DNA of 64,000 nt from an uncultured Bacilli bacterium (GTDB taxonomy: Bacteria; Bacillota_I; Bacilli_A; RF39; UBA660), in assembly GCA_934090735.1 (NCBI GenBank), contig CAKOJR010000002.1, positions 138,788 through 202,787 of the forward strand, read 5' to 3'. The notes beneath the pieces are model-generated. The model did not search any database. It was not told where the DNA came from and worked only from the letters and a program-made list of their open reading frames with translations. This document shows positions 1 to 64,000 of this stretch, one piece after another (positions within the stretch are counted from its first letter, which is position 1; each line of letters starts with the position of its first letter). The position numbers and the translations under genes are program-made.

Positions 1-905
1 CTTGTTTATTAATCTTAGCATTATAAATTGCATCTATTACAGCCTCTTTAACAATCTCAATACCATATAGTTTATCTTTCTTAAGCGGTATTCCTAAAGT
101 ACCAACACCACAATAAAGATCTGCAACCACCCCATAACTATTTTCTCTTAAAATATCTATAACCTTACCTAATATATCTAAATTAACTTGAAAGAAAGAA
201 TTAACATTAACTTTATAAAAATAATTATGAACTCTTTCAATAAAGAAATCTTCTCCATAAATAACTTTATTATTTAGGATAATACCAACTAACTTAACAC
301 TCTCTTTTATTTTAAGAATATCTATCTTAGCTTCATCACTAGTATCTATCTTAATAATAACTTCACCATTAAAATTAGAACGAATTAAAATATTACCTTC
401 TCTAAATCTCAAACAATCTTTTAACTTAAAAACACTTCTAATCGCATCACTAGCAAGTAAACAATCATCTATCTTTACAAACTCATGTGTCTCTTCCCTA
501 TAAAAACCAAACTCATAATCCTTGACTTTCAAACTTAACTTATTTCTATAACAAACATCCTTATCAGACATTACTTTTTTTACTTCTACTTTTAATCCTG
601 CTTTTCTCTTTAGAATATCCTCTAAAGCACTAGCCTTCATCTCACTCTCATCACTGTGACTCACATGCATATAAGCGCATCCCCCACAAATATTAAAATA
701 AGGACAAGCACTTTCTATTCTTTTATCATTTTTAGTTATTACATCTACAAGCTCACATTCATAAAAACTTTTCTTGTCATTAATTATTTTGACACTAACT
801 TCTTCACCTGGTAAGGCACCACAAACAAAGGCTACTTTACCATCAATGTAGCCTATACCTTTACCATCATAACTTAATCTATCTATCTTAATATTTGTAA
901 TCATA
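1..905 (-). CDS. 23S rRNA (uracil-5-)-methyltransferase, RumA/TrmA family; N-terminal ~300 codons, gene continues past window start
   Basis: Own minus-strand translation (absent from ORF track because it runs off the edge): MITNIKIDRLSYDGKGIGYIDGK (TRAM domain), CPYFNICGGCAYMH (Fe-S Cys cluster), VVADLYCGVGTLGIP (SAM-binding motif). ATG at 903-905 overlaps the rluB stop. Confidence 0.8.
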
Positions 906-1601
906 TAATTTCTTCACTTCTTTAATAGATAACTCTCTATAATCCCCACTCTTCATCTTAGAAACATCTAAAAATCCATAAGAAACTCTAGATAACTTAT
1001 CAACTAAATATCCCAACTCTTTAAATACCCTTTTAACAATATGATTACGTCCTTCAGTTATTGTAATTTCAACAATAGAATAGTCTTTGTCAGTATCATT
1101 CTTTTTAATTTTAATTCTAGTTGGTTTGCATAATACACCGTCAACCATAACACCTTTTTCTAAAGTTTTTAAATCATTAATAGCTAAGCATTTATTTAAT
1201 TTAGCTACATACTTTTTAGGTACTCCATTACTTGGGTGCATTAAAATGTTAGCAAGTTCTCCATCATTAGTTAAAATAATTAGACCTGTTGTATCATAGT
1301 CTAGTCTACCTACTGGGTAGATTCTTTTATTAGTGCTTATTAAGTCAGTTACAGTTACCCTATTATGCTCATCACTAACTGAGCAAATAACACTTCTAGG
1401 TTTATTAAGCAAAAAGTAAACATACTCCTCTTTTTCTAAATGCACTCCGTTAACAACAATATCATCATTACCACTAACTTTAGTACCAAGTTCTGTAACA
1501 ATCTTACCATTAACATAAACCTTTCCAGCTTTAATTAACTCTTCAGCCTTTCTTCTTGAAGTATAACCAGAAGCAGCAATAACTTTTTGTAAACGTTCCA
1601 T
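888..1601 (-). CDS. rluB: pseudouridine synthase, RsuA/RluB family
   Basis: S4 domain (RLQKVIAASGYTSRRKAEELI) plus catalytic core VGRLDYDTTGLIILTNDG. Start set at MERLQK (AGGTGA 5 nt upstream) rather than track start 1610. Confidence 0.85.
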   Translation of the reverse strand: MERLQKVIAASGYTSRRKAEELIKAGKVYVNGKIVTELGTKVSGNDDIVVNGVHLEKEEYVYFLLNKPRSVICSVSDEHNRVTVTDLISTNKRIYPVGRLDYDTTGLIILTNDGELANILMHPSNGVPKKYVAKLNKCLAINDLKTLEKGVMVDGVLCKPTRIKIKKNDTDKDYSIVEITITEGRNHIVKRVFKELGYLVDKLSRVSYGFLDVSKMKSGDYRELSIKEVKKLYDYKY

Positions 1602-1624
1602 ATACATCACCTATAGTTATTTTA

Positions 1625-2149
1625 TCATAAACCAAAGAATAAATATACTAAAATAAATGATGCGATAATACCAATTAGATCAGCAAATAGACCAGCTTTT
1701 AGAGCATATCTACTTTTAGTAATGCCAACACTTCCAAAGTATAGAGCGATAACGTATAGGGTTGTATCACTGGAGCCTTGAATAATACTAGCTAGATAAC
1801 CCATTATACTGTCTGGACCATATTTTTCAAATATGTTTGCCATTATTCCCAAGGTAGATGTGCCACTGATGCTTCTTAAAAAACACATAGGAAGAATTTC
1901 ACTAGTTAGTCCCATTTTAGTTAGAACTGGGCTTAAAAAAGATATGGCGTCACTTATGAAGCCGCTTTTAATAAAGATATTAACAGCAAAGATCATTGCA
2001 AAAATATTAGGAGCTATTTTAAAAGTCATGATAAGGCCTTCTTTAGCACCATCAATAAATTTATCATAGATATTAACATGTTTTATAAATGCTGTGATTA
2101 TTATTGATAAGACGATAAGTGGTATAATGATAAGACTAATGGTTTCCAT
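1625..2149 (-). CDS. spmB: spore maturation protein B (nucleoside-recognition type membrane protein)
   Basis: 174 aa, multi-TM. Overlaps spmA by 14 nt. Order dacB-spmA-spmB as in Bacillus. Confidence 0.7.
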   Translation of the reverse strand: METISLIIIPLIVLSIIITAFIKHVNIYDKFIDGAKEGLIMTFKIAPNIFAMIFAVNIFIKSGFISDAISFLSPVLTKMGLTSEILPMCFLRSISGTSTLGIMANIFEKYGPDSIMGYLASIIQGSSDTTLYVIALYFGSVGITKSRYALKAGLFADLIGIIASFILVYLFFGL

Positions 2150-2720
2150 GTTTTCTCCTTATGATGTAGTCTAGAGTAAGCCCGCCAATTGTAGAGCATG
2201 TAGTAGCAATGATGCAGTATGGTAATACTACTGATGGATTAATACTTCCATAGAAGAGTCTTAATGATATTATGGTTGTTGGCACAATAGTTACTCCACT
2301 AGTGTTTAATACTAAAAAGGTTATCATGGCTTCACTGGCAGTTTTTTTATCTTTATTTAATTTTTGAAGGCTTTCCATAGCTTTTAGACCAAATGGAGTT
2401 GCAGCGCTACCTAAGCCAGCCATATTTGCAGCTATGTTACTTGCAATAAAACCAAGTGATTCATCACCATCTGGAACGCTAGGAAATATTTTTTTTAAAA
2501 TTGGCGTCATTATTTTGGATATCCAGGAAATAATACCTGCTTCTTCAGCTATTTTCATAAGTCCCATCCAAATTACTAGAAGTGGTAACATAGAGATAAT
2601 TAAATCTAAAGCACTTTTACCACTTAATAAAACCTCATTATTGATGGTGCTAAAGTCTTTATTAATAAAACTATAGATTATACCAACAATTATAAATATT
2701 CCCCAAATAATGTTTACCAT
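2136..2720 (-). CDS. spmA: spore maturation protein A
   Basis: 194 aa, multi-TM. Start overlaps dacB stop. Operon context with dacB and spmB. Confidence 0.7.
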   Translation of the reverse strand: MVNIIWGIFIIVGIIYSFINKDFSTINNEVLLSGKSALDLIISMLPLLVIWMGLMKIAEEAGIISWISKIMTPILKKIFPSVPDGDESLGFIASNIAANMAGLGSAATPFGLKAMESLQKLNKDKKTASEAMITFLVLNTSGVTIVPTTIISLRLFYGSINPSVVLPYCIIATTCSTIGGLTLDYIIRRKHGNH

Positions 2721-3772
2721 AACTCTTTTAACCTTTTAATAAGTCTTTGCCAGAAGTTAAGTTTAACTACTTCTTTTTGAGGTTTATCTTTAATATAAAT
2801 GTCTTCACTAAAATACTCTTTACCATCTAAACTAACACTAATTTTACCAATTACTTTAGAAGCACTGTTATCATAATAACTTATTTCTTTTTTGATACGT
2901 TTATATTCATCTTTAGTTAAACTCATTTTAAATGATTTATCTACATAACTATTATCGTATTTGGTTTCAAGATAACCTTCACTTACTAAATCATACTCAT
3001 TTAACACGTTAAAATATTTTTCGTATAAATCTTTATGATCTCCAAAGTCATTTCCATCATTAAATGTTACTACTGTTAGATTAACTCCCTCTTTACTTGC
3101 ATTAGTAACCAGGGTTCTTCTGGCTCTTTCGGTAAAACCGGTTTTACCACCAATACAATATTTATAACTAGATAATAATTTATTTTTATTATGCCACACA
3201 TAGGTTTTTAAATCGGTTTTAACAGTGATGTCTTTTGTACCAACTATTTTTTTATATAATGAGTTATTAATTGCATAACTAGAAAGTAATGCCATATCAT
3301 AGACTGTACTTGTATTTGCATTATCTCCATCTTCTAGTCCTGAACTATTTACAAAATTAGTATTATTCATGCCTAAATCTTTTGCTTTATTATTCATTAG
3401 AAAAGCAAAGCCTTCCATTGATCCAGCAACATGATAAGCAAGAGCTATTGCTGCGTCATTACCACTTCTAAGCATAAGACCATATAGTAAGTCTTGGACA
3501 CTTATCTTTTCACCAACACTAACATAAATACCACTACCAAAACTCTTAAGTACCTCTTCACCTATCGTAATATTCTTATTAACATTAGAAGTTTCAATAA
3601 CAACCGTACTAGTCATTATTTTAGTAATAGAAGCTATTAAACTTTTTTTATTAATATTACTACCTTCTAGAACCCTATTATTATCACTATCCATAACAAT
3701 ATAAGAACTAGCACTAATTGCTTTAACATTTAATGGAATAACTACAATTAAAAGTAATATTATCTTTTTCAT
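2714..3772 (-). CDS. dacB: D-alanyl-D-alanine carboxypeptidase (S11, PBP5*-like)
   Basis: SxxK (SITK), SxN (SGND) and KTG (KTGFT) motifs. Canonical signal peptide MKKIILLLIVVIPLNVKA if start is ATG 3770-3772 (track start 3814 adds 14 aa). Confidence 0.85.
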   Translation of the reverse strand: MKKIILLLIVVIPLNVKAISASSYIVMDSDNNRVLEGSNINKKSLIASITKIMTSTVVIETSNVNKNITIGEEVLKSFGSGIYVSVGEKISVQDLLYGLMLRSGNDAAIALAYHVAGSMEGFAFLMNNKAKDLGMNNTNFVNSSGLEDGDNANTSTVYDMALLSSYAINNSLYKKIVGTKDITVKTDLKTYVWHNKNKLLSSYKYCIGGKTGFTERARRTLVTNASKEGVNLTVVTFNDGNDFGDHKDLYEKYFNVLNEYDLVSEGYLETKYDNSYVDKSFKMSLTKDEYKRIKKEISYYDNSASKVIGKISVSLDGKEYFSEDIYIKDKPQKEVVKLNFWQRLIKRLKELW

Positions 3773-3818
3773 AATAAAAATATATTCCATAAAAAAAGAT
3801 GTATGACTAAACATACAC

Positions 3819-5741
3819 CTATTTTACAACGTATGGATCTTCTGAGGTGCCAGAACCACCAGAAATTGTGGTTTCTGAAGTAAGAGCTATAGCAGGTCTT
3901 AATTTGGAACCACTTAAAACATGGGTTTCGCCCGCACTACTAGCAAATACACAATACATTTGCGGGTTTCCAGTAGTGCTATCAATTGGATAATAATTAT
4001 ATGGTGATAACAACCACCAGTAGTCAGAGCCCAATATAGTATTTTCTGTTATGTATGATGAAGAGCTAGGGAATCCTGCAAATATAACCTCATCTGCAGT
4101 TAATAGCCCGATTTTATAAGTTAAACTACCATTTCCATTTAATGTATCACTTACTGTAAACTTGGATAATTTACCTCCATTATTATCATTAGGACATATT
4201 AAACTTGGATTAGCATTTGAGTTATACACGCCATTGAGTCTATTCCAGGTTCCATATCCAGTTTCATTTGTTCCATAACCCAATCCAGTACCAAAAGATG
4301 AACCATCAGTTAACGTGCTAAATGTACTTTTATCATTGCACCATATTACATCTGCAATTTTATCATTATAAGACAATAAGTGTTTTTTATACCAAGTTTC
4401 TAACATTGTTAAGGCATTGCTTTTATTGATATTTGCATGTGTATCTGAATAATTACTAGAGCCAGCAGTTCCATACATAAAACCTATATAAGCATTATCA
4501 TTACTTAAATTATTAGCTGCAAACGATACTATACCATACTCAGAAAAAGCCTGATCACTACTATTATCTGTGTTTTGGCAGGGGTTAGCCAAACTTTTCA
4601 TATTATTATTATATAATATTAATTTTATCGAACCATCTCCGGTTATTCTTACTATACGCCAGCATTTATTAGCAAATTCTACATAATTATTTTTTACTGT
4701 TCCTCTAAAATAGTAAGATGTACCATAATCATCCTCTGTACTTGCCAATACTGCTTCACTGATATTTTTATTTGAAGCTAATTCTTTATACATTAGATTA
4801 TCGGAAGTTGCATCTACTACGTAATAAATGCTTTTTTTATTATTTGTATTTAATATGGTACCGGCAGTAGTAGAACCAATAGTACTACTATATATACCAA
4901 CCAAATATTTTCCAATTAATGATGAATAAGAGTTTGCATAAGTATCGTTTGTTACTTTAACTCCAGTAAGATTAAATAATGTGCCGTTTGCTTCCCAGCC
5001 GTCCCCATAAGTAACATAATAATTTTTTGAAGATGACATATCTACGCTTTGCACTTGTAAATCCTCTAATGTATGATAATTACCTTCTTTTCCCGGTATT
5101 GTAAGAGGTTCAACTACTTCATTATCAGCTAGTATTGCTTCGTTTAGTGTAATTCCATCAGAAGCTTCTCCAATAACTACTATCTTACCTTCCCATGATT
5201 TACCTAATCCTTGTTCTAATGTAACATTTTCATCCATCCATAATCTTAAATCATAACTTTTTTCTTCATTTGCTTGTAAGCCTGTATTGATAATAATATA
5301 ACCTTTTCTGTTGTTGTCTAGTTCTGTTAGTTTTTTACTACCTAGAATAATAGACTGTCCACTAGTGGTTCCTTTAGGAGAGATATTAACTTTGATATAG
5401 TTATCGTCCAAATAAGTTGTTCCTAGATTACCTCTGTGTTCACTATCTATTGTAATATAGATTCTTATGTAGCTACTACAGTTATTTTTTAGTTTGAATG
5501 TAAATGGTGTTCCTTTTAAGCCTTCACTATCTACTATTGGATAAGCATTTTCTAAAACTACTCTTTCTGTTTCTTCGGTTAGAGTAGTGTTAAAGCATGT
5601 TCTGGATGCGACTGTATTGTTGTCTGTTTGTCTTAATACGAGTGTGAAGAAGGCATAACTTACGCCAATTATACATAATACAGTAACTAGAAGTGAATAA
5701 TATATTTTAATTTTCTTTTTATTTTTATCGTTATCATTCAT
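3819..5741 (-). CDS. large secreted protein: SipW/TasA-type signal + TasA-like N-domain + ~440-aa Asn/Gly/Ser/Thr-rich C-terminal module
   Basis: N-terminus KKKIKIYYSLLVTVLCIIGVSYAFFT matches the xxFAYFxA signal of the tasA-like genes at 54.6-55.9 kb. N-domain ends GKSWEGKIVVIGEA (TasA-like terminal strand). C-terminus GSGTSEDPYVVK resembles that of ORF 51751-52872. Confidence 0.55.
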   Translation of the reverse strand: MNDNDKNKKKIKIYYSLLVTVLCIIGVSYAFFTLVLRQTDNNTVASRTCFNTTLTEETERVVLENAYPIVDSEGLKGTPFTFKLKNNCSSYIRIYITIDSEHRGNLGTTYLDDNYIKVNISPKGTTSGQSIILGSKKLTELDNNRKGYIIINTGLQANEEKSYDLRLWMDENVTLEQGLGKSWEGKIVVIGEASDGITLNEAILADNEVVEPLTIPGKEGNYHTLEDLQVQSVDMSSSKNYYVTYGDGWEANGTLFNLTGVKVTNDTYANSYSSLIGKYLVGIYSSTIGSTTAGTILNTNNKKSIYYVVDATSDNLMYKELASNKNISEAVLASTEDDYGTSYYFRGTVKNNYVEFANKCWRIVRITGDGSIKLILYNNNMKSLANPCQNTDNSSDQAFSEYGIVSFAANNLSNDNAYIGFMYGTAGSSNYSDTHANINKSNALTMLETWYKKHLLSYNDKIADVIWCNDKSTFSTLTDGSSFGTGLGYGTNETGYGTWNRLNGVYNSNANPSLICPNDNNGGKLSKFTVSDTLNGNGSLTYKIGLLTADEVIFAGFPSSSSYITENTILGSDYWWLLSPYNYYPIDSTTGNPQMYCVFASSAGETHVLSGSKLRPAIALTSETTISGGSGTSEDPYVVK

Positions 5742-5832
5742 CTTATTACCCTACTTTCATAAAATTATTGTATCAAATTTTTGATAGTTTGTCTTTATTT
5801 TGATGATAATTCATAAATTTTTTTGTTAATTT

Positions 5833-5859
5833 AAAAAAGATAACTTTGATTGTTATCTT
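5833..5859 (-). terminator. rho-independent terminator after murE
   Basis: Minus strand AAGATAAC-AATCAAA-GTTATCTT (8-bp stem) followed by TTTT. Overlaps the murE stop. Confidence 0.6.
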
Positions 5860-7240
5860 ATAAAGTAGCTTGTTTAGTTTGATTTAGTTTTTGAATGTAA
5901 GCATCTACTTCTTCTTTGTCACTAAAGTGATGTTTTTCTCTACCAATTATTTGGTAGTCTTCATGACCTTTTCCTAGTATTAATAAAGTATCACCTGGTT
6001 TAATCATATTTAGTCCAGATATGATAGCTTTTCTTCTATCTGGCTCTACTATGAAGTTATCTTCGTTTACTCCTTTAAGGATATCTTTTAGGATATCTAG
6101 TTCATTTTCTTCTCTTGGGTTATCGTCTGTGAAGATGACAAAGTCTGATAAGTTAGATGCTATGTTACCCATGATTGGTCTTTTTAGTGGGTCTCTATTA
6201 CCACCACAACCTACTATAGTAATTATTCTTCCAGTAGTTACTTCTCTATTTGATGAGATAATTTTTTCAACTGCATCCGGTGTATGGGCATAGTCTATGA
6301 TAGCTCTTGCACCATTAATACCAATTACTTCATTTCTTCCTTTTGGTGGTTTTAATTTTGATGCACAGTTTATTACTTCTTTTGGATCAAAACCTAGTGA
6401 TGTTACAAGTCCTAGAGAAGTTAGATAATTGTAAATATTAAATTCACATAAGAGGTTTATTCTTGTACCAAACTGTCTATTAAAGTATTTAAACCATAGT
6501 TTTGTTCCGGTTGCATCCGGTTCATAATCTAGGAATGATATATCACCTGTTTTACCTATTTTGATAGTACTATTTGTTTCAAAATCTTGGGCGTGAGGAT
6601 CATCATTATTTACAATCATTTTAGCATTAGGTTTTAAATGGGTTAGAATTTTTTGTTTTGCTTTTAAGTATTCTTCCATTGTTTTATGGTAGTCTAAATG
6701 ATCTTCAGTTAGGTTTGTAAATGCAGCTGCATCAAAGTTTATACCTTCAATTCTGCCAAGAGATAAGGCATGACTGCTTACTTCCATGACTATGTATTTT
6801 ACGCCTTGTTCTTTAGCTTCATATATCAAATTATATAAAGATAGTACGTCTGGTGTTGTATTTGGTAATTCTTTTACTAGTTTACCATTTATATAGAAAC
6901 CGACTGTACCAATGTAGGCTGATGACTCTCCTAGTTCATTTAGAGTTTCACTTGTGAGTAGTGCTGTTGTTGTTTTACCATTAGTTCCAGTTATACCAAT
7001 AAATTTAAGATCATTAAAGTCTTTGGCATATTCTTCTTTTAAGTGTTCTTTTAAATATTCTGTTGTATCTGGAACTATTAATGTTGGAACTCTATATTCT
7101 CCATGCTCTGCAATAATGAATCTAGCTCCTTTTTTTATTGCTTCTTCAATATATTTATGGCCATCTACTGTATTTCCTTTTATAGCAACAAATGTGTCAC
7201 CCGGCTCTACTAGTTTTGAATTTGTTTTAATTTTTAACAT
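5858..7240 (-). CDS. murE: UDP-N-acetylmuramoyl-L-alanyl-D-glutamate--2,6-diaminopimelate ligase
   Basis: GITGTNGKTTT P-loop, Mur ligase architecture, DNPR motif (FTDDNPREE) typical of meso-DAP-adding MurE. AGGAGG 8 nt upstream of ATG. Confidence 0.9.
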   Translation of the reverse strand: MLKIKTNSKLVEPGDTFVAIKGNTVDGHKYIEEAIKKGARFIIAEHGEYRVPTLIVPDTTEYLKEHLKEEYAKDFNDLKFIGITGTNGKTTTALLTSETLNELGESSAYIGTVGFYINGKLVKELPNTTPDVLSLYNLIYEAKEQGVKYIVMEVSSHALSLGRIEGINFDAAAFTNLTEDHLDYHKTMEEYLKAKQKILTHLKPNAKMIVNNDDPHAQDFETNSTIKIGKTGDISFLDYEPDATGTKLWFKYFNRQFGTRINLLCEFNIYNYLTSLGLVTSLGFDPKEVINCASKLKPPKGRNEVIGINGARAIIDYAHTPDAVEKIISSNREVTTGRIITIVGCGGNRDPLKRPIMGNIASNLSDFVIFTDDNPREENELDILKDILKGVNEDNFIVEPDRRKAIISGLNMIKPGDTLLILGKGHEDYQIIGREKHHFSDKEEVDAYIQKLNQTKQATL

Positions 7241-7317
7241 AATTTTTGCCTCCTAGATAATTATACGTCTTTTAAGGTTTTATGTGTTTTTGATTATTCC
7301 ACACGTGGAAAAAAGAG

Positions 7318-7533
7318 TTAGTCGGTAACTCTTGTAACGTTGTATCCATATGCTTCTAGGATAGCAGTAACTCTTTTACTTTTTACTCCTTTGGCACAGT
7401 ATATGTAGTATTTTTTCTTTTTATCAAAGTATTTTTGATGATTTAGTATTAAGTTTTCGTATGCGCCTTGATATTTTTCTAAATTAATTAATGTGCCACC
7501 TTTAGGAATATCTTTTATATTAATAGTTTTCAT
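7318..7533 (-). CDS. small single-domain rhodanese-like protein
   Basis: 71 aa. Active-site loop YCAKGVKSKR (Cys loop) near the C-terminus. Shorter than typical rhodanese domains. Confidence 0.55.
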   Translation of the reverse strand: MKTINIKDIPKGGTLINLEKYQGAYENLILNHQKYFDKKKKYYIYCAKGVKSKRVTAILEAYGYNVTRVTD

Positions 7534-7566
7534 ATTTTATTGTATGATTATTATTTTTAAGTGTAT

Positions 7567-7591
7567 AAAAAAAGAGCCTAGGTTATAGGCT
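7567..7591 (-). terminator. rho-independent terminator after paralogue A
   Basis: Minus strand AGCCTA-TAACC-TAGGCT followed by CTTTTTTT. Stem overlaps the stop codon. Nearly the same hairpin recurs at 9264-9286. Confidence 0.5.
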
Positions 7592-8336
7592 ACCATGGTG
7601 TATTACAAAGTGGATAGTATAAATTATCACTTTTTACTTGTTCGATTTTACCATCTTTAAATGTATATTTGTTTTCTGTAACAATCTCTGATTTATTTAT
7701 GTCTTTTGGTAATACTAGTTCTGATACATAATCATCAACAACATCAATGGTTTTTCTATCTAAACATTGCATATTTTCAGTTTGTTTTTGATAAGTTTCA
7801 TAAGTTACTACACCATAATCAAGATTAAATCCTAAATCTTTAAGATTTTTAAATTCTTTAGTTGTTTTATTTTCACTAACTGCAAGATTGTTTAAATATG
7901 GTACATTGAATAAGTAATAATTATAGTTGTTATCGGAAGTTATCTTTTTTATATTAAATACATTTTGATCATTATTTTCTGCAATGTCATTTAAATAAAC
8001 TTCACATTCTTGTCCAGTATTTATTAGGAATACTTCGTTTCCTCCAACTCTGTCTCTGTACAAATCTAGATTATATGTATATATTGATTTATTATTTACG
8101 AGATAATCAATTTTATTATTTTTTTCTCCATTTTCTATTTTATAGATTGCTATTCTATATTCATTATTATCAAAAGTTTTTGATGTTGTGCATAGCTTAG
8201 TTTCTTTCACTTCTTTTTGCGTATTGTTATTTGTATCATTTTTATTAAAACTAATTACGTCTGTTACGCATAAAATACCAAATATACATGCACATATTAT
8301 AAGTGTAACAATTGCTCCAAATATATTTTTTTTCAT
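7590..8336 (-). CDS. N-terminally anchored protein, tandem paralogue A (C-terminus CNTPW)
   Basis: 248 aa. Signal-anchor MKKNIFGAIVTLIICACIFGILCV. Same length as, and colinear with, ORF 8422-9168. Confidence 0.6.
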   Translation of the reverse strand: MKKNIFGAIVTLIICACIFGILCVTDVISFNKNDTNNNTQKEVKETKLCTTSKTFDNNEYRIAIYKIENGEKNNKIDYLVNNKSIYTYNLDLYRDRVGGNEVFLINTGQECEVYLNDIAENNDQNVFNIKKITSDNNYNYYLFNVPYLNNLAVSENKTTKEFKNLKDLGFNLDYGVVTYETYQKQTENMQCLDRKTIDVVDDYVSELVLPKDINKSEIVTENKYTFKDGKIEQVKSDNLYYPLCNTPW

Positions 8337-8356
8337 TAATTCTCTTCCTTCTTTCT
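8221..8356. repeat. 136-nt near-identical tract (5' leader + first 39 codons), copy A
   Basis: Hand alignment with 9053-9188 gives 2 mismatches in 136 nt. The rest of the two genes is much more diverged. Spacing 832 nt. Confidence 0.9.
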
Positions 8357-8421
8357 CAAAATTACTTTTCTATTCGCTTAAAAAAATTTTATAAAAATGA
8401 AATGATTAAAAAATATGTCTA

Positions 8422-9168
8422 TTACCATGGCGTGTTACATACTACAACATATTTTTGATTGCTTTTTACTTTTTCAATATTACCATCTTTAAATGTATAT
8501 TTTTCTTCATTAGTAGTCCATGCTTCTTTTTCACCCTCTGTAGTAGTGATTTTACTTGAATTAGTATTTATTACTAATTCTGATATATAATTATCTACTA
8601 CGTCAATAATATTTCTGTCTAAACATTCATTTACGTTCGGATTAGATTGAAATGTTTCGTATTTTACTACACCATATAAGTATTCATATTTTCCAAGGTC
8701 TTTTAAAGATTTGAATTCTTTTGTTTTCAAGTTTTCACTGACTGCTAAATTTGTAATAGAATTTACTGAATATAAATAATAATTATAATTATCATCAGCG
8801 GTTACTTTTTTTATATTAATTAAATCTGAACTATTTGAAAAGTATTTTTCACATTCATCTTTAGAATTCATAAGTGCTTCGTCGCTAATATAATAATCTA
8901 AAATTGTATTATAAATTGATTTACCATTAACTAACAAATCAATTTTATTATTTTTTTCTCCATTTACTAGTTTGTAAAAAGTTAGTTTATATTCTTTACC
9001 ATCTATTGTTTTAGCCTTTTCACATAATTTTGTTTCTTTAACTTCATTTTGTGTATTGTTATTTGTATCATTTTTATTAAAACTAATTACGTCTGTTACG
9101 CATAAAATACCAAATATACATGCACATACTACAAGTGTAACAATTGCTCCAAATATATTTTTTTTCAT
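8422..9168 (-). CDS. N-terminally anchored protein, tandem paralogue B (C-terminus CNTPW)
   Basis: 248 aa. The N-terminal 40 aa differ from paralogue A at only 2 positions. Shared blocks KNNKID, NLAVSEN, CLDR..IDVVD.Y.SELV, EKYTFKDG.IE.VKS. Confidence 0.6.
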   Translation of the reverse strand: MKKNIFGAIVTLVVCACIFGILCVTDVISFNKNDTNNNTQNEVKETKLCEKAKTIDGKEYKLTFYKLVNGEKNNKIDLLVNGKSIYNTILDYYISDEALMNSKDECEKYFSNSSDLINIKKVTADDNYNYYLYSVNSITNLAVSENLKTKEFKSLKDLGKYEYLYGVVKYETFQSNPNVNECLDRNIIDVVDNYISELVINTNSSKITTTEGEKEAWTTNEEKYTFKDGNIEKVKSNQKYVVVCNTPW

Positions 9169-9188
9169 TAATTCTCTTCCTTCTTTCT
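9053..9188. repeat. 136-nt near-identical tract, copy B
   Basis: See 8221-8356. Confidence 0.9.
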
Positions 9189-9263
9189 GCGCTTATTTTA
9201 ACATGAAATTATTTTATTTGTAGTTTATTTTATTAAATCTAGAAAACTATACATTAACTTTAC

Positions 9264-9286
9264 AAAAAAGAGCCTAGATTTAGGCT
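9264..9286 (-). terminator. rho-independent terminator after the T4CP gene (end of T4SS core operon)
   Basis: Minus strand AGCCTA-AATC-TAGGCT followed by CTTTTTTG, 2 nt after the stop at 9288. Confidence 0.55.
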
Positions 9287-9287
9287 T

Positions 9288-11573
9288 TTATTCGTTAAAG
9301 AAGTCATCATAGTATTGGTCGTCTGTTGTTTCATCACTTACAACTATGCTATCATTGTCAATATTAATAACTGGTTCTTCTTTATCTTTATTATCATATG
9401 TAGTACCTAAGTCAAAGCGTTCTATCTCGGGTTCTTCTTTTCTTTCTGGCTCGGTATTTTTAATTTCATTTTGCTTAGCTTTTTCTAGTTCTTCTTCTTT
9501 TTCTAATTCAGCTATTTTAGCATCTATTCTTTTTACTAAATCGTCAACGTCAAATTTAGGTGATGCTGGTTTTTCTTCTTGAACAGGCACTTTTTCTTCA
9601 AACGTAGGATATTTATCAAAATTAAATGCACTGTTGTTTTCTTCCTGTTTTGGAGGCTGAGTATTACTTTCCATAAATGATTTTTCAAATTTAGAATTAG
9701 AAGTTTTAATATCTTTAGGTGTTTCAGCGACTTTATTAAATGGATTAAATCCAGTACTTATATTATTAGTTTCTTTTGTTTCTTCTTTTTCTTGTTCAAT
9801 ATTTGGAACTGGTGTTGGAGTTACTGGTGGCTTTTTATCTAAAGCATCAAATAGTTTGTTACGTTTTTTTACTTTAACAAATTCTTTGATATCGAATAAA
9901 TCGATTGGTCTTTTTTCTCTTTCAACTAGTACTCCGTTTCCATAGTTTGAATTTCCCCAGTCTATTTCAAAACTTGGAGCTAATTTTGTTCTAAATGGAT
10001 TTAGTCTTGATCTTAAAATAATTACTTCAAATAGTTTTAATTTTTGAAGGTCACTAACTGTAATAAGTGGTGTTGATGCAGTTTTCTCTTTGTCTTTAGA
10101 TTTGACTTCACCACATAGTTTACTAATTTCTTCTAAAGCAGCTAGCTCTGTTGTTATTAAGTAAATTATGTTGCCACAGTTACTTCTGATAGTTTCTGCT
10201 TGTTCTTTACCATAAACGTCGTTTAACTGAGCAAAATTTTGGATGATGAATGTGAAACGGATTGCTCTACTACGGGCTGCAGTGACCATTGTTGTAACAT
10301 CTTTAAGTGGTGGCATGTTTGCAAATTCATCTAAAATAAAGTTTGTACGATAAGGTAATCTACCTTTTGGACTGTTTTGTGCTACGTCAATTAGTGTTTC
10401 ATATGCTTGCTTTAGGAAGATTGTTGCAAGTGCATGGTATGTTGTTTTTTCATCATGAATAATCATAAATACTGCCGTTTTTTGTCTACCTATATCTTCC
10501 ATGTTGAAGTCACTATATGATAACATTTCACTTAATTGTTCACGAGAAGCAAATAGTCTTATTTTTTGTCTAAATACAGATAATATACTTCCTTTAGTTT
10601 CATTTGGAGCGTTAATTGTGTTAGATGCAAATACATAAGCACTTGAGTCTTCTCCTTTTAACATGAAGTATTCTTTTGTGTAGTTGCTTGTTGCAAAGTT
10701 TTCTTCACCTACTGTTGACATGTAGTTGATAGAGTTTAAGTTTATTTGTGATTCTTTGGCATCTTCAAACAAACCTAGTGCAAGACCTGAAAAGAAGTCT
10801 GCTGCACTTTTTTCCCAGAATGGGTCATTTTTATTTTCTGGGTCATACAAAATATTTAAAGCTACGTCATCTAGTAACTCGGTTGCTTTATCTGTATTTC
10901 CTTCTTGATAAAGTTTATATGGAAGTGTTAGAGGGTTCCAAGCATTTCCCATATTTGGATTACGGAAGTTTAGAACGATTATTTTATATCCTCTTTTTCT
11001 AAGCATTTCTGAGTGATCACGGTAAAGCTCACCTTTTGGGTCAGTTAGAATCATACTTTCGCCTTTACGAGCTAAACTTTGTACTTGTGGGTCAACTAGA
11101 CATTTAGTTTTACCTGAACCGGTTGCTCCAATTACTAGGGTGTGATAGTCTCCATTATCTACCCACATATTTTTTCCATCATTTATTAAAGGAATACCAG
11201 CGGCTTTTGCTTCTTGCTCTTTGATAATAACTTTTTCAACACCAGTATCTTTTTTTACTTCGCTGGCTTTAGCCCATCTACTATATCCCTTTTCATCTTT
11301 TTCACCGATTTTTAAGCCTATACCTTTACCTTTTTCTCTTTCAAATATATATGATGATACACTACCAAAAATAGTTATAAGTACAACTATAAATACTATT
11401 AGTGTTGCTGCTATATAGTCTTTGGTAAATCCCATAAAAAAATTAAGTCCATAAAGTTCGGCTGTGCCAAGTAAACTAGTTATATTAAGCACTGCTAAAG
11501 ATGATAGAATTAGTAATGCTATACAAAATATTATAAATATTGTTAAATCTTTTGCAGTTACTCTAAATTTCAT
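9288..11573 (-). CDS. type IV coupling protein (VirD4/TraG/PcfC-like) with long acidic low-complexity C-terminal tail
   Basis: 761 aa. N-terminal TM helices, Walker A VIGATGSGKTK, Walker B-like NFILDEFANM. GAGGAGTG SD upstream. Last ~190 aa E/K/P/N-rich, ending DDQYYDDFFNE. Confidence 0.8.
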   Translation of the reverse strand: MKFRVTAKDLTIFIIFCIALLILSSLAVLNITSLLGTAELYGLNFFMGFTKDYIAATLIVFIVVLITIFGSVSSYIFEREKGKGIGLKIGEKDEKGYSRWAKASEVKKDTGVEKVIIKEQEAKAAGIPLINDGKNMWVDNGDYHTLVIGATGSGKTKCLVDPQVQSLARKGESMILTDPKGELYRDHSEMLRKRGYKIIVLNFRNPNMGNAWNPLTLPYKLYQEGNTDKATELLDDVALNILYDPENKNDPFWEKSAADFFSGLALGLFEDAKESQINLNSINYMSTVGEENFATSNYTKEYFMLKGEDSSAYVFASNTINAPNETKGSILSVFRQKIRLFASREQLSEMLSYSDFNMEDIGRQKTAVFMIIHDEKTTYHALATIFLKQAYETLIDVAQNSPKGRLPYRTNFILDEFANMPPLKDVTTMVTAARSRAIRFTFIIQNFAQLNDVYGKEQAETIRSNCGNIIYLITTELAALEEISKLCGEVKSKDKEKTASTPLITVSDLQKLKLFEVIILRSRLNPFRTKLAPSFEIDWGNSNYGNGVLVEREKRPIDLFDIKEFVKVKKRNKLFDALDKKPPVTPTPVPNIEQEKEETKETNNISTGFNPFNKVAETPKDIKTSNSKFEKSFMESNTQPPKQEENNSAFNFDKYPTFEEKVPVQEEKPASPKFDVDDLVKRIDAKIAELEKEEELEKAKQNEIKNTEPERKEEPEIERFDLGTTYDNKDKEEPVINIDNDSIVVSDETTDDQYYDDFFNE

Positions 11574-11624
11574 TTAAGTCACTCCTCATTTTTATTATAT
11601 CTTAATTTCAAATTATTTTCTAGA

Positions 11625-12314
11625 TTATTTGCCAGTATTTTTTGCCTTTATTAAAATATATGTAATTATCCCTAATAAAAGTACACCAATAACGATAAAT
11701 ATTAAATTAAAGTTTATTTCTGGTTTATTTATAGTTTCTTCGGTTTGTTCTATTTTATTATAATTGACATATACTTCTTTGGTCTTGTAGTTATCTTTGT
11801 TTAAATGCCAAGTATATGTATTACCATTTACTCCATCGGCATTATGTTTACTTACTTTTTTATTGATTGTTACGTTTATTGTTAATTTTTCTAAATCAGG
11901 GTAGTTTTCAAAGATGCTTCTTTTGTTTCCTAAATTTAAACTGATTATGTTGCCTACTTCAGTAATTTTAAAGCTAGGTAAATGTTCTTTAACAATGGTT
12001 GATGAAGGATATTCTTCTTTGGTTAGTTCGGTTTGATAGCGTACACCTATTTCATTATTAGTATCTATTTTAGTGATTTTATAATATTTTAGATTGTTTT
12101 GTTTAAAGTTAACTTCTGGTTTGTAGTAATTATCGTCAACTGGAATATTTGATTTTAATGCTATATTAATCGTTTTCTGCATTTTATTACTTTTATCGTT
12201 TGTTGTTAGAATTAGTTCTTCATTAAATGTATCGTTATCTATGTTTAGGTTATATACTGCTTCACATCCAGTTAGGGATATCGTTAGTATTAGAAGTATT
12301 ATTATTTTTTTCAT
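11625..12314 (-). CDS. lipoprotein with additional C-terminal TM helix, T4SS cluster
   Basis: Lipobox LTISLTGC after MKKIIILLI (start at ATG 12312-12314, GGAGG 5 nt upstream). C-terminal hydrophobic stretch LIFIVIGVLLLGIITYILI. Confidence 0.6.
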   Translation of the reverse strand: MKKIIILLILTISLTGCEAVYNLNIDNDTFNEELILTTNDKSNKMQKTINIALKSNIPVDDNYYKPEVNFKQNNLKYYKITKIDTNNEIGVRYQTELTKEEYPSSTIVKEHLPSFKITEVGNIISLNLGNKRSIFENYPDLEKLTINVTINKKVSKHNADGVNGNTYTWHLNKDNYKTKEVYVNYNKIEQTEETINKPEINFNLIFIVIGVLLLGIITYILIKAKNTGK

Positions 12315-12315
12315 T

Positions 12316-14115
12316 CTATCCTCCACAGTGATTAGAGTAATATGCACTCATGGAAACACCTGTATAGTATGCAGCTTGGTCATAGCCGTATGTACGGTAT
12401 TGGACACCGCCACCTGTTGATTCTGCTGCTTTGATTTCGCTTCCGGTGTTTTCTAAAACTAGAATTACGTGACCTGAGTTAGCCATTACGTCTCCTGGTG
12501 AGAGTTTGCTAAATGGGATATGTTCTCCCAAAGATAGGAAGCCAGATGCTCCGGTTGCACCAGTTACGTTAGCTGCATGCATTGCCCAAGTAACAAATCC
12601 TGAACAGTCTAAGCCTTTGTAATAGTCATAACTGCCGTTTGGTTTTTGCATACCTGGTCCAACGTTAGCTCCCCACTGTCTATCAACGATTGGGTTTTTA
12701 GCTACGTGGCCACCACCATAGTAGTATGGTAAGTGAAAGCCTTTAGCGTGCAGACCATCTATAAGAGCTATTGCTGCTCTTGCTACTGATTGACCAGAGC
12801 AACCTGTGCCTACTGCTGAACGAATTTTATTTTCTAGTTCTACTACACCTGATTCGCCTATTGCATCTACAAGACTTTGACCTTTTAGTTCGTTACTTTC
12901 GGAAATTGATGGATAATCAAAATCAGATGAAGCTCCAGCTATAGTATTTTTACTTAGTATATAATTAATGACTATATCATGAATTTTTTGATATGTGGTT
13001 GGTGTGTAGTGCAAGCCGTCTTCGGTTTCAAAATTATCTTTTATTTGAGAGTAAACGTCAATGTAGTTTTCTCCAAAGCCATTTTGCATTACTGAGTTAA
13101 ATTCTTCAATACTTGAGTTTGTTACTGAGTATCCGTTTTCGGCTTCTTTTGTTTCGTCTACTGGGTTTACACTCATTACATAAAAAGTAACTCCGTCATA
13201 TTTAGTTTTTAGTTCTTCATATTTTGATAGATAGCTTGAGCTATTTGATAAGTCATTTACTCCGAAAGCTAGGACAACAAATTTTTTGCTTTCAATTTTG
13301 TTCTCTAGTTCTGGTATGGCACTATTTGTAAACCATGCGTATCCTGCCCCTACCTGAGCAATACTCGTAATACTTTTATTAGTGATACTGCTCATCATAC
13401 CTACAATACGTGAGTCTCCCATATAAATCATTAAGTTTTCAGCTTCGGCTTTAGTGTATGCAGAAGAGTTATAATTTGTATCAGAGCTATAGCCTACATC
13501 TCCGCCACTACTTGTTAGATCAAGCATTGCACCTGTATTTGGGCCCATAATAATTAGTAGTAATGGCATGAAGAAAAAGAAAATGAGTGATGCACCTATA
13601 CCAATAAAGATTATTTTATTTTTTAGAGACATTTTTTTAAAAAAGGGAATGTTTAGGTTACCTTTATTTTGGTTACTAGCGTTATTATCAGTATCGGAAG
13701 AGTTATTTTCGGCAGAATTATTACCAGCCATTTTTTGGGCAGCAGATGAAGCTTTTTGGGCTTGCTCTGTTTTATCTACGGCGGCTGCTGCTCCAGCTGC
13801 ATCACTAATTCCACTTTCACTTAATTTGTTTGAAGCTTCTTGGATTTTATTTCCCATTGGCATTCTTTTAGTAATTTTATTTATTGCACTACCTACAATC
13901 TGGCTAGATCTTCCTCCTGTTAGTTTGTCGGCACCTTTGACGATTGCTCCTGCTATGACTGCATGCGGTATTTTAGTTTTCATTGCAACATTTGCAGCAT
14001 TACGAAGATTATTAGCATTATTTTCGGTGTTTCTTGCGTCTTGGCTTTTTTGTTCGTCGGCATTTGCATCTGGTGTTAAGTTGTTTGACTGAGCATGATA
14101 AGTTTCTTCGTCCAT
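12316..14115 (-). CDS. membrane-anchored wall hydrolase: SGNH/GDSL esterase domain + C-terminal NlpC/P60 endopeptidase
   Basis: 599 aa. Disordered N-terminus, TM (IIFIGIGASLIFFFFMPLLLIIM). SGNH blocks GDSR / VGAGYAW / FGVNDL / DGLHYT. NlpC/P60 Cys GLDCSGFVTW and His GHVILVLE. Confidence 0.75.
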   Translation of the reverse strand: MDEETYHAQSNNLTPDANADEQKSQDARNTENNANNLRNAANVAMKTKIPHAVIAGAIVKGADKLTGGRSSQIVGSAINKITKRMPMGNKIQEASNKLSESGISDAAGAAAAVDKTEQAQKASSAAQKMAGNNSAENNSSDTDNNASNQNKGNLNIPFFKKMSLKNKIIFIGIGASLIFFFFMPLLLIIMGPNTGAMLDLTSSGGDVGYSSDTNYNSSAYTKAEAENLMIYMGDSRIVGMMSSITNKSITSIAQVGAGYAWFTNSAIPELENKIESKKFVVLAFGVNDLSNSSSYLSKYEELKTKYDGVTFYVMSVNPVDETKEAENGYSVTNSSIEEFNSVMQNGFGENYIDVYSQIKDNFETEDGLHYTPTTYQKIHDIVINYILSKNTIAGASSDFDYPSISESNELKGQSLVDAIGESGVVELENKIRSAVGTGCSGQSVARAAIALIDGLHAKGFHLPYYYGGGHVAKNPIVDRQWGANVGPGMQKPNGSYDYYKGLDCSGFVTWAMHAANVTGATGASGFLSLGEHIPFSKLSPGDVMANSGHVILVLENTGSEIKAAESTGGGVQYRTYGYDQAAYYTGVSMSAYYSNHCGG

Positions 14116-14133
14116 AAGGCACCTTCCTTTCTT

Positions 14134-14622
14134 TTATTTTTCGATTGTGTAACTATCTAGATAGACTGTGTAGTCCATGATGCTTTTTTCTTTAAAAATA
14201 AATGTGTTATTGTCACTATCTATTATATAAAATAGCTTGTATTTAGTTTTGTCTACTACTGTGTATGATACAACTTTGGCACTTAAAAATTTAGTTGAGT
14301 ATATGTTTTTTAAGGCTTTTTCAAAGTCGTTGTATGTTTGAAGCTTTTGGGCTTTGTAGTAATCATCTACTTTTGCGTATGCTTCTTCTTTATTATATAT
14401 TGTTAGGTTAACAAAATCTGCTAAATATTTTTTAGCCATATCTTCTTCAGTAACATAGTTGTATGTAACTTCGTTTACTTCATAGTTATGCAGATATTGA
14501 TAGTTATTTTTTGCTTCAGCTTCTTGTTCTTTTTTATTATATATTATAGAGAAGATAATAGCTCCAAGGACTGCTATAATGCAGATTATTATTGATATTT
14601 TGTCTGAATCAAATTTTTTCAT
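14134..14622 (-). CDS. N-terminally anchored small protein (possible VirB8/TcpC-like component)
   Basis: 162 aa. Single N-terminal TM, then a ~130-aa alpha/beta-looking domain. ATGA overlap with the upstream ORF. Function inferred only from position and topology. Confidence 0.3.
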   Translation of the reverse strand: MKKFDSDKISIIICIIAVLGAIIFSIIYNKKEQEAEAKNNYQYLHNYEVNEVTYNYVTEEDMAKKYLADFVNLTIYNKEEAYAKVDDYYKAQKLQTYNDFEKALKNIYSTKFLSAKVVSYTVVDKTKYKLFYIIDSDNNTFIFKEKSIMDYTVYLDSYTIEK

Positions 14623-15122
14623 TGTTCCTCCTTAAATATTTTTCCATCATAAGGAGTTATATCAAATAGTTTTTGATTATTGTCAATCGTTACAATTAGG
14701 TAATAATCGCCTACTTTTGAGCTACCGTCTATAGAGTCTTCGTAAAGGACTCCTTTAAGATAGTATTTATTAACTTTTTTTGATATTTTTTCTTCGTACA
14801 TTTTGCTTGCACTGAATGTAAGACTTCTTCCTGCAAAATTGTCTAACTTTGTTAAAACGTTTTCGCTAGTTATTTTGTTTTTGTCTATATATGATTCATT
14901 AAGAACCTTTATAAGAGCATCTTTATTTTCACTTGTAAGATAATTAATGTATTTTGTAGCACATCCGTTAGCTGTGAAGAAGTCTGAATAGTTTTCAACT
15001 AGTTTAATGTTAGTTTTTGTGCTTTCATTAGTTGTATTATCATTTTTTATTTTATTTATGATTATTGTTCCTAGAACTGTAAGAACCCCTATAGCAATTA
15101 TAATATATGTTTTTTTATCCAT
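14619..15122 (-). CDS. N-terminally anchored small protein (possible VirB8/TcpC-like component)
   Basis: 167 aa. Single N-terminal TM. AGGAG SD upstream. Position between the two hydrolases in the T4SS operon. Confidence 0.3.
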   Translation of the reverse strand: MDKKTYIIIAIGVLTVLGTIIINKIKNDNTTNESTKTNIKLVENYSDFFTANGCATKYINYLTSENKDALIKVLNESYIDKNKITSENVLTKLDNFAGRSLTFSASKMYEEKISKKVNKYYLKGVLYEDSIDGSSKVGDYYLIVTIDNNQKLFDITPYDGKIFKEEQ

Positions 15123-15136
15123 AAATTATCTCCTTA

Positions 15137-17218
15137 CTAATATCCGTGTACGAATATCTTACATTCTTTTTGACGCCTGCTTCTTAGTCCGGCTTCAAAT
15201 TGTGAACCAGCTCTTATAGCGATTGTGTGCCACCAGTTTGTACACAGTGCGTCTGTTGAACCATATGAGTTATATGCTTCAAAGAAACCACCTATTGTAC
15301 CTCGGTTATATTTCATGGATGTTAATGCGTCTAATTGGTTATCTTTTAAGGTTAAACCGTTACTTACGCAAAGTGCTTTTATTGATTCGCGGTCTTCGTT
15401 AAGCCGGTCAGCAAAGATTTGATCAACTACAGACTTGCTCATTGTTGTTCCACAGTAATTATAATATTCGTTTGTAGAGGTTAATTTTATACCATATCTA
15501 GCAAATAAATTTAAGTTATTTGCTAGAGTGATACCATAACCTACTGTAGGTATATCTCCATCATTACAATATACTGTGTATGTATCACCAGAACCGATGC
15601 TTCCTTCTAGCATTTTGATAAGTTCAACTAAATTAGATGAAGTCGATGGTGCTGGTCTTGGATTATCTTTGTCAACGTAGTTTAGGGGGTCTACTCTAGT
15701 TGATACGTCTGTTCTAACTTCAAAGTGTAAGTGAGTACCAGTAGAACGTCCAGATGAACCTACTTTAGCAATTACTTGACCTTGGCGAACTGAATCATTT
15801 ACTTTTACATTGATAGTTCCTTGATGAAGATGGGCATAAAGTGTATACATTCCATCTGAGTGACTAATCATAATGTAGTTTCCATATCCGCCACCACATG
15901 ATTTGTCGCCAAAAGATACACAGTTATTAATTACTTTTGTTACAATTCCATCTTTAGATGCAATAACGTTGACAATTCCTGGGTCACCGCCTGGAGCAAT
16001 ATCTATTCCAGAGTGACCACTATTAGCAGCTCCTGTTATTGGGTCAATTCTTAGACCAAACATACTTGTTATTTCTGTTGGTACAGGAGTTCCGGATGCA
16101 AATGTTACGCCACCTTCTTCTGTTGTTTCTGATGAACCAATTGGCCACCAGAAAGCATTGGGATTTCCAGCACTAGTATAGTTTACAATGTTATCTTCCT
16201 GACCGTAATTTTTGAGTAAATCTTTAATCATTTCTACTATTTTAGTTCTTGCTTCAGTTATGTCATCAATATATTCTTCTTTTTCAGATTCTGTTAATTC
16301 GGTATTTTTAGTTTTTCCGGTTTTTTCTAAAATTTTTGTATAGTAATTACTTAGGTGAGGCTTTTTATCGAAATAGTTACCTTTTACAAGGAATTCCCAA
16401 TATTTACTTTCAGCAACTTCTTGGGCATTGTTAACGGTGTAGGTGTAGTTTTCATAACCACTATTTGCGGCTTCGGTTTTACACTGATTTTCAGCGTCAG
16501 ATTTGATACCAAAAAATGATAGTACACCACTATTTGCTAGTACTTTTTCCCAGAAACCTACATAATCTTGTTTAATAAGGTCTTTACATGTGTTACCTTC
16601 TAGAATGGCCATGCTGCCAACGCATTCTGTTGTGGTTGTTCCATCTGTATTTTCTACAATTGTTGGTGCATAGGTTCCATAACATTGTGAGCGGTAGCCT
16701 AGCATCGATTTAATTAAAAGTTTTATTGTGTCTGATTCATTTTCCCAGTATGATGCATCGTATTCTTTATCGATATCATAATCGGTGTCTGTTTCATCTC
16801 CTGTGTATGGATTTGAGGATGAACTAGTTATTTCTTTATAGTAGTCGCCTGAGTCTGCAAATAAGTCCGGGTCTAATTCAAAGAAAGCTGTCATAATAAT
16901 TATTTTATCATCGATGAATAAACCTCTTGACTGATATTTTGCAAGTAATTTATATAGTCTTGTATAAAATACTTTTTGGCTAGCGATAATTTTTTCTTTA
17001 CATTTATCTATTTCTGGCTGGTTATCATAGTCCTCACTACAAAGGTATGTCCAATATCCTAAATTTTCTTCGGCAAATTTATCAAAATCAAATTCTGAAT
17101 ATTTGAAACTTGCTGCTTTTGTTATGTTTGGACTAAGAAAAAAAACTATTAAAAAGAAAGGTATTAAGGAAATACCTATTTTTAATAGTTTATTAGTTAA
17201 ATGTTTAAAGTTAAACAT
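15137..17218 (-). CDS. peptidoglycan hydrolase: M23 (LytM-type) endopeptidase + C-terminal GH24-type lysozyme
   Basis: 693 aa. N-terminal signal/anchor. M23 motifs HSGIDIAPGG and GTHLHFEVR. C-terminal LEGSIGSGDTYTVYCNDGDIPTVGYGI resembles the T4-lysozyme E..D..T(x)GYG catalytic region. Confidence 0.75.
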   Translation of the reverse strand: MFNFKHLTNKLLKIGISLIPFFLIVFFLSPNITKAASFKYSEFDFDKFAEENLGYWTYLCSEDYDNQPEIDKCKEKIIASQKVFYTRLYKLLAKYQSRGLFIDDKIIIMTAFFELDPDLFADSGDYYKEITSSSSNPYTGDETDTDYDIDKEYDASYWENESDTIKLLIKSMLGYRSQCYGTYAPTIVENTDGTTTTECVGSMAILEGNTCKDLIKQDYVGFWEKVLANSGVLSFFGIKSDAENQCKTEAANSGYENYTYTVNNAQEVAESKYWEFLVKGNYFDKKPHLSNYYTKILEKTGKTKNTELTESEKEEYIDDITEARTKIVEMIKDLLKNYGQEDNIVNYTSAGNPNAFWWPIGSSETTEEGGVTFASGTPVPTEITSMFGLRIDPITGAANSGHSGIDIAPGGDPGIVNVIASKDGIVTKVINNCVSFGDKSCGGGYGNYIMISHSDGMYTLYAHLHQGTINVKVNDSVRQGQVIAKVGSSGRSTGTHLHFEVRTDVSTRVDPLNYVDKDNPRPAPSTSSNLVELIKMLEGSIGSGDTYTVYCNDGDIPTVGYGITLANNLNLFARYGIKLTSTNEYYNYCGTTMSKSVVDQIFADRLNEDRESIKALCVSNGLTLKDNQLDALTSMKYNRGTIGGFFEAYNSYGSTDALCTNWWHTIAIRAGSQFEAGLRSRRQKECKIFVHGY

Positions 17219-17236
17219 ATTATCACCGCCTAATTA

Positions 17237-19027
17237 TTATAGTCCTCCACCTGAACCAAAGGAATCTAGTTCATCTTGAGTAAGAACTACATTTATTCTC
17301 ATACGTCTATTACCGCATACAAATAGTGCTTCACCTTGACTGTATGTTTTAATACTTTCTTTTTCATTGTCGTTTAGATCAATTAATCTTGATAAGTCTT
17401 CAACTGCTTGCTTTTTAAGTCCCATTACTAGGTAGTATGCTGCGTTGTCAAAGATTGCTTTTCCATGAACAAAGATATTTTCAGCAGCAAAGTCTGTAGG
17501 TTGCTGAGTGATAATGATTGTTCCTGTGTTGTATTTACGGCTACGTCTTTGAATTTGTGCTAGGAATTCGGCACCAAGTTCATTTTTACTTGATAGAAGA
17601 ACATGTGCTTCATCTACAAACATAATTGTATTTTTAGATTTATCTAAACATAATCCCCAAGCATATTTTAGAATGTTAAAGAATAATGCATTACGAATGT
17701 TTTCATCACTATTCATTAGTTCTTTAATATTAAATACTATAAAGTCACTCTTTGTTTCGATTGTTGTGTGTCCATTAAAGTAGAATCTTAGTTCTTTTAC
17801 AAAAGGTCTAACTCTTAGTTCTAGACGTTCCATAACGTCTTTTTCTCTTGTTGCTTCTGGCATTGATAAAAGTTTTCCTTTAATGGTTGCATATACGTCA
17901 TCAAAGATTGGAAAGTCTTTTGAGGTAAACTGACTAAAGTCTGTATTAAAATCAATACCGAATCTTTTATAAGTGTCTTGAACAACTTCACTAAACATTG
18001 CTAGAACGTCTTCTTCGATTGATGGATAGTAATATTTCATGAAGGCTTTTAATGATTGAAGAGTTCTTGTTAGAACTGTGTATCCTAAACCTTCTTTGAT
18101 TTCTTCTTCATCCGCATCGAAAATTACTTCTAGTGGGTTTACCATACCAAATGAACCACCACGACCTAAATCAATGAAATCGCCACCAAAGTTATGAGTC
18201 ATTTCACTTAATTCGCCTTCAGGGTCAATAGCAATAATTTTACAACCGTTTCTTATATGTGTTCTAAGCATTAGTTTAGCAGCAGTTGATTTACCACTAC
18301 CAGAAGTACCTAAAATAATCATGTTAGCATTGTTTCTATTAAACTCTTTTTTAGTTTGATATAAGAACTGATTAAATAAGACTACACCACCAGAGAAATC
18401 AACACCTAATAATGTGCTTGATCCTGGATCTTTAATACTATCAAAAACAAATGGGTACATTGCTGCTATTGTTGGACTAGGAATAGGAATACCTACTCTT
18501 TGCTCTACGTCTTGTTTAGGGAATATAGGAATCATTGATTTTAGAACTTTTTCTTGCTCAAACATCATTGGGATTCCCCTCATTCCCATTGCATCAAGAT
18601 AGTTTCTAATTTGCATTTTTTTATTTTCTAATTCTTCTTTTGTATCAGCTGTTAGCATGATATGCATTTGAAAGTCAAATATTTTTGATTGAGTTGCTGC
18701 AAGCATTTGGGCAAATGATTCTAAAGATTCGTAATCTTGACGAATTATTTCTTGCCTTGTTCTTTCATTTTCTCTTTGATAACTTTCTTTTAAATCAGCT
18801 ATTTGTTTATTGATCATACGACTCATTGTAGAAAAGTCGATAGGAATATGTTTAATTACCACTTTTACACCTGGTAAGTTAGTAATATTTGCTAAAAATC
18901 CAGGGCCTATAATTTTGGGGTAACTTATGATAGTTAATATTGTTGCATATTTATCACTAATCATAAATTCATTTACATCGAATTTCATTCCTTTAGGAGC
19001 TATTTCACTTTTAAATGTATTAGACAT
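17237..19027 (-). CDS. VirB4-family T4SS ATPase, C-terminal (ATPase) portion
   Basis: 596 aa. Walker A ILGTSGSGKST, Walker B IMFVDEAH. N-terminal segment DKYATILTIISYPKIIGPGFL is typical of Gram-positive VirB4/TraE/PrgJ proteins. Confidence 0.85.
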   Translation of the reverse strand: MSNTFKSEIAPKGMKFDVNEFMISDKYATILTIISYPKIIGPGFLANITNLPGVKVVIKHIPIDFSTMSRMINKQIADLKESYQRENERTRQEIIRQDYESLESFAQMLAATQSKIFDFQMHIMLTADTKEELENKKMQIRNYLDAMGMRGIPMMFEQEKVLKSMIPIFPKQDVEQRVGIPIPSPTIAAMYPFVFDSIKDPGSSTLLGVDFSGGVVLFNQFLYQTKKEFNRNNANMIILGTSGSGKSTAAKLMLRTHIRNGCKIIAIDPEGELSEMTHNFGGDFIDLGRGGSFGMVNPLEVIFDADEEEIKEGLGYTVLTRTLQSLKAFMKYYYPSIEEDVLAMFSEVVQDTYKRFGIDFNTDFSQFTSKDFPIFDDVYATIKGKLLSMPEATREKDVMERLELRVRPFVKELRFYFNGHTTIETKSDFIVFNIKELMNSDENIRNALFFNILKYAWGLCLDKSKNTIMFVDEAHVLLSSKNELGAEFLAQIQRRSRKYNTGTIIITQQPTDFAAENIFVHGKAIFDNAAYYLVMGLKKQAVEDLSRLIDLNDNEKESIKTYSQGEALFVCGNRRMRINVVLTQDELDSFGSGGGL

Positions 19028-19577
19028 TACTCATCACCGTCCCATACTCATTTTTCTTTCCTCCATTAAGGAAGTTTTGTAGCAAAAATTTTAAGTCATC
19101 ATCACTTGCTTGTCTTGAATTTAAGCCGCAACCGGCTAAGTTTGCAATCATGGTTTGAACTCTTTTTTGAACTACGTCTAGTCTTTTATCTCTAAATAAG
19201 AAAAAGTATTCTGTATCGACAGCGCTAATACTGCTTCCACTAAACATTTCGGCTTTTTGAATGTCTTGATTAATTAGTTTTCTTACAGCCTGATTTTGTG
19301 CATTATCGTATTGTAATTGTAGTTGGGATAGATACAATTTGATATCTACTGGTCTATCTGCTACTACTAGCCAGAATTCATAGTCTAGTGTGTTATAAAA
19401 ATTTCTTAAATTAAAGATTATGGTATTTTGAGTTTGATAATCAAGGATAAAGATATTTTTTGGTTCTACCTTTATACCTGTAACATAATAATTGTTATTT
19501 AGGATTATCATTCCATTTTGAATGGCTTTAACTGGTACCCAATCTTCAGAATACTTACTTGTCATCTGTTTTGCCAT
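19020..19577 (-). CDS. VirB4-family N-terminal domain encoded as a separate, translationally coupled ORF
   Basis: Start set at MAKQMTSKY (AAGGTTGGTG SD 8 nt upstream). Sequence WVPVKAIQNGMIILNNNYYVTGIKVEPKNIFILD resembles the N-terminus of full-length Gram-positive VirB4. Stop overlaps the next ATG (ATGTCTAA). 185+596 aa approximates a normal VirB4 length. Confidence 0.6.
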   Translation of the reverse strand: MAKQMTSKYSEDWVPVKAIQNGMIILNNNYYVTGIKVEPKNIFILDYQTQNTIIFNLRNFYNTLDYEFWLVVADRPVDIKLYLSQLQLQYDNAQNQAVRKLINQDIQKAEMFSGSSISAVDTEYFFLFRDKRLDVVQKRVQTMIANLAGCGLNSRQASDDDLKFLLQNFLNGGKKNEYGTVMSNV

Positions 19578-19878
19578 AACTATTACACCAACCTTTCCAA
19601 TAATAAACTCGATTATTTGTATAATATGTAAATACGTTTTTAATAAATGTTCGTACGTTATGCTGATTTGGTAAAGGTACAATTAAGAACGTACAAATTA
19701 GTGCCGGGCAAAGTATTATAAGTGCTGTTTTTAAGTTATTTGTAGGTATTGATAGCATAAGTACGAAGCTTATTACAACACCACTTATAAATATGATTAA
19801 ATCCGTTGTATTAAATAACCCAAGTATTAACATTGATTTTTTTGAGTTTGCCGGTATCAAGTAATTATTATTATCCAC
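19555..19878 (-). CDS. VirB3/PrgI-like small membrane protein
   Basis: 107 aa. GTG start with AGGAGG 8 nt upstream. Two hydrophobic helices. Lies immediately upstream of VirB4, as VirB3/PrgI does. Confidence 0.45.
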   Translation of the reverse strand: MDNNNYLIPANSKKSMLILGLFNTTDLIIFISGVVISFVLMLSIPTNNLKTALIILCPALICTFLIVPLPNQHNVRTFIKNVFTYYTNNRVYYWKGWCNSYGKTDDK

Positions 19879-19895
19879 TTTTTATTCCTCCTTTA

Positions 19896-20342
19896 TTAAA
19901 TTGATTTCCCTAGATGAAATTCTAATATCTTTTTATTTTCTTGCGCTACTATGTAGTTAGCTAGATATTCTTTAACTTTTAAGTGGTTACCATAGTCTGG
20001 TACAATTAAACCATTCCTTTTTGCTTGGATAGTCTTTCCTCTAAGATATTTATCAATTTCTCTTTGAATCCTTTCAGCTAATTCCTTTGGAATTGCTTCA
20101 TATAAACGTAATTTTTTCACTAAAAAGTAATTTCTTATTTCAGTTTGACTTTTACCTTTAAATTGACCTTCAAGTTTACCACCTTGATAATCAACTAATG
20201 TTGATTTAAGAGCTTCTTCAATTGAATTCAGTACGTCTTCATCAGCAAGTTGCCAATAGTAATCACTTAATTCAATATATTTTTTACAAAATACTAAATC
20301 ATTTTCCCTTTGAGGCCCATTTATAAAACTATCTATACTCAT
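19896..20342 (-). CDS. hypothetical cytoplasmic protein, T4SS cluster
   Basis: 148 aa, no TM. Start shares one nt with the stop of the upstream VirB6-like gene (TAATG coupling). No motif recognised. Confidence 0.4.
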   Translation of the reverse strand: MSIDSFINGPQRENDLVFCKKYIELSDYYWQLADEDVLNSIEEALKSTLVDYQGGKLEGQFKGKSQTEIRNYFLVKKLRLYEAIPKELAERIQREIDKYLRGKTIQAKRNGLIVPDYGNHLKVKEYLANYIVAQENKKILEFHLGKSI

Positions 20343-22426
20343 TATTTTTTATCCTTCTGTTTTTCTACTGTGCTTGCAAATGTATTTGCTTTAACTTGTT
20401 TATTAATTGCTTTAGAAACATCTCTAAGTTTTGCTATATCATCAGGTGTTGCCAGTTGCTCACTTGCTCTAGTGAAAATTTCACCCAACTCATCTATACT
20501 GGTTATACCATTTGCAGCAAGAACTGCTTTTCTCGCTTCATCTCCTAATGTGTTAAGTGTTTTTTCCATTTGTGAGCATATTATCTTGCCTTCGTCCTTT
20601 AGTGCACTTCCAAATGCTGCATCGTTAAACTTTTGTTCTAATGTTTCTCTTTGTAGTTCCTCAAAATGAGCATTAATTATACCATCATCTAAATTAGTTA
20701 CTGGCACGGCTGTTCCTGCAGCATATAATGTTCCATCTTTTCCTTTAATTTCTTTTCTAAACCTAACACTTTTACCATTTTGATAATCTTTTAATGCACC
20801 TTTTCTTGCGCTTTCAGTTTCTGGATCTGTAAATGCATCAAATAGTGTTGTGAATTTTGATTTCATCGCTTGAGCTGCTGCTAGTTTTTCATTTGAAACT
20901 CCCCTATTATTAAGGAAATTATCAAGATTGTTAATTTTTCCTGAAACCCATGTCTTAGGGTCTTGAGTAGCTGCTTGTGCTTCTGAAACTACTGTATCTT
21001 TTAGATGAACTGCTTTGCCAGGAATTGCTCTTACATCATTTTTAATTGCATTGATATCTGCAATTTCTTGAGTTCTTGCATTTCTGATAGCACCTTTTAC
21101 TTCGCTCCAGTCACTAACATTACCATTTTGCCATCCTCTACGTCCTGCGTTAAGTGCTGTAGGAACAACTCCTGCTAAACCAAGTGCACCTCTGGCTAGT
21201 CCACGGGCAATGTGTCTTTGACCTTTTTGATCTTTTTTAAATCCTTCAACAAATGCTTTTCCACTGTTAAATAGTGATTGAGGCACTCTTGCTGCTACTG
21301 CACCGCCAAGTGTTGCTGCTCTTTTTGCATATTCATTATCATTAAGTTTTTTCTTGATTGACATTTCTGGTATTTTAATACTAAATATTTCTTCGATAAG
21401 TTTTGGGGCATCTTTAGCAAATTTTAAGATTCCTAAGATTACAACTACGGTTGCTACTATGTTTACTAAGGCACTACCACCACTAGCAAATACGTTAATA
21501 TCAGATACAAACCCGATTAAGAGCATTGCAAAGTTTATAATAATTATTCTTTCAAATATTTGTAGATATGTTTTAGAGAACTCACCAAACCATTTGTCGA
21601 ATACGCCACCTTTTGGTTTTGTTATTCTTAATAGTATTGGAACAGGTGCGATTAATTTTAGTGCCCCTAGTTTAGCTGCTCTTACTCCTAAATCTAATGA
21701 GAATGATAAGAATAGATATGCTGCTACTACACCTGCAATGGTACTTAATGGGAATAGGTATTCCATTTTTTCATCACTGATGCCTTGTCTTAAATCTGGA
21801 TCTTTAAAGAAACGATAAAGACCAGTCATACTATTTTTTCCTTCTTCTGCAAGTTCTCTATAATGTTCGCACATTTCTATTGATGAGTCTTCACATTCAA
21901 CTAAAGTAACTGCTTCTTTATTTTCATTAAGTGGATGATAAAAAGCAGTAAAAATTGTTACAGAAACATTTAATGCTCCTTTAGTCGTTCCATTTTCTCC
22001 TGAGTCACTGGCAGTTGATCCCATTATAAGATTACCTAATGTGTTGTTTTCAACAATATGGTCTTGGAATATCTGCATATACTCGCAAATTAATGGGAAT
22101 AATGTAACTAAAACTATTGATATAATGGTATTTTGAATAATATTCTTAATTGATTTATCACCTTTATTTAATTGATCCGGGTCAATTATGGAAAGAATGA
22201 TATTGTATGCGAAAACAAAAAGCATTACGATACCAATTATCGTATATATTCTTCTTGATATAACGCCTACGTTTTCTGTTGTAAATACTTCTACTTTACT
22301 AACTACTTCAAATAGCTGGTAACATACATTTATAATCATGTATATAACATAATCTATTGATAGAAGAATCCCATAAAAAATATTGGCTGCCCAGGTTCCG
22401 AATCCAGCTCCTGTTAGTATTCCCAT
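20342..22426 (-). CDS. VirB6/TrbL/PrgH-like polytopic membrane protein with large hydrophilic C-terminal domain
   Basis: Start at MGILTGAG (AGGAGG 7 nt upstream). About 6-7 TM helices in the first ~370 aa, then a Lys/Ala-rich soluble half. Assignment from topology, size and position only. Confidence 0.45.
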   Translation of the reverse strand: MGILTGAGFGTWAANIFYGILLSIDYVIYMIINVCYQLFEVVSKVEVFTTENVGVISRRIYTIIGIVMLFVFAYNIILSIIDPDQLNKGDKSIKNIIQNTIISIVLVTLFPLICEYMQIFQDHIVENNTLGNLIMGSTASDSGENGTTKGALNVSVTIFTAFYHPLNENKEAVTLVECEDSSIEMCEHYRELAEEGKNSMTGLYRFFKDPDLRQGISDEKMEYLFPLSTIAGVVAAYLFLSFSLDLGVRAAKLGALKLIAPVPILLRITKPKGGVFDKWFGEFSKTYLQIFERIIIINFAMLLIGFVSDINVFASGGSALVNIVATVVVILGILKFAKDAPKLIEEIFSIKIPEMSIKKKLNDNEYAKRAATLGGAVAARVPQSLFNSGKAFVEGFKKDQKGQRHIARGLARGALGLAGVVPTALNAGRRGWQNGNVSDWSEVKGAIRNARTQEIADINAIKNDVRAIPGKAVHLKDTVVSEAQAATQDPKTWVSGKINNLDNFLNNRGVSNEKLAAAQAMKSKFTTLFDAFTDPETESARKGALKDYQNGKSVRFRKEIKGKDGTLYAAGTAVPVTNLDDGIINAHFEELQRETLEQKFNDAAFGSALKDEGKIICSQMEKTLNTLGDEARKAVLAANGITSIDELGEIFTRASEQLATPDDIAKLRDVSKAINKQVKANTFASTVEKQKDKK

Positions 22427-22437
22427 AGTTGTTCCTC

Positions 22438-22785
22438 CTACTCTATACAAGTTGTGTATCTATCATTGATGAAGCTTAATAAAAGATTTAATAATATTGG
22501 TAAAAAGAATAATACTGCTACTAGGATAAGTCTTGTCGTAAGTTTTTTATTGACTTTTTTATATTCTTCTGGGTCTTTATTTACTAATGCAACTATGTAG
22601 TCATAAGTTGAATAAGCAATTACTAATATTGGGCCTATTATTTTCATGTATTTAAAAATATTTGTTAAGTCTTCCATTGTTGATTCGCCTAATAAACCAG
22701 AACATGTTTCTTCTGATAAAGCATATACATTATTATTTATTGTTAAAATTAAACCTAGTATTATAAGCCAAGCCTTTTTTTTCAT
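22438..22785 (-). CDS. VirB2/TrbC-like two-helix hairpin protein, paralogue 3
   Basis: Signal peptide MKKKAWLIILGLILTINNNVYA. Motifs YMKIIGPILVIA and KKLTTRLILVAVLFFLPI ... FIND ... C, shared with ORFs 23866-24192 and 26122-26535. Confidence 0.4.
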   Translation of the reverse strand: MKKKAWLIILGLILTINNNVYALSEETCSGLLGESTMEDLTNIFKYMKIIGPILVIAYSTYDYIVALVNKDPEEYKKVNKKLTTRLILVAVLFFLPILLNLLLSFINDRYTTCIE

Positions 22786-22812
22786 ATTAATCAAACCTCT
22801 ATATACACTATA

Positions 22813-22841
22813 ATTTTAATATAAATTCAATTATATTGCAA
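22813..22841 (-). promoter_or_regulatory. putative sigma-A promoter of the T4SS core operon
   Basis: Minus strand TTGCAA-N17-TAAAAT, about 25 nt upstream of the 22785 start. AT-rich genome, so chance matches are common. Confidence 0.35.
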
Positions 22842-22863
22842 GAAAAAATGCTGTAATTAGTTT

Positions 22864-23763
22864 TTATTCGGGTGCTATCTCATTTTTGTATTTTAGCTTA
22901 TAAATATTTGTGGTTTCAATGTATAATGCTTGTCTTCCCATTGAGTCATAACTTTTATTAAATTTTTCTCTTGAAACTTTAATATTTTTTTCGTCTTTTA
23001 AAGGGTCATTGATAAAATAATAGTCTTTATCCATACCTACAATTACTACTACATGAGCATTTTTAGGATATGTATAGGTTTTTGATTTATCATAACTAAA
23101 CCATTCATAAACTTCTTTGACTTCGCTGTAATCGGTTGTTGTCCATACTAAGACTGGATTACCACTTTGAACATACTCTTCTAAAGGTCTTTTATCATCT
23201 GAAGTATAAACATGACCTACTGTATCTTCTGGAAGCATTTTTTTAAAAATTGTATATATAGAATTTTTTATTACGGGTAAAAAAGTTCCCCATCCGCCTT
23301 TTTCACTGCTTGGGTCTCCTGCATAAAACTCGCTTGGATCTGGGCCAAAACGGACTCCATTATTTTCATAAACTTCTGCTTTTGGTAAAAAAGAATCAAC
23401 GTATTCTTCCATTGCAATGTCAATGCCTGCATATTTTAATAGCATGGTAGCACTTGCTACTTCACAACCGTTAGGATAGTCAGGATTTTGTTTTACTAAT
23501 GGAAAATTGTTAGTGATGTAACTATATTGTAATTTGCTGTAATAGCTATCTAAAATGTCTTCATAGTCGTAAATACTATAATTGCTTCCTTTCTTTGATA
23601 ATATTAACCTGTTAGTGTAATAATCATCTTTTAATGATGGAATTATTGCATGTTTTAATTTATCTTTTTCTCTTGTATATAGTTTATACCATACGAAATT
23701 ATTAGATATTATTATAATTATTAAGATACTAATTATTATTGTTTTATATTCTTTCTTCTTCAT
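22864..23763 (-). CDS. membrane-anchored C39-like (YvpB-type) cysteine peptidase
   Basis: 299 aa. N-terminal TM. QNPDYPNGCEVASATMLLKYAGI (catalytic Cys context) and NAHVVVIVGMD ... NDP (His/Asp region) fit the Peptidase_C39_2 pattern. Confidence 0.55.
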   Translation of the reverse strand: MKKKEYKTIIISILIIIIISNNFVWYKLYTREKDKLKHAIIPSLKDDYYTNRLILSKKGSNYSIYDYEDILDSYYSKLQYSYITNNFPLVKQNPDYPNGCEVASATMLLKYAGIDIAMEEYVDSFLPKAEVYENNGVRFGPDPSEFYAGDPSSEKGGWGTFLPVIKNSIYTIFKKMLPEDTVGHVYTSDDKRPLEEYVQSGNPVLVWTTTDYSEVKEVYEWFSYDKSKTYTYPKNAHVVVIVGMDKDYYFINDPLKDEKNIKVSREKFNKSYDSMGRQALYIETTNIYKLKYKNEIAPE

Positions 23764-23769
23764 ATTTAG

Positions 23770-23778
23770 ATTATAACA
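23770..23778 (-). promoter_or_regulatory. extended -10 element (TGTTATAAT) 6 nt upstream of the C39-like ATG; possible leaderless transcript
   Basis: Minus strand ...GCTTATGTTATAATCTAAATATG. No Shine-Dalgarno between the -10 and the ATG. Confidence 0.3.
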
Positions 23779-23834
23779 TAAGCTATATTATTTGTATTTG
23801 CAAATATAAATATTTTACATTACTATACTTATAA

Positions 23835-23862
23835 CTAAAAAAAATCTCAATAATTTGAGATT
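23835..23862 (-). terminator. rho-independent terminator after the 108-aa VirB2-like gene
   Basis: Minus strand AATCTCAA-ATTA-TTGAGATT (8-bp stem) followed by T8. Confidence 0.7.
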
Positions 23863-23865
23863 TTC

Positions 23866-24192
23866 TTAGTCGCAATTCCAAGGACTTAAAATACAATCTT
23901 GGCATTTTTTGAAATTATCTATTGGCATATCTTTATATCCATTGATAGTACCAAATAACCACATTACTACAGTTGGTACGAAGAAAATTAGTACACCAGC
24001 AATAGCACGATACATTAAACGCTTACTAGCTACTTTAATATCATCATCTTTGCTTCCAACAACTGCTTTTCCTAAATCAAACATACCATATCCAATAATT
24101 AATAGTGGAATAGCTATTTTAAATATTGTTAAGATCCAACCAAGAAATCCTAATACGTCTGCTGCTTGATCACAAAATCCGGTAACGTTCAT
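23866..24192 (-). CDS. VirB2/TrbC-like two-helix hairpin protein, paralogue 2 (no signal peptide)
   Basis: 108 aa. FCDQ...IFKIAIPLLIIGYG...SKRLMYRAIAGVLIFFVPT...TINGY...KKCQDCILSPWNCD. AGGGAG SD upstream. Confidence 0.4.
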   Translation of the reverse strand: MNVTGFCDQAADVLGFLGWILTIFKIAIPLLIIGYGMFDLGKAVVGSKDDDIKVASKRLMYRAIAGVLIFFVPTVVMWLFGTINGYKDMPIDNFKKCQDCILSPWNCD

Positions 24193-24251
24193 AATTCACA
24201 TCTCCCTTACATAATTAAATTTTATCTAAATTTTTCGTTATTGTCAACAAA

Positions 24252-25322
24252 TTATTTAAAAAGGCCGAAAAAACTTGTACTTCCTTGTTTTCCAAAACCT
24301 AATTTAAGTAGTAATTTATCAACAACAAGTAATCTTTCTGCTCGGTCGTTAATTGCCGGCATATTGTAGTATACTTTGAATTTTGTTTCGTATTCAAAGT
24401 TTGATAATTCATCATCCTTTATTGCACTTTGATTAAGTATTATTTTTCCACCTGCTATTTTTTCTCTAATGTTAATGTCTTTTTTTAGTGCTTTATTTAA
24501 AGTTATTATTCCAGGTTTTACTAAATATAAAATGTCATGACAAAGATTTTTCTCTTCTAATCCATTTAAGTCTATTAAGATTATTTCGGTATCTCTAGCA
24601 ATATTTATTTTATATTTAAGATCCTCTATTGATGTACAGAATGTAATATCTCCATCTTTAAAATAAATTGAGTCTTGTTTAAACATTTCAAATGCTTTGA
24701 CTTTATAATTTATTCTTAATTGTTTTAACATCATGTACATTAGAGTTGTAGATCCTGCATGGTCGGTTACATTTTGGATTCCAATAATTCTAGCGCTTGT
24801 TTTTATTGATTCTGCTTCTTTGACGTATCCTGGATTGTAGTCATTATTTGGATAGTAGTTATTTTGGTATGATTGGTTACCAAACGTATTTGGACCCATC
24901 TGATTTACTGCTATGCTTTGACTTTGACTTTGATTTAAACTATCTAAATATTTACTAACGTCATTTAGTGTGTTTGGGTGTGACAGAAGATAGTTTATAC
25001 CAGCCGCATTTCTAGTAAAGTTGTAGTAGCCATTTTGCACTAGAAGTGTTAGGTAGCTACTACTATTTACTAATTCACTGTTGTTAAGCAGAAGAACTGT
25101 CTTATTTGGGCCAAAGAAACTTAAGAACCTTAAAACTTCTTTGATATCAAAGTAGTTTTTTATAGCGGTTATATCGATTACGGCATTATTATAAAATAGG
25201 TTACCTAGCTGTTCTTCGATGGACTCTCTAGTAAACTCTCCTGTAACAGTTTTAATTGAGTTGATATCGACACTATCAATTATTTTACTATTTTGATTTT
25301 TAATTATTATGTTTATATTCAT
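24252..25322 (-). CDS. TadZ/CpaE-like protein: receiver-like N-domain + MinD/ParA-fold domain with degenerate P-loop
   Basis: 356 aa. N-terminal beta-alpha pattern (INIIIKN, AVIDITA, KTVLLLN), Q/N-rich linker. RIIGIQNVTDHAGSTTLMYMMLKQL sits in place of KGGxGK(T/S)T, followed by EIILIDLNG and KIILNQS strands. Confidence 0.4.
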   Translation of the reverse strand: MNINIIIKNQNSKIIDSVDINSIKTVTGEFTRESIEEQLGNLFYNNAVIDITAIKNYFDIKEVLRFLSFFGPNKTVLLLNNSELVNSSSYLTLLVQNGYYNFTRNAAGINYLLSHPNTLNDVSKYLDSLNQSQSQSIAVNQMGPNTFGNQSYQNNYYPNNDYNPGYVKEAESIKTSARIIGIQNVTDHAGSTTLMYMMLKQLRINYKVKAFEMFKQDSIYFKDGDITFCTSIEDLKYKINIARDTEIILIDLNGLEEKNLCHDILYLVKPGIITLNKALKKDINIREKIAGGKIILNQSAIKDDELSNFEYETKFKVYYNMPAINDRAERLLVVDKLLLKLGFGKQGSTSFFGLFK

Positions 25323-25334
25323 GTTAAATCTCCA

Positions 25335-25811
25335 TTAATCTGGGCTATCATAGCCATTATCATTTGCAAAATATATTGGCTTAGTTTCACCTGTTATTGG
25401 AAATGTAAATATTTCTCCAAAAATAGGTAAATCCACTCTAAAAAAGACAGTTACTTTATAATAATTTTTTTGAATATTACCATTATTATCAATAATCCTC
25501 GCAATACAGTATTTGTATCTATTTAAATTTACTGAGCTTCTTTCAAATCCTCTTGCACTATCAAGGTTAGATACATCTGCATAAGTTGGACAAGTACTGT
25601 AAACTACGTATCCTACCGAACTTAAATAGTCTTTGATTTCATCTTTGGTAGTTACGCTTACTCCTTCATTTTTTTCAACAATATTAACAATGCCATTTTT
25701 TACTTTAAAAGCTTTAGAATAATTAATGGATAATGCTAGAAAACTAGTAAAAAGTACTATAAAGACAATAACGATAGTGAAAAGCCAGGTTCCACCTATC
25801 GATTCTCTCAT
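25335..25811 (-). CDS. membrane-anchored protein with prepilin-like leader (pseudopilin/TadE-like topology)
   Basis: 158 aa. MRESIGG then hydrophobic TWLFTIVIVFIVLFTSF. Shares M[KR]ExxG and FTSF with the 79-aa ORF upstream. Confidence 0.25.
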   Translation of the reverse strand: MRESIGGTWLFTIVIVFIVLFTSFLALSINYSKAFKVKNGIVNIVEKNEGVSVTTKDEIKDYLSSVGYVVYSTCPTYADVSNLDSARGFERSSVNLNRYKYCIARIIDNNGNIQKNYYKVTVFFRVDLPIFGEIFTFPITGETKPIYFANDNGYDSPD

Positions 25812-25821
25812 ATGTTATATC

Positions 25822-26061
25822 CTATTCTTCTTTATTTGGACATTGTACTGGTTGTATAGCGTTGTTTTCATCTAAATATGAACAATCACATAACTCTGCA
25901 CCTTCGGTACACTCACAGTTGAATGCTTGAGAACAGTTGGCACTTCTTGTAATGTTTGCTCTAATTGAAGGCCAAATAAATGAAGTAAATACTACTCCTA
26001 TTGCAGCAATTGCAACTACTGCTACCGCAGTCATACTTAATTCACCTGATGCTTCTTTCAT
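25822..26061 (-). CDS. small pilin-like protein: short charged leader, hydrophobic helix, six-Cys C-terminal region
   Basis: 79 aa. MKEASGELSMTAVAVVAIAAIGVVFTSF, then NCSQAFNCECTEGAELCDC...QC. Strong AAGGAGG SD. Confidence 0.3.
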   Translation of the reverse strand: MKEASGELSMTAVAVVAIAAIGVVFTSFIWPSIRANITRSANCSQAFNCECTEGAELCDCSYLDENNAIQPVQCPNKEE

Positions 26062-26086
26062 TATTATTCCTCCTTATCTTAAAATA

Positions 26087-26115
26087 ATTATATAATAAAA
26101 AGAATTGTAAATCAA
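26087..26115 (-). promoter_or_regulatory. putative sigma-A promoter for the 79-aa/158-aa/TadZ-like/108-aa unit
   Basis: Minus strand TTGATT-N17-TATAAT, overlapping the terminator hairpin at 26097-26120. SD and ATG follow within ~25 nt. Confidence 0.4.
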
Positions 26116-26120
26116 TTCTT
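26097..26120 (-). terminator. rho-independent terminator after the 137-aa VirB2-like gene
   Basis: Minus strand AAGAATTG-ATTTA-CAATTCTT (8-bp stem) followed by TTTAT. Confidence 0.55.
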
Positions 26121-26121
26121 T

Positions 26122-26535
26122 TTAACAATTATTTGGGTGAAATAGACACTCCGTACATGTTTCATATTCACCTTGATAATTTGTCCAGTCATTGATGGTT
26201 GATAGAGCAATATCAAGGATAGTTGGAAGTAAAATTATAATAACACCTGTGAGAATTCTTTTACCTAATGTTTGGGTACATTTTTTAAGTTCATCTTCTT
26301 TTCCTTCTTTAACGCCATTATAGAAGATAAATGCACCTTGACCAATTATTATTAGGGGTACAAATAATTTTATAAACATAATTATGTAACCAACAAATCG
26401 CATTACATTTTGAACTTCTTCTTTAGCGCACATGTTTTCTGCTACTGCTTCGGCATTTACAGATAGTGGCATGATTAATAATATTAAAAGAAGAAATTTT
26501 AAGTATCTTTTTTTATTCGTAGTCATAATTATCAT
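26122..26535 (-). CDS. VirB2/TrbC-like two-helix hairpin protein, paralogue 1
   Basis: 137 aa. Signal peptide ...LLIMPLSVNA. MCAKEE...FIKLFVPLIIIGQG...GKRILTGVIIILLPT...TINDW...TCTECLFHPNNC. Start overlaps the end of the upstream adhesin gene. Confidence 0.4.
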   Translation of the reverse strand: MIIMTTNKKRYLKFLLLILLIMPLSVNAEAVAENMCAKEEVQNVMRFVGYIIMFIKLFVPLIIIGQGAFIFYNGVKEGKEDELKKCTQTLGKRILTGVIIILLPTILDIALSTINDWTNYQGEYETCTECLFHPNNC

Positions 26536-27664
26536 CTTCTTTCTGTTCTGGCATTTTAGTTATAAGTTTGTAAATTACGTAGCCGCATACTCCAAGTAAA
26601 ATAATAATTAGAAATATTAGTCCAAAATTGCTGGATTTTTTAATTGTAATTGTGTAATCTCTGGAGTTACCATTTTCAGCTACTACGGTGATAACTATTT
26701 TACTTTTGTTTTTTAAGTTACTATTATTTTTAACTTCATATGTTGCATTATCACTTTGAGTTTCAACTGTTATATTTAAAGTTTTATCACTTTTGTTTAT
26801 TTTTAATGTGTAATCATTTTTTTCGGGATTAAAATCAATATTATATCCTTCTATTTCAATTCTTGATAGGAAGGAATTGTCATCTAGTTCATCAAGATAT
26901 GATAGATTTATTTGATAAATTCTTATAGAACCATCTTCAGCAGTTACAGTAACAGTTATTGGTTTTTCGATATCAATGTTTTCGTTGTTTTCAATTTTTA
27001 CTGTTGCTTTATCGCTTTCAGCTTTAGCAGTTACTTCAATACTGCTAGTTTCTCTTGATATTTTTAAGTAATATGTTTCTACTTCTTTGCTAAAGATAAA
27101 GTCAGTGTCTTTTAAAGTAAGTTCTTTTAAGTAATTATTACCATCTTTTAGATTTTCAGTGGTTGTAGTTGTGGTTGTAGTGCTTGTAGTTGTTTGAGAG
27201 GTAGTTTTACTTGTTGTACGTGAAGTTGTTTTTGTAGTTTTGGTAGTCTTTTTTGTTGTTGTAGTTGTGGTTGTAGGTTTTGTTGTACTTTTGTATTCTA
27301 GGCCATTACTTGTTCTACCGCAGTCATATGATGCAAGAATTCCACAGTAACTTGGATAAGATGTTGTACGGCATGAACCACTATAGGCAGTGCAACTACT
27401 TTTAGCTACGTAATATAGTGGGTCTGTATTGCCATTTGAGCATCTTACTAATCCAACTGTATAGAACTGAGTTTGCCATGTTCCACTATAACAAGTTGCT
27501 TTTACACAGTGACCATAGTATCCTTGATTAAAACTTCCTTGAGCGTAACTTGCTTGAAAATCCAAGCATGTTTCTAGGTCTTTTACGTAGCTAACATCTA
27601 AGTCAGCGTTTACTTTGATCGGAATTAAAGCAGCAAGAAGTATGGTTAATAAATACTTTTTCAT
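26513..27664 (-). CDS. surface protein: signal peptide, Cys-rich head, Thr/Lys-rich stalk, two cadherin-like beta-sandwich repeats, C-terminal TM anchor
   Basis: Start at MKKYLLTILLAALIPIKVNA (ATG 27662-27664); the track extension runs through a terminator hairpin. TTTTTTTKKTTKTTKTT tract. Repeats LKELTLKD...YQINL and LSRIEIEG...YTITIKK match the PF12733-type pattern. Confidence 0.6.
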   Translation of the reverse strand: MKKYLLTILLAALIPIKVNADLDVSYVKDLETCLDFQASYAQGSFNQGYYGHCVKATCYSGTWQTQFYTVGLVRCSNGNTDPLYYVAKSSCTAYSGSCRTTSYPSYCGILASYDCGRTSNGLEYKSTTKPTTTTTTTKKTTKTTKTTSRTTSKTTSQTTTSTTTTTTTTENLKDGNNYLKELTLKDTDFIFSKEVETYYLKISRETSSIEVTAKAESDKATVKIENNENIDIEKPITVTVTAEDGSIRIYQINLSYLDELDDNSFLSRIEIEGYNIDFNPEKNDYTLKINKSDKTLNITVETQSDNATYEVKNNSNLKNKSKIVITVVAENGNSRDYTITIKKSSNFGLIFLIIILLGVCGYVIYKLITKMPEQKEDDNYDYE

Positions 27665-27673
27665 ATTACCTCC

Positions 27674-27713
27674 AAAAAAAGATACCGACTTGTTAACCAA
27701 AATCAGGTATCTT
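27674..27713 (-). terminator. hairpin terminator/attenuator between the 200-aa and 383-aa adhesin genes
   Basis: Minus strand AAGATACC-(19 nt)-GGTATCTT followed by T6, which runs directly into the GGAGG of the next gene. Confidence 0.45.
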
Positions 27714-27750
27714 CAAATCTATATTAATAATATCATAAAATTATTAATAT

Positions 27751-28353
27751 TTAAATCTTTTTAAATACATTTTTCTTATTTAAAATAAATAGTCCACCAA
27801 TTAATACAGCAGCAGTTGTTCCTAATAATAGATAATAGTCTTCTACACCAGTGTCTGGATTTGTTCCGTCATCTTTAGTTGTATCGCTTGAACCATCGCC
27901 ATCTTTATCTGCTGTTTTTGTAGTAGTAGTTGTTGTTTTATAATCATCACCACTTGTATTTTTTGCACAGTTATAAAATATTTTTTGAGTGAAGTAAACA
28001 TATGGACCACTATCTGTACAAGATGAGCCTGCTTTCATTTCACTAGTTATTGCTCCAGCGTCAATTATAGCATTTGGTTTAGTGTTGCCATTAGCACAAC
28101 TTACTGAGTATGTATTAAGTTTTGTATGAACATTTTTACTATTTGTACAAGATACTTTAATACATTCTAAATAGTAACCTGCGGTGGCATTTGAAATGCT
28201 TGTGCCACCGTTTTGATTAACTGCTTCTTTACATTTGGTTTCAGCGTCTTGTTCATCTTTTAAATTCCAAATTGTTGTTGTTGTATTTTGATCTACTTTA
28301 GCAAATACACCTATAGGCATTATGAGTAATAAACTAATTAATAATTTTTTCAT
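27751..28353 (-). CDS. surface protein: signal peptide, Cys-rich head homologous to 26513-27664, Thr-rich stalk, NPDTG sortase-type sorting signal
   Basis: GYYLECIKVSCT...SVSCANGNTKP aligns with GYYGHCVKATCY...LVRCSNGNTDP. C-terminus NPDTG + hydrophobic + KKNVFKKI. Confidence 0.6.
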   Translation of the reverse strand: MKKLLISLLLIMPIGVFAKVDQNTTTTIWNLKDEQDAETKCKEAVNQNGGTSISNATAGYYLECIKVSCTNSKNVHTKLNTYSVSCANGNTKPNAIIDAGAITSEMKAGSSCTDSGPYVYFTQKIFYNCAKNTSGDDYKTTTTTTKTADKDGDGSSDTTKDDGTNPDTGVEDYYLLLGTTAAVLIGGLFILNKKNVFKKI

Positions 28354-28360
28354 ATTATCC

Positions 28361-31300
28361 CTACTTTCCTAAATATTCTTTCATTTTTTTATGTTTCTTA
28401 CGAACTACTATTATTATACCCGCTCCTAGAATAATTACACTACCAATTAATACGGCGGTAATTTCTAGTGTTTTGTTGTAACTATCTTTTTGAATATCTA
28501 TTGAGTAGATATTTGTAGCTCCGTTTTCAGCAACTACTTTGATTCTTACTGTACTAAATCCAGTTAATGAGTTATTACCATACATGTATACTTCAGATCT
28601 ATTACTTGTAGGTGTTGCTGTTATGATTAAGCTCTTTTCTCTTTTGATTTTGACTGTGTAGTCTAGTTTTTCTGGAGAGAAGTCAATTCCATAATTTTTA
28701 ACTGTTAATGATGAAAGAGTAACGTCGTTAGATATTTCTAAACCAGCTTCTTTTCTGATTACTGTTACAGTATATGTTTTTGTTAATTTACCATTTTTGA
28801 CAGTTATTTTTAGGTTATTAGCACCAACTTTAAGGCCTCTATCACCTTCAACTTCAGCAAAGGCATTATCGCTTTCTGGGAAGGCGTATACGTTTACTGA
28901 TGAGTATTCATATGGAACGGTTACTGCGTATTCATAAATTTCTTTATTAAAGTCAATTGCTGTTCCTTCGATTGTTAGTGTGTCTAAGTAAGCACTTGTA
29001 CTAGTTTCTTCTTCAGCACCTTTTTTAATGAATGTTAGAACGTAACTTCTTGTGATACCAGATTCACTGATTACTTCAAGTACTGATGTGGTAATGTCTT
29101 CGGTTAGTTCTACTTCACGAGGTTCATTTCCTTCAACGAATGATGAAGTATCACTAGCAAGTGTACCATTAATACTTACCTTTTTAGTGTTCTTTGGTAC
29201 TTCAATGTTGTAGTCTGTTACATATGGGTCAAATTCAATTTTTCCTTTACTTACTGTTAAGTCTGTTAGTAAGTTGTTTGAAACTCTGTCATCTGTTCTT
29301 GTTGCGATGATTGTATAAGTTCTTACTTTGCCAGATTTGTTTTTAATTTTGATTAAGATTTTATTTTCGCCATATTCTAGATTTACTGTTCTTGGTTCAT
29401 AGCCTTCAACGTATGAAGCGTCGTCGCTAGTAAGAGTTGCAAATACACTTATTTTATCACTGTTAACTTCGATTTTGTAACCCATTGATAATGAGTCGAA
29501 ACCAGCTAAAGCTTTGTCATTTTTAAGTCTATTTGATAGGAGTGAGTAACCACTTGGCATTACGTCTAAATAAGCATTTTCACCTTCAATACTATTTAAG
29601 GTTACTGCTACATCATTAGCATCTTTAACACTTAGTGATTCAAGAGTGTTTGTAATATCAGCGTCATGAACGATTGCAAACATTGGTCTACTTAAGATAC
29701 CTTGGTCATCTCTAACCCATGCATAGTATAGACCAGCAGGTTTTTGTTCATATGCTATTGTGTTAGCATCAGCAAAGTCTTTCCAAACGCTATCCACTGT
29801 TGGATTTGATGAATCATCTAGATAGTAACTTTTAACATCATTAGAAATTTTTCTTCCTTTTACAGTGATTGTTCCTAATCCTTGATTTAGTAGTGATGCG
29901 GAAATTTCAACAGCAGGTCTTGTACCATTTGAGCAAGATACTAGGTATGTTTTATGACATGTTCCGTTTTTAACTTTATTACATGTATTTTCAGTTTGTT
30001 CTACTGGATTTTGTGTATAATCTTTTGCACATGTGAACATGTCCATTACGTCGATATTTTCAACAATTTTATTATCTTTCTTTTCATAACAGATATTTAT
30101 TTTTTTACTTACATCTGTTACATCAGTTTGTTTTTCACTTGACTTACAGTCTTTTTCACCGTCACCATTAAGAGCGTTACATTCATCTTCATTTTGTGCT
30201 GATTCATCAATTTCGTATTTATCTGATAGGTCTTCTTCTGACCAAATATATTCGTCTTTATCTTCATTATAGTAGCATCTAGCTTCTACTGGTTTTTCGT
30301 CTTCTGGTGCACATGATGATTTATCAATTTGTCTAGCTGTTAAATCGTTACGATATACGTAGCCTTCGGTGCCATCATAAGTTACTTTACAATATTGACC
30401 ATTTGAATAAGCACAAGCTTCTGTCATGTTTCCAGAAATTTTTACTGATTCTGCACACGGAATATTATTGTCAGATGAACCACCAATGTCTCCTGTGTTT
30501 GTATATAAAGGGGTAGATCTTAAAGTATATCTTGTTTGTTCTTTACAACTTGCAGGTATAGCATCAAAGCTTACTACTAACTGATTACGATAAACTTTAG
30601 TAGTTGTGTTTACTGATACACCATTTACTTTAGTAATCGTACATGTTGGGTTAGCACTTGAAGATGCTGTTTCACATGTAGTTACATAAACTTCATCACC
30701 ACATGAAACTTTATATCCACCAGCTGAAGCATTTTCTTTAGCATATCTTATTGCATTAACAGGTTCAGTATTTGGTGTTGGTGTTGGCACAGGAGTTACT
30801 GGAGAAGGTGATGGAGTGGTTGAAGTAGACTTCCACTGTGCATAATATGCTGTATCAGAGTTGTGTACTACGCCTCTTCCTGGCTGTACATATGATGAAC
30901 AAGCTTTTGCATTTTTACAATATCCTAAAAATTTATAATTTGATCTTGTTGGTGTTGGCATATCGATTGCACATGAGGTGCTATTGCATGTTTTTGTTTG
31001 AATGGATTCACCTGTATTATAAAATGTTCCACCGTTTCCATTAAATACTACTTCGAAAGAATTTGTTGATTGCCATTGTGCATAGTATGTGGCAGCTGCA
31101 CTATGTACTACGCCTCTTCCTGGTTGTACATATTTTGAACATGTTTTTGCATTTTTACAATATCCTAAAAACTTATAATTTTTTCTTGTTGGTGTTGGCA
31201 TATCGATTGCACATGAGGTGCTATTACAGGTTTTTGTTTGAGTGGATTCGCCTGTATTATAAAATGTTCCACCATTTCCATTAAATACTACTTTGAAAGA

Positions 31301-32353
31301 ATTTGCTGAGCTACATTCTGATGGCTTTGTTGTATTATAATATTTTGAATTTAATCCTGAATATGTTTTTCCATTATATGTAAATGAACATATTGCTCCT
31401 TGAGAGTTTCCATTACATGTTGTTACTTTTATTTCTGAACATTTTTTGATTGTTTCATTACTTCCAGAACTGTTTTTTACTGTTGTATCTGATGTTATCC
31501 ATGCAGTTTTATTTACTACATTGCCGTCACCAGTTACTGTAATATTAACAGTCACTTCGGTTTTTTGAAATGCATAATAAAGTTTAATCTTTGCGGTTCC
31601 GGGGCTTATACCTTTGACATTATTATACAAGCCAGAAGTGTTTGCAAAATGCTCTACTGAAATAAAATTGTTGCCTTGTAAAATATCATAAGTTCCAGAA
31701 GTTGCGCTAGAACCAGTTCCATAACCACATGCTAATGCCACTTTACTTCTTATTTCTAATGAATCACCTGCTTTAATGCTATAATTAAACGTCTCACCGC
31801 CCTTACAATAATTACTGCACTTGGATAAGACCGTTCTGCAGGAATAACTAGCAGAGGCTTCACAAATGCTTGCGGGAATATCTGAACAGCTTTGTGCTGT
31901 TTTTGTTTGACAGGTACTATCTATTTTAGTTGCTGAATATTCATCCGTTTTAGTTTTGCATGTTTTGGATTTTACTTTGTATACTGTTGCTTTATACTGG
32001 TTATTACTTTTTTCTATTACATAGCATGCATCAGTATTATTTATTGACATACTGTTAGATTCACATTTCAAGTATTTGTTAACCATGGTTTCTAATTTGT
32101 CTTTTCTTGAATGAAATTTTGTTTCAACAACTTTTGTTTTATCTGGTGTTGCATACCAAAGTTTACAAGTTTTGCATTGATAATAAGTATATGGTCCTAA
32201 TGCTGCTAATGCGTTTGAATCATTATCAATTGTTTCAAATTGACCATTTGAATTTTCCGCTTTATTATCACTTAAACTTATCTTACTTATACTAAAAAAT
32301 AATATAGGTAAAATTAGTAGTAATAATAAATATAGATATTTTTTCTTTTTCAT
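28361..32353 (-). CDS. giant adhesin (1330 aa): Cys-rich N-region, Ig-like and SH3b-like segments, two Listeria-Bacteroides (Flg_new) repeats, Pro/Thr linker, at least four cadherin-like beta-sandwich repeats, C-terminal TM anchor
   Basis: Signal peptide. 80-aa duplicated unit VVFNGNGGTFYNTGES...KFLGYCKN...YYAQW. SPSPVTPVPTPTP linker. Four LxxLxV...Y.v.v repeats near the C-terminus. Anchor ITAVLIGSVIILGAGIIIVVRKKHKK. AGGAGAG SD. Confidence 0.7.
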   Translation of the reverse strand: MKKKKYLYLLLLLILPILFFSISKISLSDNKAENSNGQFETIDNDSNALAALGPYTYYQCKTCKLWYATPDKTKVVETKFHSRKDKLETMVNKYLKCESNSMSINNTDACYVIEKSNNQYKATVYKVKSKTCKTKTDEYSATKIDSTCQTKTAQSCSDIPASICEASASYSCRTVLSKCSNYCKGGETFNYSIKAGDSLEIRSKVALACGYGTGSSATSGTYDILQGNNFISVEHFANTSGLYNNVKGISPGTAKIKLYYAFQKTEVTVNITVTGDGNVVNKTAWITSDTTVKNSSGSNETIKKCSEIKVTTCNGNSQGAICSFTYNGKTYSGLNSKYYNTTKPSECSSANSFKVVFNGNGGTFYNTGESTQTKTCNSTSCAIDMPTPTRKNYKFLGYCKNAKTCSKYVQPGRGVVHSAAATYYAQWQSTNSFEVVFNGNGGTFYNTGESIQTKTCNSTSCAIDMPTPTRSNYKFLGYCKNAKACSSYVQPGRGVVHNSDTAYYAQWKSTSTTPSPSPVTPVPTPTPNTEPVNAIRYAKENASAGGYKVSCGDEVYVTTCETASSSANPTCTITKVNGVSVNTTTKVYRNQLVVSFDAIPASCKEQTRYTLRSTPLYTNTGDIGGSSDNNIPCAESVKISGNMTEACAYSNGQYCKVTYDGTEGYVYRNDLTARQIDKSSCAPEDEKPVEARCYYNEDKDEYIWSEEDLSDKYEIDESAQNEDECNALNGDGEKDCKSSEKQTDVTDVSKKINICYEKKDNKIVENIDVMDMFTCAKDYTQNPVEQTENTCNKVKNGTCHKTYLVSCSNGTRPAVEISASLLNQGLGTITVKGRKISNDVKSYYLDDSSNPTVDSVWKDFADANTIAYEQKPAGLYYAWVRDDQGILSRPMFAIVHDADITNTLESLSVKDANDVAVTLNSIEGENAYLDVMPSGYSLLSNRLKNDKALAGFDSLSMGYKIEVNSDKISVFATLTSDDASYVEGYEPRTVNLEYGENKILIKIKNKSGKVRTYTIIATRTDDRVSNNLLTDLTVSKGKIEFDPYVTDYNIEVPKNTKKVSINGTLASDTSSFVEGNEPREVELTEDITTSVLEVISESGITRSYVLTFIKKGAEEETSTSAYLDTLTIEGTAIDFNKEIYEYAVTVPYEYSSVNVYAFPESDNAFAEVEGDRGLKVGANNLKITVKNGKLTKTYTVTVIRKEAGLEISNDVTLSSLTVKNYGIDFSPEKLDYTVKIKREKSLIITATPTSNRSEVYMYGNNSLTGFSTVRIKVVAENGATNIYSIDIQKDSYNKTLEITAVLIGSVIILGAGIIIVVRKKHKKMKEYLGK
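30824..31303. repeat. 2 x 240-bp in-frame tandem repeat inside the adhesin gene
   Basis: Units 30824-31063 and 31064-31303. My hand alignment gives 29 mismatches in 240 nt. Each unit encodes one 80-aa Flg_new-type repeat. Confidence 0.9.
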
Positions 32354-32380
32354 TTTACTCTCTCCTACTTTCTATATATT

Positions 32381-32409
32381 ATTGTAAAGCATACGTTAAA
32401 AAAAAGCAA
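32381..32409 (-). promoter_or_regulatory. putative sigma-A promoter of the adhesin operon
   Basis: Minus strand TTGCTT-N17-TACAAT, ~25 nt upstream of the 1330-aa ORF start. Confidence 0.35.
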
Positions 32410-32494
32410 TAAAAAAGAAAGATGTCAGCTTAAATTTATGTTTTTGCACTTAAACATTAATAAAAAAAGCATTAATTATTTATTTTTGTAATAT

Positions 32495-32551
32495 AAAAAG
32501 ATACATGTTTACCTTAACTTATAATGTATTATAGGTAATTAATGTATCTCT
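32495..32551 (-). terminator. long hairpin terminator ending the dnaB-dnaI unit
   Basis: Minus strand AGATACAT...TTACCT...AGGTAA...ATGTATCT followed by TTTTTAT, 15 nt after the stop at 32566. Confidence 0.45.
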
Positions 32552-32565
32552 TTTACTTACTTAAG

Positions 32566-32850
32566 TTAATTTTGAGTTAATAAAATATATTGAGCAAGTA
32601 GATTTTTAAAATTTTCTATGTATACTAGTAAAGCTTCTAAAAAGTCATCTTCACCTTCTAAACCGTTTTTCATATCTAGTATTTCCCTACTTTTCAGATA
32701 ACCTAAATCAATTTTTGATTCTTCTGCTAAATTGTCGATTATAGCATTAATTTCTTTTACTGAATTTATTATTTCCATTCTTTTGTTGGGAATATCTAGT
32801 GCTTTAAAAGCTTCCATGTACTCATTAAATGCATTATTAAATTCAGTCAT
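32566..32850 (-). CDS. hypothetical small helical protein
   Basis: 94 aa, no TM. Start shares a nt with the upstream stop (coupled). No motif recognised. Confidence 0.4.
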   Translation of the reverse strand: MTEFNNAFNEYMEAFKALDIPNKRMEIINSVKEINAIIDNLAEESKIDLGYLKSREILDMKNGLEGEDDFLEALLVYIENFKNLLAQYILLTQN

Positions 32851-33377
32851 TATTTGCTTTTTCCTCCATATAAAGCATCAATTTCACTTGACTTCATATT
32901 TTCAATATTTAGTTTATCTGGTTTTTTTGCGAATAATTTGGTTACTGGAGATAAATTTTGATATCTTGCTTTAGCCCTTTTGAAAGCTAGCATTTTAGCA
33001 CCTTGTTCTTTTGATTCTTCTGCTTGCCTTTGTTCTTCTGCTTGTCTAGCTTCTAATAGTTCGTTATCTCTTTCGTAAGCAGCAGATCTTTTATCAGGGT
33101 CCATTCCACGATAATAATCTTCTCTTTCTTTAATCTCGTCATGTTGTTTACGTTCTTCTGGTGTCATATTTTTTAGTGCTTCAGCAAGTTCTTCTTTTCT
33201 TTTTGCACTTTTTTTATAAAAATCTTCTAAGTCATCTTTTCTTCTTGCTTCTGCTAATTCTTTGTCCCATTCAGCTTCGGTCATGCCAAAATATGGATTA
33301 TCGATTGGGCTTACTCCTTCTTGATAGGCATTATCATAAAATTCTCTATCTCTTTTTAAATCTTCTTCTCTACTCAT
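32850..33377 (-). CDS. hypothetical highly charged (E/K/R-rich) protein
   Basis: Start at MSREEDL (AGAGGTG SD 6 nt upstream). Predicted long charged helices. No motif recognised. Confidence 0.4.
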   Translation of the reverse strand: MSREEDLKRDREFYDNAYQEGVSPIDNPYFGMTEAEWDKELAEARRKDDLEDFYKKSAKRKEELAEALKNMTPEERKQHDEIKEREDYYRGMDPDKRSAAYERDNELLEARQAEEQRQAEESKEQGAKMLAFKRAKARYQNLSPVTKLFAKKPDKLNIENMKSSEIDALYGGKSK

Positions 33378-33453
33378 AACAAGCACCTCTTTCTTATTTT
33401 GATATTATCATTAAATAATTTATTTTTCAACATTTGCAGTTATTTGTTTACAC

Positions 33454-34359
33454 TTACTTTCTTCTGTTATCGCTTATTAATTCAAGATTGTCTGTTAGTT
33501 GTTTGATTCTTTCCATTATTCTTCCGGATTTTATTTGTTCTTCTGCTGTTTTGGAAGTTGCAAAGTGAGATGCTAATTCTTCTAAGTTTAGGTTTGATGT
33601 GAAAAATGTAGCTTTTTTTTCTTCCATTCGGTACTGAAGGATTGTGCCTAGAACTTCATCTCTATTCCATCCTGTTACGGTTTCAGCTCCTATATCATCA
33701 ATTAGGAGTAAGTCTGCTTCTTTTAATGATTTAATTCTTGTGTAATAGTCATCATTTGTAAAGGATTCTTTAAGGCTTCTTAATAACTCTGGGTAGTAGA
33801 TTATAAGGGCAGTATAGCCTTCTTTTGATAGTTCGTTTAAAAGGGCACTTATTAGATATGTTTTACCACTACCGAATGAACCATGTAAGTATAAACCTTT
33901 TTCGAATTTACCTTCTTTAAAGTTATCATAGAATTTTTTTAGCCATTTAATTATTTTAACCCTTTTAGCATCTGTGATATCGATATTAGACATTTTAGCT
34001 GTTTTAATTTCATATGGCATTTCAAAGAACTCTGATTTTATTTCGGCTTTTTCTTTAAGGATTGCTTTTTTATATTTGCATGCTACATAGTTAAATGTGA
34101 CATTATCTTCTTCAACGGCCGGATAGTATACTGCACCTTCTACTTTATTTTTACACATGTGAATGCTTTTACAGTTTTTGCAGTTTTCAAGTTCTTGCAT
34201 AGTTCTTTCAATTTTAGATGTGTATTTATAAGCAATACTATCTTTTATTTTTAATTTTTTGACTGTTTTTTTAAATTCTTCGTTTGTAAGGGCGTGGGCA
34301 TAATCTCTTTTTAGAGCATCATCTAAGTTTGGTTTTTGATATTTTTTTAGTTCTTCCAT
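33454..34359 (-). CDS. dnaI: primosomal helicase loader DnaI (DnaC-type AAA+)
   Basis: N-terminal Cys cluster CKNCKSIHMCKN...C, Walker A LHGSFGSGKTYL, Walker B LLLIDDIG. Directly downstream of dnaB, as in Bacillus. Confidence 0.8.
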   Translation of the reverse strand: MEELKKYQKPNLDDALKRDYAHALTNEEFKKTVKKLKIKDSIAYKYTSKIERTMQELENCKNCKSIHMCKNKVEGAVYYPAVEEDNVTFNYVACKYKKAILKEKAEIKSEFFEMPYEIKTAKMSNIDITDAKRVKIIKWLKKFYDNFKEGKFEKGLYLHGSFGSGKTYLISALLNELSKEGYTALIIYYPELLRSLKESFTNDDYYTRIKSLKEADLLLIDDIGAETVTGWNRDEVLGTILQYRMEEKKATFFTSNLNLEELASHFATSKTAEEQIKSGRIMERIKQLTDNLELISDNRRK

Positions 34360-34360
34360 T

Positions 34361-35635
34361 TTATCTAAACTCCTTTAGTAGATTTTCCATTTCTTTTTGT
34401 TCTTCTTCACTTATTTCTTCTTTTGTTTGGTCTTTGCCAAACCATACTGGAAGTTTACTTACGTTTTTGACTTCTTTTTTAGGTTTCTTTTTATATTCTT
34501 TTTCAGCTTCTTTCATGGCTTCTCTTGCTGTTTTGATTCCAAGACGGGCCCACTGACCAGCAATTGTTTCGATAAATGCTTTGGTTATTTTATTATTGTT
34601 TATCTTTAGAACATAGTCGATAAGAACATTGATAACTGCTGGAGTCATATTTAGTTCAACTGCTAGGTATTCTAGAATTTTAAGATCTGATGCAGTTGGC
34701 GTACCTATTTTGTATTTACTTCTTAAAAAGTCATATGGTGTTGTGTTTTCAAAAATATAAATCATTTTACCTCTACTTGATGTGTCACCATCTGGTGTTT
34801 TTAAGTGTTCTGGCTGGGTTCTATAAATTAGTGTTGGTAGTGCTCCAGTGTTATTATATTCATAATATTTTCTTACTTCTTTTTGAAGAATATCTCTATT
34901 AAGCATACCACCTTCATCAAGGCATATGCGCATAATTTCGCTCATTTTTAAAGTATCTAAGTTATAAACAAAAGCTAGGGAGTTTATTAGTTCTTTATTT
35001 TTTTTATTTAGAGTTTTTTCGTTTAGTATGTTGTTAGGAATACTGGAAGCTAAAAGGTCAAAGTCAATTAAATTAGCAACTTCTGGTTTATTTATTTCTT
35101 TATCTTTGATGTCAATTCCCGATAACATAGATGATGGAACTGAGGAAAAAGTTGTATTTATTTTCTCAGTTATTTCTTCGAAGTCAGAGTAATTAAATGT
35201 TTTCTTTTTATAGTTTTTTATTAATTCTTCATATTCGTCTTTGCCTATATTGTTGTATAAAACAATGTTTAAGATTGGATGGTTAAAGAATTCTGATGCT
35301 GATAGTGGTGCATATAATTCGTAAATATAGTTGTTTAATTCATCTCCGTTTTTGTAGTAAGTTCTAATTAAGCCAGTTGCTTCTAGGGCTTTTCTCGCAT
35401 TTTTGATGTCTTCTAGTTTTGTTTTTAGAATAGTCATTAGATGATGATGGGTATGAGTTATGCTTGATGTTTCACTTTTATCTAGGTCACTCCATAAAGA
35501 TAAGTAAAGGCTTACTGGAAGGGCGCCAATTATGGGTTCGTACAGATTTATTAGATTTTTTTTATCATATTCAGTTAATAAAGTTTTGTTTATTACTGTG
35601 TAAAGATCTGCTGGTAGTAAGCTAATATATTTCAT
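34361..35635 (-). CDS. dnaB: replication initiation and membrane attachment protein DnaB (DnaD-like domains)
   Basis: 424 aa. C-terminal DnaD-type segment FIETIAGQWARLGIKTAREAMKEAE. Adjacent to dnaI. Confidence 0.7.
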   Translation of the reverse strand: MKYISLLPADLYTVINKTLLTEYDKKNLINLYEPIIGALPVSLYLSLWSDLDKSETSSITHTHHHLMTILKTKLEDIKNARKALEATGLIRTYYKNGDELNNYIYELYAPLSASEFFNHPILNIVLYNNIGKDEYEELIKNYKKKTFNYSDFEEITEKINTTFSSVPSSMLSGIDIKDKEINKPEVANLIDFDLLASSIPNNILNEKTLNKKNKELINSLAFVYNLDTLKMSEIMRICLDEGGMLNRDILQKEVRKYYEYNNTGALPTLIYRTQPEHLKTPDGDTSSRGKMIYIFENTTPYDFLRSKYKIGTPTASDLKILEYLAVELNMTPAVINVLIDYVLKINNNKITKAFIETIAGQWARLGIKTAREAMKEAEKEYKKKPKKEVKNVSKLPVWFGKDQTKEEISEEEQKEMENLLKEFR

Positions 35636-35658
35636 GGAATCACCCTCTTCTTTTTTAT

Positions 35659-35687
35659 ATTCTACATATTTTTTAATTCATTTACAA
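35659..35687 (-). promoter_or_regulatory. putative sigma-A promoter of dnaB-dnaI
   Basis: Minus strand TTGTAA-N17-TAGAAT, ~20 nt upstream of GGGTGA SD + ATG. Confidence 0.4.
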
Positions 35688-35690
35688 GTT

Positions 35691-35716
35691 AAAAAAAGAA
35701 AGTTTTTGGCTTTCTT
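35691..35716 (-). terminator. rho-independent terminator after the C1 peptidase gene
   Basis: Minus strand AAGAAAG-CCAAAAA-CTTTCTT followed by T5. Overlaps the stop at 35715. Confidence 0.55.
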
Positions 35717-37961
35717 AGATTTTTTTAAATACGTTATGTTTTTTGCTTATGATAAATAGTGTTGTTGATATAAATAAGCATGATAGAAGGACTGCGGTTA
35801 GGTTACTGATTCCGGTTTTAGGATTTTCAGCTTCAGTTGTGCTTTGATTTGGTTCATTTGCTGGTGGGTTTACTATGGTTTCTCCATTTCCTTCTTCTTT
35901 ATTAATATCAATTATTTTAATAGTTTTTGTTGCTTTAATATTGCCTCCATCTTTTGCTGATGCAGTTACGATAACCTCTCCTTCTTTTAGGCCAGTTAAG
36001 ATTCCGCTTTGGTTGATTGAAGCTAAACGAGTGTTACTAACACTCCAGTATACTTCTTTATTAGTGGCATTTGTTGGAGTTACTTCGGCAGTAAGATTTA
36101 AAGTTCCAGCAACACTAATTTCATCATTACCGGTTATTTTAATATTTGTTACAAGAATATTTTTATTAGCACTAACAGTAAATGAAGTTTTAACGCTAGC
36201 ATTACTTGATGATATTGTTACATCGAATGTGCCAGCTGTTGTTTTATCAGTTAGGGTTATTTTAAAATTATCAGTTCCTTTTGTTACATTAAATAAATCG
36301 GTAACGTCTTTACCATTATTAGTTATTTTTAGTGTTAAGTCATCCATTGTAATATTAGATAGGTTTAAGTAAATAGACACACTTCCACCGTCTTCTACAT
36401 TAAGATCTTCTGAAGTTTTTTCAGTACTTTTTATTGCCAAACCTTCAGATTGATTACTTGTAAAAATGTTTATAATAGGATAAAACTGAAGGTCACTATT
36501 TGAAGTGGTGTCTACCCAAGAAGTTGTATCTGCACTATAATAGCTTACTCCTGATGGTATGTTAGAAACATAATACCATTTGTCTTCATCAGCCTGAGAT
36601 GCCGCGAATATTTCTTGCGGAAAAAAATAACTTATTTTGCCATTAACTGTTTCTTTATATGCTGTTGTATATTTTAAATAAATGTAGAATTTTTGTTTTG
36701 TTATATTGATATCTTTATTTACATTGATTGTTGTGTAGCCAAATTTTGTTGCGGTTCCTTCGGCTATTTTTGTTGCTTTATTAAAGTCGTCATCTTCACT
36801 GTAGTATAGTTCATATTTATCTCCTACGAAACCAGTGAAAATATTTATTTTTGTAAGTTTTTCAGATTTACTATTTTCTCTAGTATAGATATTTTTAAAA
36901 TATACTGATGGTACATTTACTACAATATCACCACTAAAATTATGAATGTTATTTGTATAGTGATTATCATATGATGGTGTTTCAATTTTATAAGCACTCA
37001 TTAGGGTTGAACAGATATTGGTATCATAGTAACTTACATAGTGATATCCCGCTGGAACTTCAGTTGTGCCTCCAAAGAGATTTGGATAAGTATCTTTAGT
37101 TAACCATGCACCATTTCCTTTTGGTGTTTTTTTGAAGTTAGATGCGCTGTAGTCATCGTCCCAACCAACTACTGTTATAGCATGATTTATAGGATTAGTT
37201 CCGTCATAATAGTATGCTAGCTTATCATTTGATACATATGTTGGAGTTTCTGCGTAAATAACTGCACCCATTGCTCCATATTCGGTTAGATTTTTTTTGA
37301 TGGCTAAAATAGTATTAGCGTCACATGATTCACTTGCGATATAATCTATTTCATTTATATAATAGTCATTTGCTTGGTTTAGAGTATTAGATTTGCTACT
37401 TGTTGTTGTACTCCAAGGAAGTTTTGTTTCTATAACCGGACCACGGCCAGATGCAAGATAAGCACCTACTTGATAAAAGTTTCCACCTGTATCTTTAGTT
37501 TTACTATAGTAACCAAAAGGGTTTTTAGTGCCATCATCGAGCGTACTTATTGAATTAAAATCGATATGTCTTTCTGATAAGTTTATTTGTTTGTTTTGTT
37601 CGATGAGCATTGATGATTCAATTACGGAAGTTGTTGCAAAAGTCCAGCACATGTTAGAGTATCCTTGATCATTTACTGGGCTAACTTTATTATAATTTAG
37701 TAAGGAAAACTTTCTTTGAGTTTTGTAATCGACATTAAAGGAATTACCAGCTGTTTCATTTACTTTAATATTTGATGTATAAAATTCTTTACATTTTACT
37801 GGCATTATTGTATTTTGTCTTTCTTTTTCTGAAAGTGATTTCCATTTTTTATAACTTTCAGTTTCGGTACAAAGGTTATCTTCTTCTTTAACGTATGATA
37901 AGGCATTTACATTTAGAATTGTACAAAGAAGAGCTATTATTAATACTATTTTCTTTTTCAT
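35715..37961 (-). CDS. cell-wall-anchored papain-like (C1 family) cysteine peptidase with Big_2 domain and NPKTG sorting signal
   Basis: Signal peptide. QGYSNMCWTFATTSVIES (catalytic Cys), NHAITVVGWDD (His). Big_2-like ISVAGTLNLTAEVTPTNATNKEVYWSVSN. C-terminus NPKTG + hydrophobic + KKHNVFKKI. Confidence 0.75.
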   Translation of the reverse strand: MKKKIVLIIALLCTILNVNALSYVKEEDNLCTETESYKKWKSLSEKERQNTIMPVKCKEFYTSNIKVNETAGNSFNVDYKTQRKFSLLNYNKVSPVNDQGYSNMCWTFATTSVIESSMLIEQNKQINLSERHIDFNSISTLDDGTKNPFGYYSKTKDTGGNFYQVGAYLASGRGPVIETKLPWSTTTSSKSNTLNQANDYYINEIDYIASESCDANTILAIKKNLTEYGAMGAVIYAETPTYVSNDKLAYYYDGTNPINHAITVVGWDDDYSASNFKKTPKGNGAWLTKDTYPNLFGGTTEVPAGYHYVSYYDTNICSTLMSAYKIETPSYDNHYTNNIHNFSGDIVVNVPSVYFKNIYTRENSKSEKLTKINIFTGFVGDKYELYYSEDDDFNKATKIAEGTATKFGYTTINVNKDINITKQKFYIYLKYTTAYKETVNGKISYFFPQEIFAASQADEDKWYYVSNIPSGVSYYSADTTSWVDTTSNSDLQFYPIINIFTSNQSEGLAIKSTEKTSEDLNVEDGGSVSIYLNLSNITMDDLTLKITNNGKDVTDLFNVTKGTDNFKITLTDKTTAGTFDVTISSSNASVKTSFTVSANKNILVTNIKITGNDEISVAGTLNLTAEVTPTNATNKEVYWSVSNTRLASINQSGILTGLKEGEVIVTASAKDGGNIKATKTIKIIDINKEEGNGETIVNPPANEPNQSTTEAENPKTGISNLTAVLLSCLFISTTLFIISKKHNVFKKI

Positions 37962-38016
37962 TCTCTACTCCTATTATCTATTAAAATTATAAATTAATAA
38001 TGGTGGGTTGTCAATT

Positions 38017-38041
38017 AAAAAAAGTCTATGGTAGATAGACT
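38017..38041 (-). terminator. second rho-independent terminator ~95 nt downstream of the cotZ-like terminator
   Basis: Minus strand AGTCTAT-CTACC-ATAGACT followed by T7. Confidence 0.55.
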
Positions 38042-38138
38042 TAATTGGAATTATTTTGAATCAAATTTTCCAAAAGCTATATTGTAGTGGTAAGCTTAAA
38101 GTAGACAACTGAGATGGGGATATTTTGAGATTTATTTC

Positions 38139-38163
38139 AAAAAAAAATGCCGACATGGCATTT
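38139..38163 (-). terminator. rho-independent terminator after the cotZ/exsY-like gene
   Basis: Minus strand AATGCC-ATGTC-GGCATT followed by T9. Confidence 0.65.
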
Positions 38164-38610
38164 TTAGCTATTACATATGTTATCTACGAAGCAATCATTT
38201 AAGCATCTAATAGCACAGCAGCAGTTTAGATTCATTGTGAAGAAGCTATTTGTAGCTAGGTAAGGCTCAGTGGTGCTGTCTGCGTTTGCTACTAATACTC
38301 TAAATGTTGCACAGTTGTTATCTACCTTTTCTACTCTAAATACTGTACTACAGTTTTCTGCACCAGTAGCAGTACAATCAGTAGTGGCATCTTTTGTTGT
38401 TGGCATACTAAATGGTGTTCCATTACCTGCACATGTATAAAGCATTATTGGTCTAGTGTTACATACTATGCAATTTGGAGAGCCACCTAACATTGGTCTA
38501 TCACATGAATCTAGTCCACTTTCAGGACAAACATTTTGCTGAAGTATTTGAATTACTTTAAGTGTTTCAGCAATGCAGTTACCAGAGTTTGTTTCTGTAT
38601 TATTACACAT
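38164..38610 (-). CDS. CotZ/CotY/ExsY-family Cys-rich spore coat (crust/exosporium) protein
   Basis: 148 aa. NCIAETLKVIQILQ..C...C.RPMLG, NTRPIMLYT..G.PF, FRVEKVDNNCATFRVL and NLNCCCAIRCLND follow the order of conserved blocks I recall from Bacillus ExsY/CotY. Confidence 0.8.
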   Translation of the reverse strand: MCNNTETNSGNCIAETLKVIQILQQNVCPESGLDSCDRPMLGGSPNCIVCNTRPIMLYTCAGNGTPFSMPTTKDATTDCTATGAENCSTVFRVEKVDNNCATFRVLVANADSTTEPYLATNSFFTMNLNCCCAIRCLNDCFVDNICNS

Positions 38611-38638
38611 ATTAATTCACCCTTTCATTTTCTCAATA

Positions 38639-38666
38639 TATTTTATGTAAATGGTTATTATTTAGT
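38639..38666 (-). promoter_or_regulatory. putative sigma-K-type promoter of the cotZ-like gene
   Basis: Minus strand AC-N17-CATAAAATA fits the Bacillus SigK consensus AC-N16/17-CATAnnnTA, ~30 nt upstream of the ATG. Confidence 0.3.
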
Positions 38667-38716
38667 GATTTTATTTTTTACTTTAATATAGTATAATATC
38701 TTTAGGTGATGAATAT

Positions 38717-39028
38717 ATGTGGTGGCAATATTTAATTATATTTTTTGTACTATTAATTATTTCATTTGTAGTTGTTAAACTTAATAAAAAGAATTTTACT
38801 TATGAGATAAATAAGTTAGTACAATATTTAGGTGGTAAAGAAAATATTATTGATAGTGAAGTTACAATGTCGAGATTAAAGGTTACCTTAAAAGATGTTA
38901 CATTAGCTGATAAAGATGCTATTCAAAGATTAGGTGCTAAAGGAATTGTAGAGATTGATAATCAGCTTAAGATAATATTCGGACCAAATGCTAAAACATT
39001 AAAAAAGTACATTAGTGAAATGAAATAA
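38717..39028 (+). CDS. membrane-anchored PTS EIIB-like domain protein lacking the phospho-Cys
   Basis: 103 aa. N-terminal TM. LVQYLGGKENIIDSEVTMSRLKVTLKD follows the EIIB(Glc) pattern GG.eNI....C.TRLR..v.D, but Cys is replaced (TMSRLK). AGGTGA SD. Confidence 0.5.
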   Translation: MWWQYLIIFFVLLIISFVVVKLNKKNFTYEINKLVQYLGGKENIIDSEVTMSRLKVTLKDVTLADKDAIQRLGAKGIVEIDNQLKIIFGPNAKTLKKYISEMK

Positions 39029-39051
39029 TGTACTTTTTTTATTAGAATTAA

Positions 39052-39528
39052 TTATAGGCATGGATCTGTTGCTGTGGTTAAGTCTAGAGATGCAGTTGCT
39101 GTTTTGTATGTTGCATCTAAGGTTATATTTATTTCTATGCAATCCATGCATTTGTTTTTTTCTAACGGATTATTGATACCGCATGAGTTTCCTTCAGAGC
39201 CAGCTTCATCTTTATTTTCTCTTTTTAGGTCGCCTGAAGCGATAAGGTCTTTGATTTTTAATGTAAAAACATACTTACATTTACTGCCTTCGCATTTACA
39301 GTGTTCAGAGTCAGTTTCGCATGAACCATATATACTTTTATATTTATTTGAGTTATTTTGGACATGTATTACGGCTGCATTTTCAATACTTTCAACTTTG
39401 GCATTTAGGGCTTTTTCATTCATTCTGTCGCGCATTTTAAATATTCCTGGTACAGCGATTGCCATTACTAGAGATATTAAAACGAGTACTGCTAGAAGTT
39501 CTACTAAAGTAAATCCATTTTTTTTCAT
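39052..39528 (-). CDS. type IV pilin / pseudopilin (prepilin N-terminal cleavage-methylation motif)
   Basis: MKKNG|FTLVELLAVLVLISLVMAIAVPG. Several Cys in the C-terminal head. Confidence 0.85.
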   Translation of the reverse strand: MKKNGFTLVELLAVLVLISLVMAIAVPGIFKMRDRMNEKALNAKVESIENAAVIHVQNNSNKYKSIYGSCETDSEHCKCEGSKCKYVFTLKIKDLIASGDLKRENKDEAGSEGNSCGINNPLEKNKCMDCIEINITLDATYKTATASLDLTTATDPCL

Positions 39529-39536
39529 ATTTCCTC

Positions 39537-40292
39537 CTATATATTTAATAGAGCATTTATAAATGCTGTAGCTAAGTTTGAATTAAAGTATAATAGTAGC
39601 ATACTTGTTGCAAGGAATGGCCCAAATGGAAGCATGCCTTCATCTCCTTTTACGCTTATATACATGGCGTATGGAAAAGCTAGAAATGATGCAAGAACTA
39701 TATAGAATATTCCTAGTGCTGGGCCTAAAGATAAGCCAGCTACAAATGATAGTTTAATGTCTCCTCCACCAAGGGATTCTTTTTTAAAGAGGAAGTTTCC
39801 TAGAAGCATTAGAAGATAGACGATAATAAATATTAGTAGCCCTGATGAGATACTATATAAAGCTTCTTTTAAGCCGTTGTTTATTATTTTAATAATTGTA
39901 ATTAGAAGGCTTGATATTATAAGGGGACTATCATTTATTATCATGTATTTAGAATCACTTACAAAAATTATAGATACTAAGCTTGATAAGATAACTCCAA
40001 TAAGACATTCATATGTTAAGCCAAAGATTACATAATTTGCGGTAAATAGAATTGCGGTTAGGATTTCAATAGCTGGATAAATGAATGATATTTTCTGTTT
40101 ACAATTTTTGCATTTTCCTTTGAGGAATATATATGATAGAACTGGAATGTTTTCATACCATGATAATTTGTGATTACATTTTGGGCAGTGACTTCCTGGC
40201 TTGATAATAGATTCACCATTTGGAAGTCTAAGACCTACTACATTGTAGAATGAGCCAAATATTAGACCAGTGATAAAAAATAATATTTCCAT
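39537..40292 (-). CDS. pilD: prepilin peptidase (A24 family)
   Basis: 251 aa polytopic. CPKC...CKNC zinc-ribbon loop and GGGDIKL active-site Asp motif. Confidence 0.85.
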   Translation of the reverse strand: MEILFFITGLIFGSFYNVVGLRLPNGESIIKPGSHCPKCNHKLSWYENIPVLSYIFLKGKCKNCKQKISFIYPAIEILTAILFTANYVIFGLTYECLIGVILSSLVSIIFVSDSKYMIINDSPLIISSLLITIIKIINNGLKEALYSISSGLLIFIIVYLLMLLGNFLFKKESLGGGDIKLSFVAGLSLGPALGIFYIVLASFLAFPYAMYISVKGDEGMLPFGPFLATSMLLLYFNSNLATAFINALLNI

Positions 40293-40300
40293 TCTTGCAC

Positions 40301-41968
40301 CTACTTTATTTGACTATATAAACTGAACATTGGTAGGATTACTGCTAGAACAATGCCACCTACAATTACTGCTAAAAAGATAATCATTGCTGGTTCAATA
40401 AAGTTTTTCATGTTATTAATAATTGTTTTATGTTCTGTTTGATAGTAGTCAGCAACTTTACTCATCATTGCAGCTAATTCTCCAGTAGATTCTCCAGTTA
40501 CAATCATGTAGTATGCAACTTCCGGAACTGCCCATTGATCTTTAAATGAGGTACTTATCTTTTCTCCTCTTGCAATATTATTTATTGTTCTAAACATAAT
40601 TTCTTTATATACTTCATTAGTAGTTATTTCACTTAATAGGTTCATACTATCGGTGATAAAGACATTGTTTTTTAGTAGTGAAGCAAATGTTTTAGCAAAG
40701 ATATTCATTTCTTTGTAGATTATGATATTACCAAATAGTGGTAATTTCATTGCAAATATTTGAAAATTCTTTCTAAATGATTTTACTTTTTTGTATAGAG
40801 CTACGATAACTGCAATAATAAGAACTAGCCCACCCATAATAAAGGCAAAGTTCTTGTCAAAAAATTTACTTAAGTTTAATATCCATAATGTGTATCCATT
40901 TAGGGTTGCACCAGTTGATGCGTATACTCCTTCAAATTGTGGTATTACGTATAGTAAGATAAATACAACTACGGCAATTGAGAAAACAGAAATTATAGCT
41001 GGGTAACTCATAGCGTTAATCATAGCTTTTCTGGTGTTTTCTAATTCTGTGTAGTAGTCTGCTAAATCGTCTAAAGTTTCCTCTAATTCACCTGTTGCTT
41101 CAGCAGCTTTAACCATGCTTATTAGTAAGGCTGGAAATGAGTTTCTTTGTTTTTCTAGGGCACTAGAGAATGACTCACCTAAAGTTAAATTATAAATTAT
41201 TGAGTCAAATACTTTTTTCTTTCTAGGACTTTTGCTCATTTGCTTACCTAAGATACGCATAGAATCAGTTAAAGTTATACCGGCTTTTAGATATGTTGAT
41301 AACTGGGTTAGCCAGAATATTAAGTCTTTGTTTTTAAAGTGAAAATTATTAAATTCTGATGGACCGTAAAAAAGTTCTATATATTTACTGGTTTCGATTG
41401 ATAGAACAGTGTATCCTTCACCAGTTAAGTAAGTATATACTTCCATTTTTGAATAGGCATAGAATGTATTTGTTACTTTTTTGCCAGAGTTATCTAAAGC
41501 AACGTATTTATATGTAACTGGTTTTTCGCTTCTTTCAGTGTCTGTTTGTAGTATTTCAAAAAGGCTTCTATTTTGAGCAAGATCTTTTTCTTTTTGCTTT
41601 TTAACAAATGATAAGTTGTTGTAGAATTTATTCCATTTATCTTCTAAGGTTTCCGTGTATTCTAGCTTGTATTGGTCTTCTTTTTTTGTTTCCTTTTTTG
41701 AATCTTTTTTCTCTACTTGTTTTTCTTCATCTTTAAATGCAGATATACCACTATCTAGATTAACTTCTTCTTCAACCATTTCTTTGATATCAGAGTTTTT
41801 CTTTGATGATTTTTCGTAGTTTTTAAAGATGATATCTCCTATTTTATTAAATATAAAAATAAATGGGTAAAGTAAGGCATAACATGTATAATAAATACCT
41901 AAAGCTTCATATTTTAGGAGATTTATGGGAAATAACAAGATTTTAATTATTGGACTTTGTTTTTTCAT
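40301..41968 (-). CDS. pilC: type IV pilus / T2SS platform protein (GspF/PilC family) with ~150-aa N-terminal extension
   Basis: 555 aa. Canonical PilC start YKYVALDNSGKKVTNTFYAYS occurs only at ~residue 150. Two T2SSF repeats. The extension has a hydrophobic hairpin plus a K/E-rich linker. Confidence 0.8.
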   Translation of the reverse strand: MKKQSPIIKILLFPINLLKYEALGIYYTCYALLYPFIFIFNKIGDIIFKNYEKSSKKNSDIKEMVEEEVNLDSGISAFKDEEKQVEKKDSKKETKKEDQYKLEYTETLEDKWNKFYNNLSFVKKQKEKDLAQNRSLFEILQTDTERSEKPVTYKYVALDNSGKKVTNTFYAYSKMEVYTYLTGEGYTVLSIETSKYIELFYGPSEFNNFHFKNKDLIFWLTQLSTYLKAGITLTDSMRILGKQMSKSPRKKKVFDSIIYNLTLGESFSSALEKQRNSFPALLISMVKAAEATGELEETLDDLADYYTELENTRKAMINAMSYPAIISVFSIAVVVFILLYVIPQFEGVYASTGATLNGYTLWILNLSKFFDKNFAFIMGGLVLIIAVIVALYKKVKSFRKNFQIFAMKLPLFGNIIIYKEMNIFAKTFASLLKNNVFITDSMNLLSEITTNEVYKEIMFRTINNIARGEKISTSFKDQWAVPEVAYYMIVTGESTGELAAMMSKVADYYQTEHKTIINNMKNFIEPAMIIFLAVIVGGIVLAVILPMFSLYSQIK

Positions 41969-42064
41969 TTTACCTCCTAGTTTATTCTAAATGTATTATA
42001 GCATAGTTTTTTAAGTTGTTAAAGTAAAATGATTTTCTCGCATAAAATATGTTAGGTGATATAT

Positions 42065-42337
42065 GTGAATGGTGCAGGCTTTATAAGATTTCTTCCATGG
42101 ATTAGTAAGGGGCTTAATGTTGCAAGGAATGTTATTCCACTATATGAGGGAGCTAAACCAGTTATTAGTGGAGCTAAGAAGTTTTTAAATAGGTTTAATA
42201 GTCCGGGGGTTAGTGAAAATAATAATACTGGTAAAGAGAGGATAATTATTGATTATCCAAGAGATAAAAAGAGAGTTAATATAGTTAAAAGTGAACCAAT
42301 AAAAAAAACTTCGGGCGGGCCAAAGTTCTTTATTTAA
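42065..42337 (+). CDS. hypothetical small basic protein (doubtful)
   Basis: GTG start 5 nt after AGGTGA. No recognisable motif. 3' end overlaps the convergent phosphohexomutase gene by 8 nt. Confidence 0.25.
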   Translation: MNGAGFIRFLPWISKGLNVARNVIPLYEGAKPVISGAKKFLNRFNSPGVSENNNTGKERIIIDYPRDKKRVNIVKSEPIKKTSGGPKFFI

Positions 42338-43679
42338 GGTCTTTTTCTATTATATCCATGTATTCTTTTTGTCTAGCTTCTAGGGTTTCCTTGTCTTTTG
42401 CTTCGAATCTTAGTGTTATCATTGGGCCGGTATTAGAGCATCTTACTAAGGCAAAGCCATCTTTGTAGTTTACGCGAACTCCGTCAGAAGTATTGCAGTT
42501 GTAATTTTTGTCCATGGCATATTTTTTTACTTTTTCGACAATTTCACGTTTTTTATCATCTGGGGCATTTAGTCTTATTTCTGGTGTGCTTTCATATTTT
42601 GTGAAGCCATCAAGAAGGTTCTCTGCTTTTACTCCTTTATTCATTAGAAGTTCTGCTGTTCTTAAGCCTGCATATAAGCCATCATCATAGCCATAGTATT
42701 TATCTCTAAAGAATATGTGACCTGAGAACTCCCCACCAACTAGTGCATCTTCATCATGAGTTACTGATTCGATGTATGCTGAACCGTTTTTTACCATTAG
42801 AGGTATTGCTCCTATTTTGTTTAAGTCTTCTTCTAGAGCACATGAACATTTAACGTCTAGAATAACCTTTTTCTTATCAGAGTTTGGGATTATTTCTCTA
42901 GCAAAAATGCCGATAAGTAAATCTGTTCCGATAGTGGTTCCCGTGTTAGTTACAATACCTACTCTATCTGCATCTCCATCGATACCAATTCCTAGATTAT
43001 AGTTACGCGCGCGAACTACTGATTTTAGCCATTTTAAATTATTTTCATCGTTTGGGTCGGGATTATGAATAGGAAATGAACCATCACTATCACAGTTTAG
43101 GAATGTTACTTCTTTAAATATTTTTGAGTAGAGTTCTTTAACAATAATTGAAGCAGTACCGTTTCCGCAGTCTACAACTACCTTTTGGTTTATTTTAGGA
43201 AATTTTTCTAAAAGCATATTTAAATATTCTTTTTTTATGTCATCTTCTTTTAAGGTGCCAAAGCCAGAAGTGAATTTTTCAGTTCTAATTAGCCTATATA
43301 TTTCTTCTAGGCGCTCTCTTCTTAAATGAAGATAGTCTTTACCAAATATTTTAAAACCGTTGTCCTCTTTTTGATTATGGCTTGCGGTAATCATGATACC
43401 ATTTTCTTGCTTTCTAGTAATGCAAGCATAGTTAAGCATTGGAGTTGTTACTAGACCAATGTCAGTAATATTTATGCCTGTATCTAGTAAACCTTCAATT
43501 AATCCTTCATTTAGTTCTTCACTACTAAGGCGGTTATCATGACCTACTATGCATGAGTCATTGCCATTATTTATTAGATATGTTCCGTATGCTCTACCTA
43601 CTCTTTTAGCAATTTCTTTGTTAATATCTTGTGGATAAGTTCCTCTTATATCATTTTCTCTTAATATATTGTAATTCAT
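42330..43679 (-). CDS. phosphohexomutase (phosphomannomutase/phosphoglucomutase/GlmM superfamily)
   Basis: 449 aa. Phosphoserine loop TASHNQKEDNGFK, Mg site GIDGDADRVG, sugar loop GGEFSGH. N-terminus ENDIRGTYP is closer to PMM/PGM than to GlmM (GTDGVRG). Confidence 0.75.
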   Translation of the reverse strand: MNYNILRENDIRGTYPQDINKEIAKRVGRAYGTYLINNGNDSCIVGHDNRLSSEELNEGLIEGLLDTGINITDIGLVTTPMLNYACITRKQENGIMITASHNQKEDNGFKIFGKDYLHLRRERLEEIYRLIRTEKFTSGFGTLKEDDIKKEYLNMLLEKFPKINQKVVVDCGNGTASIIVKELYSKIFKEVTFLNCDSDGSFPIHNPDPNDENNLKWLKSVVRARNYNLGIGIDGDADRVGIVTNTGTTIGTDLLIGIFAREIIPNSDKKKVILDVKCSCALEEDLNKIGAIPLMVKNGSAYIESVTHDEDALVGGEFSGHIFFRDKYYGYDDGLYAGLRTAELLMNKGVKAENLLDGFTKYESTPEIRLNAPDDKKREIVEKVKKYAMDKNYNCNTSDGVRVNYKDGFALVRCSNTGPMITLRFEAKDKETLEARQKEYMDIIEKDLK

Positions 43680-43703
43680 AGTCTCACCTATTTTAATTAT
43701 ATA

Positions 43704-43739
43704 ATAAAAAAAGAGTAATTTTTAGTTTTTGTTACTCTT
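43704..43739 (-). terminator. rho-independent terminator after gpmI
   Basis: Minus strand AAGAGTAA-(13 nt)-TTACTCTT followed by T7. Confidence 0.55.
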
Positions 43740-43750
43740 TTCTTTCAAGT

Positions 43751-45268
43751 TTACATATCTTCTAGGATAAGATCTTTACTTTCTTTCATCTCTTTTGGTA
43801 TAGCAATATCCATGTATTTTAAAATTGTTGGAGCTATGTTGGTTAAGTCGCCTTTTTCTTTTAAGGTGATTTTTTTATCTAAAAGAATGAATGGTACAGG
43901 ACTTGTAGTGTGAGTTGTTACTATTTCTCCATTATCATCTATCATGATATCGCAGTTCCCATGGTCGGCGGTTATCATAACTGTATAGAAGTTATCTTGG
44001 GCTGATTCAACAACTGTTTGGAGAATCTTATCTAAAGCACTAAGACTTGTTACTGTAGCATCCATATTGCCAGTGTGACCTAGCATATCTGGGTTTGCAT
44101 AGTTTACTAGAATAAAGTCAAAGTCGTTTTCTAAGCATTTTTTTACTTGTTTAGTTACGTCGATTGCACTCATTAGAGGTGTTTCATCATATGTTGCAAC
44201 GTTTGGACTTGGGATAAGATAGTTTGTACACATTGGGAATTTCTTACTCTTTTCAGCGTTGAAAAAGTATGTAACATGATTATATTTTTCGGTTTCTGCT
44301 ACTCTTGCTTGTGATAGTTTTAAATCTGAGAAATACTGCCCAATTGGGTATAGATTATCTGGATTTGCTAAAATGAAGAAGTGTTTAACATTTACGACGT
44401 CATCTTGTTTAAACATCATGTATGATTTAAAGTTAGATAAGTTTTTAGTTCTAAATTCTTTAAAGTCAGGATTATTAATAGCGTTTAAAATTTGTCTTGC
44501 TCTATCTGGTCTAAAATTTAGCCATAAAAGAGCATCATTATCACTTATTGGATTTTTACCATTTACTAGCATTGGTGGTAAGAATTCATCAGTGATATTT
44601 TTTCTGTATAGATTGTTTATGGCGGTTTCATAGTTTAAAATATTGAAGCCTACTGCGTTCATTACAAGGTCGTAGTACTTTTGTGTCCTATCCCATTTGT
44701 TGTCTCTATCCATAGCATAGTATCTACCACAGATTGAGCCGATGATGCCATTATTTTCTTTTAGAACTTCTTCCATTTGTTTTAGGTATTTAACACTTGT
44801 TTTTCTTCCAGTGTCTCTACCGTCTGTTATGGCGTGGAATACCATCTTATTAACGCCTTTTTCTTTTAGCAGTGGTATAAGTTTTAACATATAGGAAATA
44901 CTACTATGGACACCTCCATCAGATAGTAATCCCATTAAGTGAAGCGTTCCACCAGTTGTTTCTAAGTGAGATATCATGTCATTAAAGTTTTCGTTATTTA
45001 GAATTTCTCTATTTTCAATATTTTCGTTTATGATAGTAATTTTTTGTTTTATTTTTTTACCTAGGCCAATTACTTCATGACAAACTTCGGAGTTACCGAA
45101 TTGGCCTTTTGGAAGACCTACTGCTTCTCCTGATGATTCTAGAGTGCTGTGAGGATATTCCTCCCATAGTTTATTAAAGTATGTCATGTTTGCTTTTTTA
45201 ATTGCATTACCATGTTCGTCTTCTCTTAAGCCAAATCCATCAAATATAATTAAAAGTATTTTTTTCAT
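43751..45268 (-). CDS. gpmI: 2,3-bisphosphoglycerate-independent phosphoglycerate mutase
   Basis: 505 aa. IIFDGFG, GLPKGQFGNSEVCH (catalytic Ser), ITDGRD and ADHGN metal-site motifs. Confidence 0.9.
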   Translation of the reverse strand: MKKILLIIFDGFGLREDEHGNAIKKANMTYFNKLWEEYPHSTLESSGEAVGLPKGQFGNSEVCHEVIGLGKKIKQKITIINENIENREILNNENFNDMISHLETTGGTLHLMGLLSDGGVHSSISYMLKLIPLLKEKGVNKMVFHAITDGRDTGRKTSVKYLKQMEEVLKENNGIIGSICGRYYAMDRDNKWDRTQKYYDLVMNAVGFNILNYETAINNLYRKNITDEFLPPMLVNGKNPISDNDALLWLNFRPDRARQILNAINNPDFKEFRTKNLSNFKSYMMFKQDDVVNVKHFFILANPDNLYPIGQYFSDLKLSQARVAETEKYNHVTYFFNAEKSKKFPMCTNYLIPSPNVATYDETPLMSAIDVTKQVKKCLENDFDFILVNYANPDMLGHTGNMDATVTSLSALDKILQTVVESAQDNFYTVMITADHGNCDIMIDDNGEIVTTHTTSPVPFILLDKKITLKEKGDLTNIAPTILKYMDIAIPKEMKESKDLILEDM

Positions 45269-45324
45269 ATTGTCACCTTCGTTATTATTTTATCACAATA
45301 TTTTTTAAAAAAACATATATTTTT

Positions 45325-45351
45325 TTAGCACTCTCTATTGACAAGTGCTAA
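45325..45351 (+). promoter_or_regulatory. CIRCE (HrcA operator) upstream of clpB
   Basis: TTAGCACTC-tctattgac-AAGTGCTAA versus consensus TTAGCACTC-N9-GAGTGCTAA (one mismatch). Confidence 0.8.
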
Positions 45352-45365
45352 CTATGGAGTATAAT
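45338..45365 (+). promoter_or_regulatory. sigma-A promoter of clpB embedded in CIRCE
   Basis: TTGACA-N16-TATAAT. The -35 lies in the CIRCE spacer. GGAGGGG SD and ATG follow at 45397. Confidence 0.65.
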
Positions 45366-45396
45366 ATTATGTGTAAACTTGATTGGAGGGGTGAAT

Positions 45397-47514
45397 ATGA
45401 ATAACAATGAGTTTGAAGAAGGACTTAAGAATCCTTTAGAAAAATATGGACGTGATATATGCGCTCTTGCTAAAGACGGAAAAATAGATCCCGTTATTGG
45501 CAGAGATGATGAGGTCCGTTCTATTACAAGAATATTATCAAGAAAAACTAAGAACAACCCTGTTCTTATTGGTGAGCCAGGTGTTGGTAAGACCGCTATT
45601 GTTGAGGGGCTTGCACAAAGAATTATTAAGGGTGATGTTCCTAGTAGTTTAAAAAATAAGCGTATTTGGGAGCTTGATATGTCTGCTCTTATAGCTGGTG
45701 CTAAGTATCGTGGTGAGTTTGAGGAAAGACTTAAAGCTGTATTAAAAGCTGTTAAGGATTCTGATGGCGAGATTATTATGTTTATTGATGAGATACATAT
45801 GATAGTTGGTACTGGGGCTTTGGAAGGCGCAATGGATGCTGGTAATATTTTAAAGCCAATGCTTGCCAGAGGTGAATTACACTGCATAGGAGCTACTACT
45901 TTAAATGAGTATCGTAAGTATATTGAGAAAGATGCTGCTTTAGAAAGACGTTTTCAAAAGGTACTTGTTAGTGAGCCATCTGTAATTGATACAATTACAA
46001 TACTTCGTGGTTTAAAGAATAGATTTGAAGTTTATCATGGAGTTACTATTAAGGATAAAGCTTTGGTTGCAGCTGCGACGATGAGCGATAGATATATTAC
46101 AGATAGATTCTTACCAGATAAAGCTATAGATTTAGTTGATGAAGCTTGTGCAACAATTAAGGTTCAATTAGAGTCTGTACCTACTTCACTTGATAATTTA
46201 ACAAGAAGTATTTTAAGACTTCAAGTTGAAAAGGAAGCATTAAAGAAAGAAAAGGATAAGTTTTCTAAGGAAAGAATTAATGAGATTGATGAGAAGTTAA
46301 AAGATATGCAAGCTAAAGAAGCTAAGCTTAGAAGTGACTGGGAAGATGAAAAACGTGTTAATAATCTAATAAATAAGAAGAAGGAAGAAATTGAGAATGC
46401 TAGACGTGAGCTTGAGTATGCTGAAGCTAGATATGATTTAGATACAGTTGCTAGATTACAACATGGTACTATTCCTAAACTTGAGAAGGAACTTGCTGAT
46501 TTGAAATTAGAAGATAAAAATGCAATATTAAGTGATGTTGTTGATGATGAGTCTATTGCAAGAATTGTTTCTAAGTGGACTAATATTCCCGTAAGTAAAC
46601 TTGCTAGTAGTGAAAAAGATAAGTTACTACATTTAGAAGATAACTTAAAGATGCGTGTTAAGGGACAAGATGAGGCATTACATTTAGTTAGTGAAGCGAT
46701 TATAAGAGCTAGGGCTGGCATTAAAGATCCTAATAGACCAATTGGCTCATTTATCTTTCTAGGTCCTACTGGTGTTGGTAAGACTGAGGTTGCTAAAGCA
46801 CTTGCTTATGAGTTATTTGATGATGAAAGACATATGGTTCGTATTGATATGAGTGAGTATATGGAAGCACATTCTGTTTCTAGATTAGTTGGTGCGCCTC
46901 CAGGATATGTAGGTTATGATGAAGGTGGTCAGCTTACTGAGGAAGTTAGACGCAATCCATATAGTATTATCTTGTTTGATGAGATTGAAAAAGCTCATAA
47001 GGATGTGTTTAATATCTTACTTCAAATATTAGATGATGGCAGAATTACTGATTCACAAGGTAGAACTGTTGATTTTAAGAATACGATTATTATTATGACT
47101 TCTAATTTAGGTAGTGAATATATTTTAGATAATAGTACTAATAAAAATGAACTTGTTATGGGAGAACTTAGAAAAACATTTAAGCCTGAGTTTATCAATC
47201 GTATAGATGAAGTCATTATATTTAATTCATTATCTAAAAGTGTTGTTTATGATATTTTAGATAAAATTGTTAGAGAGACTGAAGCTAGATTAAGTGATAA
47301 GAAAATTAAATTAGTTCTTACTGATAAAGCTAAAGATTATATTATAGATAATTCTTATGATGAGAATTATGGTGCTAGACCTATTAAGAGATATGTTAGT
47401 CGTAATTTAGAGTCTATGCTTGCTAAAGCAATTATTCTTGATGAAATTAAGTATGATAGTGAGGTTATTATTGATGTTAAAGATAATGAACTCATAATAA
47501 AAGAGGACAAGTAA
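45397..47514 (+). CDS. clpB: ClpB disaggregase lacking the N-terminal domain
   Basis: Start at MNNNEFEE (GGAGGGG 5 nt upstream). [10 protein letters not shown], two P-loops ([18 protein letters not shown]) and a long coiled-coil M-domain between them. Sequence begins ~15 aa before NBD1. Confidence 0.9.
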
Positions 47515-47524
47515 GTCCCCTTTT

Positions 47525-48037
47525 TTAGATCTTGGTACCAGTATAGGCATTAATGTAGAATAAATAGCAGTTGTAGCAGAATAATGGTTTTCTATATTCA
47601 TAGAACTCGATAGCATCTGGGTCATATGGCTTTTTGGTAAAATCTTGAAAGTTTAATCTAATATAATCTTTAAGATTATCCATATTACTGAATTTTTTTA
47701 TTCCTTTTTGTCCTTCCCAAGAAGCTTCAAACCAATACATTTGGTCATCTATTTTAATTGTAGTAAATGTGTGGCATGGTGAGCCACCTTTTTTATTTTT
47801 AATGACAGCCATTATTGTGTGGTTTTCAATATTATTTTTATCAAAGAAATGCCTTTCAAGTTCACATAGTTCCCAGCAAATGGCGTATCCACTTTCTTCT
47901 ATTTTATTATAGGCTTGCATTTTATATTCTTTCGCAAATATTTTTGGTTCTAGTTTTGGGTGAAGACATCCTTTTTTATCATGCCAGCCATATTTTATTT
48001 TAAGTAGTTTATTATAAAATTCTTCAGTTTCTTTCAT
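47525..48037 (-). CDS. hypothetical protein, possible transglutaminase-like Cys-His fold
   Basis: 170 aa. SGYAICWELCELERHFF ... SPCHTFTTI ... YWFEAS resembles the C/H/D(E) spacing of transglutaminase-like peptidases. Weak. Confidence 0.3.
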   Translation of the reverse strand: MKETEEFYNKLLKIKYGWHDKKGCLHPKLEPKIFAKEYKMQAYNKIEESGYAICWELCELERHFFDKNNIENHTIMAVIKNKKGGSPCHTFTTIKIDDQMYWFEASWEGQKGIKKFSNMDNLKDYIRLNFQDFTKKPYDPDAIEFYEYRKPLFCYNCYLFYINAYTGTKI

Positions 48038-48049
48038 GGGTCTCCTTAT

Positions 48050-48074
48050 AAAAAGAACATCAAAAAGATGTTCT
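48050..48074 (-). terminator. hairpin terminator after cdaR
   Basis: Minus strand AGAACATC-TTTTT-GATGTTCT followed by TTTT, then the AAGGAGA SD of the next gene. Confidence 0.5.
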
Positions 48075-49446
48075 AGCTATATATTTTAACTTTTACAGTT
48101 GCTCTTTTTGGTACAAGGGTAATTCTTACGTCGTCTGAGCTAACTTTTACAGGTACGTCATATGTTCCTGGACCGTAGCCACTTAAGTCAATATATGCTT
48201 TGATTTTTGATGTGTCAATAGTGTCTAATACACTTGATACACCTTTAGCAATTACTTCAATTGTTCTATCTTCTTCGCTAATAGCGTTAACTGAATATCC
48301 TGTTCCTAGGTTAATAGATTCAATAATGATTCCACTAAATTCTTTACTTGATTCAGTGTCTAGTTTTACTTCAACAGTTGTATTTGTTTCACTTAGATAT
48401 CTTACGCCAGCTGGTTTAGTTAGGTTAACATTAAATTTCTTATCTGAATTTAATTTATTAATATCAATTTTTGCTTCAATGTAAGATAATTTTTTAATTT
48501 CAGTTTCGTCACCATATACACCTACTTTGGTTACTGAACTTGTAACACTTGATAGGGCATAACCACTATTGATAGTTCCGGTAGTTACTACTTTAACTGG
48601 TAGTTCAACGTAATATGAGTCTACAGTTACTGATGCACTAATCTTAGCTGGAACGATTTCGACATTATCAATCTTTTTACCATCTGAGCCATAAGCTACT
48701 AACATGATTGAGTCGACAGTAAATGTTCCTTTTTCAGTAAGTTTAGCTGCTTCTAAATCAATTAGAGCTTTTACTTTAGCAACCTTATCTAATGTTTCTT
48801 TACTACCTTTAACGATGACTTCGTTTCTATCTAGTTCAACTGATTTAATGCTTAATTTCTTATCAAGTTTGTCTTCATTTAATAAATCGTAGTCAAGGGT
48901 TTTAACGTCACTTACTTTTTCACTTATTTTTACTGTGATTGTTCCTGGGTCTAATTTGTAATCTACTGATTCAACACTATGGTTGTATTTTAGTTTTACT
49001 TTATAAGTACCTACTCCATAACCACTTAAGTCCATTACTACTTCGTGTTCACCAAGTTGTTTAGCAAGATATAGTGAACTTTTTCTGCCAATAAGTGTGA
49101 TGTCTACAGTTTCTGGTACTCCATCAACTACATATGCTTCTTCATTATAGATAACGTTTACTGGTTGGTCTGATAAAATTTCAGCTTCATCTGTTACTAG
49201 GTTAATTGCTTTAGTATCAATAAGAACGAATAAAGCAATTGCACTAAATAAAGATATGTATAATAAAACGTTTGGTCTATTAAGAAGACGCTCGATTTTA
49301 CCGCTATTGTTTTTTGATAGTTCACTTATCCTATAAATTAATCTACTTATTGGAGTAACTATAAATTTATCAATTAATCTATAAATGGCTTTAAAGAAGA
49401 GTATAATTGGTTTAAATATTTTATTCATCTTCTTCACCTTCTTCAT
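48073..49446 (-). CDS. cdaR: CdaR (YbbR-domain) regulator of diadenylate cyclase
   Basis: 457 aa. N-terminal TM followed by four YbbR-like beta repeats. Overlaps the 3' end of cdaA, as in other Firmicutes. Confidence 0.75.
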   Translation of the reverse strand: MKKVKKMNKIFKPIILFFKAIYRLIDKFIVTPISRLIYRISELSKNNSGKIERLLNRPNVLLYISLFSAIALFVLIDTKAINLVTDEAEILSDQPVNVIYNEEAYVVDGVPETVDITLIGRKSSLYLAKQLGEHEVVMDLSGYGVGTYKVKLKYNHSVESVDYKLDPGTITVKISEKVSDVKTLDYDLLNEDKLDKKLSIKSVELDRNEVIVKGSKETLDKVAKVKALIDLEAAKLTEKGTFTVDSIMLVAYGSDGKKIDNVEIVPAKISASVTVDSYYVELPVKVVTTGTINSGYALSSVTSSVTKVGVYGDETEIKKLSYIEAKIDINKLNSDKKFNVNLTKPAGVRYLSETNTTVEVKLDTESSKEFSGIIIESINLGTGYSVNAISEEDRTIEVIAKGVSSVLDTIDTSKIKAYIDLSGYGPGTYDVPVKVSSDDVRITLVPKRATVKVKIYS

Positions 49447-50248
49447 TTACGTCTGCATCATAGAAAACTTCCATTTTTGGTTTAAGTTCTTCTAGGAGCA
49501 TTATTTTGAATTCTTCTAGGGTTAGGTTGTAGTTGATATTACCGTCAACAGCTATTGATATTGCTCCAGTTTCTTCTGATACAATTAATGCAATAGCGTC
49601 GGTTTCTTCAGCTACACCTAAAGCTGCACGGTGTCTTGTTCCTAATTTTTTGCTTACATTAGGGTTCATACTTGTTTTAAATACTGCTCCAGCACATGTG
49701 ATGCGGTCTCCTTGAATAATTACGCCACCATCATGTAATGGATTTGGTGGGAAGAAGATTGCTTCAAGTAAAGGTGCAGTTATGTCTGAATAAATTTTAT
49801 TTGCTGGTTGGATATATTCTTGAAGAGATACATTTCTTTCAATAACAATAAGAGCGCCTATACGATTTCTTTTTAAGTATTCTACAGCAGTAGTAATTTC
49901 AAATACTGCTCTTTCTCTTTGATCGGCAGTTAATACTTTATGTCTTCCTAGAAGCTGGCTTCTACCAATTGTTTCAAGAACTGTTCTAATTTCTGGTTGA
50001 AAGATTATAATTAATGCAAGAGGTCCCCAAGAGATTACGTACTCTAAAAGTAATCCAATTGTATATAAATTTAACCAATCGCTTAGTAGTTTAATAGCAA
50101 TTATGATTATAATTCCTTTAAATATAAGAACTAGTTTAACATTATTTTTTAAATTTTTTAATAAGTAATAAAACATTAACCATACTAGGCTTATGTCAAT
50201 TATTTTTGTTATGATTTCCCATATTGACGTGAAAGTCATTTTCATCAC
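49421..50248 (-). CDS. cdaA: diadenylate cyclase CdaA
   Basis: Three N-terminal TMs. DAC domain with LHDGGVII and GTRHRAALG motifs. Confidence 0.9.
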   Translation of the reverse strand: MMKMTFTSIWEIITKIIDISLVWLMFYYLLKNLKNNVKLVLIFKGIIIIIAIKLLSDWLNLYTIGLLLEYVISWGPLALIIIFQPEIRTVLETIGRSQLLGRHKVLTADQRERAVFEITTAVEYLKRNRIGALIVIERNVSLQEYIQPANKIYSDITAPLLEAIFFPPNPLHDGGVIIQGDRITCAGAVFKTSMNPNVSKKLGTRHRAALGVAEETDAIALIVSEETGAISIAVDGNINYNLTLEEFKIMLLEELKPKMEVFYDADVNEEGEEDE

Positions 50249-50324
50249 TCCTTAGCATTTTTATTATAACAAATAATTAATCAAATATCTACGTTTAATT
50301 ATGTGCTAGTAAAAAAGGAAGACG

Positions 50325-50567
50325 TTAATTTTGGCCTTCCTTTGGTTCTTCTTCATCTTTTATTTCTTCTATTTCCGGTATAAAACTTTCATTTGCTGGC
50401 TCTTGCTCTGTTGTTTCATCATTGACAAATTCTTGGCGGTCTGTTGACTTATTGTTTTCACCTTTTTTACGTTTCTTGTCATTGTCAACTAAATAGCCAA
50501 TTAGAGCAAATAATAAGAAAGCTGCAATAATAATTATTAGAAAATAGTTTTTTGCGATAAACTCCAT
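50325..50567 (-). CDS. small membrane protein with acidic tail
   Basis: 80 aa. One TM (FLIIIIAAFLLFALIGYLV), E/D-rich C-terminus. AAGGAGGAAT SD. Confidence 0.45.
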   Translation of the reverse strand: MEFIAKNYFLIIIIAAFLLFALIGYLVDNDKKRKKGENNKSTDRQEFVNDETTEQEPANESFIPEIEEIKDEEEPKEGQN

Positions 50568-50594
50568 TTTATTCCTCCTTATATATTATACTCT

Positions 50595-51650
50595 TTATTC
50601 GATTGATAATGTCTGTCCTTTTGGTTGGATTTGAATAAATGTGTTTCCGTCGTTTACAACTAGTTCTTCACCATTTTGATATTTGTAGATTGTTTGTGCT
50701 GCTCTGCTTTTCTTTTCCCATGTTATTGGTACTGCTATGCCTTCTGAAATATAATATCCAGTTCCAGAGCCAACATTTTCTAGACCTTGTCTTCCTTTGT
50801 TTTCTGCATCATCAAGGGTATAATTTTTTACTTGATATGTGATAATATTTTTAAATGTGTATTGCTTTTTTGTAACATAATCTATATGGGCTTTACCATT
50901 TACGCTTCTTAAGTATACTTTTTCTTCTGGGTCATATTGATATGATGAAGTAACTGAATTTGAATATTTAATTGAAACATTGTTTGCAGTAGTTTGACCT
51001 TCATACTTAGTTAAATCTAGAGAATCTACACTGTAGTTAAGTAACAGGTCACTGTTACGTTCAGTTCTTTTTGAGCCAAGACCTTTGTTTAATTTTTCAA
51101 TGCTTGTAAATAAAGTGTGTTCTGATGATACTTTTAGGGTTTTATCTCTCCATCCGGTTTTTGTGTTGTCAACTTCTATTCTATCTACTCCTAAAGTACT
51201 AAAATCTGAATTTGCTTGAGGGCTTTTTCCATGGTGAACATATATTGCATCATTTTCTAGTGCATAGTCTAAATAATAATGTCTTGCACTTCTAATTGAG
51301 CCAATTCTTTCAGTAGATTGATCAAGGAATAATGCCATGTATCTTGTTAGGCCACCTTCAACAATCATTTCGTATATTATATAAGCATCTTGAAGTCCGC
51401 TTTGAAGAGGCCTTGCTGTACCTATGTTATTAATCATGACCGCATATGGTCTTGATTTAGAGTCAGGATTTACTATTTTTAGTTTTTTTACTGGAGTTGT
51501 TGCTGTGGTTGCTGGCTCATTAGGATTCTTTGATGGCTCCTTCTTATCTTTCTTTAAAACACTTACTAATACTATAGCAATTATTAAAACGATTATTGCT
51601 AATATTAAGTATCCGTACTTTTTATTCTTTAAATTTAATTTTATTTTCAT
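50595..51650 (-). CDS. DUF3048 (YerB-like) secreted/anchored protein
   Basis: RPYAVMINNIGTARPLQSGLQDAYIIYEMIVEGGLTRYMALF is the characteristic DUF3048 N-domain pattern. Confidence 0.7.
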   Translation of the reverse strand: MKIKLNLKNKKYGYLILAIIVLIIAIVLVSVLKKDKKEPSKNPNEPATTATTPVKKLKIVNPDSKSRPYAVMINNIGTARPLQSGLQDAYIIYEMIVEGGLTRYMALFLDQSTERIGSIRSARHYYLDYALENDAIYVHHGKSPQANSDFSTLGVDRIEVDNTKTGWRDKTLKVSSEHTLFTSIEKLNKGLGSKRTERNSDLLLNYSVDSLDLTKYEGQTTANNVSIKYSNSVTSSYQYDPEEKVYLRSVNGKAHIDYVTKKQYTFKNIITYQVKNYTLDDAENKGRQGLENVGSGTGYYISEGIAVPITWEKKSRAAQTIYKYQNGEELVVNDGNTFIQIQPKGQTLSIE

Positions 51651-51750
51651 TTTACCACCTAATTTAATAATAGCATAAACTACTCTTTTTTTAAATATTT
51701 AATTTGTATAAAATAAATGTTTTTGATATACTTATATTGAGGTGAAATAC

Positions 51751-52872
51751 ATGGATAATATTAAAAAGATGTTTGAAAATCCAATAGCAAGGAATGCAAT
51801 GATGGGTCTTGGTATATTTATGCTTGTTGTTATAATAATTGTTTTGATTGCATCGTGCTCTGGTGGCAGAAAATATACTTATGAAGAATTAGAGGCAAAA
51901 ATGGTATCTAGTGCTAAAAAGTATTATGAAGCTAATGGTTCTAATTTACCAAGTAATGATAAAGATAAGGTTGAGCTTTCTTTACAGACTTTAATTGATG
52001 GTGGTTATGTTAAGGAAACTAGTAAGATTACTAAAGATAAAGTGAGCTGTACTGGTAAAGTTATTGTAGTAAATAATAATGGAAATTATTTATATTCTCC
52101 TTATTTAGATTGTGGTAGTAATTATAAGACAAAATATTTGATTGATATTTTAGAAGATGAAAGTAATATTGTTACCACAGGTAATGGACTATATAAAAAT
52201 GGTTCAGAATATATTTATAAAGGCGATAATGTAAATAATGTTTTAATTTTAAATGAATTAAAGTATATGATTATGAGTATTGATGATAATGGTGTAAGAG
52301 TTGTTGATACTACTAAAAGAGATTCTGTTGCTTGGGATAACAGATATAATGTTGAGAAGCAAGGCTCTATGGGTATTAATGATTATGTTACTAATAATAT
52401 TAATAGTAGAATTAAAGATACTCTTGAAGAGATTTATAATAAAGATGATGTTTATCCAAAAGAAATAAAAGGTTATTTTGCTACTAGCAGTGTATGTATT
52501 GATAAAGTATCTATTGGTGATATTAAAACCAATGATGGTTGTGATAAAAAGTTAGATAAACAAGTATTTAGTTTACTTACTGCAAATGATTTCTTTAAAC
52601 CAAGTTTAGATGAAAATTGTGCTACAAATAGTAAAGCTTGTATAAATTATAATTATTTATCTTCTATTGGAAATAGCTGGACAATTACTGCTGATAAAGA
52701 TACTAGTTATAAAGTTTATAAAATAACTAGTGGTGAGTTAGAACTTAAAAATGCTTCAGGTATGGCTACTTATAAAATTGTTACTTATTTAGATAAGAAT
52801 GTATTATATTCTTCTGGTGATGGCAGTGAAGCTAATCCATATGTTGTTAAAACTTATATTGAAAAAAAATAG
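51751..52872 (+). CDS. TM-anchored surface protein with pilin-head-like segment and C-terminal module related to ORF 3819-5741
   Basis: Start ATG 51751 (GAGGTGA 5 nt upstream). TM then ELSLQTLIDGGYVKE...SCTGKVIV. YIYKGDNVNNVLIL...NGVRVVD parallels YYFRGTVKNNYVEF...WRIVRITGDGSIKL. Ends GDGSEANPYVVK. Confidence 0.5.
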   Translation: MDNIKKMFENPIARNAMMGLGIFMLVVIIIVLIASCSGGRKYTYEELEAKMVSSAKKYYEANGSNLPSNDKDKVELSLQTLIDGGYVKETSKITKDKVSCTGKVIVVNNNGNYLYSPYLDCGSNYKTKYLIDILEDESNIVTTGNGLYKNGSEYIYKGDNVNNVLILNELKYMIMSIDDNGVRVVDTTKRDSVAWDNRYNVEKQGSMGINDYVTNNINSRIKDTLEEIYNKDDVYPKEIKGYFATSSVCIDKVSIGDIKTNDGCDKKLDKQVFSLLTANDFFKPSLDENCATNSKACINYNYLSSIGNSWTITADKDTSYKVYKITSGELELKNASGMATYKIVTYLDKNVLYSSGDGSEANPYVVKTYIEKK

Positions 52873-52887
52873 AACCTTAACGGTTCT
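52871..52887. terminator. bidirectional hairpin terminator between convergent genes
   Basis: AGAACC-TTAAC-GGTTCT flanked by A8 upstream and TTTTAATTTT downstream. Confidence 0.6.
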
Positions 52888-52888
52888 T

Positions 52889-53635
52889 TTAATTTTGTTT
52901 CCATTTTGCTGTAAGAATTATATTTGATGTTACTGGAGTATTAAAATCATATTCTTTATTATTGTAATACCAACCTAGGAATGTATATCCCTCTTTTTTA
53001 GGTTCTTGTGGTTTTGTTGCTTTTTCACCTTGTTTTAATGTTTGAGTTGGAATGCTTGATGCTTTATCAGTATCAAATACTACATAATATTTTCTTTCTT
53101 TAGTAACTACTTTAGTTATATATTCTTGCTTTTTTGTAGTTGCTGGTTTTTGATTATTTGTATTATTACTATTTGCTTTTTTAGTAGTTGTCTTTTTAGT
53201 GGTTGTTGTAGTTGGTTCATCACATTTTGTTTCTTCACATAGAGTTTTGTATGCATAAATTGTTTCTTCTTCACTTCCACACTTTAGATATATTTCAATT
53301 TCATATTCGCTTCCTGATTTGGTTGCTTCAGCATAACTATTTTCTTCGTCACAATCTTTTCCTTTTGAATCTTGTAATTTACTGATTTTACCGGATACAA
53401 TTAGGTCATTTAATGTTACTACTTTGGTATCATTTTCTTTCTCGGGTAAGTTTTTGTTTTGGAAGTAATTAATACTAACGTCCTTTAACTTGGTGATATT
53501 ACTTGTAAAGCTTTCACTTTTATTTTTGCTTTTGATAGGCATTAGTTTAATTACTAGAATTACTACTAAGATGATAATAGCAAATTTTAATAAAAATCCT
53601 TTCCAATCAAATTTAAATTTGTTTTCTTCGTACAT
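52889..53635 (-). CDS. TM-anchored surface protein: pilin-head-like segment, Thr/Lys-rich stalk, C-terminal Flg_new (Listeria-Bacteroides) repeat
   Basis: VVTLNDLIVSGKISKLQDSKGKDCD...IEIYLKCG. PTTTTTKKTTTKK tract. C-terminal YYVVFDTD...GYTFLGWYYNNKEYDF...ILTAKW. Confidence 0.5.
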   Translation of the reverse strand: MYEENKFKFDWKGFLLKFAIIILVVILVIKLMPIKSKNKSESFTSNITKLKDVSINYFQNKNLPEKENDTKVVTLNDLIVSGKISKLQDSKGKDCDEENSYAEATKSGSEYEIEIYLKCGSEEETIYAYKTLCEETKCDEPTTTTTKKTTTKKANSNNTNNQKPATTKKQEYITKVVTKERKYYVVFDTDKASSIPTQTLKQGEKATKPQEPKKEGYTFLGWYYNNKEYDFNTPVTSNIILTAKWKQN

Positions 53636-53696
53636 ATTATTCCCCTGCTTTCTATAAGACCTTTCATATAAGATTTATGATAGCAGAATTGCATTT

Positions 53697-53721
53697 AAAA
53701 AGCAAGAAATTTATTCTTGCT
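53697..53721 (-). terminator. rho-independent terminator after sipW
   Basis: Minus strand AGCAAGAA-TAAAT-TTCTTGCT followed by TTTT. The stop codon lies in the loop. Confidence 0.6.
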
Positions 53722-54448
53722 CGTTGAATTTTTTTAATTTATTTAGTTCAGCCAAGTAGTCACTTTTTCTTAAATGTTCTAAAGTTACATCTATCTGTTT
53801 ATTTGCTTTTATTTCACCGGCTTTAGCTGAATTTCTGTCTGTTATTAAGTTTGCTGTTTTTTTGTTATAAACAAGTTTAACAATTTTCATTAAGTCATAA
53901 ATGATAACACCAAGTGCTGGTAATAGTACTACAATAAACCATCCCATTTTTGTTGCAATAAAGCCTTGGATTTTACCTACTGCTGGAAGTTTTATTACTA
54001 CTTTGCCAATTATATCATTATATTTAGCTGTTGCACTATCTGCAGATGGGTTAAAGTCACCTTTCGTAACGTATTCGTAGGTACCATCATCATTTTTAAT
54101 AATGTTAATAACTCTATGGGTTACAGTTAAACCTTTACTGATTGAGCTTGTTGAGTTAAATGTAATAACGTCGCCTACTTTAATTGATTCAGGAGATTTA
54201 ACTCTGACATTTACAATTACGTCATCAACTTTAATATTAGGCTCCATCGAACCAGTTGCTATATTGTAAAGTGAAAATAATGGTTTATATTCAGGATTTT
54301 TAACAACTACTCTAGCGGCAATTACATAATAAATTAAGAACATACCAATAATAATTAACAATATTAATACAGCTGAAGAAAGAAGTTTACCAACGTAAGT
54401 TAGGGCATTTTTAATTTTTATATAATTTGACTTTGATAAAGAATCCAT
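53711..54448 (-). CDS. sipW: SipW-type (ER/archaeal-type) signal peptidase I with ~60-aa C-terminal extension
   Basis: ATGSMEPNIKVDDVI (catalytic Ser) and VTHRVINII (His). N- and C-terminal TMs. Immediately downstream of two genes with SipW-type signal peptides. Confidence 0.8.
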   Translation of the reverse strand: MDSLSKSNYIKIKNALTYVGKLLSSAVLILLIIIGMFLIYYVIAARVVVKNPEYKPLFSLYNIATGSMEPNIKVDDVIVNVRVKSPESIKVGDVITFNSTSSISKGLTVTHRVINIIKNDDGTYEYVTKGDFNPSADSATAKYNDIIGKVVIKLPAVGKIQGFIATKMGWFIVVLLPALGVIIYDLMKIVKLVYNKKTANLITDRNSAKAGEIKANKQIDVTLEHLRKSDYLAELNKLKKFNEQE

Positions 54449-54553
54449 AACTCACCTTCTTACTCTATTACTATATTTATTATATAAAATCTTTTATTAA
54501 AGTTCAAGACGTTTATATCTTTTTTTTGTAAAGAACTATTTTTGTGTACAAAA

Positions 54554-54572
54554 TAAAAAAAGCCCGAAGGCT
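54554..54572 (-). terminator. short UUCG-tetraloop hairpin + T7 between tasA-like gene and sipW (attenuator/terminator)
   Basis: Minus strand AGCC-TTCG-GGCT followed by TTTTTTATTTT. Confidence 0.45.
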
Positions 54573-54578
54573 AATTTA

Positions 54579-55259
54579 TTATGCTTGTTGTTCAATTTTT
54601 TCAGTTCCGATTTCAACCTTAGCACCGAATGCTTTATATTTATCGGCATCTTGGATGATATGGTTGTCTGGGAAATAAATATTTAATTCATAACTATGAA
54701 CGATTCCATCACCTGGTAAGAAATATCCAGTTCCAAGTTTGATTGCATCTTGTGCACCACCTTTTACATCAACCCATTGTGGGATTTGAACTAGTTCACC
54801 ATCAGCAGCATTTCCACCAGCTGTTTTTGTACCAACTAATGAATATTTAATTGCTCCGTCAGTAAATCCATTCTTTGTTACAACTAAATTAATTGTATAA
54901 GGCATTTTCATATTATCATCAGGATTAGTAGTATTACTACCAGTTAATGTAAATTTCTTAACGCCTACTGGGTCATATTGTGCTTGATCACAGTAATATC
55001 CAGTACCATCAGAAGGTTTTTTATCGTCACATTCTACTTTTGCAGCAGTTGGTAAGAATCCATCAACAAGTTCAACTTCAGTACCATTAGCAAAATTAAT
55101 TTTTAATGTTCCTGCGTTCATCTTAACTGTTGGAGTTGTTTCACCACCAGATATTTGTGCAGTGAAGTATGCGAATGTTGCTCCGATAACAGCTACTAAT
55201 AGTGTTGCTACGCCGATTACAGTTAAAAGTAATGTATTAGTTTTAGAATTATCTTTCAT
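54579..55259 (-). CDS. TasA/camelysin-like secreted fibre protein, copy 2
   Basis: 226 aa. Signal TLLLTVIGVATLLVAVIGATFAYFTAQ, then NAGTLKINF (cf. TasA ASGTLDL). C-terminal FGAKVEIGTE strand. Confidence 0.65.
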   Translation of the reverse strand: MKDNSKTNTLLLTVIGVATLLVAVIGATFAYFTAQISGGETTPTVKMNAGTLKINFANGTEVELVDGFLPTAAKVECDDKKPSDGTGYYCDQAQYDPVGVKKFTLTGSNTTNPDDNMKMPYTINLVVTKNGFTDGAIKYSLVGTKTAGGNAADGELVQIPQWVDVKGGAQDAIKLGTGYFLPGDGIVHSYELNIYFPDNHIIQDADKYKAFGAKVEIGTEKIEQQA

Positions 55260-55280
55260 ATTGTCCTCCTTCTATTTATA

Positions 55281-55892
55281 TTATTTAACTTCTGCAAGTA
55301 CAATGTGTGCTTTAAATTGAGCACCTTGGTTTTCGTTTTGGTTAGTTTCGCTATCTTTGAAGTAGAATTTTAATGTATAAGTTTGAGTAACTTCAACATC
55401 TGATCCGTTACCAATAATTGTTGCGGTTCCAAAATCAATATTTGCAGATGGGTCAGCAATTTTAGTTTCTGTTTTTGCAGGAAGCAATGTTCCAGCAGCA
55501 TCAGCTCCAGCGTTAGCTTCAACACCTTCTAAAGTATAAGATAAGGCATTAGGTTGGAATCTTTTGATAGGTGTAGTACCATCAGTGTCGTTATCATCGA
55601 TAACTAGTGTAACATTAATTTTAATAGCTACTCCTTTATCAGCCTTGTTTGAAAGAACAAATTTTTTTGTTCCCCAAGCTTCTTCTTTTGGATAAATTCC
55701 AGAAGCGGTTATTTCAGTACCACCATCAAACTTGGTACCTATTGTTGCTGATCTTACTGTATATTCTTTTTCAGTATCAGTACCTGTTAATTGTGCACTG
55801 AAGTACGCAAATGTTGCTCCAACAACGGCAATTAATAGCGTAGCAATACCGATAATTGTTAGCATTACAGTATTATTTTTCCCTTCGCTCAT
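55281..55892 (-). CDS. TasA/camelysin-like secreted fibre protein, copy 1
   Basis: 203 aa. Signal VMLTIIGIATLLIAVVGATFAYFSAQ. C-terminal NENQGAQFKAHIVLAE resembles TasA ..YQGNSIKLQFSFEATQ. Confidence 0.65.
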   Translation of the reverse strand: MSEGKNNTVMLTIIGIATLLIAVVGATFAYFSAQLTGTDTEKEYTVRSATIGTKFDGGTEITASGIYPKEEAWGTKKFVLSNKADKGVAIKINVTLVIDDNDTDGTTPIKRFQPNALSYTLEGVEANAGADAAGTLLPAKTETKIADPSANIDFGTATIIGNGSDVEVTQTYTLKFYFKDSETNQNENQGAQFKAHIVLAEVK

Positions 55893-56035
55893 TTTTGTAT
55901 CCTCCTTTACTATATACAGAATATCATTTTTAAAAAATTAAATCAATAAGTTTTGATAGAATTTTTATTTTTTTGTCAAAATTTTTTATTTTAAGTTTTT
56001 ATTTTGAAAGAAAAAAATGAACAATTTTTGTTTGC

Positions 56036-57424
56036 TCATTTCTTAAATTCTTTTGATTTTGCAATGTAAAAATAGAATTTTGTACCTTTATTTTTCACAC
56101 TTTCAACGCCATATTTAAAGTCATGCTTAACTAAAATATTTTGAACTATCGATAGGCCTAATCCTGTTCCGACGACATTTCGTTTATGATTCTTTTCGTT
56201 TTTATAATATTTTGTCCAAATTTGTTCTAAATCTTTTTTATCTATGCCCTTACCCGTATCAATAACTTCAACTAAATAATTATTTTTATTTTCAGTAATA
56301 TTAATATTTACAGTTAGGTCTTCACCAGTATAATTTATTGCATTATTTATTAGATTGTATAGTACCTGGTTTATTTTATTTTTATCAGCATGAACTACTG
56401 CTATATCTGGTGCATTTAATATTAATTTGTAGTTTTCCGTTTCTTTAATTATTTGATATCTATTTAAAATTGATTTTACTTCTTCGACTAAATCATAATC
56501 TTCCATGATAAGTTCGTCTTTATTGTTTTCTAGTTTAGATAGATTAAGGATATCATTTACTAAAATATTTAGTCTGTCTGCTTCTTGGATTATGATACTT
56601 AGATTTTCATTTCTTTTAGCTTTGTTATTGTAGTTAATGTCTCTTGCCATTTCAGCATAGGCTTTAATCATGGTTAGTGGTGTTTTTAAGTCATGTGATA
56701 CGTTAGCCATTAAATCTTTTCTAAGTTCGTCTGTATTTTTTATCTCACTTTTAGCATAATTTAATGTTGTTGTTAATTCATCTAATTCTTTTATATTATA
56801 CACTTCTTCATCTGGTTCATAATTGCCTTTGGCCATTTCTTTTGCTTTATTTGTGATTTTTAAAATTGGCTTGTTTAACATGTTAGATACAAGAATTGAC
56901 ATTACTCCAGCAAGAATTATTACGATAAATGTTATGTATATTAACTGACCGCTTAAGACATTAGTGGTACTATTAACATCTTCTAATTTAGTGTTTAGAA
57001 TTATATATAAATTATCATTTAGTTTAACACCATACATTATGCTTTTTGAATCATATCTTGGATCAATTATTTTTATTAAACTTTTTTTAGAGGTTCCTGT
57101 TATAATTTTATTTTTGGCGTTTATAATTTTAGCATTATTTGAATTTAAAATACAATCTTTGTTTTGCGTGTTATATCCATATATTTTGTCGCCATAATAT
57201 ACTTCGGCACACATATCATTATCATAAATTTCTTTTTCTAAATTTTCTAGGTTGCTTTCAGAAATTTCAGATGCAACTTTGACTATTTTGTTGTACTGAT
57301 ATCTTTCAAAAAAGATTTTTAAAAAGACAATTTGGAATAACCAAAGTAAAAGGAGGATGATTGCTGAATAGGATAAAAGATAAATAAATGTTTTTTTTCT
57401 TATACTATTACTCTCTGTATTCAA
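56036..57424 (-). CDS. sensor histidine kinase
   Basis: Two TMs flanking a ~130-aa extracytoplasmic loop. H-box SHDLKTPLT, N-box LINNAINYT, G-boxes DTGKGI / GTGLGLSIV. Confidence 0.85.
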   Translation of the reverse strand: MNTESNSIRKKTFIYLLSYSAIILLLLWLFQIVFLKIFFERYQYNKIVKVASEISESNLENLEKEIYDNDMCAEVYYGDKIYGYNTQNKDCILNSNNAKIINAKNKIITGTSKKSLIKIIDPRYDSKSIMYGVKLNDNLYIILNTKLEDVNSTTNVLSGQLIYITFIVIILAGVMSILVSNMLNKPILKITNKAKEMAKGNYEPDEEVYNIKELDELTTTLNYAKSEIKNTDELRKDLMANVSHDLKTPLTMIKAYAEMARDINYNNKAKRNENLSIIIQEADRLNILVNDILNLSKLENNKDELIMEDYDLVEEVKSILNRYQIIKETENYKLILNAPDIAVVHADKNKINQVLYNLINNAINYTGEDLTVNINITENKNNYLVEVIDTGKGIDKKDLEQIWTKYYKNEKNHKRNVVGTGLGLSIVQNILVKHDFKYGVESVKNKGTKFYFYIAKSKEFKK

Positions 57425-58076
57425 ATTTATACCCTACCTTTCTGATTGTTTTTATGTTATCACGATAGTTTTTAAGTTTACTTCTAAGTAATTTGATATG
57501 GGCATCAATTGTGCGGTCATCTGCTTCATAATCATATCCCCAAATTTTATTTATGATGACTTCTCTAGATAGAGCTATGTTTAAGTTTGTAAGAAATAAT
57601 TTTAAAAGTTCGAACTGAGTATGAGTTAATTCAATAATTTCATCATTTATAGATACTTCTCGTGTTAGGTTATTTAGTTTTATTGTGCCAACTGTAATAA
57701 TATCGTCTTCCTTTTTTCTTTTGGTAACTGCCTTGATTCTTGCGATTAGTTCTTTAGGGCTAAATGGTTTAATTACATAATCATCGATACCTAGGTCAAA
57801 GCCATTTAATTTATCTTCTTCCATAGTACGAGCAGATAAAATAATTACTGGGATATCCTTTACTTTTTTAATTTCTCTTATTGCACTAAATCCATCTCTT
57901 TTGGGCATCATTATATCCATTACGATTACATCATAATCGTTTGCTAGTGCTTTATCAATGGCAATGTCACCGTCTTCTGCTTCGTCAACCTGATAATTTT
58001 CTAATTTAGCATACTCTTTAATGACGTTCCTTATTAGTTCTTCGTCATCAACAATTAACAATCTCACTTCTATCAC
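57408..58076 (-). CDS. OmpR-family response regulator
   Basis: Receiver domain (LIVDDEE, VIVMDIMMP, KPF) + winged-helix output (RKVGYKF). Confidence 0.85.
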   Translation of the reverse strand: MIEVRLLIVDDEELIRNVIKEYAKLENYQVDEAEDGDIAIDKALANDYDVIVMDIMMPKRDGFSAIREIKKVKDIPVIILSARTMEEDKLNGFDLGIDDYVIKPFSPKELIARIKAVTKRKKEDDIITVGTIKLNNLTREVSINDEIIELTHTQFELLKLFLTNLNIALSREVIINKIWGYDYEADDRTIDAHIKLLRSKLKNYRDNIKTIRKVGYKFEYRE

Positions 58077-58114
58077 CTTGAGTTATATTATATCAAATTT
58101 ATGAAGATTATATG

Positions 58115-58136
58115 AAAAAAACTGGAATTAATCCAG
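58115..58136 (-). terminator. rho-independent terminator after the YebC-family gene
   Basis: Minus strand CTGGA-TTAAT-TCCAG followed by T7. Overlaps the stop codon. Confidence 0.5.
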
Positions 58137-58847
58137 ATTAACGTTTGTATATATAGCACTTACGTCGTCGATTGCATCTAGTAAGTTATATAGTTTATCA
58201 TATGTTTCTTTATCTTCGCCTGTTAGAGTTACTTCTTCTTTTGCAAACATACCAACTTCATCATAAGTGTATTCGATTCCTGGAATGATTTTTTCTAACT
58301 CTTCTTTTACCTTATTAATATCTTTAGGGTTTGCTGTGATAGTTATTTCACCATCGTTTGATTCTAAGTCAATGATTTCAATTCCAGCGTTAAGAAGTTC
58401 TTCAAATATCTTTTCTTCATCATTACTTTTAAATGAGATAATTGCTAGATAATCATAATTGTATGATACTGAGTTAGTAACGCCTAAACTCTTATGAACT
58501 TTATTAAAAGCTGCTCTTATTTCTCCTACTGTACGATTAACATTATCGGTTAGAGTCTTTATAATAAAAGTGCTTGCACCTGGACCAAAGCCTTCATAAA
58601 TGACTTCTGTATAATCTTCGCCACCTGATCCTTTTGCTTTATCTATTGCCCTTTTAATTATGTCCATTGGTACTTGTTCTTTTTTAGCTTTTTCTACTAA
58701 ATGTTTAAGGTTTACATTTGATTCTAATTCTGGCACTCCTTTTTTAGCAGCTAAATATATTTCTTTAGCATAATTACTATATAGTTTTGCTTTTACTGCT
58801 CCATTTTTTTGAATGCTTGCTTTTCTTACTTCGTATGCTCTTCCCAT
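58128..58847 (-). CDS. YebC/PmpR (TACO1) family DNA-binding regulator/translation factor
   Basis: Start MGRAYEVRKASIQKNGAVKAKLYS (GGAAGGTGA SD). Family-typical N-terminus and length. Confidence 0.8.
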   Translation of the reverse strand: MGRAYEVRKASIQKNGAVKAKLYSNYAKEIYLAAKKGVPELESNVNLKHLVEKAKKEQVPMDIIKRAIDKAKGSGGEDYTEVIYEGFGPGASTFIIKTLTDNVNRTVGEIRAAFNKVHKSLGVTNSVSYNYDYLAIISFKSNDEEKIFEELLNAGIEIIDLESNDGEITITANPKDINKVKEELEKIIPGIEYTYDEVGMFAKEEVTLTGEDKETYDKLYNLLDAIDDVSAIYTNVNLD

Positions 58848-58884
58848 ACTTCTCACCTTCCGTTCTTATGTATTATAATAAAAT

Positions 58885-59931
58885 TTATATTATTTTACAA
58901 TCTTTTATAAATGTTTTTAGACTTTTATCTTTAATTTCTGTGCGTTTTAGTTTAAATATTAAATAAGTTGGATTATATATTTTAAATCGCTCTAAATTTT
59001 CTTTTTTTAGGATATCTTCTAAAATTTTTATAACTAAATCTTTTGTACCTAGAGTACGATATTTGAATTTTAATTTTATGATTAGATCTTCGTTTATATT
59101 TCTAGTTATTTTCTCATAATATTTTTCTCTTTTATTTTTGAAATAGTATTTGTATCCGTCTAAGTTTTCTAATACTTTTAGAGTGTCATAATAACCTAAT
59201 TTCATATTATGAATATTACTTTCTTTATCAAAGATGATTATGGATCCTAGATTTTCACTTGGCTTTATTTCGATGACTTTAGTTTCTTTTTTTAGTTTAT
59301 TATGACTTATACCAATTCCTTTTATTCTTATTGAGTAAATAGTGTCACATCCATAATTTTCTACTAGTGATAAGGGAACGTTGTTATAAAAACCACCATC
59401 TAAATAATAGTTGTTATCGATTATTGGTTTGTAGTTAAATAATGGTAGGTAACAAGATGCTAGAATGTACTCTGGTAGTTTTCCTTTAGGAATGTCATCT
59501 ATTGTTAGCTCTAATGGTTTTAAGCCATCAAACTTTACCGTAATTAAACCTAATTTAATTTTACTTTTACGAATTTTATCTTCATCTATAGATTTTCTTA
59601 AAAGATTTAAAAATTTTGTAACATCTATTCCTTTATTTTTAAGAATTTTTTTTAAGTCTGTCATGCCTGTTTCAATATCTGTGATTTTAAGATTTTTATT
59701 TTTGATTTTTTCGGCGAGTTCATTACTTATGCCAAAAATATCTGTGGTTGTAGTAAGCCAGAGATTAACTAATTTTTTTATGTCGCCTTGCACCATTAAT
59801 GCAGCGTTTACTGAACCAATACTTGTGCCAGCAATAATTGATGGTTTGATGTGTTTTTTCTTTAGTGCTATGTAAGCTCCCGCTTGATATGCACCTTTTG
59901 CTCCTCCACCTTCTAAAGCGATACCTAACAT
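58885..59931 (-). CDS. patatin-like phospholipase
   Basis: GGGAKGAYQAG oxyanion loop, GTSIGS (GxSxG), LDGG (catalytic Asp). Confidence 0.75.
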   Translation of the reverse strand: MLGIALEGGGAKGAYQAGAYIALKKKHIKPSIIAGTSIGSVNAALMVQGDIKKLVNLWLTTTTDIFGISNELAEKIKNKNLKITDIETGMTDLKKILKNKGIDVTKFLNLLRKSIDEDKIRKSKIKLGLITVKFDGLKPLELTIDDIPKGKLPEYILASCYLPLFNYKPIIDNNYYLDGGFYNNVPLSLVENYGCDTIYSIRIKGIGISHNKLKKETKVIEIKPSENLGSIIIFDKESNIHNMKLGYYDTLKVLENLDGYKYYFKNKREKYYEKITRNINEDLIIKLKFKYRTLGTKDLVIKILEDILKKENLERFKIYNPTYLIFKLKRTEIKDKSLKTFIKDCKII

Positions 59932-60653
59932 ATTAAACCTCCTATAATAATTATTAGTATACCAGTAATTATTCCAAAGATAGTTTCTTTATTCCAGTTT
60001 TCTTTGATTTCAGTTATAAGTTCTGCTAATAATAGATATAGAATCATACCTATTGTTATACTTAATAATATACCTAATACAAAATCAGTTAAAATTTCTT
60101 TAAATATCATTGTAAGTAAGCCACCAATAAATGTGCTTAAAGTTAATATAATGATGTAAATATTTTTATGTTTGTTATGTGCTTTATTTAGCATTGTGGT
60201 TATTTCAAGACCAAAAGGAATGTTGTGCATGCCAACTGCTATAGCGTAAATTATTCCTGACTTTATTGAACTATTAGCCACACCATATATGCCAATGCCT
60301 TCAACAATATTGTGAATTATCAATGCTAATGATGTCATTATACCAATATGCTCTAAATGATTTTCATGGTGGTGCTTTTTACTTTCTTCAAAATGATCAT
60401 GATGGGGTACTAATTTTTCTAATGATAGTAATAATCCTATACCAATAAGAATTCCTGCTAAAATGTATATTTTATTTTCTAATAATTCGAATGTTTCAGG
60501 AACGATATCAGTAATAAGTAAAAGTATTAATGATGAAAAAGCCATTCCAATTGAAAAGCTTATTACTTTTTTGTTTCCTTTATTTATTTTGTTAATTACA
60601 ACACCTATTAAGAAAAAAAGTCCAGCTATAAGTGTCAAAATCAGTTCTTTCAT
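59925..60653 (-). CDS. ZIP-family metal (zinc) transporter
   Basis: 8-TM profile, His-rich loop HHDHFEESKKHHHENHLEH, HNIVEG / HNIPFG motifs. Confidence 0.75.
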   Translation of the reverse strand: MKELILTLIAGLFFLIGVVINKINKGNKKVISFSIGMAFSSLILLLITDIVPETFELLENKIYILAGILIGIGLLLSLEKLVPHHDHFEESKKHHHENHLEHIGIMTSLALIIHNIVEGIGIYGVANSSIKSGIIYAIAVGMHNIPFGLEITTMLNKAHNKHKNIYIIILTLSTFIGGLLTMIFKEILTDFVLGILLSITIGMILYLLLAELITEIKENWNKETIFGIITGILIIIIGGLIC

Positions 60654-60666
60654 GGGTTCTCCTTTT

Positions 60667-60687
60667 AAAAAAAGACTTAATAGTCTT
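60667..60687 (-). terminator. rho-independent terminator after the 195-aa TasA-like gene
   Basis: Minus strand AAGACT-ATTA-AGTCTT followed by T7. Confidence 0.55.
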
Positions 60688-61274
60688 TATTCTGTAGCTT
60701 CATTAATCATTTCAGCATCTAAAGTTACTTTGGCTGATAATGTACCATCTAATAAGTCAATTTGATTAGAATTTGTTTCTAATACATATATCCTTATTTC
60801 ATAGTTGTTTGTTTTATTTTTATTTATTATAAAGTTGTCTTTTAATAGTAAAGGCGCTGTTGCATCTTTAAATGAACCATTGGCGATTTTTATTTTGGTG
60901 TCGGTGTCCCATAGCTCCCATTTTAAATCTTCAGATGCTTTTAAATTGTCAGATATTTCGATATTTGTTAGAGATAAACTATAGTTTATTTTATAATCAT
61001 TATCTCCTGTTTTAACTGAAAAGATGCCTTTTGCAGCTTTACTTGAAGACTCATCTTCACTAATGGGTAGAAGGTCAGAGGCATTTATGTAGCCATCATC
61101 TGTTGTAATTAGGTCTATTTCAAATTTATTTGTTGCATTTCCGTCTATTACAGTGTTGTCTCCACTTACAGTTGCTAGAAAGTATGCGTATGAAATGCTT
61201 AAGACGATTGGTACGATGACTGCTATCATTATTAATAATTTATAATTTAGTTTGCTTTCCTTTTTATCTTTCAT
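60687..61274 (-). CDS. TasA/camelysin-like secreted protein, solitary copy
   Basis: 195 aa. Signal LLIMIAVIVPIVLSISYAYFLATVSG. Beta-rich body. C-terminal GTLSAKVTLDAE strand. Confidence 0.5.
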   Translation of the reverse strand: MKDKKESKLNYKLLIMIAVIVPIVLSISYAYFLATVSGDNTVIDGNATNKFEIDLITTDDGYINASDLLPISEDESSSKAAKGIFSVKTGDNDYKINYSLSLTNIEISDNLKASEDLKWELWDTDTKIKIANGSFKDATAPLLLKDNFIINKNKTNNYEIRIYVLETNSNQIDLLDGTLSAKVTLDAEMINEATE

Positions 61275-61334
61275 ATTTAAACCCTATCTTTTCTAATATA
61301 ATATTACTATATGAGAGTTCTTTTTGCAAGTTAT

Positions 61335-62342
61335 TTAGTTTAAGTTCATTGTGCTTTGAGCATTTAAAGTATAGTCTGTAAAATCATTTTTTAAATATAG
61401 AGGATATGCTGCACAGCCGATCATTGCTGCATTGTCAGTGCAGTATTTAATTGGTGGCACAGTTAGGTTAACGTTGTATTTATTTGCTAGTTTTTCCATT
61501 TCACTGCGTAAGTATTTGTTTGCTGTTACACCACCAGCTACTATTAATCTTTTTATGTTGTATTTATTTATAGCAAGTTCAGTTTTTCTTAATAGTTCAT
61601 CAATTGCGACTTTTTGAAATGATGCAGCAAGGTCATATTTTCTAATTTCGTTTCCTCTTTGTTTTTCATTATGAACTAGATTTATAACTGCACTTTTTAA
61701 ACCACTATATGAAAAGTTTAATTCATCATTATTCATTGGAATTGGTAAATTGTATGTTGCTTCACCTTGTTCAGCGTATTTTTCGATGTTGGGACCACCA
61801 GGATATGGTAAATCTAGCACTCTGGCAACTTTGTCGTATACTTCTCCGATAGCATCGTCTAAAGTTTCACCTAATACTTTAAATTGATAGTCACCTTCCA
61901 TAAGAACTAGTTCAGTATGACCACCGCTAATTACAAGTGCTAAAAGTGGGAATTCCATTTTTTGAACTAGATTGTTTGCGTAAATATGTCCTGCTAAGTG
62001 ATTAACTTTTATTAAAGGTTTATTATATACTAATGCTAAAGTTTTAGCTGCTTCTATACCTACAAGTAAACTACCTAGAAGCCCTGGAGCGTATGTTACG
62101 GCAATTGCGTCCATGTCTTCAACTTTCATGTTTGCTTTATTTAAAACATCTTCCAAGACCATAGTAATGTTTTCGCTGTGCATACGGCTTGCGATTTCAG
62201 GTACTACACCACCAAAGGCAGCATGAGTATCCATTTGAGTTAGAATAGTAGTTGCTATGTTGGCTGTGCCATTTTTAATAATTGCCATGCTGGTTTCGTC
62301 GCATGAAGATTCGATTGCTAAAATGTATATATCTTTTTTCAT
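61335..62342 (-). CDS. tsaD: tRNA N6-adenosine threonylcarbamoyltransferase
   Basis: ILAIESSCDETSMAI, GGHTEL. 335 aa. Operon with tsaE/tsaB/rimI. Confidence 0.9.
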   Translation of the reverse strand: MKKDIYILAIESSCDETSMAIIKNGTANIATTILTQMDTHAAFGGVVPEIASRMHSENITMVLEDVLNKANMKVEDMDAIAVTYAPGLLGSLLVGIEAAKTLALVYNKPLIKVNHLAGHIYANNLVQKMEFPLLALVISGGHTELVLMEGDYQFKVLGETLDDAIGEVYDKVARVLDLPYPGGPNIEKYAEQGEATYNLPIPMNNDELNFSYSGLKSAVINLVHNEKQRGNEIRKYDLAASFQKVAIDELLRKTELAINKYNIKRLIVAGGVTANKYLRSEMEKLANKYNVNLTVPPIKYCTDNAAMIGCAAYPLYLKNDFTDYTLNAQSTMNLN

Positions 62343-62755
62343 AATTCTCTCTCCATTATTATTGCGTCGTCCGTTTTATAATATTTATTACGGCGACTAA
62401 TTTCTTTAAATTTGTGTTTTTGATAAAATTTTATTGCTTCAATATTATTTTCATTAACTTCTAAAATAATTCTTTGAGTTGTTTTAATATTTTTTGATAT
62501 AAGAATATTTATTAGAGCGGAAGCATATCCTTTATTTCTATATGATTCATCTACTATAATGTTTTGAATTTCTATACATTCAAAAATCTTGGAATAATGG
62601 ATAAAACCGATTATCTTATTATTTTCTTTGATTGTTAGTATGTTTTCGGTTTCTGGAAGATTTTCTATGTGAAATAGTTTTTTAAAGTTAGGGTTTAGTT
62701 CAGTTCCTAATTCATTAATTTGATTAATATCTTCTTTACAAAAATTATTTACCAT
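62339..62755 (-). CDS. rimI: ribosomal-protein-alanine N-acetyltransferase (GNAT)
   Basis: GNAT motif A (VDESYRNKGYASALI). Position between tsaB and tsaD. Confidence 0.75.
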   Translation of the reverse strand: MVNNFCKEDINQINELGTELNPNFKKLFHIENLPETENILTIKENNKIIGFIHYSKIFECIEIQNIIVDESYRNKGYASALINILISKNIKTTQRIILEVNENNIEAIKFYQKHKFKEISRRNKYYKTDDAIIMEREL

Positions 62756-63326
62756 TTAAAGCTTCAATTCCTTTAATATATCTCGCCTTTACGTTATGAG
62801 GGTTTTGATTTTGGATGCTTTGTGAATAATTGTAGATGGCTTCAATATCAAGTTTTTCATCTGTGATATCTTTATAATCTTGATAATTTGTTTTTATAAA
62901 TTTTTCGTATTCTGCGCTAGATAGATATGATAACTCAGAAATTAATTTTCCACTATTAAACACGCCAAAATATTTTCCTTTTGGATCTGCTATTGTTATA
63001 ATCATTTTTTGTTCCGTTTTGCCTGCAGCTAATGCTTCGATACTTGATATTGATTTTATTTTGATATTTAATGTGTATGCTAGCATTTTTGCAACTGTTA
63101 TTCCTAGGCGAACTCCAGTAAAGCTTCCTGGACCATCAATAACGATTATTTCATTTAAATCTTTAGTTGTAAGATTATTTTCTTTTAGAATTTCTTCAAT
63201 AAGAGGAACTGTATAAATACTATGATTTCTATTTGAAATTTGTTCTTTTTTTGAAATCATTTTTTCATCTTTTAATAGAGCTATTTCGATAAGTTCACGG
63301 AATGTACTAATGAATAATGTATACAT
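62745..63326 (-). CDS. tsaB: tRNA threonylcarbamoyladenosine biosynthesis protein TsaB
   Basis: Start MYTLFISTF (GGAAGTGA SD). VIDGPGSFTGVRLGITVAKMLAY. Confidence 0.85.
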   Translation of the reverse strand: MYTLFISTFRELIEIALLKDEKMISKKEQISNRNHSIYTVPLIEEILKENNLTTKDLNEIIVIDGPGSFTGVRLGITVAKMLAYTLNIKIKSISSIEALAAGKTEQKMIITIADPKGKYFGVFNSGKLISELSYLSSAEYEKFIKTNYQDYKDITDEKLDIEAIYNYSQSIQNQNPHNVKARYIKGIEALNGK

Positions 63327-63395
63327 ATAAATCACTTCCAAACTGTTTATTATTATACATCTTTTAGGGTAAAATTGCAAAAAAGAAAAGTAAAT

Positions 63396-63848
63396 TCACA
63401 ATACGGAATTTACTAAATCTTCATATTTTCTACCATATGGTTGTAGAATTAAAATTCTTGTGTTTTCATCAATTATTTTAAATTTAATTTGAAGTCTTTC
63501 TTCTGGCAAACAGTCACAAATCATATCAGACCATTCAATTATACAAACGGCATCTTTGTTAAAGTAATCATTGAAGCCGACAGTTTCACAATTATTTTCT
63601 AGACGATATACGTCCATGTGATATAATGGCATTTCTCCACTGTTGTATTCTTTAATTAAATTAAAGGTAGGACTTGTAATAGTTTCAGTTATACCCAAAG
63701 ATTTTGCAAACCCTTTTACAAAAACTGTTTTTCCACTTCCAAGTTCGCCGTCTAGACAAATAACCATTCCTGGAAATTTTTCTGATTCGATATTTTCTGC
63801 TAGTTCCATTGTATCAGTTATACTTCTTGATGTATATTTGTATTCCAT
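63396..63848 (-). CDS. tsaE: tRNA threonylcarbamoyladenosine biosynthesis ATPase TsaE
   Basis: LDGELGSGKTVFVKGFAKSLGI ... SPTFNL ... HMDVYRL. Confidence 0.9.
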   Translation of the reverse strand: MEYKYTSRSITDTMELAENIESEKFPGMVICLDGELGSGKTVFVKGFAKSLGITETITSPTFNLIKEYNSGEMPLYHMDVYRLENNCETVGFNDYFNKDAVCIIEWSDMICDCLPEERLQIKFKIIDENTRILILQPYGRKYEDLVNSVL

Positions 63849-63901
63849 TTTCTCACCCTATTTTCATTATATATAAATCTTTAATGCTTGTAAATAGCTA
63901 T

Positions 63902-64000
63902 TTACATAATTTCGTTAGAATAAAAGTTTGGTTCACTTGTTATGTTTATTTTTAACGATTTTAAGGCTTTTAAATCTCCGTTGGTAACAATATATGTTGC
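63902..64000 (-). CDS. 3' end (32 codons) of an unidentified gene running off the right edge
   Basis: Own translation ATYIVTNGDLKALKSLKINITSEPNFYSNEIM*. Open to the window end. Function unknown. Confidence 0.3.
   Translation of the reverse strand, partial: ATYIVTNGDLKALKSLKINITSEPNFYSNEIM

What the first reader, a model, noticed from the sequence alone, without database searches (positions are those of the whole stretch)
9264..32409. Intact-looking Gram-positive T4SS island with no relaxase, recombinase or att repeats, wedged between core genes
About 22 co-directional minus-strand ORFs make up this region. They encode a VirD4-type coupling protein (VIGATGSGKTK, FILDEFANM) and a VirB4 ATPase (GTSGSGKST, FVDEAH). 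They also encode VirB3-, VirB6- and VirB2-like membrane proteins, two multi-domain wall hydrolases and three adhesins. The order resembles enterococcal pCF10-type conjugation loci: adhesins first, channel genes next, coupling protein towards the 3' end.

I can find no ORF that looks like a relaxase (HUH/MOB, Rep_trans or TcpM-like), a serine, tyrosine or DDE recombinase, or a partition module. I saw no shared direct repeat between 9169-9287 and 32354-32565. The flanks are housekeeping genes: murE and dacB-spmAB on one side, and dnaB-dnaI with its own promoter and terminator on the other. All ORFs are long and uninterrupted, which argues against a decaying remnant.

Three explanations remain open:
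- a domesticated T4SS used for adhesion, protein export or DNA export;
- an element mobilised by a relaxase encoded elsewhere in the genome;
- a relaxase of an unrecognised family among the unknown ORFs (19896-20342, 32566-33377, 7590-9168).
Basis: partly seen in the sequence, partly recalled or inferred. Interest (0 to 1): 0.8.

Follow-up and report, generated by a model that had tools for sequence, protein, structure and literature searches.

The report
Host-fixed relaxase-less type IV secretion locus
This is a complete Gram-positive-type conjugation machine that has lost its DNA-nicking and mobility genes and is kept, under purifying selection and at the same chromosomal site, by a whole lineage of uncultured gut Bacilli, so it is a host organ rather than a mobile island.

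Summary
Positions 9288-32353 (minus strand) carry 21 intact, co-directional genes for a monoderm T4SS. These include VirD4, a three-part VirB3/TrsD-like/VirB4, a VirB6-like protein, wall hydrolases, three VirB2-like pilins and three adhesins. No relaxase, recombinase or att repeat was found anywhere in the 64 kb window.

It is not an inserted island. The locus lies directly downstream of dnaB-dnaI in every related contig with enough sequence, including lineages whose DnaI is only 62-69% identical. All 24 long contigs read for a sister species carry it next to murE. No empty site was seen. Island genes have dN/dS of 0.04-0.5, and their dS matches that of the flanking core genes.

The closest mobile relatives are pAW63/pXO2-type Bacillus plasmids, which place a MobP3 relaxase beside virD4. 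That relaxase has no counterpart here. Relatives also show that the 356-aa unknown is TadZ-like. It and two pilin-like genes are the remnant of a Tad-like pilus module that is fused to this T4SS in other lineages and in the plasmids.

Best reading: an exapted, vertically inherited T4SS for contact-dependent translocation. It parallels the relaxase-less chromosomal T4SS of Patescibacteria. The substrate is unresolved.

The parts
9288..11573 (-). VirD4-type coupling protein (T4CP, 761 aa), with two N-terminal TM segments and an acidic, low-complexity C-terminal tail. It is the last gene of the locus.
   Evidence: Pfam T4SS-DNA_transf 5.9e-55, TrwB_AAD_bind, TraG-D_C. NCBIfam conju_CD1115 304 bits, above the cutoff of 250. 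68% identical in L007, 54-60% in L010/L012, dN/dS 0.17.
9271..9286 (-). Terminator-like hairpin followed by a T run, immediately after the virD4 stop codon. It marks the end of the operon.
11625..12314 (-). 229-aa lipoprotein-like protein with a C-terminal TM segment, in the TrsH/TraH position just upstream of virD4.
   Evidence: Weak NCBIfam TrsH hit, E=1.4e-3. LTGC lipobox and C-terminal TM segment. A positional ortholog is present in all related loci.
12316..14115 (-). 599-aa membrane-anchored wall hydrolase (SGNH/GDSL-like plus NlpC/P60-like). VirB1 analogue no. 2.
   Evidence: Pfam Lipase_GDSL 23.3 bits and NLPC_P60 22.1 bits, both just under cutoff. In L007 the orthologous slot carries a C39_2/C70 domain instead.
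14134..15122 (-). Two small bitopic proteins (162 and 167 aa; N-terminal TM plus a ~130-aa domain). VirB8-like by position only.
   Evidence: TM prediction. Conserved pair in L007 and L019-L028. No family or PDB sequence hit, so the assignment is an inference.
15137..17218 (-). 693-aa wall hydrolase (M23 peptidase plus lysozyme), immediately downstream of virB4.
   Evidence: Pfam Peptidase_M23 2.7e-24 and Phage_lysozyme 2.5e-7.
17237..19027 (-). VirB4 ATPase, C-terminal two-thirds (596 aa, TrsE-like).
   Evidence: All of the top 120 homologues listed are about 596 aa (589-604) and 84-97% identical. dN/dS 0.07 against L007.
19020..19577 (-). Separate VirB4 N-terminal domain protein (185 aa, TrsD/TraC-like).
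   Evidence: Aligns to positions 71-281 of the NCBIfam Mbov_0397 VirB4 model, E=4e-16. Precomputed PF26593 TraC-like on the identical gene. 33% identical to the equivalent pBMB68 gene.
19555..19878 (-). VirB3/PrgI/TcpE-like protein, 107 aa, two TM segments.
   Evidence: Pfam TcpE 5.5e-5, below cutoff. Aligns to positions 2-96 of the Mbov_0397 model. The L012 ortholog is annotated PrgI_like (weak).
19896..20342 (-). 148-aa soluble protein of unknown role. It evolves fast and is lineage-restricted.
   Evidence: Only six clusters in 5.8 billion proteins. 25% identical to the L007 139-aa gene in the same slot. Absent from L009 and L012. The AF2 model is all-helical but has pLDDT 52.
20342..22426 (-). 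VirB6-like polytopic membrane protein (694 aa) with a long C-terminal soluble extension.
   Evidence: Six predicted TM segments. NCBIfam ICE_Mbov_0396_TM E=1.9e-6, below cutoff. Orthologs in L007, L009, L012 and L029.
22438..22785 (-). VirB2-like pilin paralog 1 (115 aa).
   Evidence: Pfam T4SS_pilin 1.3e-4, below cutoff. 25-32% identical to the other two paralogs.
22864..23763 (-). Membrane-anchored Peptidase_C39_2 papain-like protein (299 aa), lying between two pilin genes.
   Evidence: Pfam 2.9e-19. No ortholog detected in L007.
23866..24192 (-). VirB2-like pilin paralog 2 (108 aa).
   Evidence: Pfam T4SS_pilin 6.8e-4, below cutoff. 96% identical in L003/L004, dN/dS 0.04.
24252..25322 (-). 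TadZ/CpaE-like two-domain protein (356 aa): a receiver-like N-domain plus a MinD/ParA-fold domain with a degenerate P-loop.
   Evidence: AF2 pLDDT 84. Foldseek matches HypB, MinD, FlhG and ParA, plus a two-domain match to 3fkq. Homologues sit at the end of Tad-like operons in L010, L012 and L029.
25335..25811 (-). TadE-like minor pilin-like protein (158 aa).
   Evidence: 36-40% identical to the genes that follow the pilins in the Tad-like operons of L010 and L012, E=1e-21 to 1e-30.
25822..26061 (-). Small pilin-like protein (79 aa) with the conserved MKEA(S/T)GEL leader.
   Evidence: 47% identical to the L010 82-aa gene directly after the TadB/TadC-like genes.
26122..26526 (-). VirB2-like pilin paralog 3 (134 aa).
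   Evidence: Local alignment to the other two paralogs, 25-31% identical, with shared hairpin topology and a C-terminal Cys motif.
26513..27664 (-). Adhesin (383 aa): signal peptide, Cys-rich head, Thr-rich stalk, cadherin-like repeats and a C-terminal TM anchor.
   Evidence: Pfam Cadherin-like 5.5e-9; sequence features.
27751..28353 (-). Small surface protein (200 aa) with a signal peptide and a C-terminal TM anchor.
   Evidence: weak EF0750-type surface-protein hit.
28361..32353 (-). Large adhesin (1330 aa): Flg_new and cadherin-like repeats and a C-terminal TM anchor. Its N-terminal part is variable between species.
   Evidence: Pfam. Length is 1105-1330 aa across species, and identity is 53-62% over N-terminal segments against 84% over the C-terminal 830 residues.
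32566..33386 (-). Two small charged soluble ORFs (94 and 178 aa) between dnaI and the locus. They are variable accessories, not core parts of the system.
   Evidence: Present in L003 and L036, absent in L004 and L007. No family hits.
33454..35635 (-). dnaB-dnaI primosome genes, the conserved upstream neighbour of the locus.
   Evidence: NCBIfam DnaI 245 bits, above the cutoff of 228; DnaB E=1.4e-72. Adjacency is conserved in all informative loci.
7318..7533 (-). Rhodanese-like 71-aa gene, the conserved downstream neighbour of the locus.
   Evidence: Weak Pfam hit. A homologue follows virD4 in L007/L008 (54% identical), in L010 and in L019-L028.
7590..9168 (-). Two tandem 248-aa membrane-anchored paralogs between virD4 and the rhodanese-like gene. 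A lineage-specific addition.
   Evidence: 59% identical overall, with 139 of 150 nt identical at the 5' end. Single copy in L019-L028 and absent in L007.

Best explanation
The locus is a conjugation-derived monoderm T4SS of the MPF_FATA type. It belongs to the branch shared with pAW63/pXO2-type plasmids and mycoplasma ICEs. It has lost its DNA-processing and mobility modules and is now a vertically inherited, chromosomally fixed organ of a lineage of uncultured gut Bacilli.

Shown:
- All channel and motor genes are intact and under purifying selection.
- The position is ancestral.
- No relaxase or recombinase is in or near the locus.
- The pilin/TadE/TadZ-like trio is the remnant of a Tad-like pilus module that is complete in other lineages and in the plasmids.

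Inferred mechanism:
- The adhesins, and the VirB2-like and Tad-type pilin-like proteins, contact a neighbouring cell.
- The three hydrolases open the cell's own wall.
- VirB3, TrsD-like, VirB4, VirB6 and the two small bitopic proteins form the membrane channel.
- VirD4, always the last gene and conserved, selects a cytoplasmic substrate and feeds it outward.

Substrate (inference only):
- The pattern 'T4CP kept, relaxase lost' is the usual signature of effector-translocating T4SSs. I therefore put protein delivery to, or interaction with, neighbouring cells first (about 0.4).
- DNA transfer comes second (about 0.35). It would use either relaxases encoded in trans or a relaxase-independent route as in mycoplasma chromosomal transfer.
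- Adhesion only comes third (about 0.1).

The confidence given below is for 'host-fixed, functional, exapted T4SS, not an ICE'.
For: Components are confirmed.

The split VirB4 is native: all of the top 120 homologues listed are about 596 aa (589-604).

The position is conserved.
- The locus follows dnaI in three GTDB species representatives, in L007/L008 (DnaI 69% identical), and in metagenome loci L033-L038, L040-L042 and L044 (DnaI 62-98% identical).
- The rhodanese-like gene after virD4 is also conserved.
- All 24 long contigs carrying a sister-species MurE have the T4SS beside it; 10 are shown, from different samples.

Selection and composition.
- dN/dS is 0.04-0.5, with dS of 0.36-1.4 for island genes against 0.5-1.5 for flanking genes.
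- There is no GC anomaly.
- There are no att repeats.

Comparison with mobile relatives.
- pBMB68 (pAW63-type) has a MobP3 relaxase next to virD4 and the same T4SS plus Tad-like gene set.
- The relaxase has no tblastn match at E<=0.01 in the window or in L001-L013, whereas VirD4, TrsD-like and VirB4 do match.

Other points.
- The 356-aa unknown has a TadZ/MinD fold.
- At 50% clustering the VirB4 clade collapses to one representative at 70% identity. The next ones are at 43-45%, then 34% or less.
- Precedent: Patescibacteria have a chromosomal MPF_FATA-like T4SS with separate TrsD, VirB2-like pilin arrays and a peptidase/lysozyme downstream of virB4. Most of those clusters lack a relaxase, and the genes often lie near replication genes (PMC12102498).
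Against: - No expression or functional data exist, and the organisms are uncultured.
- Whole genomes could not be scanned, so a relaxase or integrase elsewhere is not excluded.
- Conservation of position alone is also what a strictly site-specific ICE would give.
- A nearly identical contig (L015, 3 mismatches in 20.4 kb) has a nonsense codon in virB4. L026 has a split virD4 tail. If real, the system is dispensable at least in the short term.
- No candidate effector was identified.
- Several assignments rest on sub-threshold hits or on position: VirB3, VirB6, the VirB2-like pilins and the VirB8-like proteins.
Confidence: 0.75

Rival explanations
1. Conjugative helper. The fixed T4SS and T4CP still move DNA in the canonical way, using relaxases and oriT sites carried by other elements (IMEs, small plasmids) or by a distant chromosomal locus.
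For: The nearest characterised relatives are DNA-conjugation systems. The T4CP is of the conjugative CD1115 family, above the NCBIfam cutoff. Mobilisation in trans is common in Firmicutes (general knowledge; PMC9673590).
Against: No relaxase was found in 64 kb or in any related locus. Long-term purifying selection on a host-fixed machine is hard to explain if only parasitic elements benefit. The extreme conservation of VirB4 (88% identical where DnaI is 69%) argues for a direct benefit to the host.
Confidence: 0.15
2. Relaxase-independent, distributive chromosomal DNA exchange, as in mycoplasma chromosomal transfer. The T4SS acts as a mating pore and the DNA is processed by non-HUH host functions.
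For: The best curated family matches are the mycoplasma ICE VirB4 (Mbov_0397, 357 bits) and the adjacent membrane protein Mbov_0396. In ICEA only CDS5 and CDS17 are listed as having conjugation-related homologues, and no relaxase gene has been assigned; a relaxase appears only in the authors' transfer model (PMC6030558). MCT does not conform to Hfr/oriT models (PMC6819513). Contigs of 1.13-1.16 Mb hint at small genomes, where such exchange would be valuable.
Against: This is purely an analogy. No mosaicism analysis was done. The NCBIfam scores are below the family cutoffs. Mycoplasma ICEs are mobile, with a DDE transposase, unlike this locus.
Confidence: 0.17
3. An ordinary ICE with strict site specificity for the dnaI-proximal site, whose integrase and relaxase are unrecognised or lie outside the stretches examined.
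For: The same insertion site in many genomes is typical of site-specific ICEs.
Against: There is no integrase, relaxase or repeat. Both junction genes are conserved across lineages with 62-69% DnaI identity, and no empty site was seen in more than 35 loci. The dS of island genes equals that of the flanks. Apart from the TadZ-fold protein, the soluble unknown ORFs are 94-178 aa and not conserved across lineages.
Confidence: 0.04
4. A decaying remnant of a conjugative element with no current function.
For: The Tad motor genes (CpaB-like, TadA, TadB, TadC, DUF5411) have been lost relative to L012 and L029. One near-identical contig has a virB4 nonsense codon.
Against: All 21 ORFs are intact. dN/dS is 0.04-0.5 at near-saturated dS. 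VirB4 is 84-97% identical across hundreds of metagenome contigs.
Confidence: 0.03

Closest known systems
pAW63/pXO2-family conjugation module of Bacillus cereus-group plasmids (example: pBMB68, NZ_CP010581.1)
   Same: These are the best plasmid matches for VirB4 (29%) and VirD4 (34%; CD1115 family). They share the core run VirB6/TrbL, PrgI-like VirB3, a separate TrsD-like gene, VirB4, then a wall hydrolase. The plasmid also carries a Tad-like block (DUF5411, SAF/CpaB-like, AAA ATPase, T2SS/T4P-type ATPase, two membrane proteins). That block is homologous to the one fused to this T4SS in L010, L012 and L029.
   Different: The plasmid has a MobP3 relaxase directly upstream of virD4, plus a primase and plasmid functions, and it is mobile. 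Here there is no relaxase, and virD4 is the last gene instead of the first. The Tad motor genes are missing from the window. Identity is only about 30%, and the locus is chromosomal and fixed.
Chromosomal T4SS of Patescibacteria (Quinonero-Coronel et al. 2025, PMC12102498; reviewed in PMC12857230)
   Same: It is derived from MPF_FATA. TrsD-like is separate from VirB4, and there are arrays of divergent VirB2-like pilins. A peptidase and a lysozyme lie immediately downstream of virB4. Most of those clusters have no relaxase. The system is chromosomal and often near replication genes. The hosts are monoderms with small genomes.
   Different: It occurs in a different phylum. There the T4CP is rarely linked to virB4, whereas here it is always the terminal gene. 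No adhesins were reported there, whereas three are present here. Essentiality has been shown only in Southlakia. A direct phylogenetic link was not tested here.
Mycoplasma integrative conjugative elements (ICEA/ICEB: CDS5, CDS16, CDS17)
   Same: These are the best NCBIfam matches. VirB4 hits the Mbov_0397 family (357 bits), and the VirB6-like protein hits Mbov_0396. The adjacency of VirB6-like and VirB3/VirB4 is the same. No relaxase gene has been assigned in ICEA.
   Different: The scores are below the family cutoffs (590 and 70 bits). Judging from the 894-position family model, the mycoplasma protein is a single VirB3-TrsD-VirB4 fusion, whereas here there are three genes. Mycoplasma ICEs carry a DDE transposase, insert without site preference and are mobile. 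They lack VirB1- and VirB8-like components, which the review links to the wall-less membrane physiology of mycoplasmas.
pCF10 prg/pcf and pGO1/pSK41 trs operons
   Same: The overall order is adhesins, then channel, then T4CP (pCF10). There is a TrsC/TrsD/TrsE-like split, hydrolase(s), and a TrsH-like protein before the T4CP (pGO1 subclass; weak TrsH hit).
   Different: pCF10 continues with PcfD-G, including the relaxase, whereas here a terminator follows virD4. The adhesins have no LPXTG motif and use C-terminal TM anchors. These plasmid operons were not compared with the locus by sequence here.
Exapted T4SSs for DNA uptake (H. pylori ComB; archaeal Ced/Ted)
   Same: Conjugation machinery that the host retains without a relaxase (general knowledge; Ced is mentioned in PMC12102498).
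   Different: As I recall, those systems lack a VirD4-type coupling protein. Here VirD4 is conserved and always linked, which points to export rather than import.
Tad/Flp (type IVc) pilus systems; IncI R64 and PAPI-1 T4SS+T4P chimeras
   Same: A TadZ-fold protein and pilin/TadE-like genes are embedded in a T4SS operon. Full Tad-like blocks sit next to the T4SS in L012 and L029. This is the same concept as T4P-assisted conjugation in R64 and PAPI-1.
   Different: The window lacks the TadA ATPase, the TadB/C platform and the CpaB-like gene. The pilin leader (MKEA-x-GEL) is not the classical Flp G/XXXXEY motif (sequence; the motif is from general knowledge).

Membership tests
Integrative and conjugative element (ICE) | Site-specific recombinase (Tyr, Ser or DDE) for integration and excision | tested here: not met
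   No such Pfam or NCBIfam family among any ORF tested in the 64 kb window, nor in the precomputed annotation of related loci.
Integrative and conjugative element (ICE) | Relaxase (any MOB class) with an oriT | tested here: not met
   No relaxase family hit (same calls). The MobP3 relaxase of the nearest plasmid has no tblastn match. The unknown soluble ORFs are 94-178 aa, and the only large one has a TadZ fold. An oriT is not testable without a consensus.
Integrative and conjugative element (ICE) | Flanking direct repeats (attL/attR) | tested here: not met
   The longest word shared between the junctions is 8-12 nt, equal to or below the shuffled controls.
Integrative and conjugative element (ICE) | Variable presence (empty sites) among related genomes | tested here: not met
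   Every informative locus is occupied: three GTDB representatives, L007/L008, ten metagenome loci and 24 of 24 MurE-linked contigs.
Monoderm T4SS, MPF_FATA class | VirB4-family ATPase | tested here: met
   (4ag5, E=2.5e-56)
Monoderm T4SS, MPF_FATA class | VirD4-type coupling protein | tested here: met
   NCBIfam conju_CD1115 304 bits, above the cutoff of 250; Pfam T4SS-DNA_transf
Monoderm T4SS, MPF_FATA class | VirB3/PrgI-like protein and a separate TrsD-like VirB4 N-domain protein | tested here: met
   TcpE E=5.5e-5, below cutoff. Partial alignments to the N-terminal part of the Mbov_0397 model. Precomputed PF26593 TraC-like on the identical gene and PF26592 PrgI_like (weak) on the L012 ortholog.
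Monoderm T4SS, MPF_FATA class | VirB6-like polytopic channel protein | tested here: inconclusive
   Six predicted TM segments and a conserved position, but only a sub-threshold NCBIfam hit (27.6 bits against a cutoff of 70) and no Pfam hit.
Monoderm T4SS, MPF_FATA class | VirB1-like peptidoglycan hydrolase(s) | tested here: met
   M23 plus lysozyme above the Pfam cutoffs. GDSL/NlpC-P60 just below cutoff. Peptidase_C39_2 above cutoff.
Monoderm T4SS, MPF_FATA class | VirB8-like (NTF2-fold) bitopic protein | not tested
   Two candidates (14134-15122) by topology and position only.
Tad/Flp pilus system | TadZ/CpaE-type localisation ATPase-fold protein | tested here: met
   AF2 pLDDT 84. Foldseek gives a MinD/ParA/HypB fold and a two-domain match to 3fkq. 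The Walker A motif is degenerate.
Tad/Flp pilus system | TadA/CpaF ATPase and TadB/TadC platform | tested here: not met
   tblastn with the L010 and L012 proteins finds nothing in the window. They are present in L010, L012, L029 and pBMB68.
Tad/Flp pilus system | Flp-type pilin processed by a dedicated prepilin peptidase | tested here: inconclusive
   The pilin-like 79-aa and 158-aa genes are homologous to those in the Tad-like operons. An A24 prepilin peptidase lies at 39537-40292, outside the locus. The leader motif is atypical, and processing cannot be tested.
Exapted (non-conjugative) chromosomal T4SS | Vertical inheritance at a fixed site, under purifying selection, without Dtr genes | tested here: met
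Exapted (non-conjugative) chromosomal T4SS | Demonstrated non-conjugative function or substrate | not testable with these tools
   The organisms are uncultured, and no expression or genetic data are available.

The most novel reading that the evidence does not exclude
This may be a Firmicutes counterpart, possibly from the ancestral stock, of the Patescibacteria-type T4SS. On this reading it is a host-fixed machine bearing a pilin array, on which a gut bacterium with a roughly 1.1 Mb genome depends for contact with neighbouring cells. It would serve either to exchange chromosomal DNA without a relaxase, as mycoplasmas do, or to exploit other bacteria. A 2025 review describes the potential to make conjugative pili as unique to Patescibacteria among monoderm T4SSs. 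This locus would extend that feature to Bacilli. It would also link three relaxase-poor systems (mycoplasma ICEs, Patescibacteria and this one) into a single T4SS branch.
Probability: 0.2. Interest if true: 0.85.

Novelty: new variant of a known kind. Interest (0 to 1): 0.62.

Why it matters
Relaxase-less T4SS loci in Gram-positive genomes are usually dismissed as decaying ICEs. Here the comparative evidence shows the opposite: a conjugation machine that a whole lineage of common but uncultured human-gut Bacilli has kept at one chromosomal site, under strong constraint.

- It gives a second monoderm example, after Patescibacteria, of a domesticated T4SS with VirB2-like pilin arrays.
- It gives a clean natural series of layouts for asking how conjugation systems are exapted and what the coupling protein does once the relaxase is gone. 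The series runs from plasmid with relaxase and Tad module, to chromosome with Tad module, to chromosome without the Tad motor.
- It flags a candidate mechanism for cell-cell interaction or gene flow in a poorly understood group of gut bacteria that appear to have small genomes.

Tried and rejected
- Rfam and tRNA scans of the window found nothing, so there is no tRNA-type att site.
- PHROGs gave no informative hit on the unknown ORFs.
- PDB sequence searches with the TadZ-like profile and with the two small bitopic proteins gave nothing useful.
- Two exact-protein look-ups for flank genes returned nothing.
- The look-up of the nearest VirB4 outgroup (45% identity) gave only a 2 kb contig.
- The AF2 model of the 148-aa ORF, built from six sequences, was too poor (pLDDT 52) to fold-search.
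- Promoter scans are uninformative in this AT-rich DNA: counts were about the same as in shuffles.
- I considered that the split virB4 might be a frameshifted pseudogene. I rejected this because all of the top 120 homologues listed are about 596 aa (589-604), and the TrsD-like gene is separate in pBMB68 and in Patescibacteria.
- I considered that dnaB-dnaI might be an element-borne replication module. I rejected this because DnaI passes the NCBIfam primosomal DnaI cutoff and is 95-96% conserved, with housekeeping genes beyond it.
- I considered that the window's 555-aa T2SSF protein might be a fused TadB-TadC. There is no detectable similarity.
- Literature searches for RF39 or Erysipelotrichaceae together with T4SS terms found nothing describing this locus.

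Full report
**What is there**

The window is AT-rich (about 30% GC) with no compositional break at the island. Between 9288 and 32353 there are 21 co-directional minus-strand ORFs.

Profile searches confirm the two signature ATPases.
- VirD4 (9288-11573) hits Pfam T4SS-DNA_transf at E=5.9e-55. It passes the NCBIfam cutoff for the CD1115 family of conjugative coupling proteins, with 304 bits against a cutoff of 250.
- VirB4 (17237-19027) hits AAA_10, P-loop_TraG and DUF87. It also matches the solved VirB4 C-terminal domain 4ag5 at E=2.5e-56.

VirB4 is encoded in three pieces. A 107-aa VirB3/TcpE-like protein, a 185-aa TrsD/TraC-like N-domain protein and the 596-aa ATPase align to consecutive parts of one NCBIfam VirB4 model (positions 2-96, 71-281 and 294-891). 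This split is native. All of the top 120 homologues listed are about 596 aa (589-604) and 84-97% identical. The identical middle gene carries a precomputed PF26593 (TraC-like) annotation.

The rest of the set is as follows.
- A VirB6-like polytopic protein.
- An M23+lysozyme hydrolase directly after virB4.
- A second hydrolase (GDSL/NlpC-P60, just under the Pfam cutoffs).
- A Peptidase_C39_2 protein.
- Two small bitopic proteins, VirB8-like by position only.
- A TrsH-like lipoprotein.
- Three VirB2-like pilin paralogs, 25-32% identical to each other.
- Three adhesins anchored by C-terminal TM segments.

A terminator-like hairpin follows the virD4 stop codon.

**What is missing**

No ORF tested anywhere in the 64 kb window hits a relaxase, integrase or transposase family. 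There are no tRNA genes and no Rfam matches. The junctions share no repeat beyond chance.

- On one side: MurE, a DacB-like S11 peptidase, two SpmA/B-type proteins and a pseudouridine synthase.
- On the other side: DnaB and DnaI, the latter above the NCBIfam cutoff for primosomal DnaI.

**It is not an inserted island**

The source is an uncultured gut bacterium, labelled 'Bacilli', 'Tenericutes' or 'Mollicutes' in public records.

- In three GTDB species representatives (DnaI 95-96% identical) the locus follows dnaI directly.
- The same holds in L007/L008, where DnaI is only 69% identical. There virD4 is again followed by a homologue of the window's rhodanese-like gene, so both junction genes are conserved.
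- A metagenome scan with a DnaI alignment returned 13 loci. Every locus with DnaI at 62% identity or more and enough downstream DNA carries the locus in the same place. This includes a third lineage at 62-63%.
- Starting from the other side, all 24 long contigs read for a sister-species MurE variant show VirB4 through VirD4, then a 252-aa gene, the rhodanese-like gene and MurE. These contigs come from many samples, and one is 1.13 Mb long.
- No empty site was seen.

Pairwise dN/dS for island genes is 0.04-0.5. Their dS (0.36-1.4 against L003/L004) lies in the same range as for the flanking core genes (0.5-1.5). The locus has therefore co-diverged with the chromosome under purifying selection.

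VirB4 is more conserved than DnaI: 88% against 69% between the window and L007, with dN/dS of 0.07. In a library clustered at 50% identity, the clade collapses to one representative at 70% identity. The next representatives are at 43-45%, and the rest at 34% or less.

**Where it came from**

The best plasmid matches are pAW63/pXO2-type Bacillus thuringiensis plasmids, with VirB4 at 29% and VirD4 at 34% identity.

In pBMB68 the annotated order is: MobP3 relaxase, VirD4 (CD1115 family), a hypothetical gene, TrbL/VirB6, PrgI, a hypothetical gene, VirB4, NlpC/P60. Further downstream come DUF5411, a SAF-domain protein, an AAA ATPase, a T2SS/T4P-type ATPase and two membrane proteins.

tblastn links VirD4, the TrsD-like gene and VirB4 to the window. 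It links the SAF protein, the ATPase and a membrane protein to L010 and L012. The MobP3 relaxase matches nothing in the window or in L001-L013.

The best curated family matches are to the mycoplasma ICE VirB4 and its neighbouring membrane protein, both below the family cutoffs.

**The Tad connection**

The 356-aa unknown (24252-25322) belongs to a family of about 320 proteins with no Pfam domain.

In more distant relatives its homologue ends a Tad-like pilus operon and is followed by T4SS genes. That operon contains DUF5411, a CpaB/RcpC-like gene, a T2SSE ATPase, two polytopic membrane proteins, one or two small pilins and TadE-like proteins. This is seen in L010/L011, L012/L013 and L029.

An AlphaFold model built from 57 sequences (pLDDT 84) has a receiver-like domain plus a MinD/ParA/HypB-fold domain. 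It also gives a two-domain match to 3fkq, which I recall as the Eubacterium rectale TadZ structure.

The window's 79-aa and 158-aa genes are homologous to the pilin and TadE-like genes of those operons. The window has no homologue of the ATPase, platform, CpaB-like or DUF5411 genes.

The likely history is a composite T4SS+Tad conjugation module, as in the plasmids, that became chromosomal and lost its relaxase. In this lineage it also lost the Tad motor. L010 shows a complementary state: a Tad block, a hydrolase and VirD4, with no VirB4 block in 21 kb.

- 7590-9168 encodes two membrane-anchored paralogs. They are 59% identical overall, with 139 of 150 nt identical at the 5' end. They are single-copy in the sister species and absent from L007.
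- 32566-33386 encodes two small charged proteins that are absent from L004 and L007.
- 19896-20342 encodes a 148-aa protein found in only six clusters. It is 25% identical to the L007 gene in the same slot and absent from L009 and L012. Its model is all-helical but of low confidence.

None is plausible as a conserved relaxase.

**How it probably works**

Shown: an intact, selected, fixed set of channel, motor, wall-opening and surface genes, with no DNA-processing genes nearby.

Inferred: the adhesins and pilin-like proteins make contact with another cell. The hydrolases open the wall. VirB3, TrsD-like, VirB4, VirB6 and the bitopic proteins form the channel. VirD4 selects and feeds a cytoplasmic substrate.

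The combination 'T4CP retained, relaxase lost' is the usual signature of effector-translocating T4SSs. DNA-uptake systems such as ComB and Ced, as I recall, lack a T4CP. I therefore rank the substrates as follows.
- Protein delivery or interaction with neighbouring cells: about 0.4.
- DNA transfer through trans-encoded relaxases or a relaxase-independent route: about 0.35.
- Adhesion only: about 0.1.

The mycoplasma relatives are relevant to the DNA option. No relaxase gene has been assigned in ICEA, and mycoplasma chromosomal transfer does not conform to Hfr/oriT models (PMC6030558, PMC6819513).

**Comparison with what is known**

The closest conceptual match is the chromosomal T4SS of Patescibacteria (PMC12102498). 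It is MPF_FATA-derived, has a separate TrsD and carries VirB2-like pilin arrays. A peptidase and a lysozyme lie downstream of virB4. Most of those clusters have no relaxase, and the genes often lie near replication genes.

A 2025 review states that VirB2 subunits, and the potential to make conjugative pili, are otherwise not found in Gram-positive T4SSs (PMC12857230). This locus would be an exception within Bacilli. However, the pilin hits are below Pfam's cutoff.

I found no paper describing this locus.

I file it as a new variant of a known kind, an exapted monoderm T4SS. It is not an ICE, because four defining ICE features were tested and not met.

**Caveats**

- Whole genomes could not be scanned.
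- There are no expression data.
- Several component assignments are sub-threshold or rest on position.
- A contig differing from the window at only 3 of 20,446 positions has a nonsense codon in virB4. The three differences cluster within 53 nt, so this could be an assembly error.
- One 1.13 Mb contig has a split virD4 tail.

Noticed in passing
window 39052-41968 (minus strand): A type IV pilus or Com-like trio: an N_methyl pilin (158 aa), an A24 prepilin peptidase (251 aa) and an unusually long T2SSF platform protein (555 aa). No assembly ATPase is adjacent; the next gene is a phosphoglucomutase. The peptidase is the only candidate in the window for processing the pilin-like proteins of the T4SS locus. 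The platform protein shows no similarity to the TadB/TadC-like genes of L012.
   Followed up: partly
L015 11316-13106 (= window 17237-19027): The contig ERZ27286955:k141_8014 differs from the window at only 3 of 20,446 positions. All three lie within 53 nt of virB4, and one creates a stop at codon 379. This is either a strain with an inactivated VirB4 or a local assembly error.
   Followed up: partly
L026 6426-8763: In the 1.13 Mb contig of the sister species, virD4 is called as 695 + 94 aa. The acidic C-terminal tail is split off, while the other nine loci shown (L019-L025, L027, L028) have an intact 778-aa gene.
   Followed up: no
window 7590-9168: Two tandem 248-aa membrane-anchored paralogs, each followed by (or close to) a near-identical terminator hairpin (AGCCTA...TAGGCT at 7575-7591 and 9271-9286). 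The first 150 nt are 139/150 identical while the rest has diverged (59% amino-acid identity). This suggests duplication with 5' gene conversion. The gene is single-copy in the sister species.
   Followed up: partly
window 35715-37961: A Cwp84-like secreted cysteine protease (Peptidase_C1 + Lectin_like + Big_2) sits between CotZ and dnaB. It is only 72% identical between species whose neighbouring genes are 95-99% identical (dN/dS about 0.15), so it is a fast-evolving surface protein.
   Followed up: no
window 32566-33386: A pair of small, highly charged soluble ORFs (178 and 94 aa, with overlapping stop and start) lies between dnaI and the T4SS. The pair is present in some species (window, L003, L036) and absent in others (L004, L007). 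Neither has family hits. Whether it is a toxin/antitoxin pair, an effector/immunity pair or a regulator pair was not tested.
   Followed up: partly
L010 and L011 (P0233 context; one cluster member is labelled [Clostridium] spiroforme MAG): A variant locus with a full Tad-like block, a C39_2 hydrolase, a 256-aa protein and VirD4, but no VirB4, VirB6 or VirB3 block in 21 kb. It is flanked by the same rhodanese-like and RmuC genes as L007. A coupling protein linked to a Tad pilus without a T4SS channel would be unusual. Alternatively, the channel genes may lie upstream of the fetched stretch.
   Followed up: partly
L031 and L032 (P0193 context): A 45%-identical homologue of the TadZ-like protein sits in a different cluster. 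That cluster has a HerA_C ATPase (524 aa), LysM/CW_7 and Phage_lysozyme2 hydrolases, and a 1545-aa FHA+FtsK_SpoIIIE protein that resembles EssC. The same adaptor may therefore be reused with another translocation ATPase.
   Followed up: no
window 1625-2720 and 38164-38610: SpmA/SpmB-type and CotZ-type sporulation-associated genes are present and very conserved (CotZ-like is 98-99% identical between species). The organism's longest contigs are only about 1.13-1.16 Mb. Whether this small-genome lineage sporulates was not examined.
   Followed up: no
window 51742-53635: A 376-aa plus-strand ORF with no family hit has a C-terminus resembling (32%, E=1e-4) a surface-protein-like gene that follows virD4 in L010. 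Next to it is a 248-aa protein with a Flg_new repeat. This may be another surface-protein cluster.
   Followed up: no

What the first reader, a model, noticed from the sequence alone, without database searches (positions are those of the whole stretch)
22438..26535. Three diverged VirB2-like hairpin paralogues with conserved Cys near both ends
ORFs 26122-26535 (137 aa), 23866-24192 (108 aa) and 22438-22785 (115 aa) align by eye across the whole length. The shared pattern is:
- an N-proximal Cys;
- helix 1, x-x-K-(L/I)-x-x-P-(L/I)-(I/L)-(I/V)-I-(G/A): FIKLFVPLIIIG / IFKIAIPLLIIG / YMKIIGPILVIA;
- a short K/D/E-rich loop;
- helix 2, K-(R/K)-(I/L)...(I/F)(L/F)(L/V)P(T/I);
- (T/F)IN(D/G);
- a C-terminal Cys.

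Two hydrophobic helices joined by a charged loop is the VirB2/TrbC pilin topology. Each copy sits at the edge of a predicted transcription unit of the island. Two copies have Sec signal peptides and one has none.

Gram-negative VirB2/TrbC pilins are head-to-tail cyclised. A Cys near each terminus could give a disulfide-closed equivalent; this is my speculation. Gram-positive T4SSs are usually described as lacking a conjugative pilin, so three paralogues in one locus is unusual.
Basis: partly seen in the sequence, partly recalled or inferred. Interest (0 to 1): 0.7.

Follow-up and report, generated by a model that had tools for sequence, protein, structure and literature searches.

The report
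Three pilin-like genes of a T4SS
Three related small membrane-hairpin genes beside a type IV secretion machine in an uncultured gut Firmicute are divergent members of the 'T4SS pilin' family so far discussed mainly for Patescibacteria, and they carry a near-invariant cysteine pair that could tie the two ends of the hairpin together.

Summary
The three minus-strand ORFs are paralogues (BLASTP 2e-20, 2e-6, 3e-6). Each is a two-helix hairpin with predicted VirB2-type topology: termini outside, basic loop inside.

They are sub-threshold hits to Pfam PF18895 (T4SS_pilin), but orthologues pass the Pfam threshold. There is no significant similarity to classical VirB2/TrbC or to TraB/CagC, and Foldseek is uninformative.

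The genes lie directly upstream of a VirB6-like gene and a split VirB4 most similar to mycoplasma ICE genes. This order is conserved in dozens of uncultured gut Bacilli/'Tenericutes' genomes, which carry 1-7 such genes per locus. The superfamily has about 10,000 50%-identity clusters.

One N-proximal Cys (99%) and one C-proximal Cys flank the hairpin's open end, so a disulfide 'staple' is plausible but untested.

Not supported: the claim that each copy sits at a transcription-unit edge, and the claim that three copies are unusual. CagC-family VirB2-like genes are already annotated on 482 Gram-positive plasmids.

The locus has no recognisable relaxase or integrase. It sits next to dnaB-dnaI and co-diverges with it, so it looks chromosomally resident, as in Patescibacteria.

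Verdict: a new variant of a known kind, of moderate interest.

The parts
26122..26535 (-). Pilin-like paralogue A (137 aa): signal peptide, N-proximal Cys36, helix 1, basic loop, helix 2, tail with C127-x2-C130-x6-C137
   Evidence: same position (after the adhesins, before the three-gene block) in 35 related loci
23866..24192 (-). Pilin-like paralogue B (108 aa): no signal peptide, Cys7, hairpin, tail with C97-x2-C100-x6-C107
   Evidence: PF18895, 20.1 bits; AF2 hairpin, pLDDT 76.7; orthologues P0076 and P0074 pass the PF18895 threshold
22438..22794 (-). Pilin-like paralogue C (115-118 aa): signal peptide, one N-proximal and one C-terminal Cys, immediately upstream of and overlapping the VirB6-like gene
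   Evidence: PF18895, 22.3 bits; distant homologues annotated PF18895; weak hits to mycoplasma ICE families including 'pilin-like' NF045849; AF2 mature form: H11-47 and H50-88, pLDDT 79.3
20342..22450 (-). VirB6-like polytopic membrane protein (702 aa)
   Evidence: NF045889 Mbov_0396 family ICE transmembrane protein, E = 1.9e-6 over 7-301 of 306 model positions; follows paralogue C in 48 loci
19020..19682 (-). N-terminal fragment of VirB4 with one hydrophobic segment (a separate ORF)
   Evidence: NF045975 model positions 71-281, E = 4e-16; hydrophobic segment 17-38; present in 41 loci
17237..19027 (-). VirB4-type ATPase (C-terminal two thirds)
   Evidence: NF045975 VirB4_plasma (Mbov_0397 family), E = 1.1e-106, model positions 294-891; Pfam AAA_10 and TraG P-loop
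15137..17218 (-). Cell-wall hydrolase (M23 peptidase plus lysozyme), VirB1-like role
12316..14115 (-). GDSL lipase / NlpC-P60 protein
9288..11573 (-). VirD4-type coupling protein
   Evidence: Pfam T4SS-DNA_transf, E = 5.9e-55; NF045973 CD1115 family, E = 1.8e-90
24252..26061 (-). Conserved three-gene block of unknown function between A and B (79 aa, 158 aa and 356 aa)
   Evidence: present in 49 of 66 loci with enough upstream DNA, including loci without a T4SS core
22864..23763 (-). C39-like cysteine peptidase with an N-terminal membrane segment; a lineage-specific insertion between B and C
   Evidence: Pfam Peptidase_C39_2, E = 2.9e-19; found in only 2 of 80 loci plus L084
26513..32353 (-). 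Three Cys-rich surface proteins (395, 200 and 1330 aa) with cadherin-like and Listeria-Bacteroides repeat domains; probable adhesins
33454..35635 (-). dnaB-dnaI-like pair flanking the locus; probably the chromosomal replication genes
   Evidence: Pfam DnaB_2 and IstB-like; WHD_DnaB; adjacent to the locus in 21 species and co-diverging with it

Best explanation
The three ORFs are three conserved orthogroups of one superfamily of VirB2-type ('T4SS_pilin', Pfam PF18895-like) two-helix membrane subunits. They belong to a monoderm type IV secretion system whose core (VirB6-like, split VirB4, VirD4-like coupling protein, wall hydrolases) is most similar to that of mycoplasma integrative conjugative elements. 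The host is an uncultured, walled gut member of the Bacilli.

Shown here:
- the paralogy;
- the hairpin fold prediction;
- the conserved gene order next to VirB6/VirB4;
- the PF18895 relationship by transitive homology;
- the near-invariant Cys pair.

Inferred:
- Each protein inserts with both termini outside and the Lys/Arg-rich loop in the cytoplasm. A and C do so after signal-peptide cleavage; B does so by translocating a short uncharged N-tail.
- The N-proximal Cys (about 5 residues before helix 1) and the first C-proximal Cys (a few residues after helix 2) form a disulfide. This closes the open end of the hairpin, a topological counterpart of the head-to-tail cyclisation of VirB2/TrbC.
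- A and B carry a second Cys pair in the tail.
- The subunits are then taken from the membrane by the VirB4/VirB6-like platform and stacked into a short conduit or pilus-like stalk through the cell wall.
- The three orthogroups play non-redundant roles, for example major and minor subunits.
For: Paralogy.

Family assignment:
- PF18895 is the only recurrent Pfam hit. B scores 20.1 bits and C 22.3 bits. It hits 17 of 28 B-orthologues and 45 of 147 representatives.
- Orthologues P0076 and P0074 score 28.0 and 26.9 bits, above the 26.6 threshold, and give weak CagC cross-hits.
- Distant C-homologues P0130-P0132 carry precomputed PF18895 annotation.
- NCBIfam gives weak but repeated hits to mycoplasma ICE families, including NF045849 'pilin-like conjugal transfer protein'.

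Topology: signal peptides on A and C, 4-6 Lys/Arg in the loop, acidic tails.

Fold: AF2 hairpins with pLDDT 76.7 and 79.3.

Context: the order A, three-gene block, B, C, VirB6-like, VirB4, hydrolase is conserved across species. VirB4 matches NF045975 at 1e-106 and the VirB6-like protein matches NF045889.

Cys pair:
- N-Cys 99% conserved; C-x2-C-x6-C 96-98% in the A and B types; C type has one Cys at each end.
- Exported proteins of the locus contain 1.94% Cys against 0.52% in cytoplasmic ones.

Precedent:
- VirB2-like arrays of 2-11 genes occur next to monoderm-type T4SSs in Patescibacteria, where they are essential.
- Mycoplasma CDS15, upstream of CDS16/CDS17, is essential for ICE transfer.
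Against: - None of the three window proteins reaches the Pfam threshold for PF18895, and A has no hit at all.
- No significant similarity to classical VirB2 (hhalign E = 0.16), PrgF (0.34) or the TraB/CagC family (0.16 for a single sequence, 0.075 profile against profile).
- Foldseek finds no conjugative pilin for either model, and a PDB sequence-profile search finds none.
- Many family members carry ectodomains of 100-400 aa, including enzymes. That fits a membrane anchor better than a tightly packed pilus subunit.
- In 13-16 related loci, B and the three-gene block occur without an adjacent VirB6/VirB4.
- No VirB5-like tip protein was recognised.
Confidence: 0.5

Rival explanations
1. They are integral-membrane T4SS subunits that never polymerise. 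In this reading the hairpins resemble pilins in fold only, like TraB of pIP501 or CDS15 of mycoplasma ICEs. They stay in the membrane as part of the VirB6/VirB3/VirB4 translocon, or they serve as a T4SS-targeted membrane anchor that displays ectodomains.
For: - Family members are fused to GDSL lipase, C39 peptidase, alpha/beta hydrolases and other ectodomains of 100-400 aa.
- TraB of pIP501 is an essential Sec-cleaved two-helix membrane protein for which no pilus is known. It is a CagC-family member.
- Reviews state that Gram-positive T4SSs use adhesins and not pili. This locus encodes three large adhesin-like proteins.
- No VirB5-like gene was recognised.
Against: - The predicted helices are about 37-39 residues long, clearly longer than a bilayer span.
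- The ends are extracytoplasmic, Cys-bearing and conserved, which suggests a structural role outside the membrane.
- Three conserved, non-redundant orthogroups are more than an anchor function needs.
- This rival shares the homology assignment with the best explanation and differs only in the end state.
Confidence: 0.3
2. They belong to a T4SS-independent surface module. In this reading B, the three-gene block (79, 158 and 356 aa) and the cadherin-like adhesins form a separate chromosomal adhesion or fibre system that merely neighbours the T4SS in some lineages.
For: - 13-16 loci keep dnaB-dnaI, the adhesin, the block and B, but have housekeeping genes (flippase, TrmB, TyrRS) where VirB6/VirB4 would be. 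That neighbourhood is conserved in 12 species.
- B co-occurs with the block in 49 of 66 loci, about as often as with the VirB6-like gene (40 of 56).
- B has its own strong promoter-like site.
Against: - In 7 loci, arrays of the same family precede VirB6/VirB4 without the block.
- Paralogue C always abuts the VirB6-like gene.
- The family's database relatives are T4SS pilin and ICE families.
- A T4SS core elsewhere in the 'core-less' genomes was not excluded.
Confidence: 0.12
3. They are VirB3-like subunits. The recent review assigns this role to mycoplasma ICE CDS13/CDS15 and to TcpD/TcpE/ConC: small hairpins that dock VirB4 to the membrane.
For: - The review describes CDS13/CDS15 as having VirB3-like features.
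- The proteins are small, have two hydrophobic helices, and lie close to virB4.
Against: - The predicted topology is the opposite of VirB3: cleavable signal peptides on A and C, a basic loop inside, and conserved Cys-bearing termini outside.
- There are no hits to the PrgI or TcpE families, while PF18895 recurs.
- The genes lie upstream of VirB6 and are not adjacent to VirB4.
- The N-terminal VirB4 fragment has its own membrane segment, which could supply the VirB3-like function.
Confidence: 0.05

Closest known systems
Pfam PF18895 'T4SS_pilin' and the VirB2-like pilin arrays of Patescibacteria (Wang et al. 2023; Quinonero-Coronel et al. 2025, PMC12102498)
   Same: - It is the only recurrent Pfam match, and orthologues pass its threshold.
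- The arrays consist of sequence-divergent paralogues: 1-7 per locus here, 2-11 in Patescibacteria, at about 25% identity.
- The arrays sit next to a monoderm-type VirB4/VirB6/VirD4 system.
- The loci are chromosomal, with no recognisable relaxase.
   Different: - The host is a walled gut member of the Bacilli, not an epibiotic Patescibacterium.
- The three window proteins score below the Pfam threshold.
- Three fixed orthogroups are interleaved with an unknown three-gene block.
- A near-invariant N/C Cys pair is present. Whether Patescibacteria pilins have it was not testable here.
Mycoplasma ICE conjugation module: CDS15 / Mbov_0395 'pilin-like' NF045849, CDS16 / Mbov_0396, CDS17 / Mbov_0397
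   Same: - VirB4 is the best match (1e-106), and the VirB6-like protein matches Mbov_0396.
- The gene order is the same: small hairpin gene, then VirB6-like, then VirB4.
- Paralogue C gives weak hits to NF045848, NF045889 and NF045849.
- CDS15 is essential for ICE transfer.
   Different: - All pilin-family hits are far below the NCBIfam cut-offs (17 bits against 40).
- This host has a cell wall, and the locus adds two wall hydrolases.
- No DDE transposase was found.
- VirB4 is split into two ORFs.
TraB of pIP501 / TrsB of pSK41-type plasmids (Pfam PF16943 T4SS_CagC; PMC9083827)
   Same: - Sec signal peptide followed by two antiparallel helices with a short charged cytoplasmic loop.
- A proline kink in helix 2.
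- It is an essential small subunit of a Gram-positive T4SS.
   Different: - No significant sequence relationship (hhalign E = 0.075-0.16).
- TraB proteins have no terminal Cys pair.
- TraB is a single gene next to the relaxase, not an array next to VirB6.
VirB2/TrbC cyclic pilins of Gram-negative T4SSs (Pfam PF04956)
   Same: - Size, signal peptide, two-helix hairpin and topology with both termini outside.
- In VirB2 and TrbC the termini are covalently joined. Here a conserved Cys pair could join them.
   Different: - PF04956 was never hit, and hhalign against A. tumefaciens VirB2 gives E = 0.16.
- Foldseek does not retrieve solved pilins.
- There is no outer membrane and no VirB5.
- The proposed closure is a disulfide, not a peptide bond.
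PrgF of pCF10
   Same: It is a 75-aa two-helix hairpin encoded just upstream of the VirB6-like PrgH, the same relative position as paralogues B and C.
   Different: - No signal peptide and no Cys.
- No sequence relationship (hhalign E = 0.34).
- Its weak Pfam hits are to Maff2 and DUF4134, not PF18895.

Membership tests
Pfam PF18895 T4SS_pilin | The protein scores at or above the Pfam gathering threshold (26.6 bits) | tested here: not met
   B scores 20.1 bits, C 22.3 bits, and A has no hit
Pfam PF18895 T4SS_pilin | Clear homology to proteins that do pass the threshold (transitive membership) | tested here: met
   P0076 (50% identical to B, E = 4e-21) scores 28.0 bits and P0074 scores 26.9 bits. 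P0130-P0132 (E about 1e-11 to C) are annotated PF18895. 17 of 28 and 45 of 147 family members hit at E <= 0.01 and E <= 0.001 respectively.
VirB2-type T4SS pilin (general) | Small protein with two hydrophobic helices, a cytoplasmic basic loop and both termini outside | tested here: met
   Hydropathy and charge distribution; AF2 hairpins. This is a prediction only.
VirB2-type T4SS pilin (general) | Cleavable N-terminal signal or leader peptide | tested here: inconclusive
   A and C have signal-peptide-like N-termini. B and its whole orthogroup do not.
VirB2-type T4SS pilin (general) | Encoded within a T4SS gene cluster near virB4/virB6 | tested here: met
   Conserved order in 40 of 56 loci with enough downstream DNA. 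16 loci lack an adjacent core.
VirB2-type T4SS pilin (general) | Polymerises into an extracellular conjugative pilus | not testable with these tools
   No multimer modelling and no experiment was available.
Pfam PF04956 TrbC/VirB2 | Sequence similarity to the TrbC/VirB2 profile | tested here: not met
   No PF04956 hit even at E <= 10. hhalign against A. tumefaciens VirB2 gives E = 0.16. The VirB2 control hits PF04956 at 8e-18.
Pfam PF04956 TrbC/VirB2 | Structural match to solved conjugative pilins | tested here: inconclusive
   Foldseek against the PDB finds no hit with E <= 0.001 for either model, only generic helical hairpins. The fold is too simple for the method to discriminate.
Pfam PF04956 TrbC/VirB2 | Head-to-tail covalent closure of the mature pilin | not testable with these tools
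   A conserved Cys pair at the hairpin's open end is compatible with closure by a disulfide. The chemistry was not tested.
Pfam PF16943 T4SS_CagC (TraB/TrsB of Gram-positive plasmids) | Sequence similarity to the CagC profile or the TraB family | tested here: not met
   Only weak cross-hits in two orthologues (E = 0.0032 and 0.042). hhalign of the family against a 7-sequence TraB alignment gives E = 0.075.
NCBIfam NF045849 Mbov_0395 family pilin-like conjugal transfer protein (mycoplasma ICE) | Score above the curated cut-off (40 bits) | tested here: not met
   C scores 17 bits (E = 0.0036). 3 of 33 family members hit, best E = 6.8e-5.
VirB3 / PrgI / TcpE-type subunit | Termini in the cytoplasm, no signal peptide, gene adjacent to virB4 | tested here: not met
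   The predicted topology is the opposite, A and C have signal peptides, and the genes lie upstream of VirB6.
Integrative conjugative element | Relaxase plus integrase or transposase, with variable chromosomal position | tested here: not met
   None was recognised by Pfam or NCBIfam among the ORFs of 90 aa or more between 7.5 and 38 kb. There is no tRNA and there are no flanking direct repeats. The locus lies next to dnaB-dnaI in 21 species and co-diverges with it.

The most novel reading that the evidence does not exclude
Walled, uncultured gut Bacilli (the 'Tenericutes'/RF39-like MAG lineages) carry a vertically inherited, relaxase-less chromosomal T4SS. In this reading it assembles a VirB2-type pilus or wall-spanning conduit from three non-redundant subunits whose hairpin ends are closed by a disulfide instead of a peptide bond. 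That would make it the first conjugative-type pilus in Bacillota. It would also be a convergent solution to pilin cyclisation, and might serve inter-bacterial exchange as the essential T4SS of Patescibacteria does.
Probability: 0.15. Interest if true: 0.8.

Novelty: new variant of a known kind. Interest (0 to 1): 0.55.

Why it matters
Current reviews state that VirB2 homologues are absent from Gram-positive T4SSs, with Patescibacteria as the single exception (PMC12857230). This locus contradicts that in several ways.

- A very large and almost unannotated branch of the T4SS_pilin superfamily is wired to VirB6/VirB4 in ordinary walled gut Bacillota. It has about 10,000 clusters at 50% identity, and most members have no precomputed Pfam label.
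- It gives a sequence-defined, testable hypothesis for how a monoderm T4SS might cross the wall.
- It offers a simple chemical prediction: a conserved Cys pair forming an intramolecular disulfide that mimics pilin cyclisation.
- The apparent vertical inheritance without a relaxase parallels the essential T4SS of Patescibacteria. It raises the question of whether reduced-genome gut Bacilli use the machine for something other than conjugation.

The family itself is already in Pfam, and 'pilin-like' labels already exist for mycoplasma ICEs, so this extends and sharpens known biology. It is not a new kind of system.

Tried and rejected
- Foldseek of the AF2 models of B (full length) and C (mature form) against the PDB gave no hit below E = 1. 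A bare helical hairpin is too simple for the method, so I treated the result as uninformative and not as a refutation.
- A PDB sequence-profile search with the B family returned only spurious membrane proteins.
- hhalign of the family against single VirB2, PrgF and TraB sequences, and against a 7-sequence TraB/CagC alignment, was not significant in any case.
- Megablast of 15 kb and tblastn of B against PLSDB plasmids found no match. The system is not on a known plasmid.
- The C39-like peptidase as a dedicated pilin-processing enzyme was rejected as a general mechanism, because it is present in only 2 of 80 loci.
- The VirB3 assignment was rejected on topology.
- The ICE hypothesis found no integrase, relaxase, transposase, tRNA or flanking repeats. 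The 'DnaD/DnaC replication module' was reinterpreted as the chromosomal dnaB-dnaI pair.
- A Fisher test for coupled loss of the two Cys was discarded, because most 'losses' were artefacts of my hydropathy boundaries.
- A profile of the 356-aa neighbour (24252-25322) found nothing in the PDB. Its P-loop-like motif remains a by-eye impression only.
- The source genome was not identified. L084 is a related, fragmented assembly.

Full report
**1. The observation**

The three ORFs exist on the minus strand at the stated coordinates. I call them A, B and C:
- A: 26122-26535, 137 aa.
- B: 23866-24192, 108 aa.
- C: 22438-22785, 115 aa from the ATG, or 118 aa from a TTG at 22794.

Pairwise BLASTP gives A-B 2e-20 (31% identity over 100 residues), A-C 2e-6 and B-C 3e-6, so they are true paralogues.

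Hydropathy and charge analysis shows:
- a signal-peptide-like N-terminus in A (..SVNA|EAV) and C (..NVYA|LSE) and none in B;
- two long hydrophobic helices;
- an inter-helix loop with 4-6 Lys/Arg;
- N- and C-terminal segments that are acidic or uncharged and carry the cysteines.

By the positive-inside rule this places the loop in the cytoplasm and both termini outside. That is the VirB2 topology and the opposite of VirB3.

AlphaFold2 with family alignments predicts clean helical hairpins:
- B: pLDDT 76.7, helices 11-45 and 49-82, plus a short C-terminal helix.
- Mature C: pLDDT 79.3, helices 11-47 and 50-88.

**2. The family they belong to**

Pfam gives sub-threshold hits to PF18895 'T4SS_pilin' for B (20.1 bits) and C (22.3 bits). 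The threshold is 26.6 bits, and A has no hit. The match is nonetheless systematic:
- 17 of 28 B-orthologues hit PF18895.
- 45 of 147 superfamily representatives hit it, and no other family recurs.
- Orthologues P0076 and P0074 pass the threshold at 28.0 and 26.9 bits and give weak cross-hits to CagC (PF16943).
- Distant homologues of C are already annotated PF18895.

Control proteins behaved as expected:
- A. tumefaciens VirB2 hits PF04956 at 8e-18.
- The TraB homologue of the pIP501-type plasmid pRE25 hits CagC at 1.3e-15, with a secondary TrbC/VirB2 hit at 0.0025.

This yields a chain of weak links from this family to PF18895, then to CagC/TraB, then to TrbC/VirB2. The direct tests are negative:
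- PF04956 is never hit.
- hhalign of the family gives E = 0.16 against VirB2, 0.34 against PrgF, and 0.16 against TraB.
- A 205-sequence family profile against a 7-sequence TraB/CagC alignment gives E = 0.075.
- Foldseek of both models against the PDB returns only generic hairpins with E > 1.
- A PDB sequence-profile search returns nothing relevant.

I therefore file the ORFs as divergent relatives of PF18895. I do not file them as demonstrated members of the classical VirB2/TrbC family.

**3. Genomic context**

All genes from about 7.5 to 33 kb are on the minus strand. In the direction of transcription the order is:
1. three Cys-rich cadherin-like surface proteins;
2. paralogue A;
3. three small or unknown genes (79, 158 and 356 aa);
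4. paralogue B;
5. a C39-like peptidase;
6. paralogue C;
7. a 702-aa polytopic protein;
8. a 148-aa soluble protein;
9. VirB4, in two ORFs;
10. an M23/lysozyme hydrolase;
11. two small membrane proteins;
12. a GDSL/NlpC-P60 protein;
13. a TrsH-like protein;
14. a VirD4-type coupling protein.

NCBIfam ties the core to mycoplasma ICEs:
- VirB4 matches NF045975 (Mbov_0397 family) at 1e-106.
- The upstream 220-aa ORF supplies positions 71-281 of that same model.
- The polytopic protein matches NF045889 (Mbov_0396, the CDS16/VirB6-like protein).
- C gives weak hits to NF045848, NF045889 and NF045849, the last named 'Mbov_0395 family pilin-like conjugal transfer protein'.

In M. agalactiae ICEA, CDS15, CDS16 and CDS17 are all required for transfer (PMC6030558). 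The 2025 FEMS review calls CDS13/CDS15 'VirB3-like'. The topology found here argues for VirB2-like instead.

**4. Relatives elsewhere**

A scan of one genome per GTDB species found at least 254 relatives of B. Almost all are in uncultured 'Bacilli', 'Tenericutes', 'Mollicutes' or 'Erysipelotrichaceae' MAGs from human and animal guts. Calling these lineages RF39-like is my inference from the record titles and was not tested.

In the 80 loci kept, the gene order of the window is conserved.

An HMM of the family finds 207 pilin-like ORFs in the 81 loci, counting the window. Two of these are marginal hits outside the family. There are 1-7 per locus: 27 loci have one, 26 have three, and 14 have four to seven.

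Three architectures occur:
- Type I, as in the window.
- Type II: dnaB-dnaI, adhesin, the unknown-gene block and B, followed directly by housekeeping genes, with no VirB6/VirB4 within 10 kb (13-16 loci).
- Type III: arrays of 4-7 family members followed by VirB6/VirB4, without the unknown-gene block (7 loci).

The C39 peptidase is present in only 2 of the 80 loci, and also in L084. It is therefore not a general processing enzyme.

An exhaustive profile search of 1.84 billion representatives finds 10,374 clusters at E <= 1e-3 and 6,367 at E <= 1e-10. Many of these carry the hairpin at the C-terminus of proteins of 200-490 aa. Sporadic N-terminal domains include GDSL lipase, C39 peptidase and alpha/beta hydrolases.

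**5. The cysteines**

In the combined alignment of the three orthogroups, only P29, R62, P73 and C97 are invariant, and C7 and L59 are nearly so (B numbering).

Over 205 locus-derived members aligned to the family HMM:
- The N-proximal Cys is 99% conserved, and the two prolines 100% and 99%.
- In the A and B types, the tail motif C-x2-C-x6-C is 96-98% conserved.
- The C type has a single Cys at each end.

In the model of mature C, the two Cys lie 5 residues before helix 1 and 3 residues after helix 2, at the open end of the hairpin.

Exported proteins of the locus contain 1.94% Cys, against 0.52% in the cytoplasmic ones.

All of this is compatible with an intramolecular disulfide that ties the two ends together, plus a second one in the tail of A and B. 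It does not prove it. I could not obtain model coordinates, test Patescibacteria or mycoplasma homologues, or look for oxidoreductases in the genome. TraB-family proteins and VirB2 lack this Cys pair. I found no report of a disulfide-closed T4SS pilin.

**6. Mobile element or resident locus?**

- No relaxase, integrase or transposase was recognised in the locus.
- The window has no tRNA gene and no flanking direct repeats.
- The flanks are housekeeping genes: a Mur ligase, DacB, GlmM, iPGM, a Clp ATPase and CdaA/YbbR.
- The upstream 'DnaD/DnaC' pair carries WHD_DnaB, DnaB_2 and IstB-like domains. I read it as the chromosomal dnaB-dnaI operon.
- That pair is adjacent to the locus in 21 species. 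Identity of the locus genes to the window tracks that of DnaI: Spearman rho is 0.69 for B, 0.79-0.87 for the block genes, and 0.86-0.95 for VirB4.
- Type II loci share the same downstream housekeeping neighbourhood in 12 species, at 30-87% protein identity.

The simplest reading is a long-resident, vertically inherited locus. That resembles the chromosomal, relaxase-poor T4SS loci of Patescibacteria. An undetected relaxase cannot be excluded.

**7.

- The copies are not demonstrably at transcription-unit edges. Gaps are 59-102 nt or short overlaps. There is no minus-strand terminator-like site between 22 and 27 kb. Promoter-like sites are not enriched over shuffles, although the best site in the region (11 of 12 matches) lies just upstream of B.
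- Three paralogues are typical for this family, not unusual.
- VirB2-superfamily genes are not absent from Gram-positive T4SSs. 'CagC family T4SS protein' (TraB/TrsB) is annotated on 482 plasmids of staphylococci, enterococci and lactobacilli, mostly conjugative ones. The authors who studied TraB saw no relation to VirB2 (PMC9083827), and reviews state that such homologues are absent apart from Patescibacteria.

**8. Verdict**

Supported:
- The genes are T4SS_pilin-family, VirB2-topology subunits of a mycoplasma-ICE-like monoderm T4SS.
- The Cys pair is among the most conserved features of the family.

Not established:
- Pilus formation and disulfide closure remain inferences.
- Similarity to classical VirB2 is not demonstrable with the tools available here.

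I rate it a new variant of a known kind, with interest 0.55. The most novel reading not excluded is a disulfide-stapled VirB2-type pilus in walled Bacillota, made by a domesticated chromosomal T4SS. I give that reading a probability of 0.15.

Noticed in passing
window 17237-19682 (minus strand): VirB4 is encoded as two ORFs in different reading frames. ORF 19020-19682 has one membrane segment and covers model positions 71-281 of NF045975. ORF 17237-19027 covers positions 294-891. The same split appears in about 40 related loci, so it looks natural and not like an assembly error.
   Followed up: partly
window 24252-26061 (minus strand): A conserved three-gene block lies between paralogues A and B. 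It comprises a 79-aa protein (N-terminal membrane helix plus a 6-Cys ectodomain), a 158-aa protein (N-terminal membrane helix), and a 356-aa protein without membrane segments that carries conserved IG..N.T.HAG.TTL and DLN motifs. None has a Pfam, NCBIfam or PDB match. The block accompanies B even in loci that lack VirB6/VirB4.
   Followed up: partly
L007, L011, L016, L021, L028, L037, L040, L048, L063 and others: These 'core-less' loci have dnaB-dnaI, an adhesin, the unknown-gene block and paralogue B, followed directly by a flippase-like gene, TrmB, a lipoprotein, YtxH and TyrRS. No VirB6/VirB4 lies within 10 kb. This neighbourhood is conserved in 12 species.
   Followed up: partly
window 22864-23763 (minus strand): A C39-like cysteine peptidase with an N-terminal membrane segment is inserted between paralogues B and C only in the window's close relatives (2 of 80 loci, plus L084). 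One distant family member is itself fused to a C39_2 domain.
   Followed up: partly
window 7.5-38 kb: The locus has a coupling protein and VirB4 but no recognisable relaxase, integrase or transposase, no tRNA and no flanking direct repeats. It lies beside dnaB-dnaI in 21 species and co-diverges with that pair.
   Followed up: partly
window 7590-8336 and 8422-9168 (minus strand): Two tandem paralogous genes of 248 aa each. Parts of their DNA are 72-85% identical. Both have an N-terminal hydrophobic segment containing Cys and 4 Cys in the ectodomain. No family match was found.
   Followed up: no
window 26513-32353 (minus strand): Three surface proteins share Cys-rich N-terminal domains, Thr-rich linkers and cadherin-like domains. 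The 1330-aa one contains a 240-nt tandem repeat at 30825-31304. Exported proteins of the locus are Cys-rich overall (1.94% against 0.52% in cytoplasmic ones), which is unusual for Firmicutes.
   Followed up: partly
window 39537-41968 (minus strand): Type IV pilus genes (prepilin peptidase PilD and platform protein PilC) lie a few kb upstream of the T4SS locus, next to a CotZ-like spore-coat gene at 38164-38610.
   Followed up: no
representative proteins P0141-P0280; loci L052, L059, L061, L069, L073, L077: Many superfamily members are 200-540 aa long, with the pilin-like hairpin at the C-terminus and a variable N-terminal ectodomain. A few ectodomains are recognisable as GDSL lipase or alpha/beta hydrolase. 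These occur in arrays of up to 7 genes upstream of VirB6/VirB4.
   Followed up: partly
window 24219-24247 (minus strand): The best sigma-70-like site in the 14-kb region scanned (TTGACA, 17-nt spacer, TAAAAT; 11 of 12 matches) lies in the 59-nt gap directly upstream of paralogue B.
   Followed up: no
L081 14546-14773 (pCF10 prgF): PrgF of pCF10 is itself a 75-aa two-helix hairpin encoded just upstream of the VirB6-like PrgH. It gives weak Pfam hits to Maff2 and DUF4134. This suggests that small hairpin subunits upstream of VirB6 are a general, under-described feature of Gram-positive T4SSs.
   Followed up: partly
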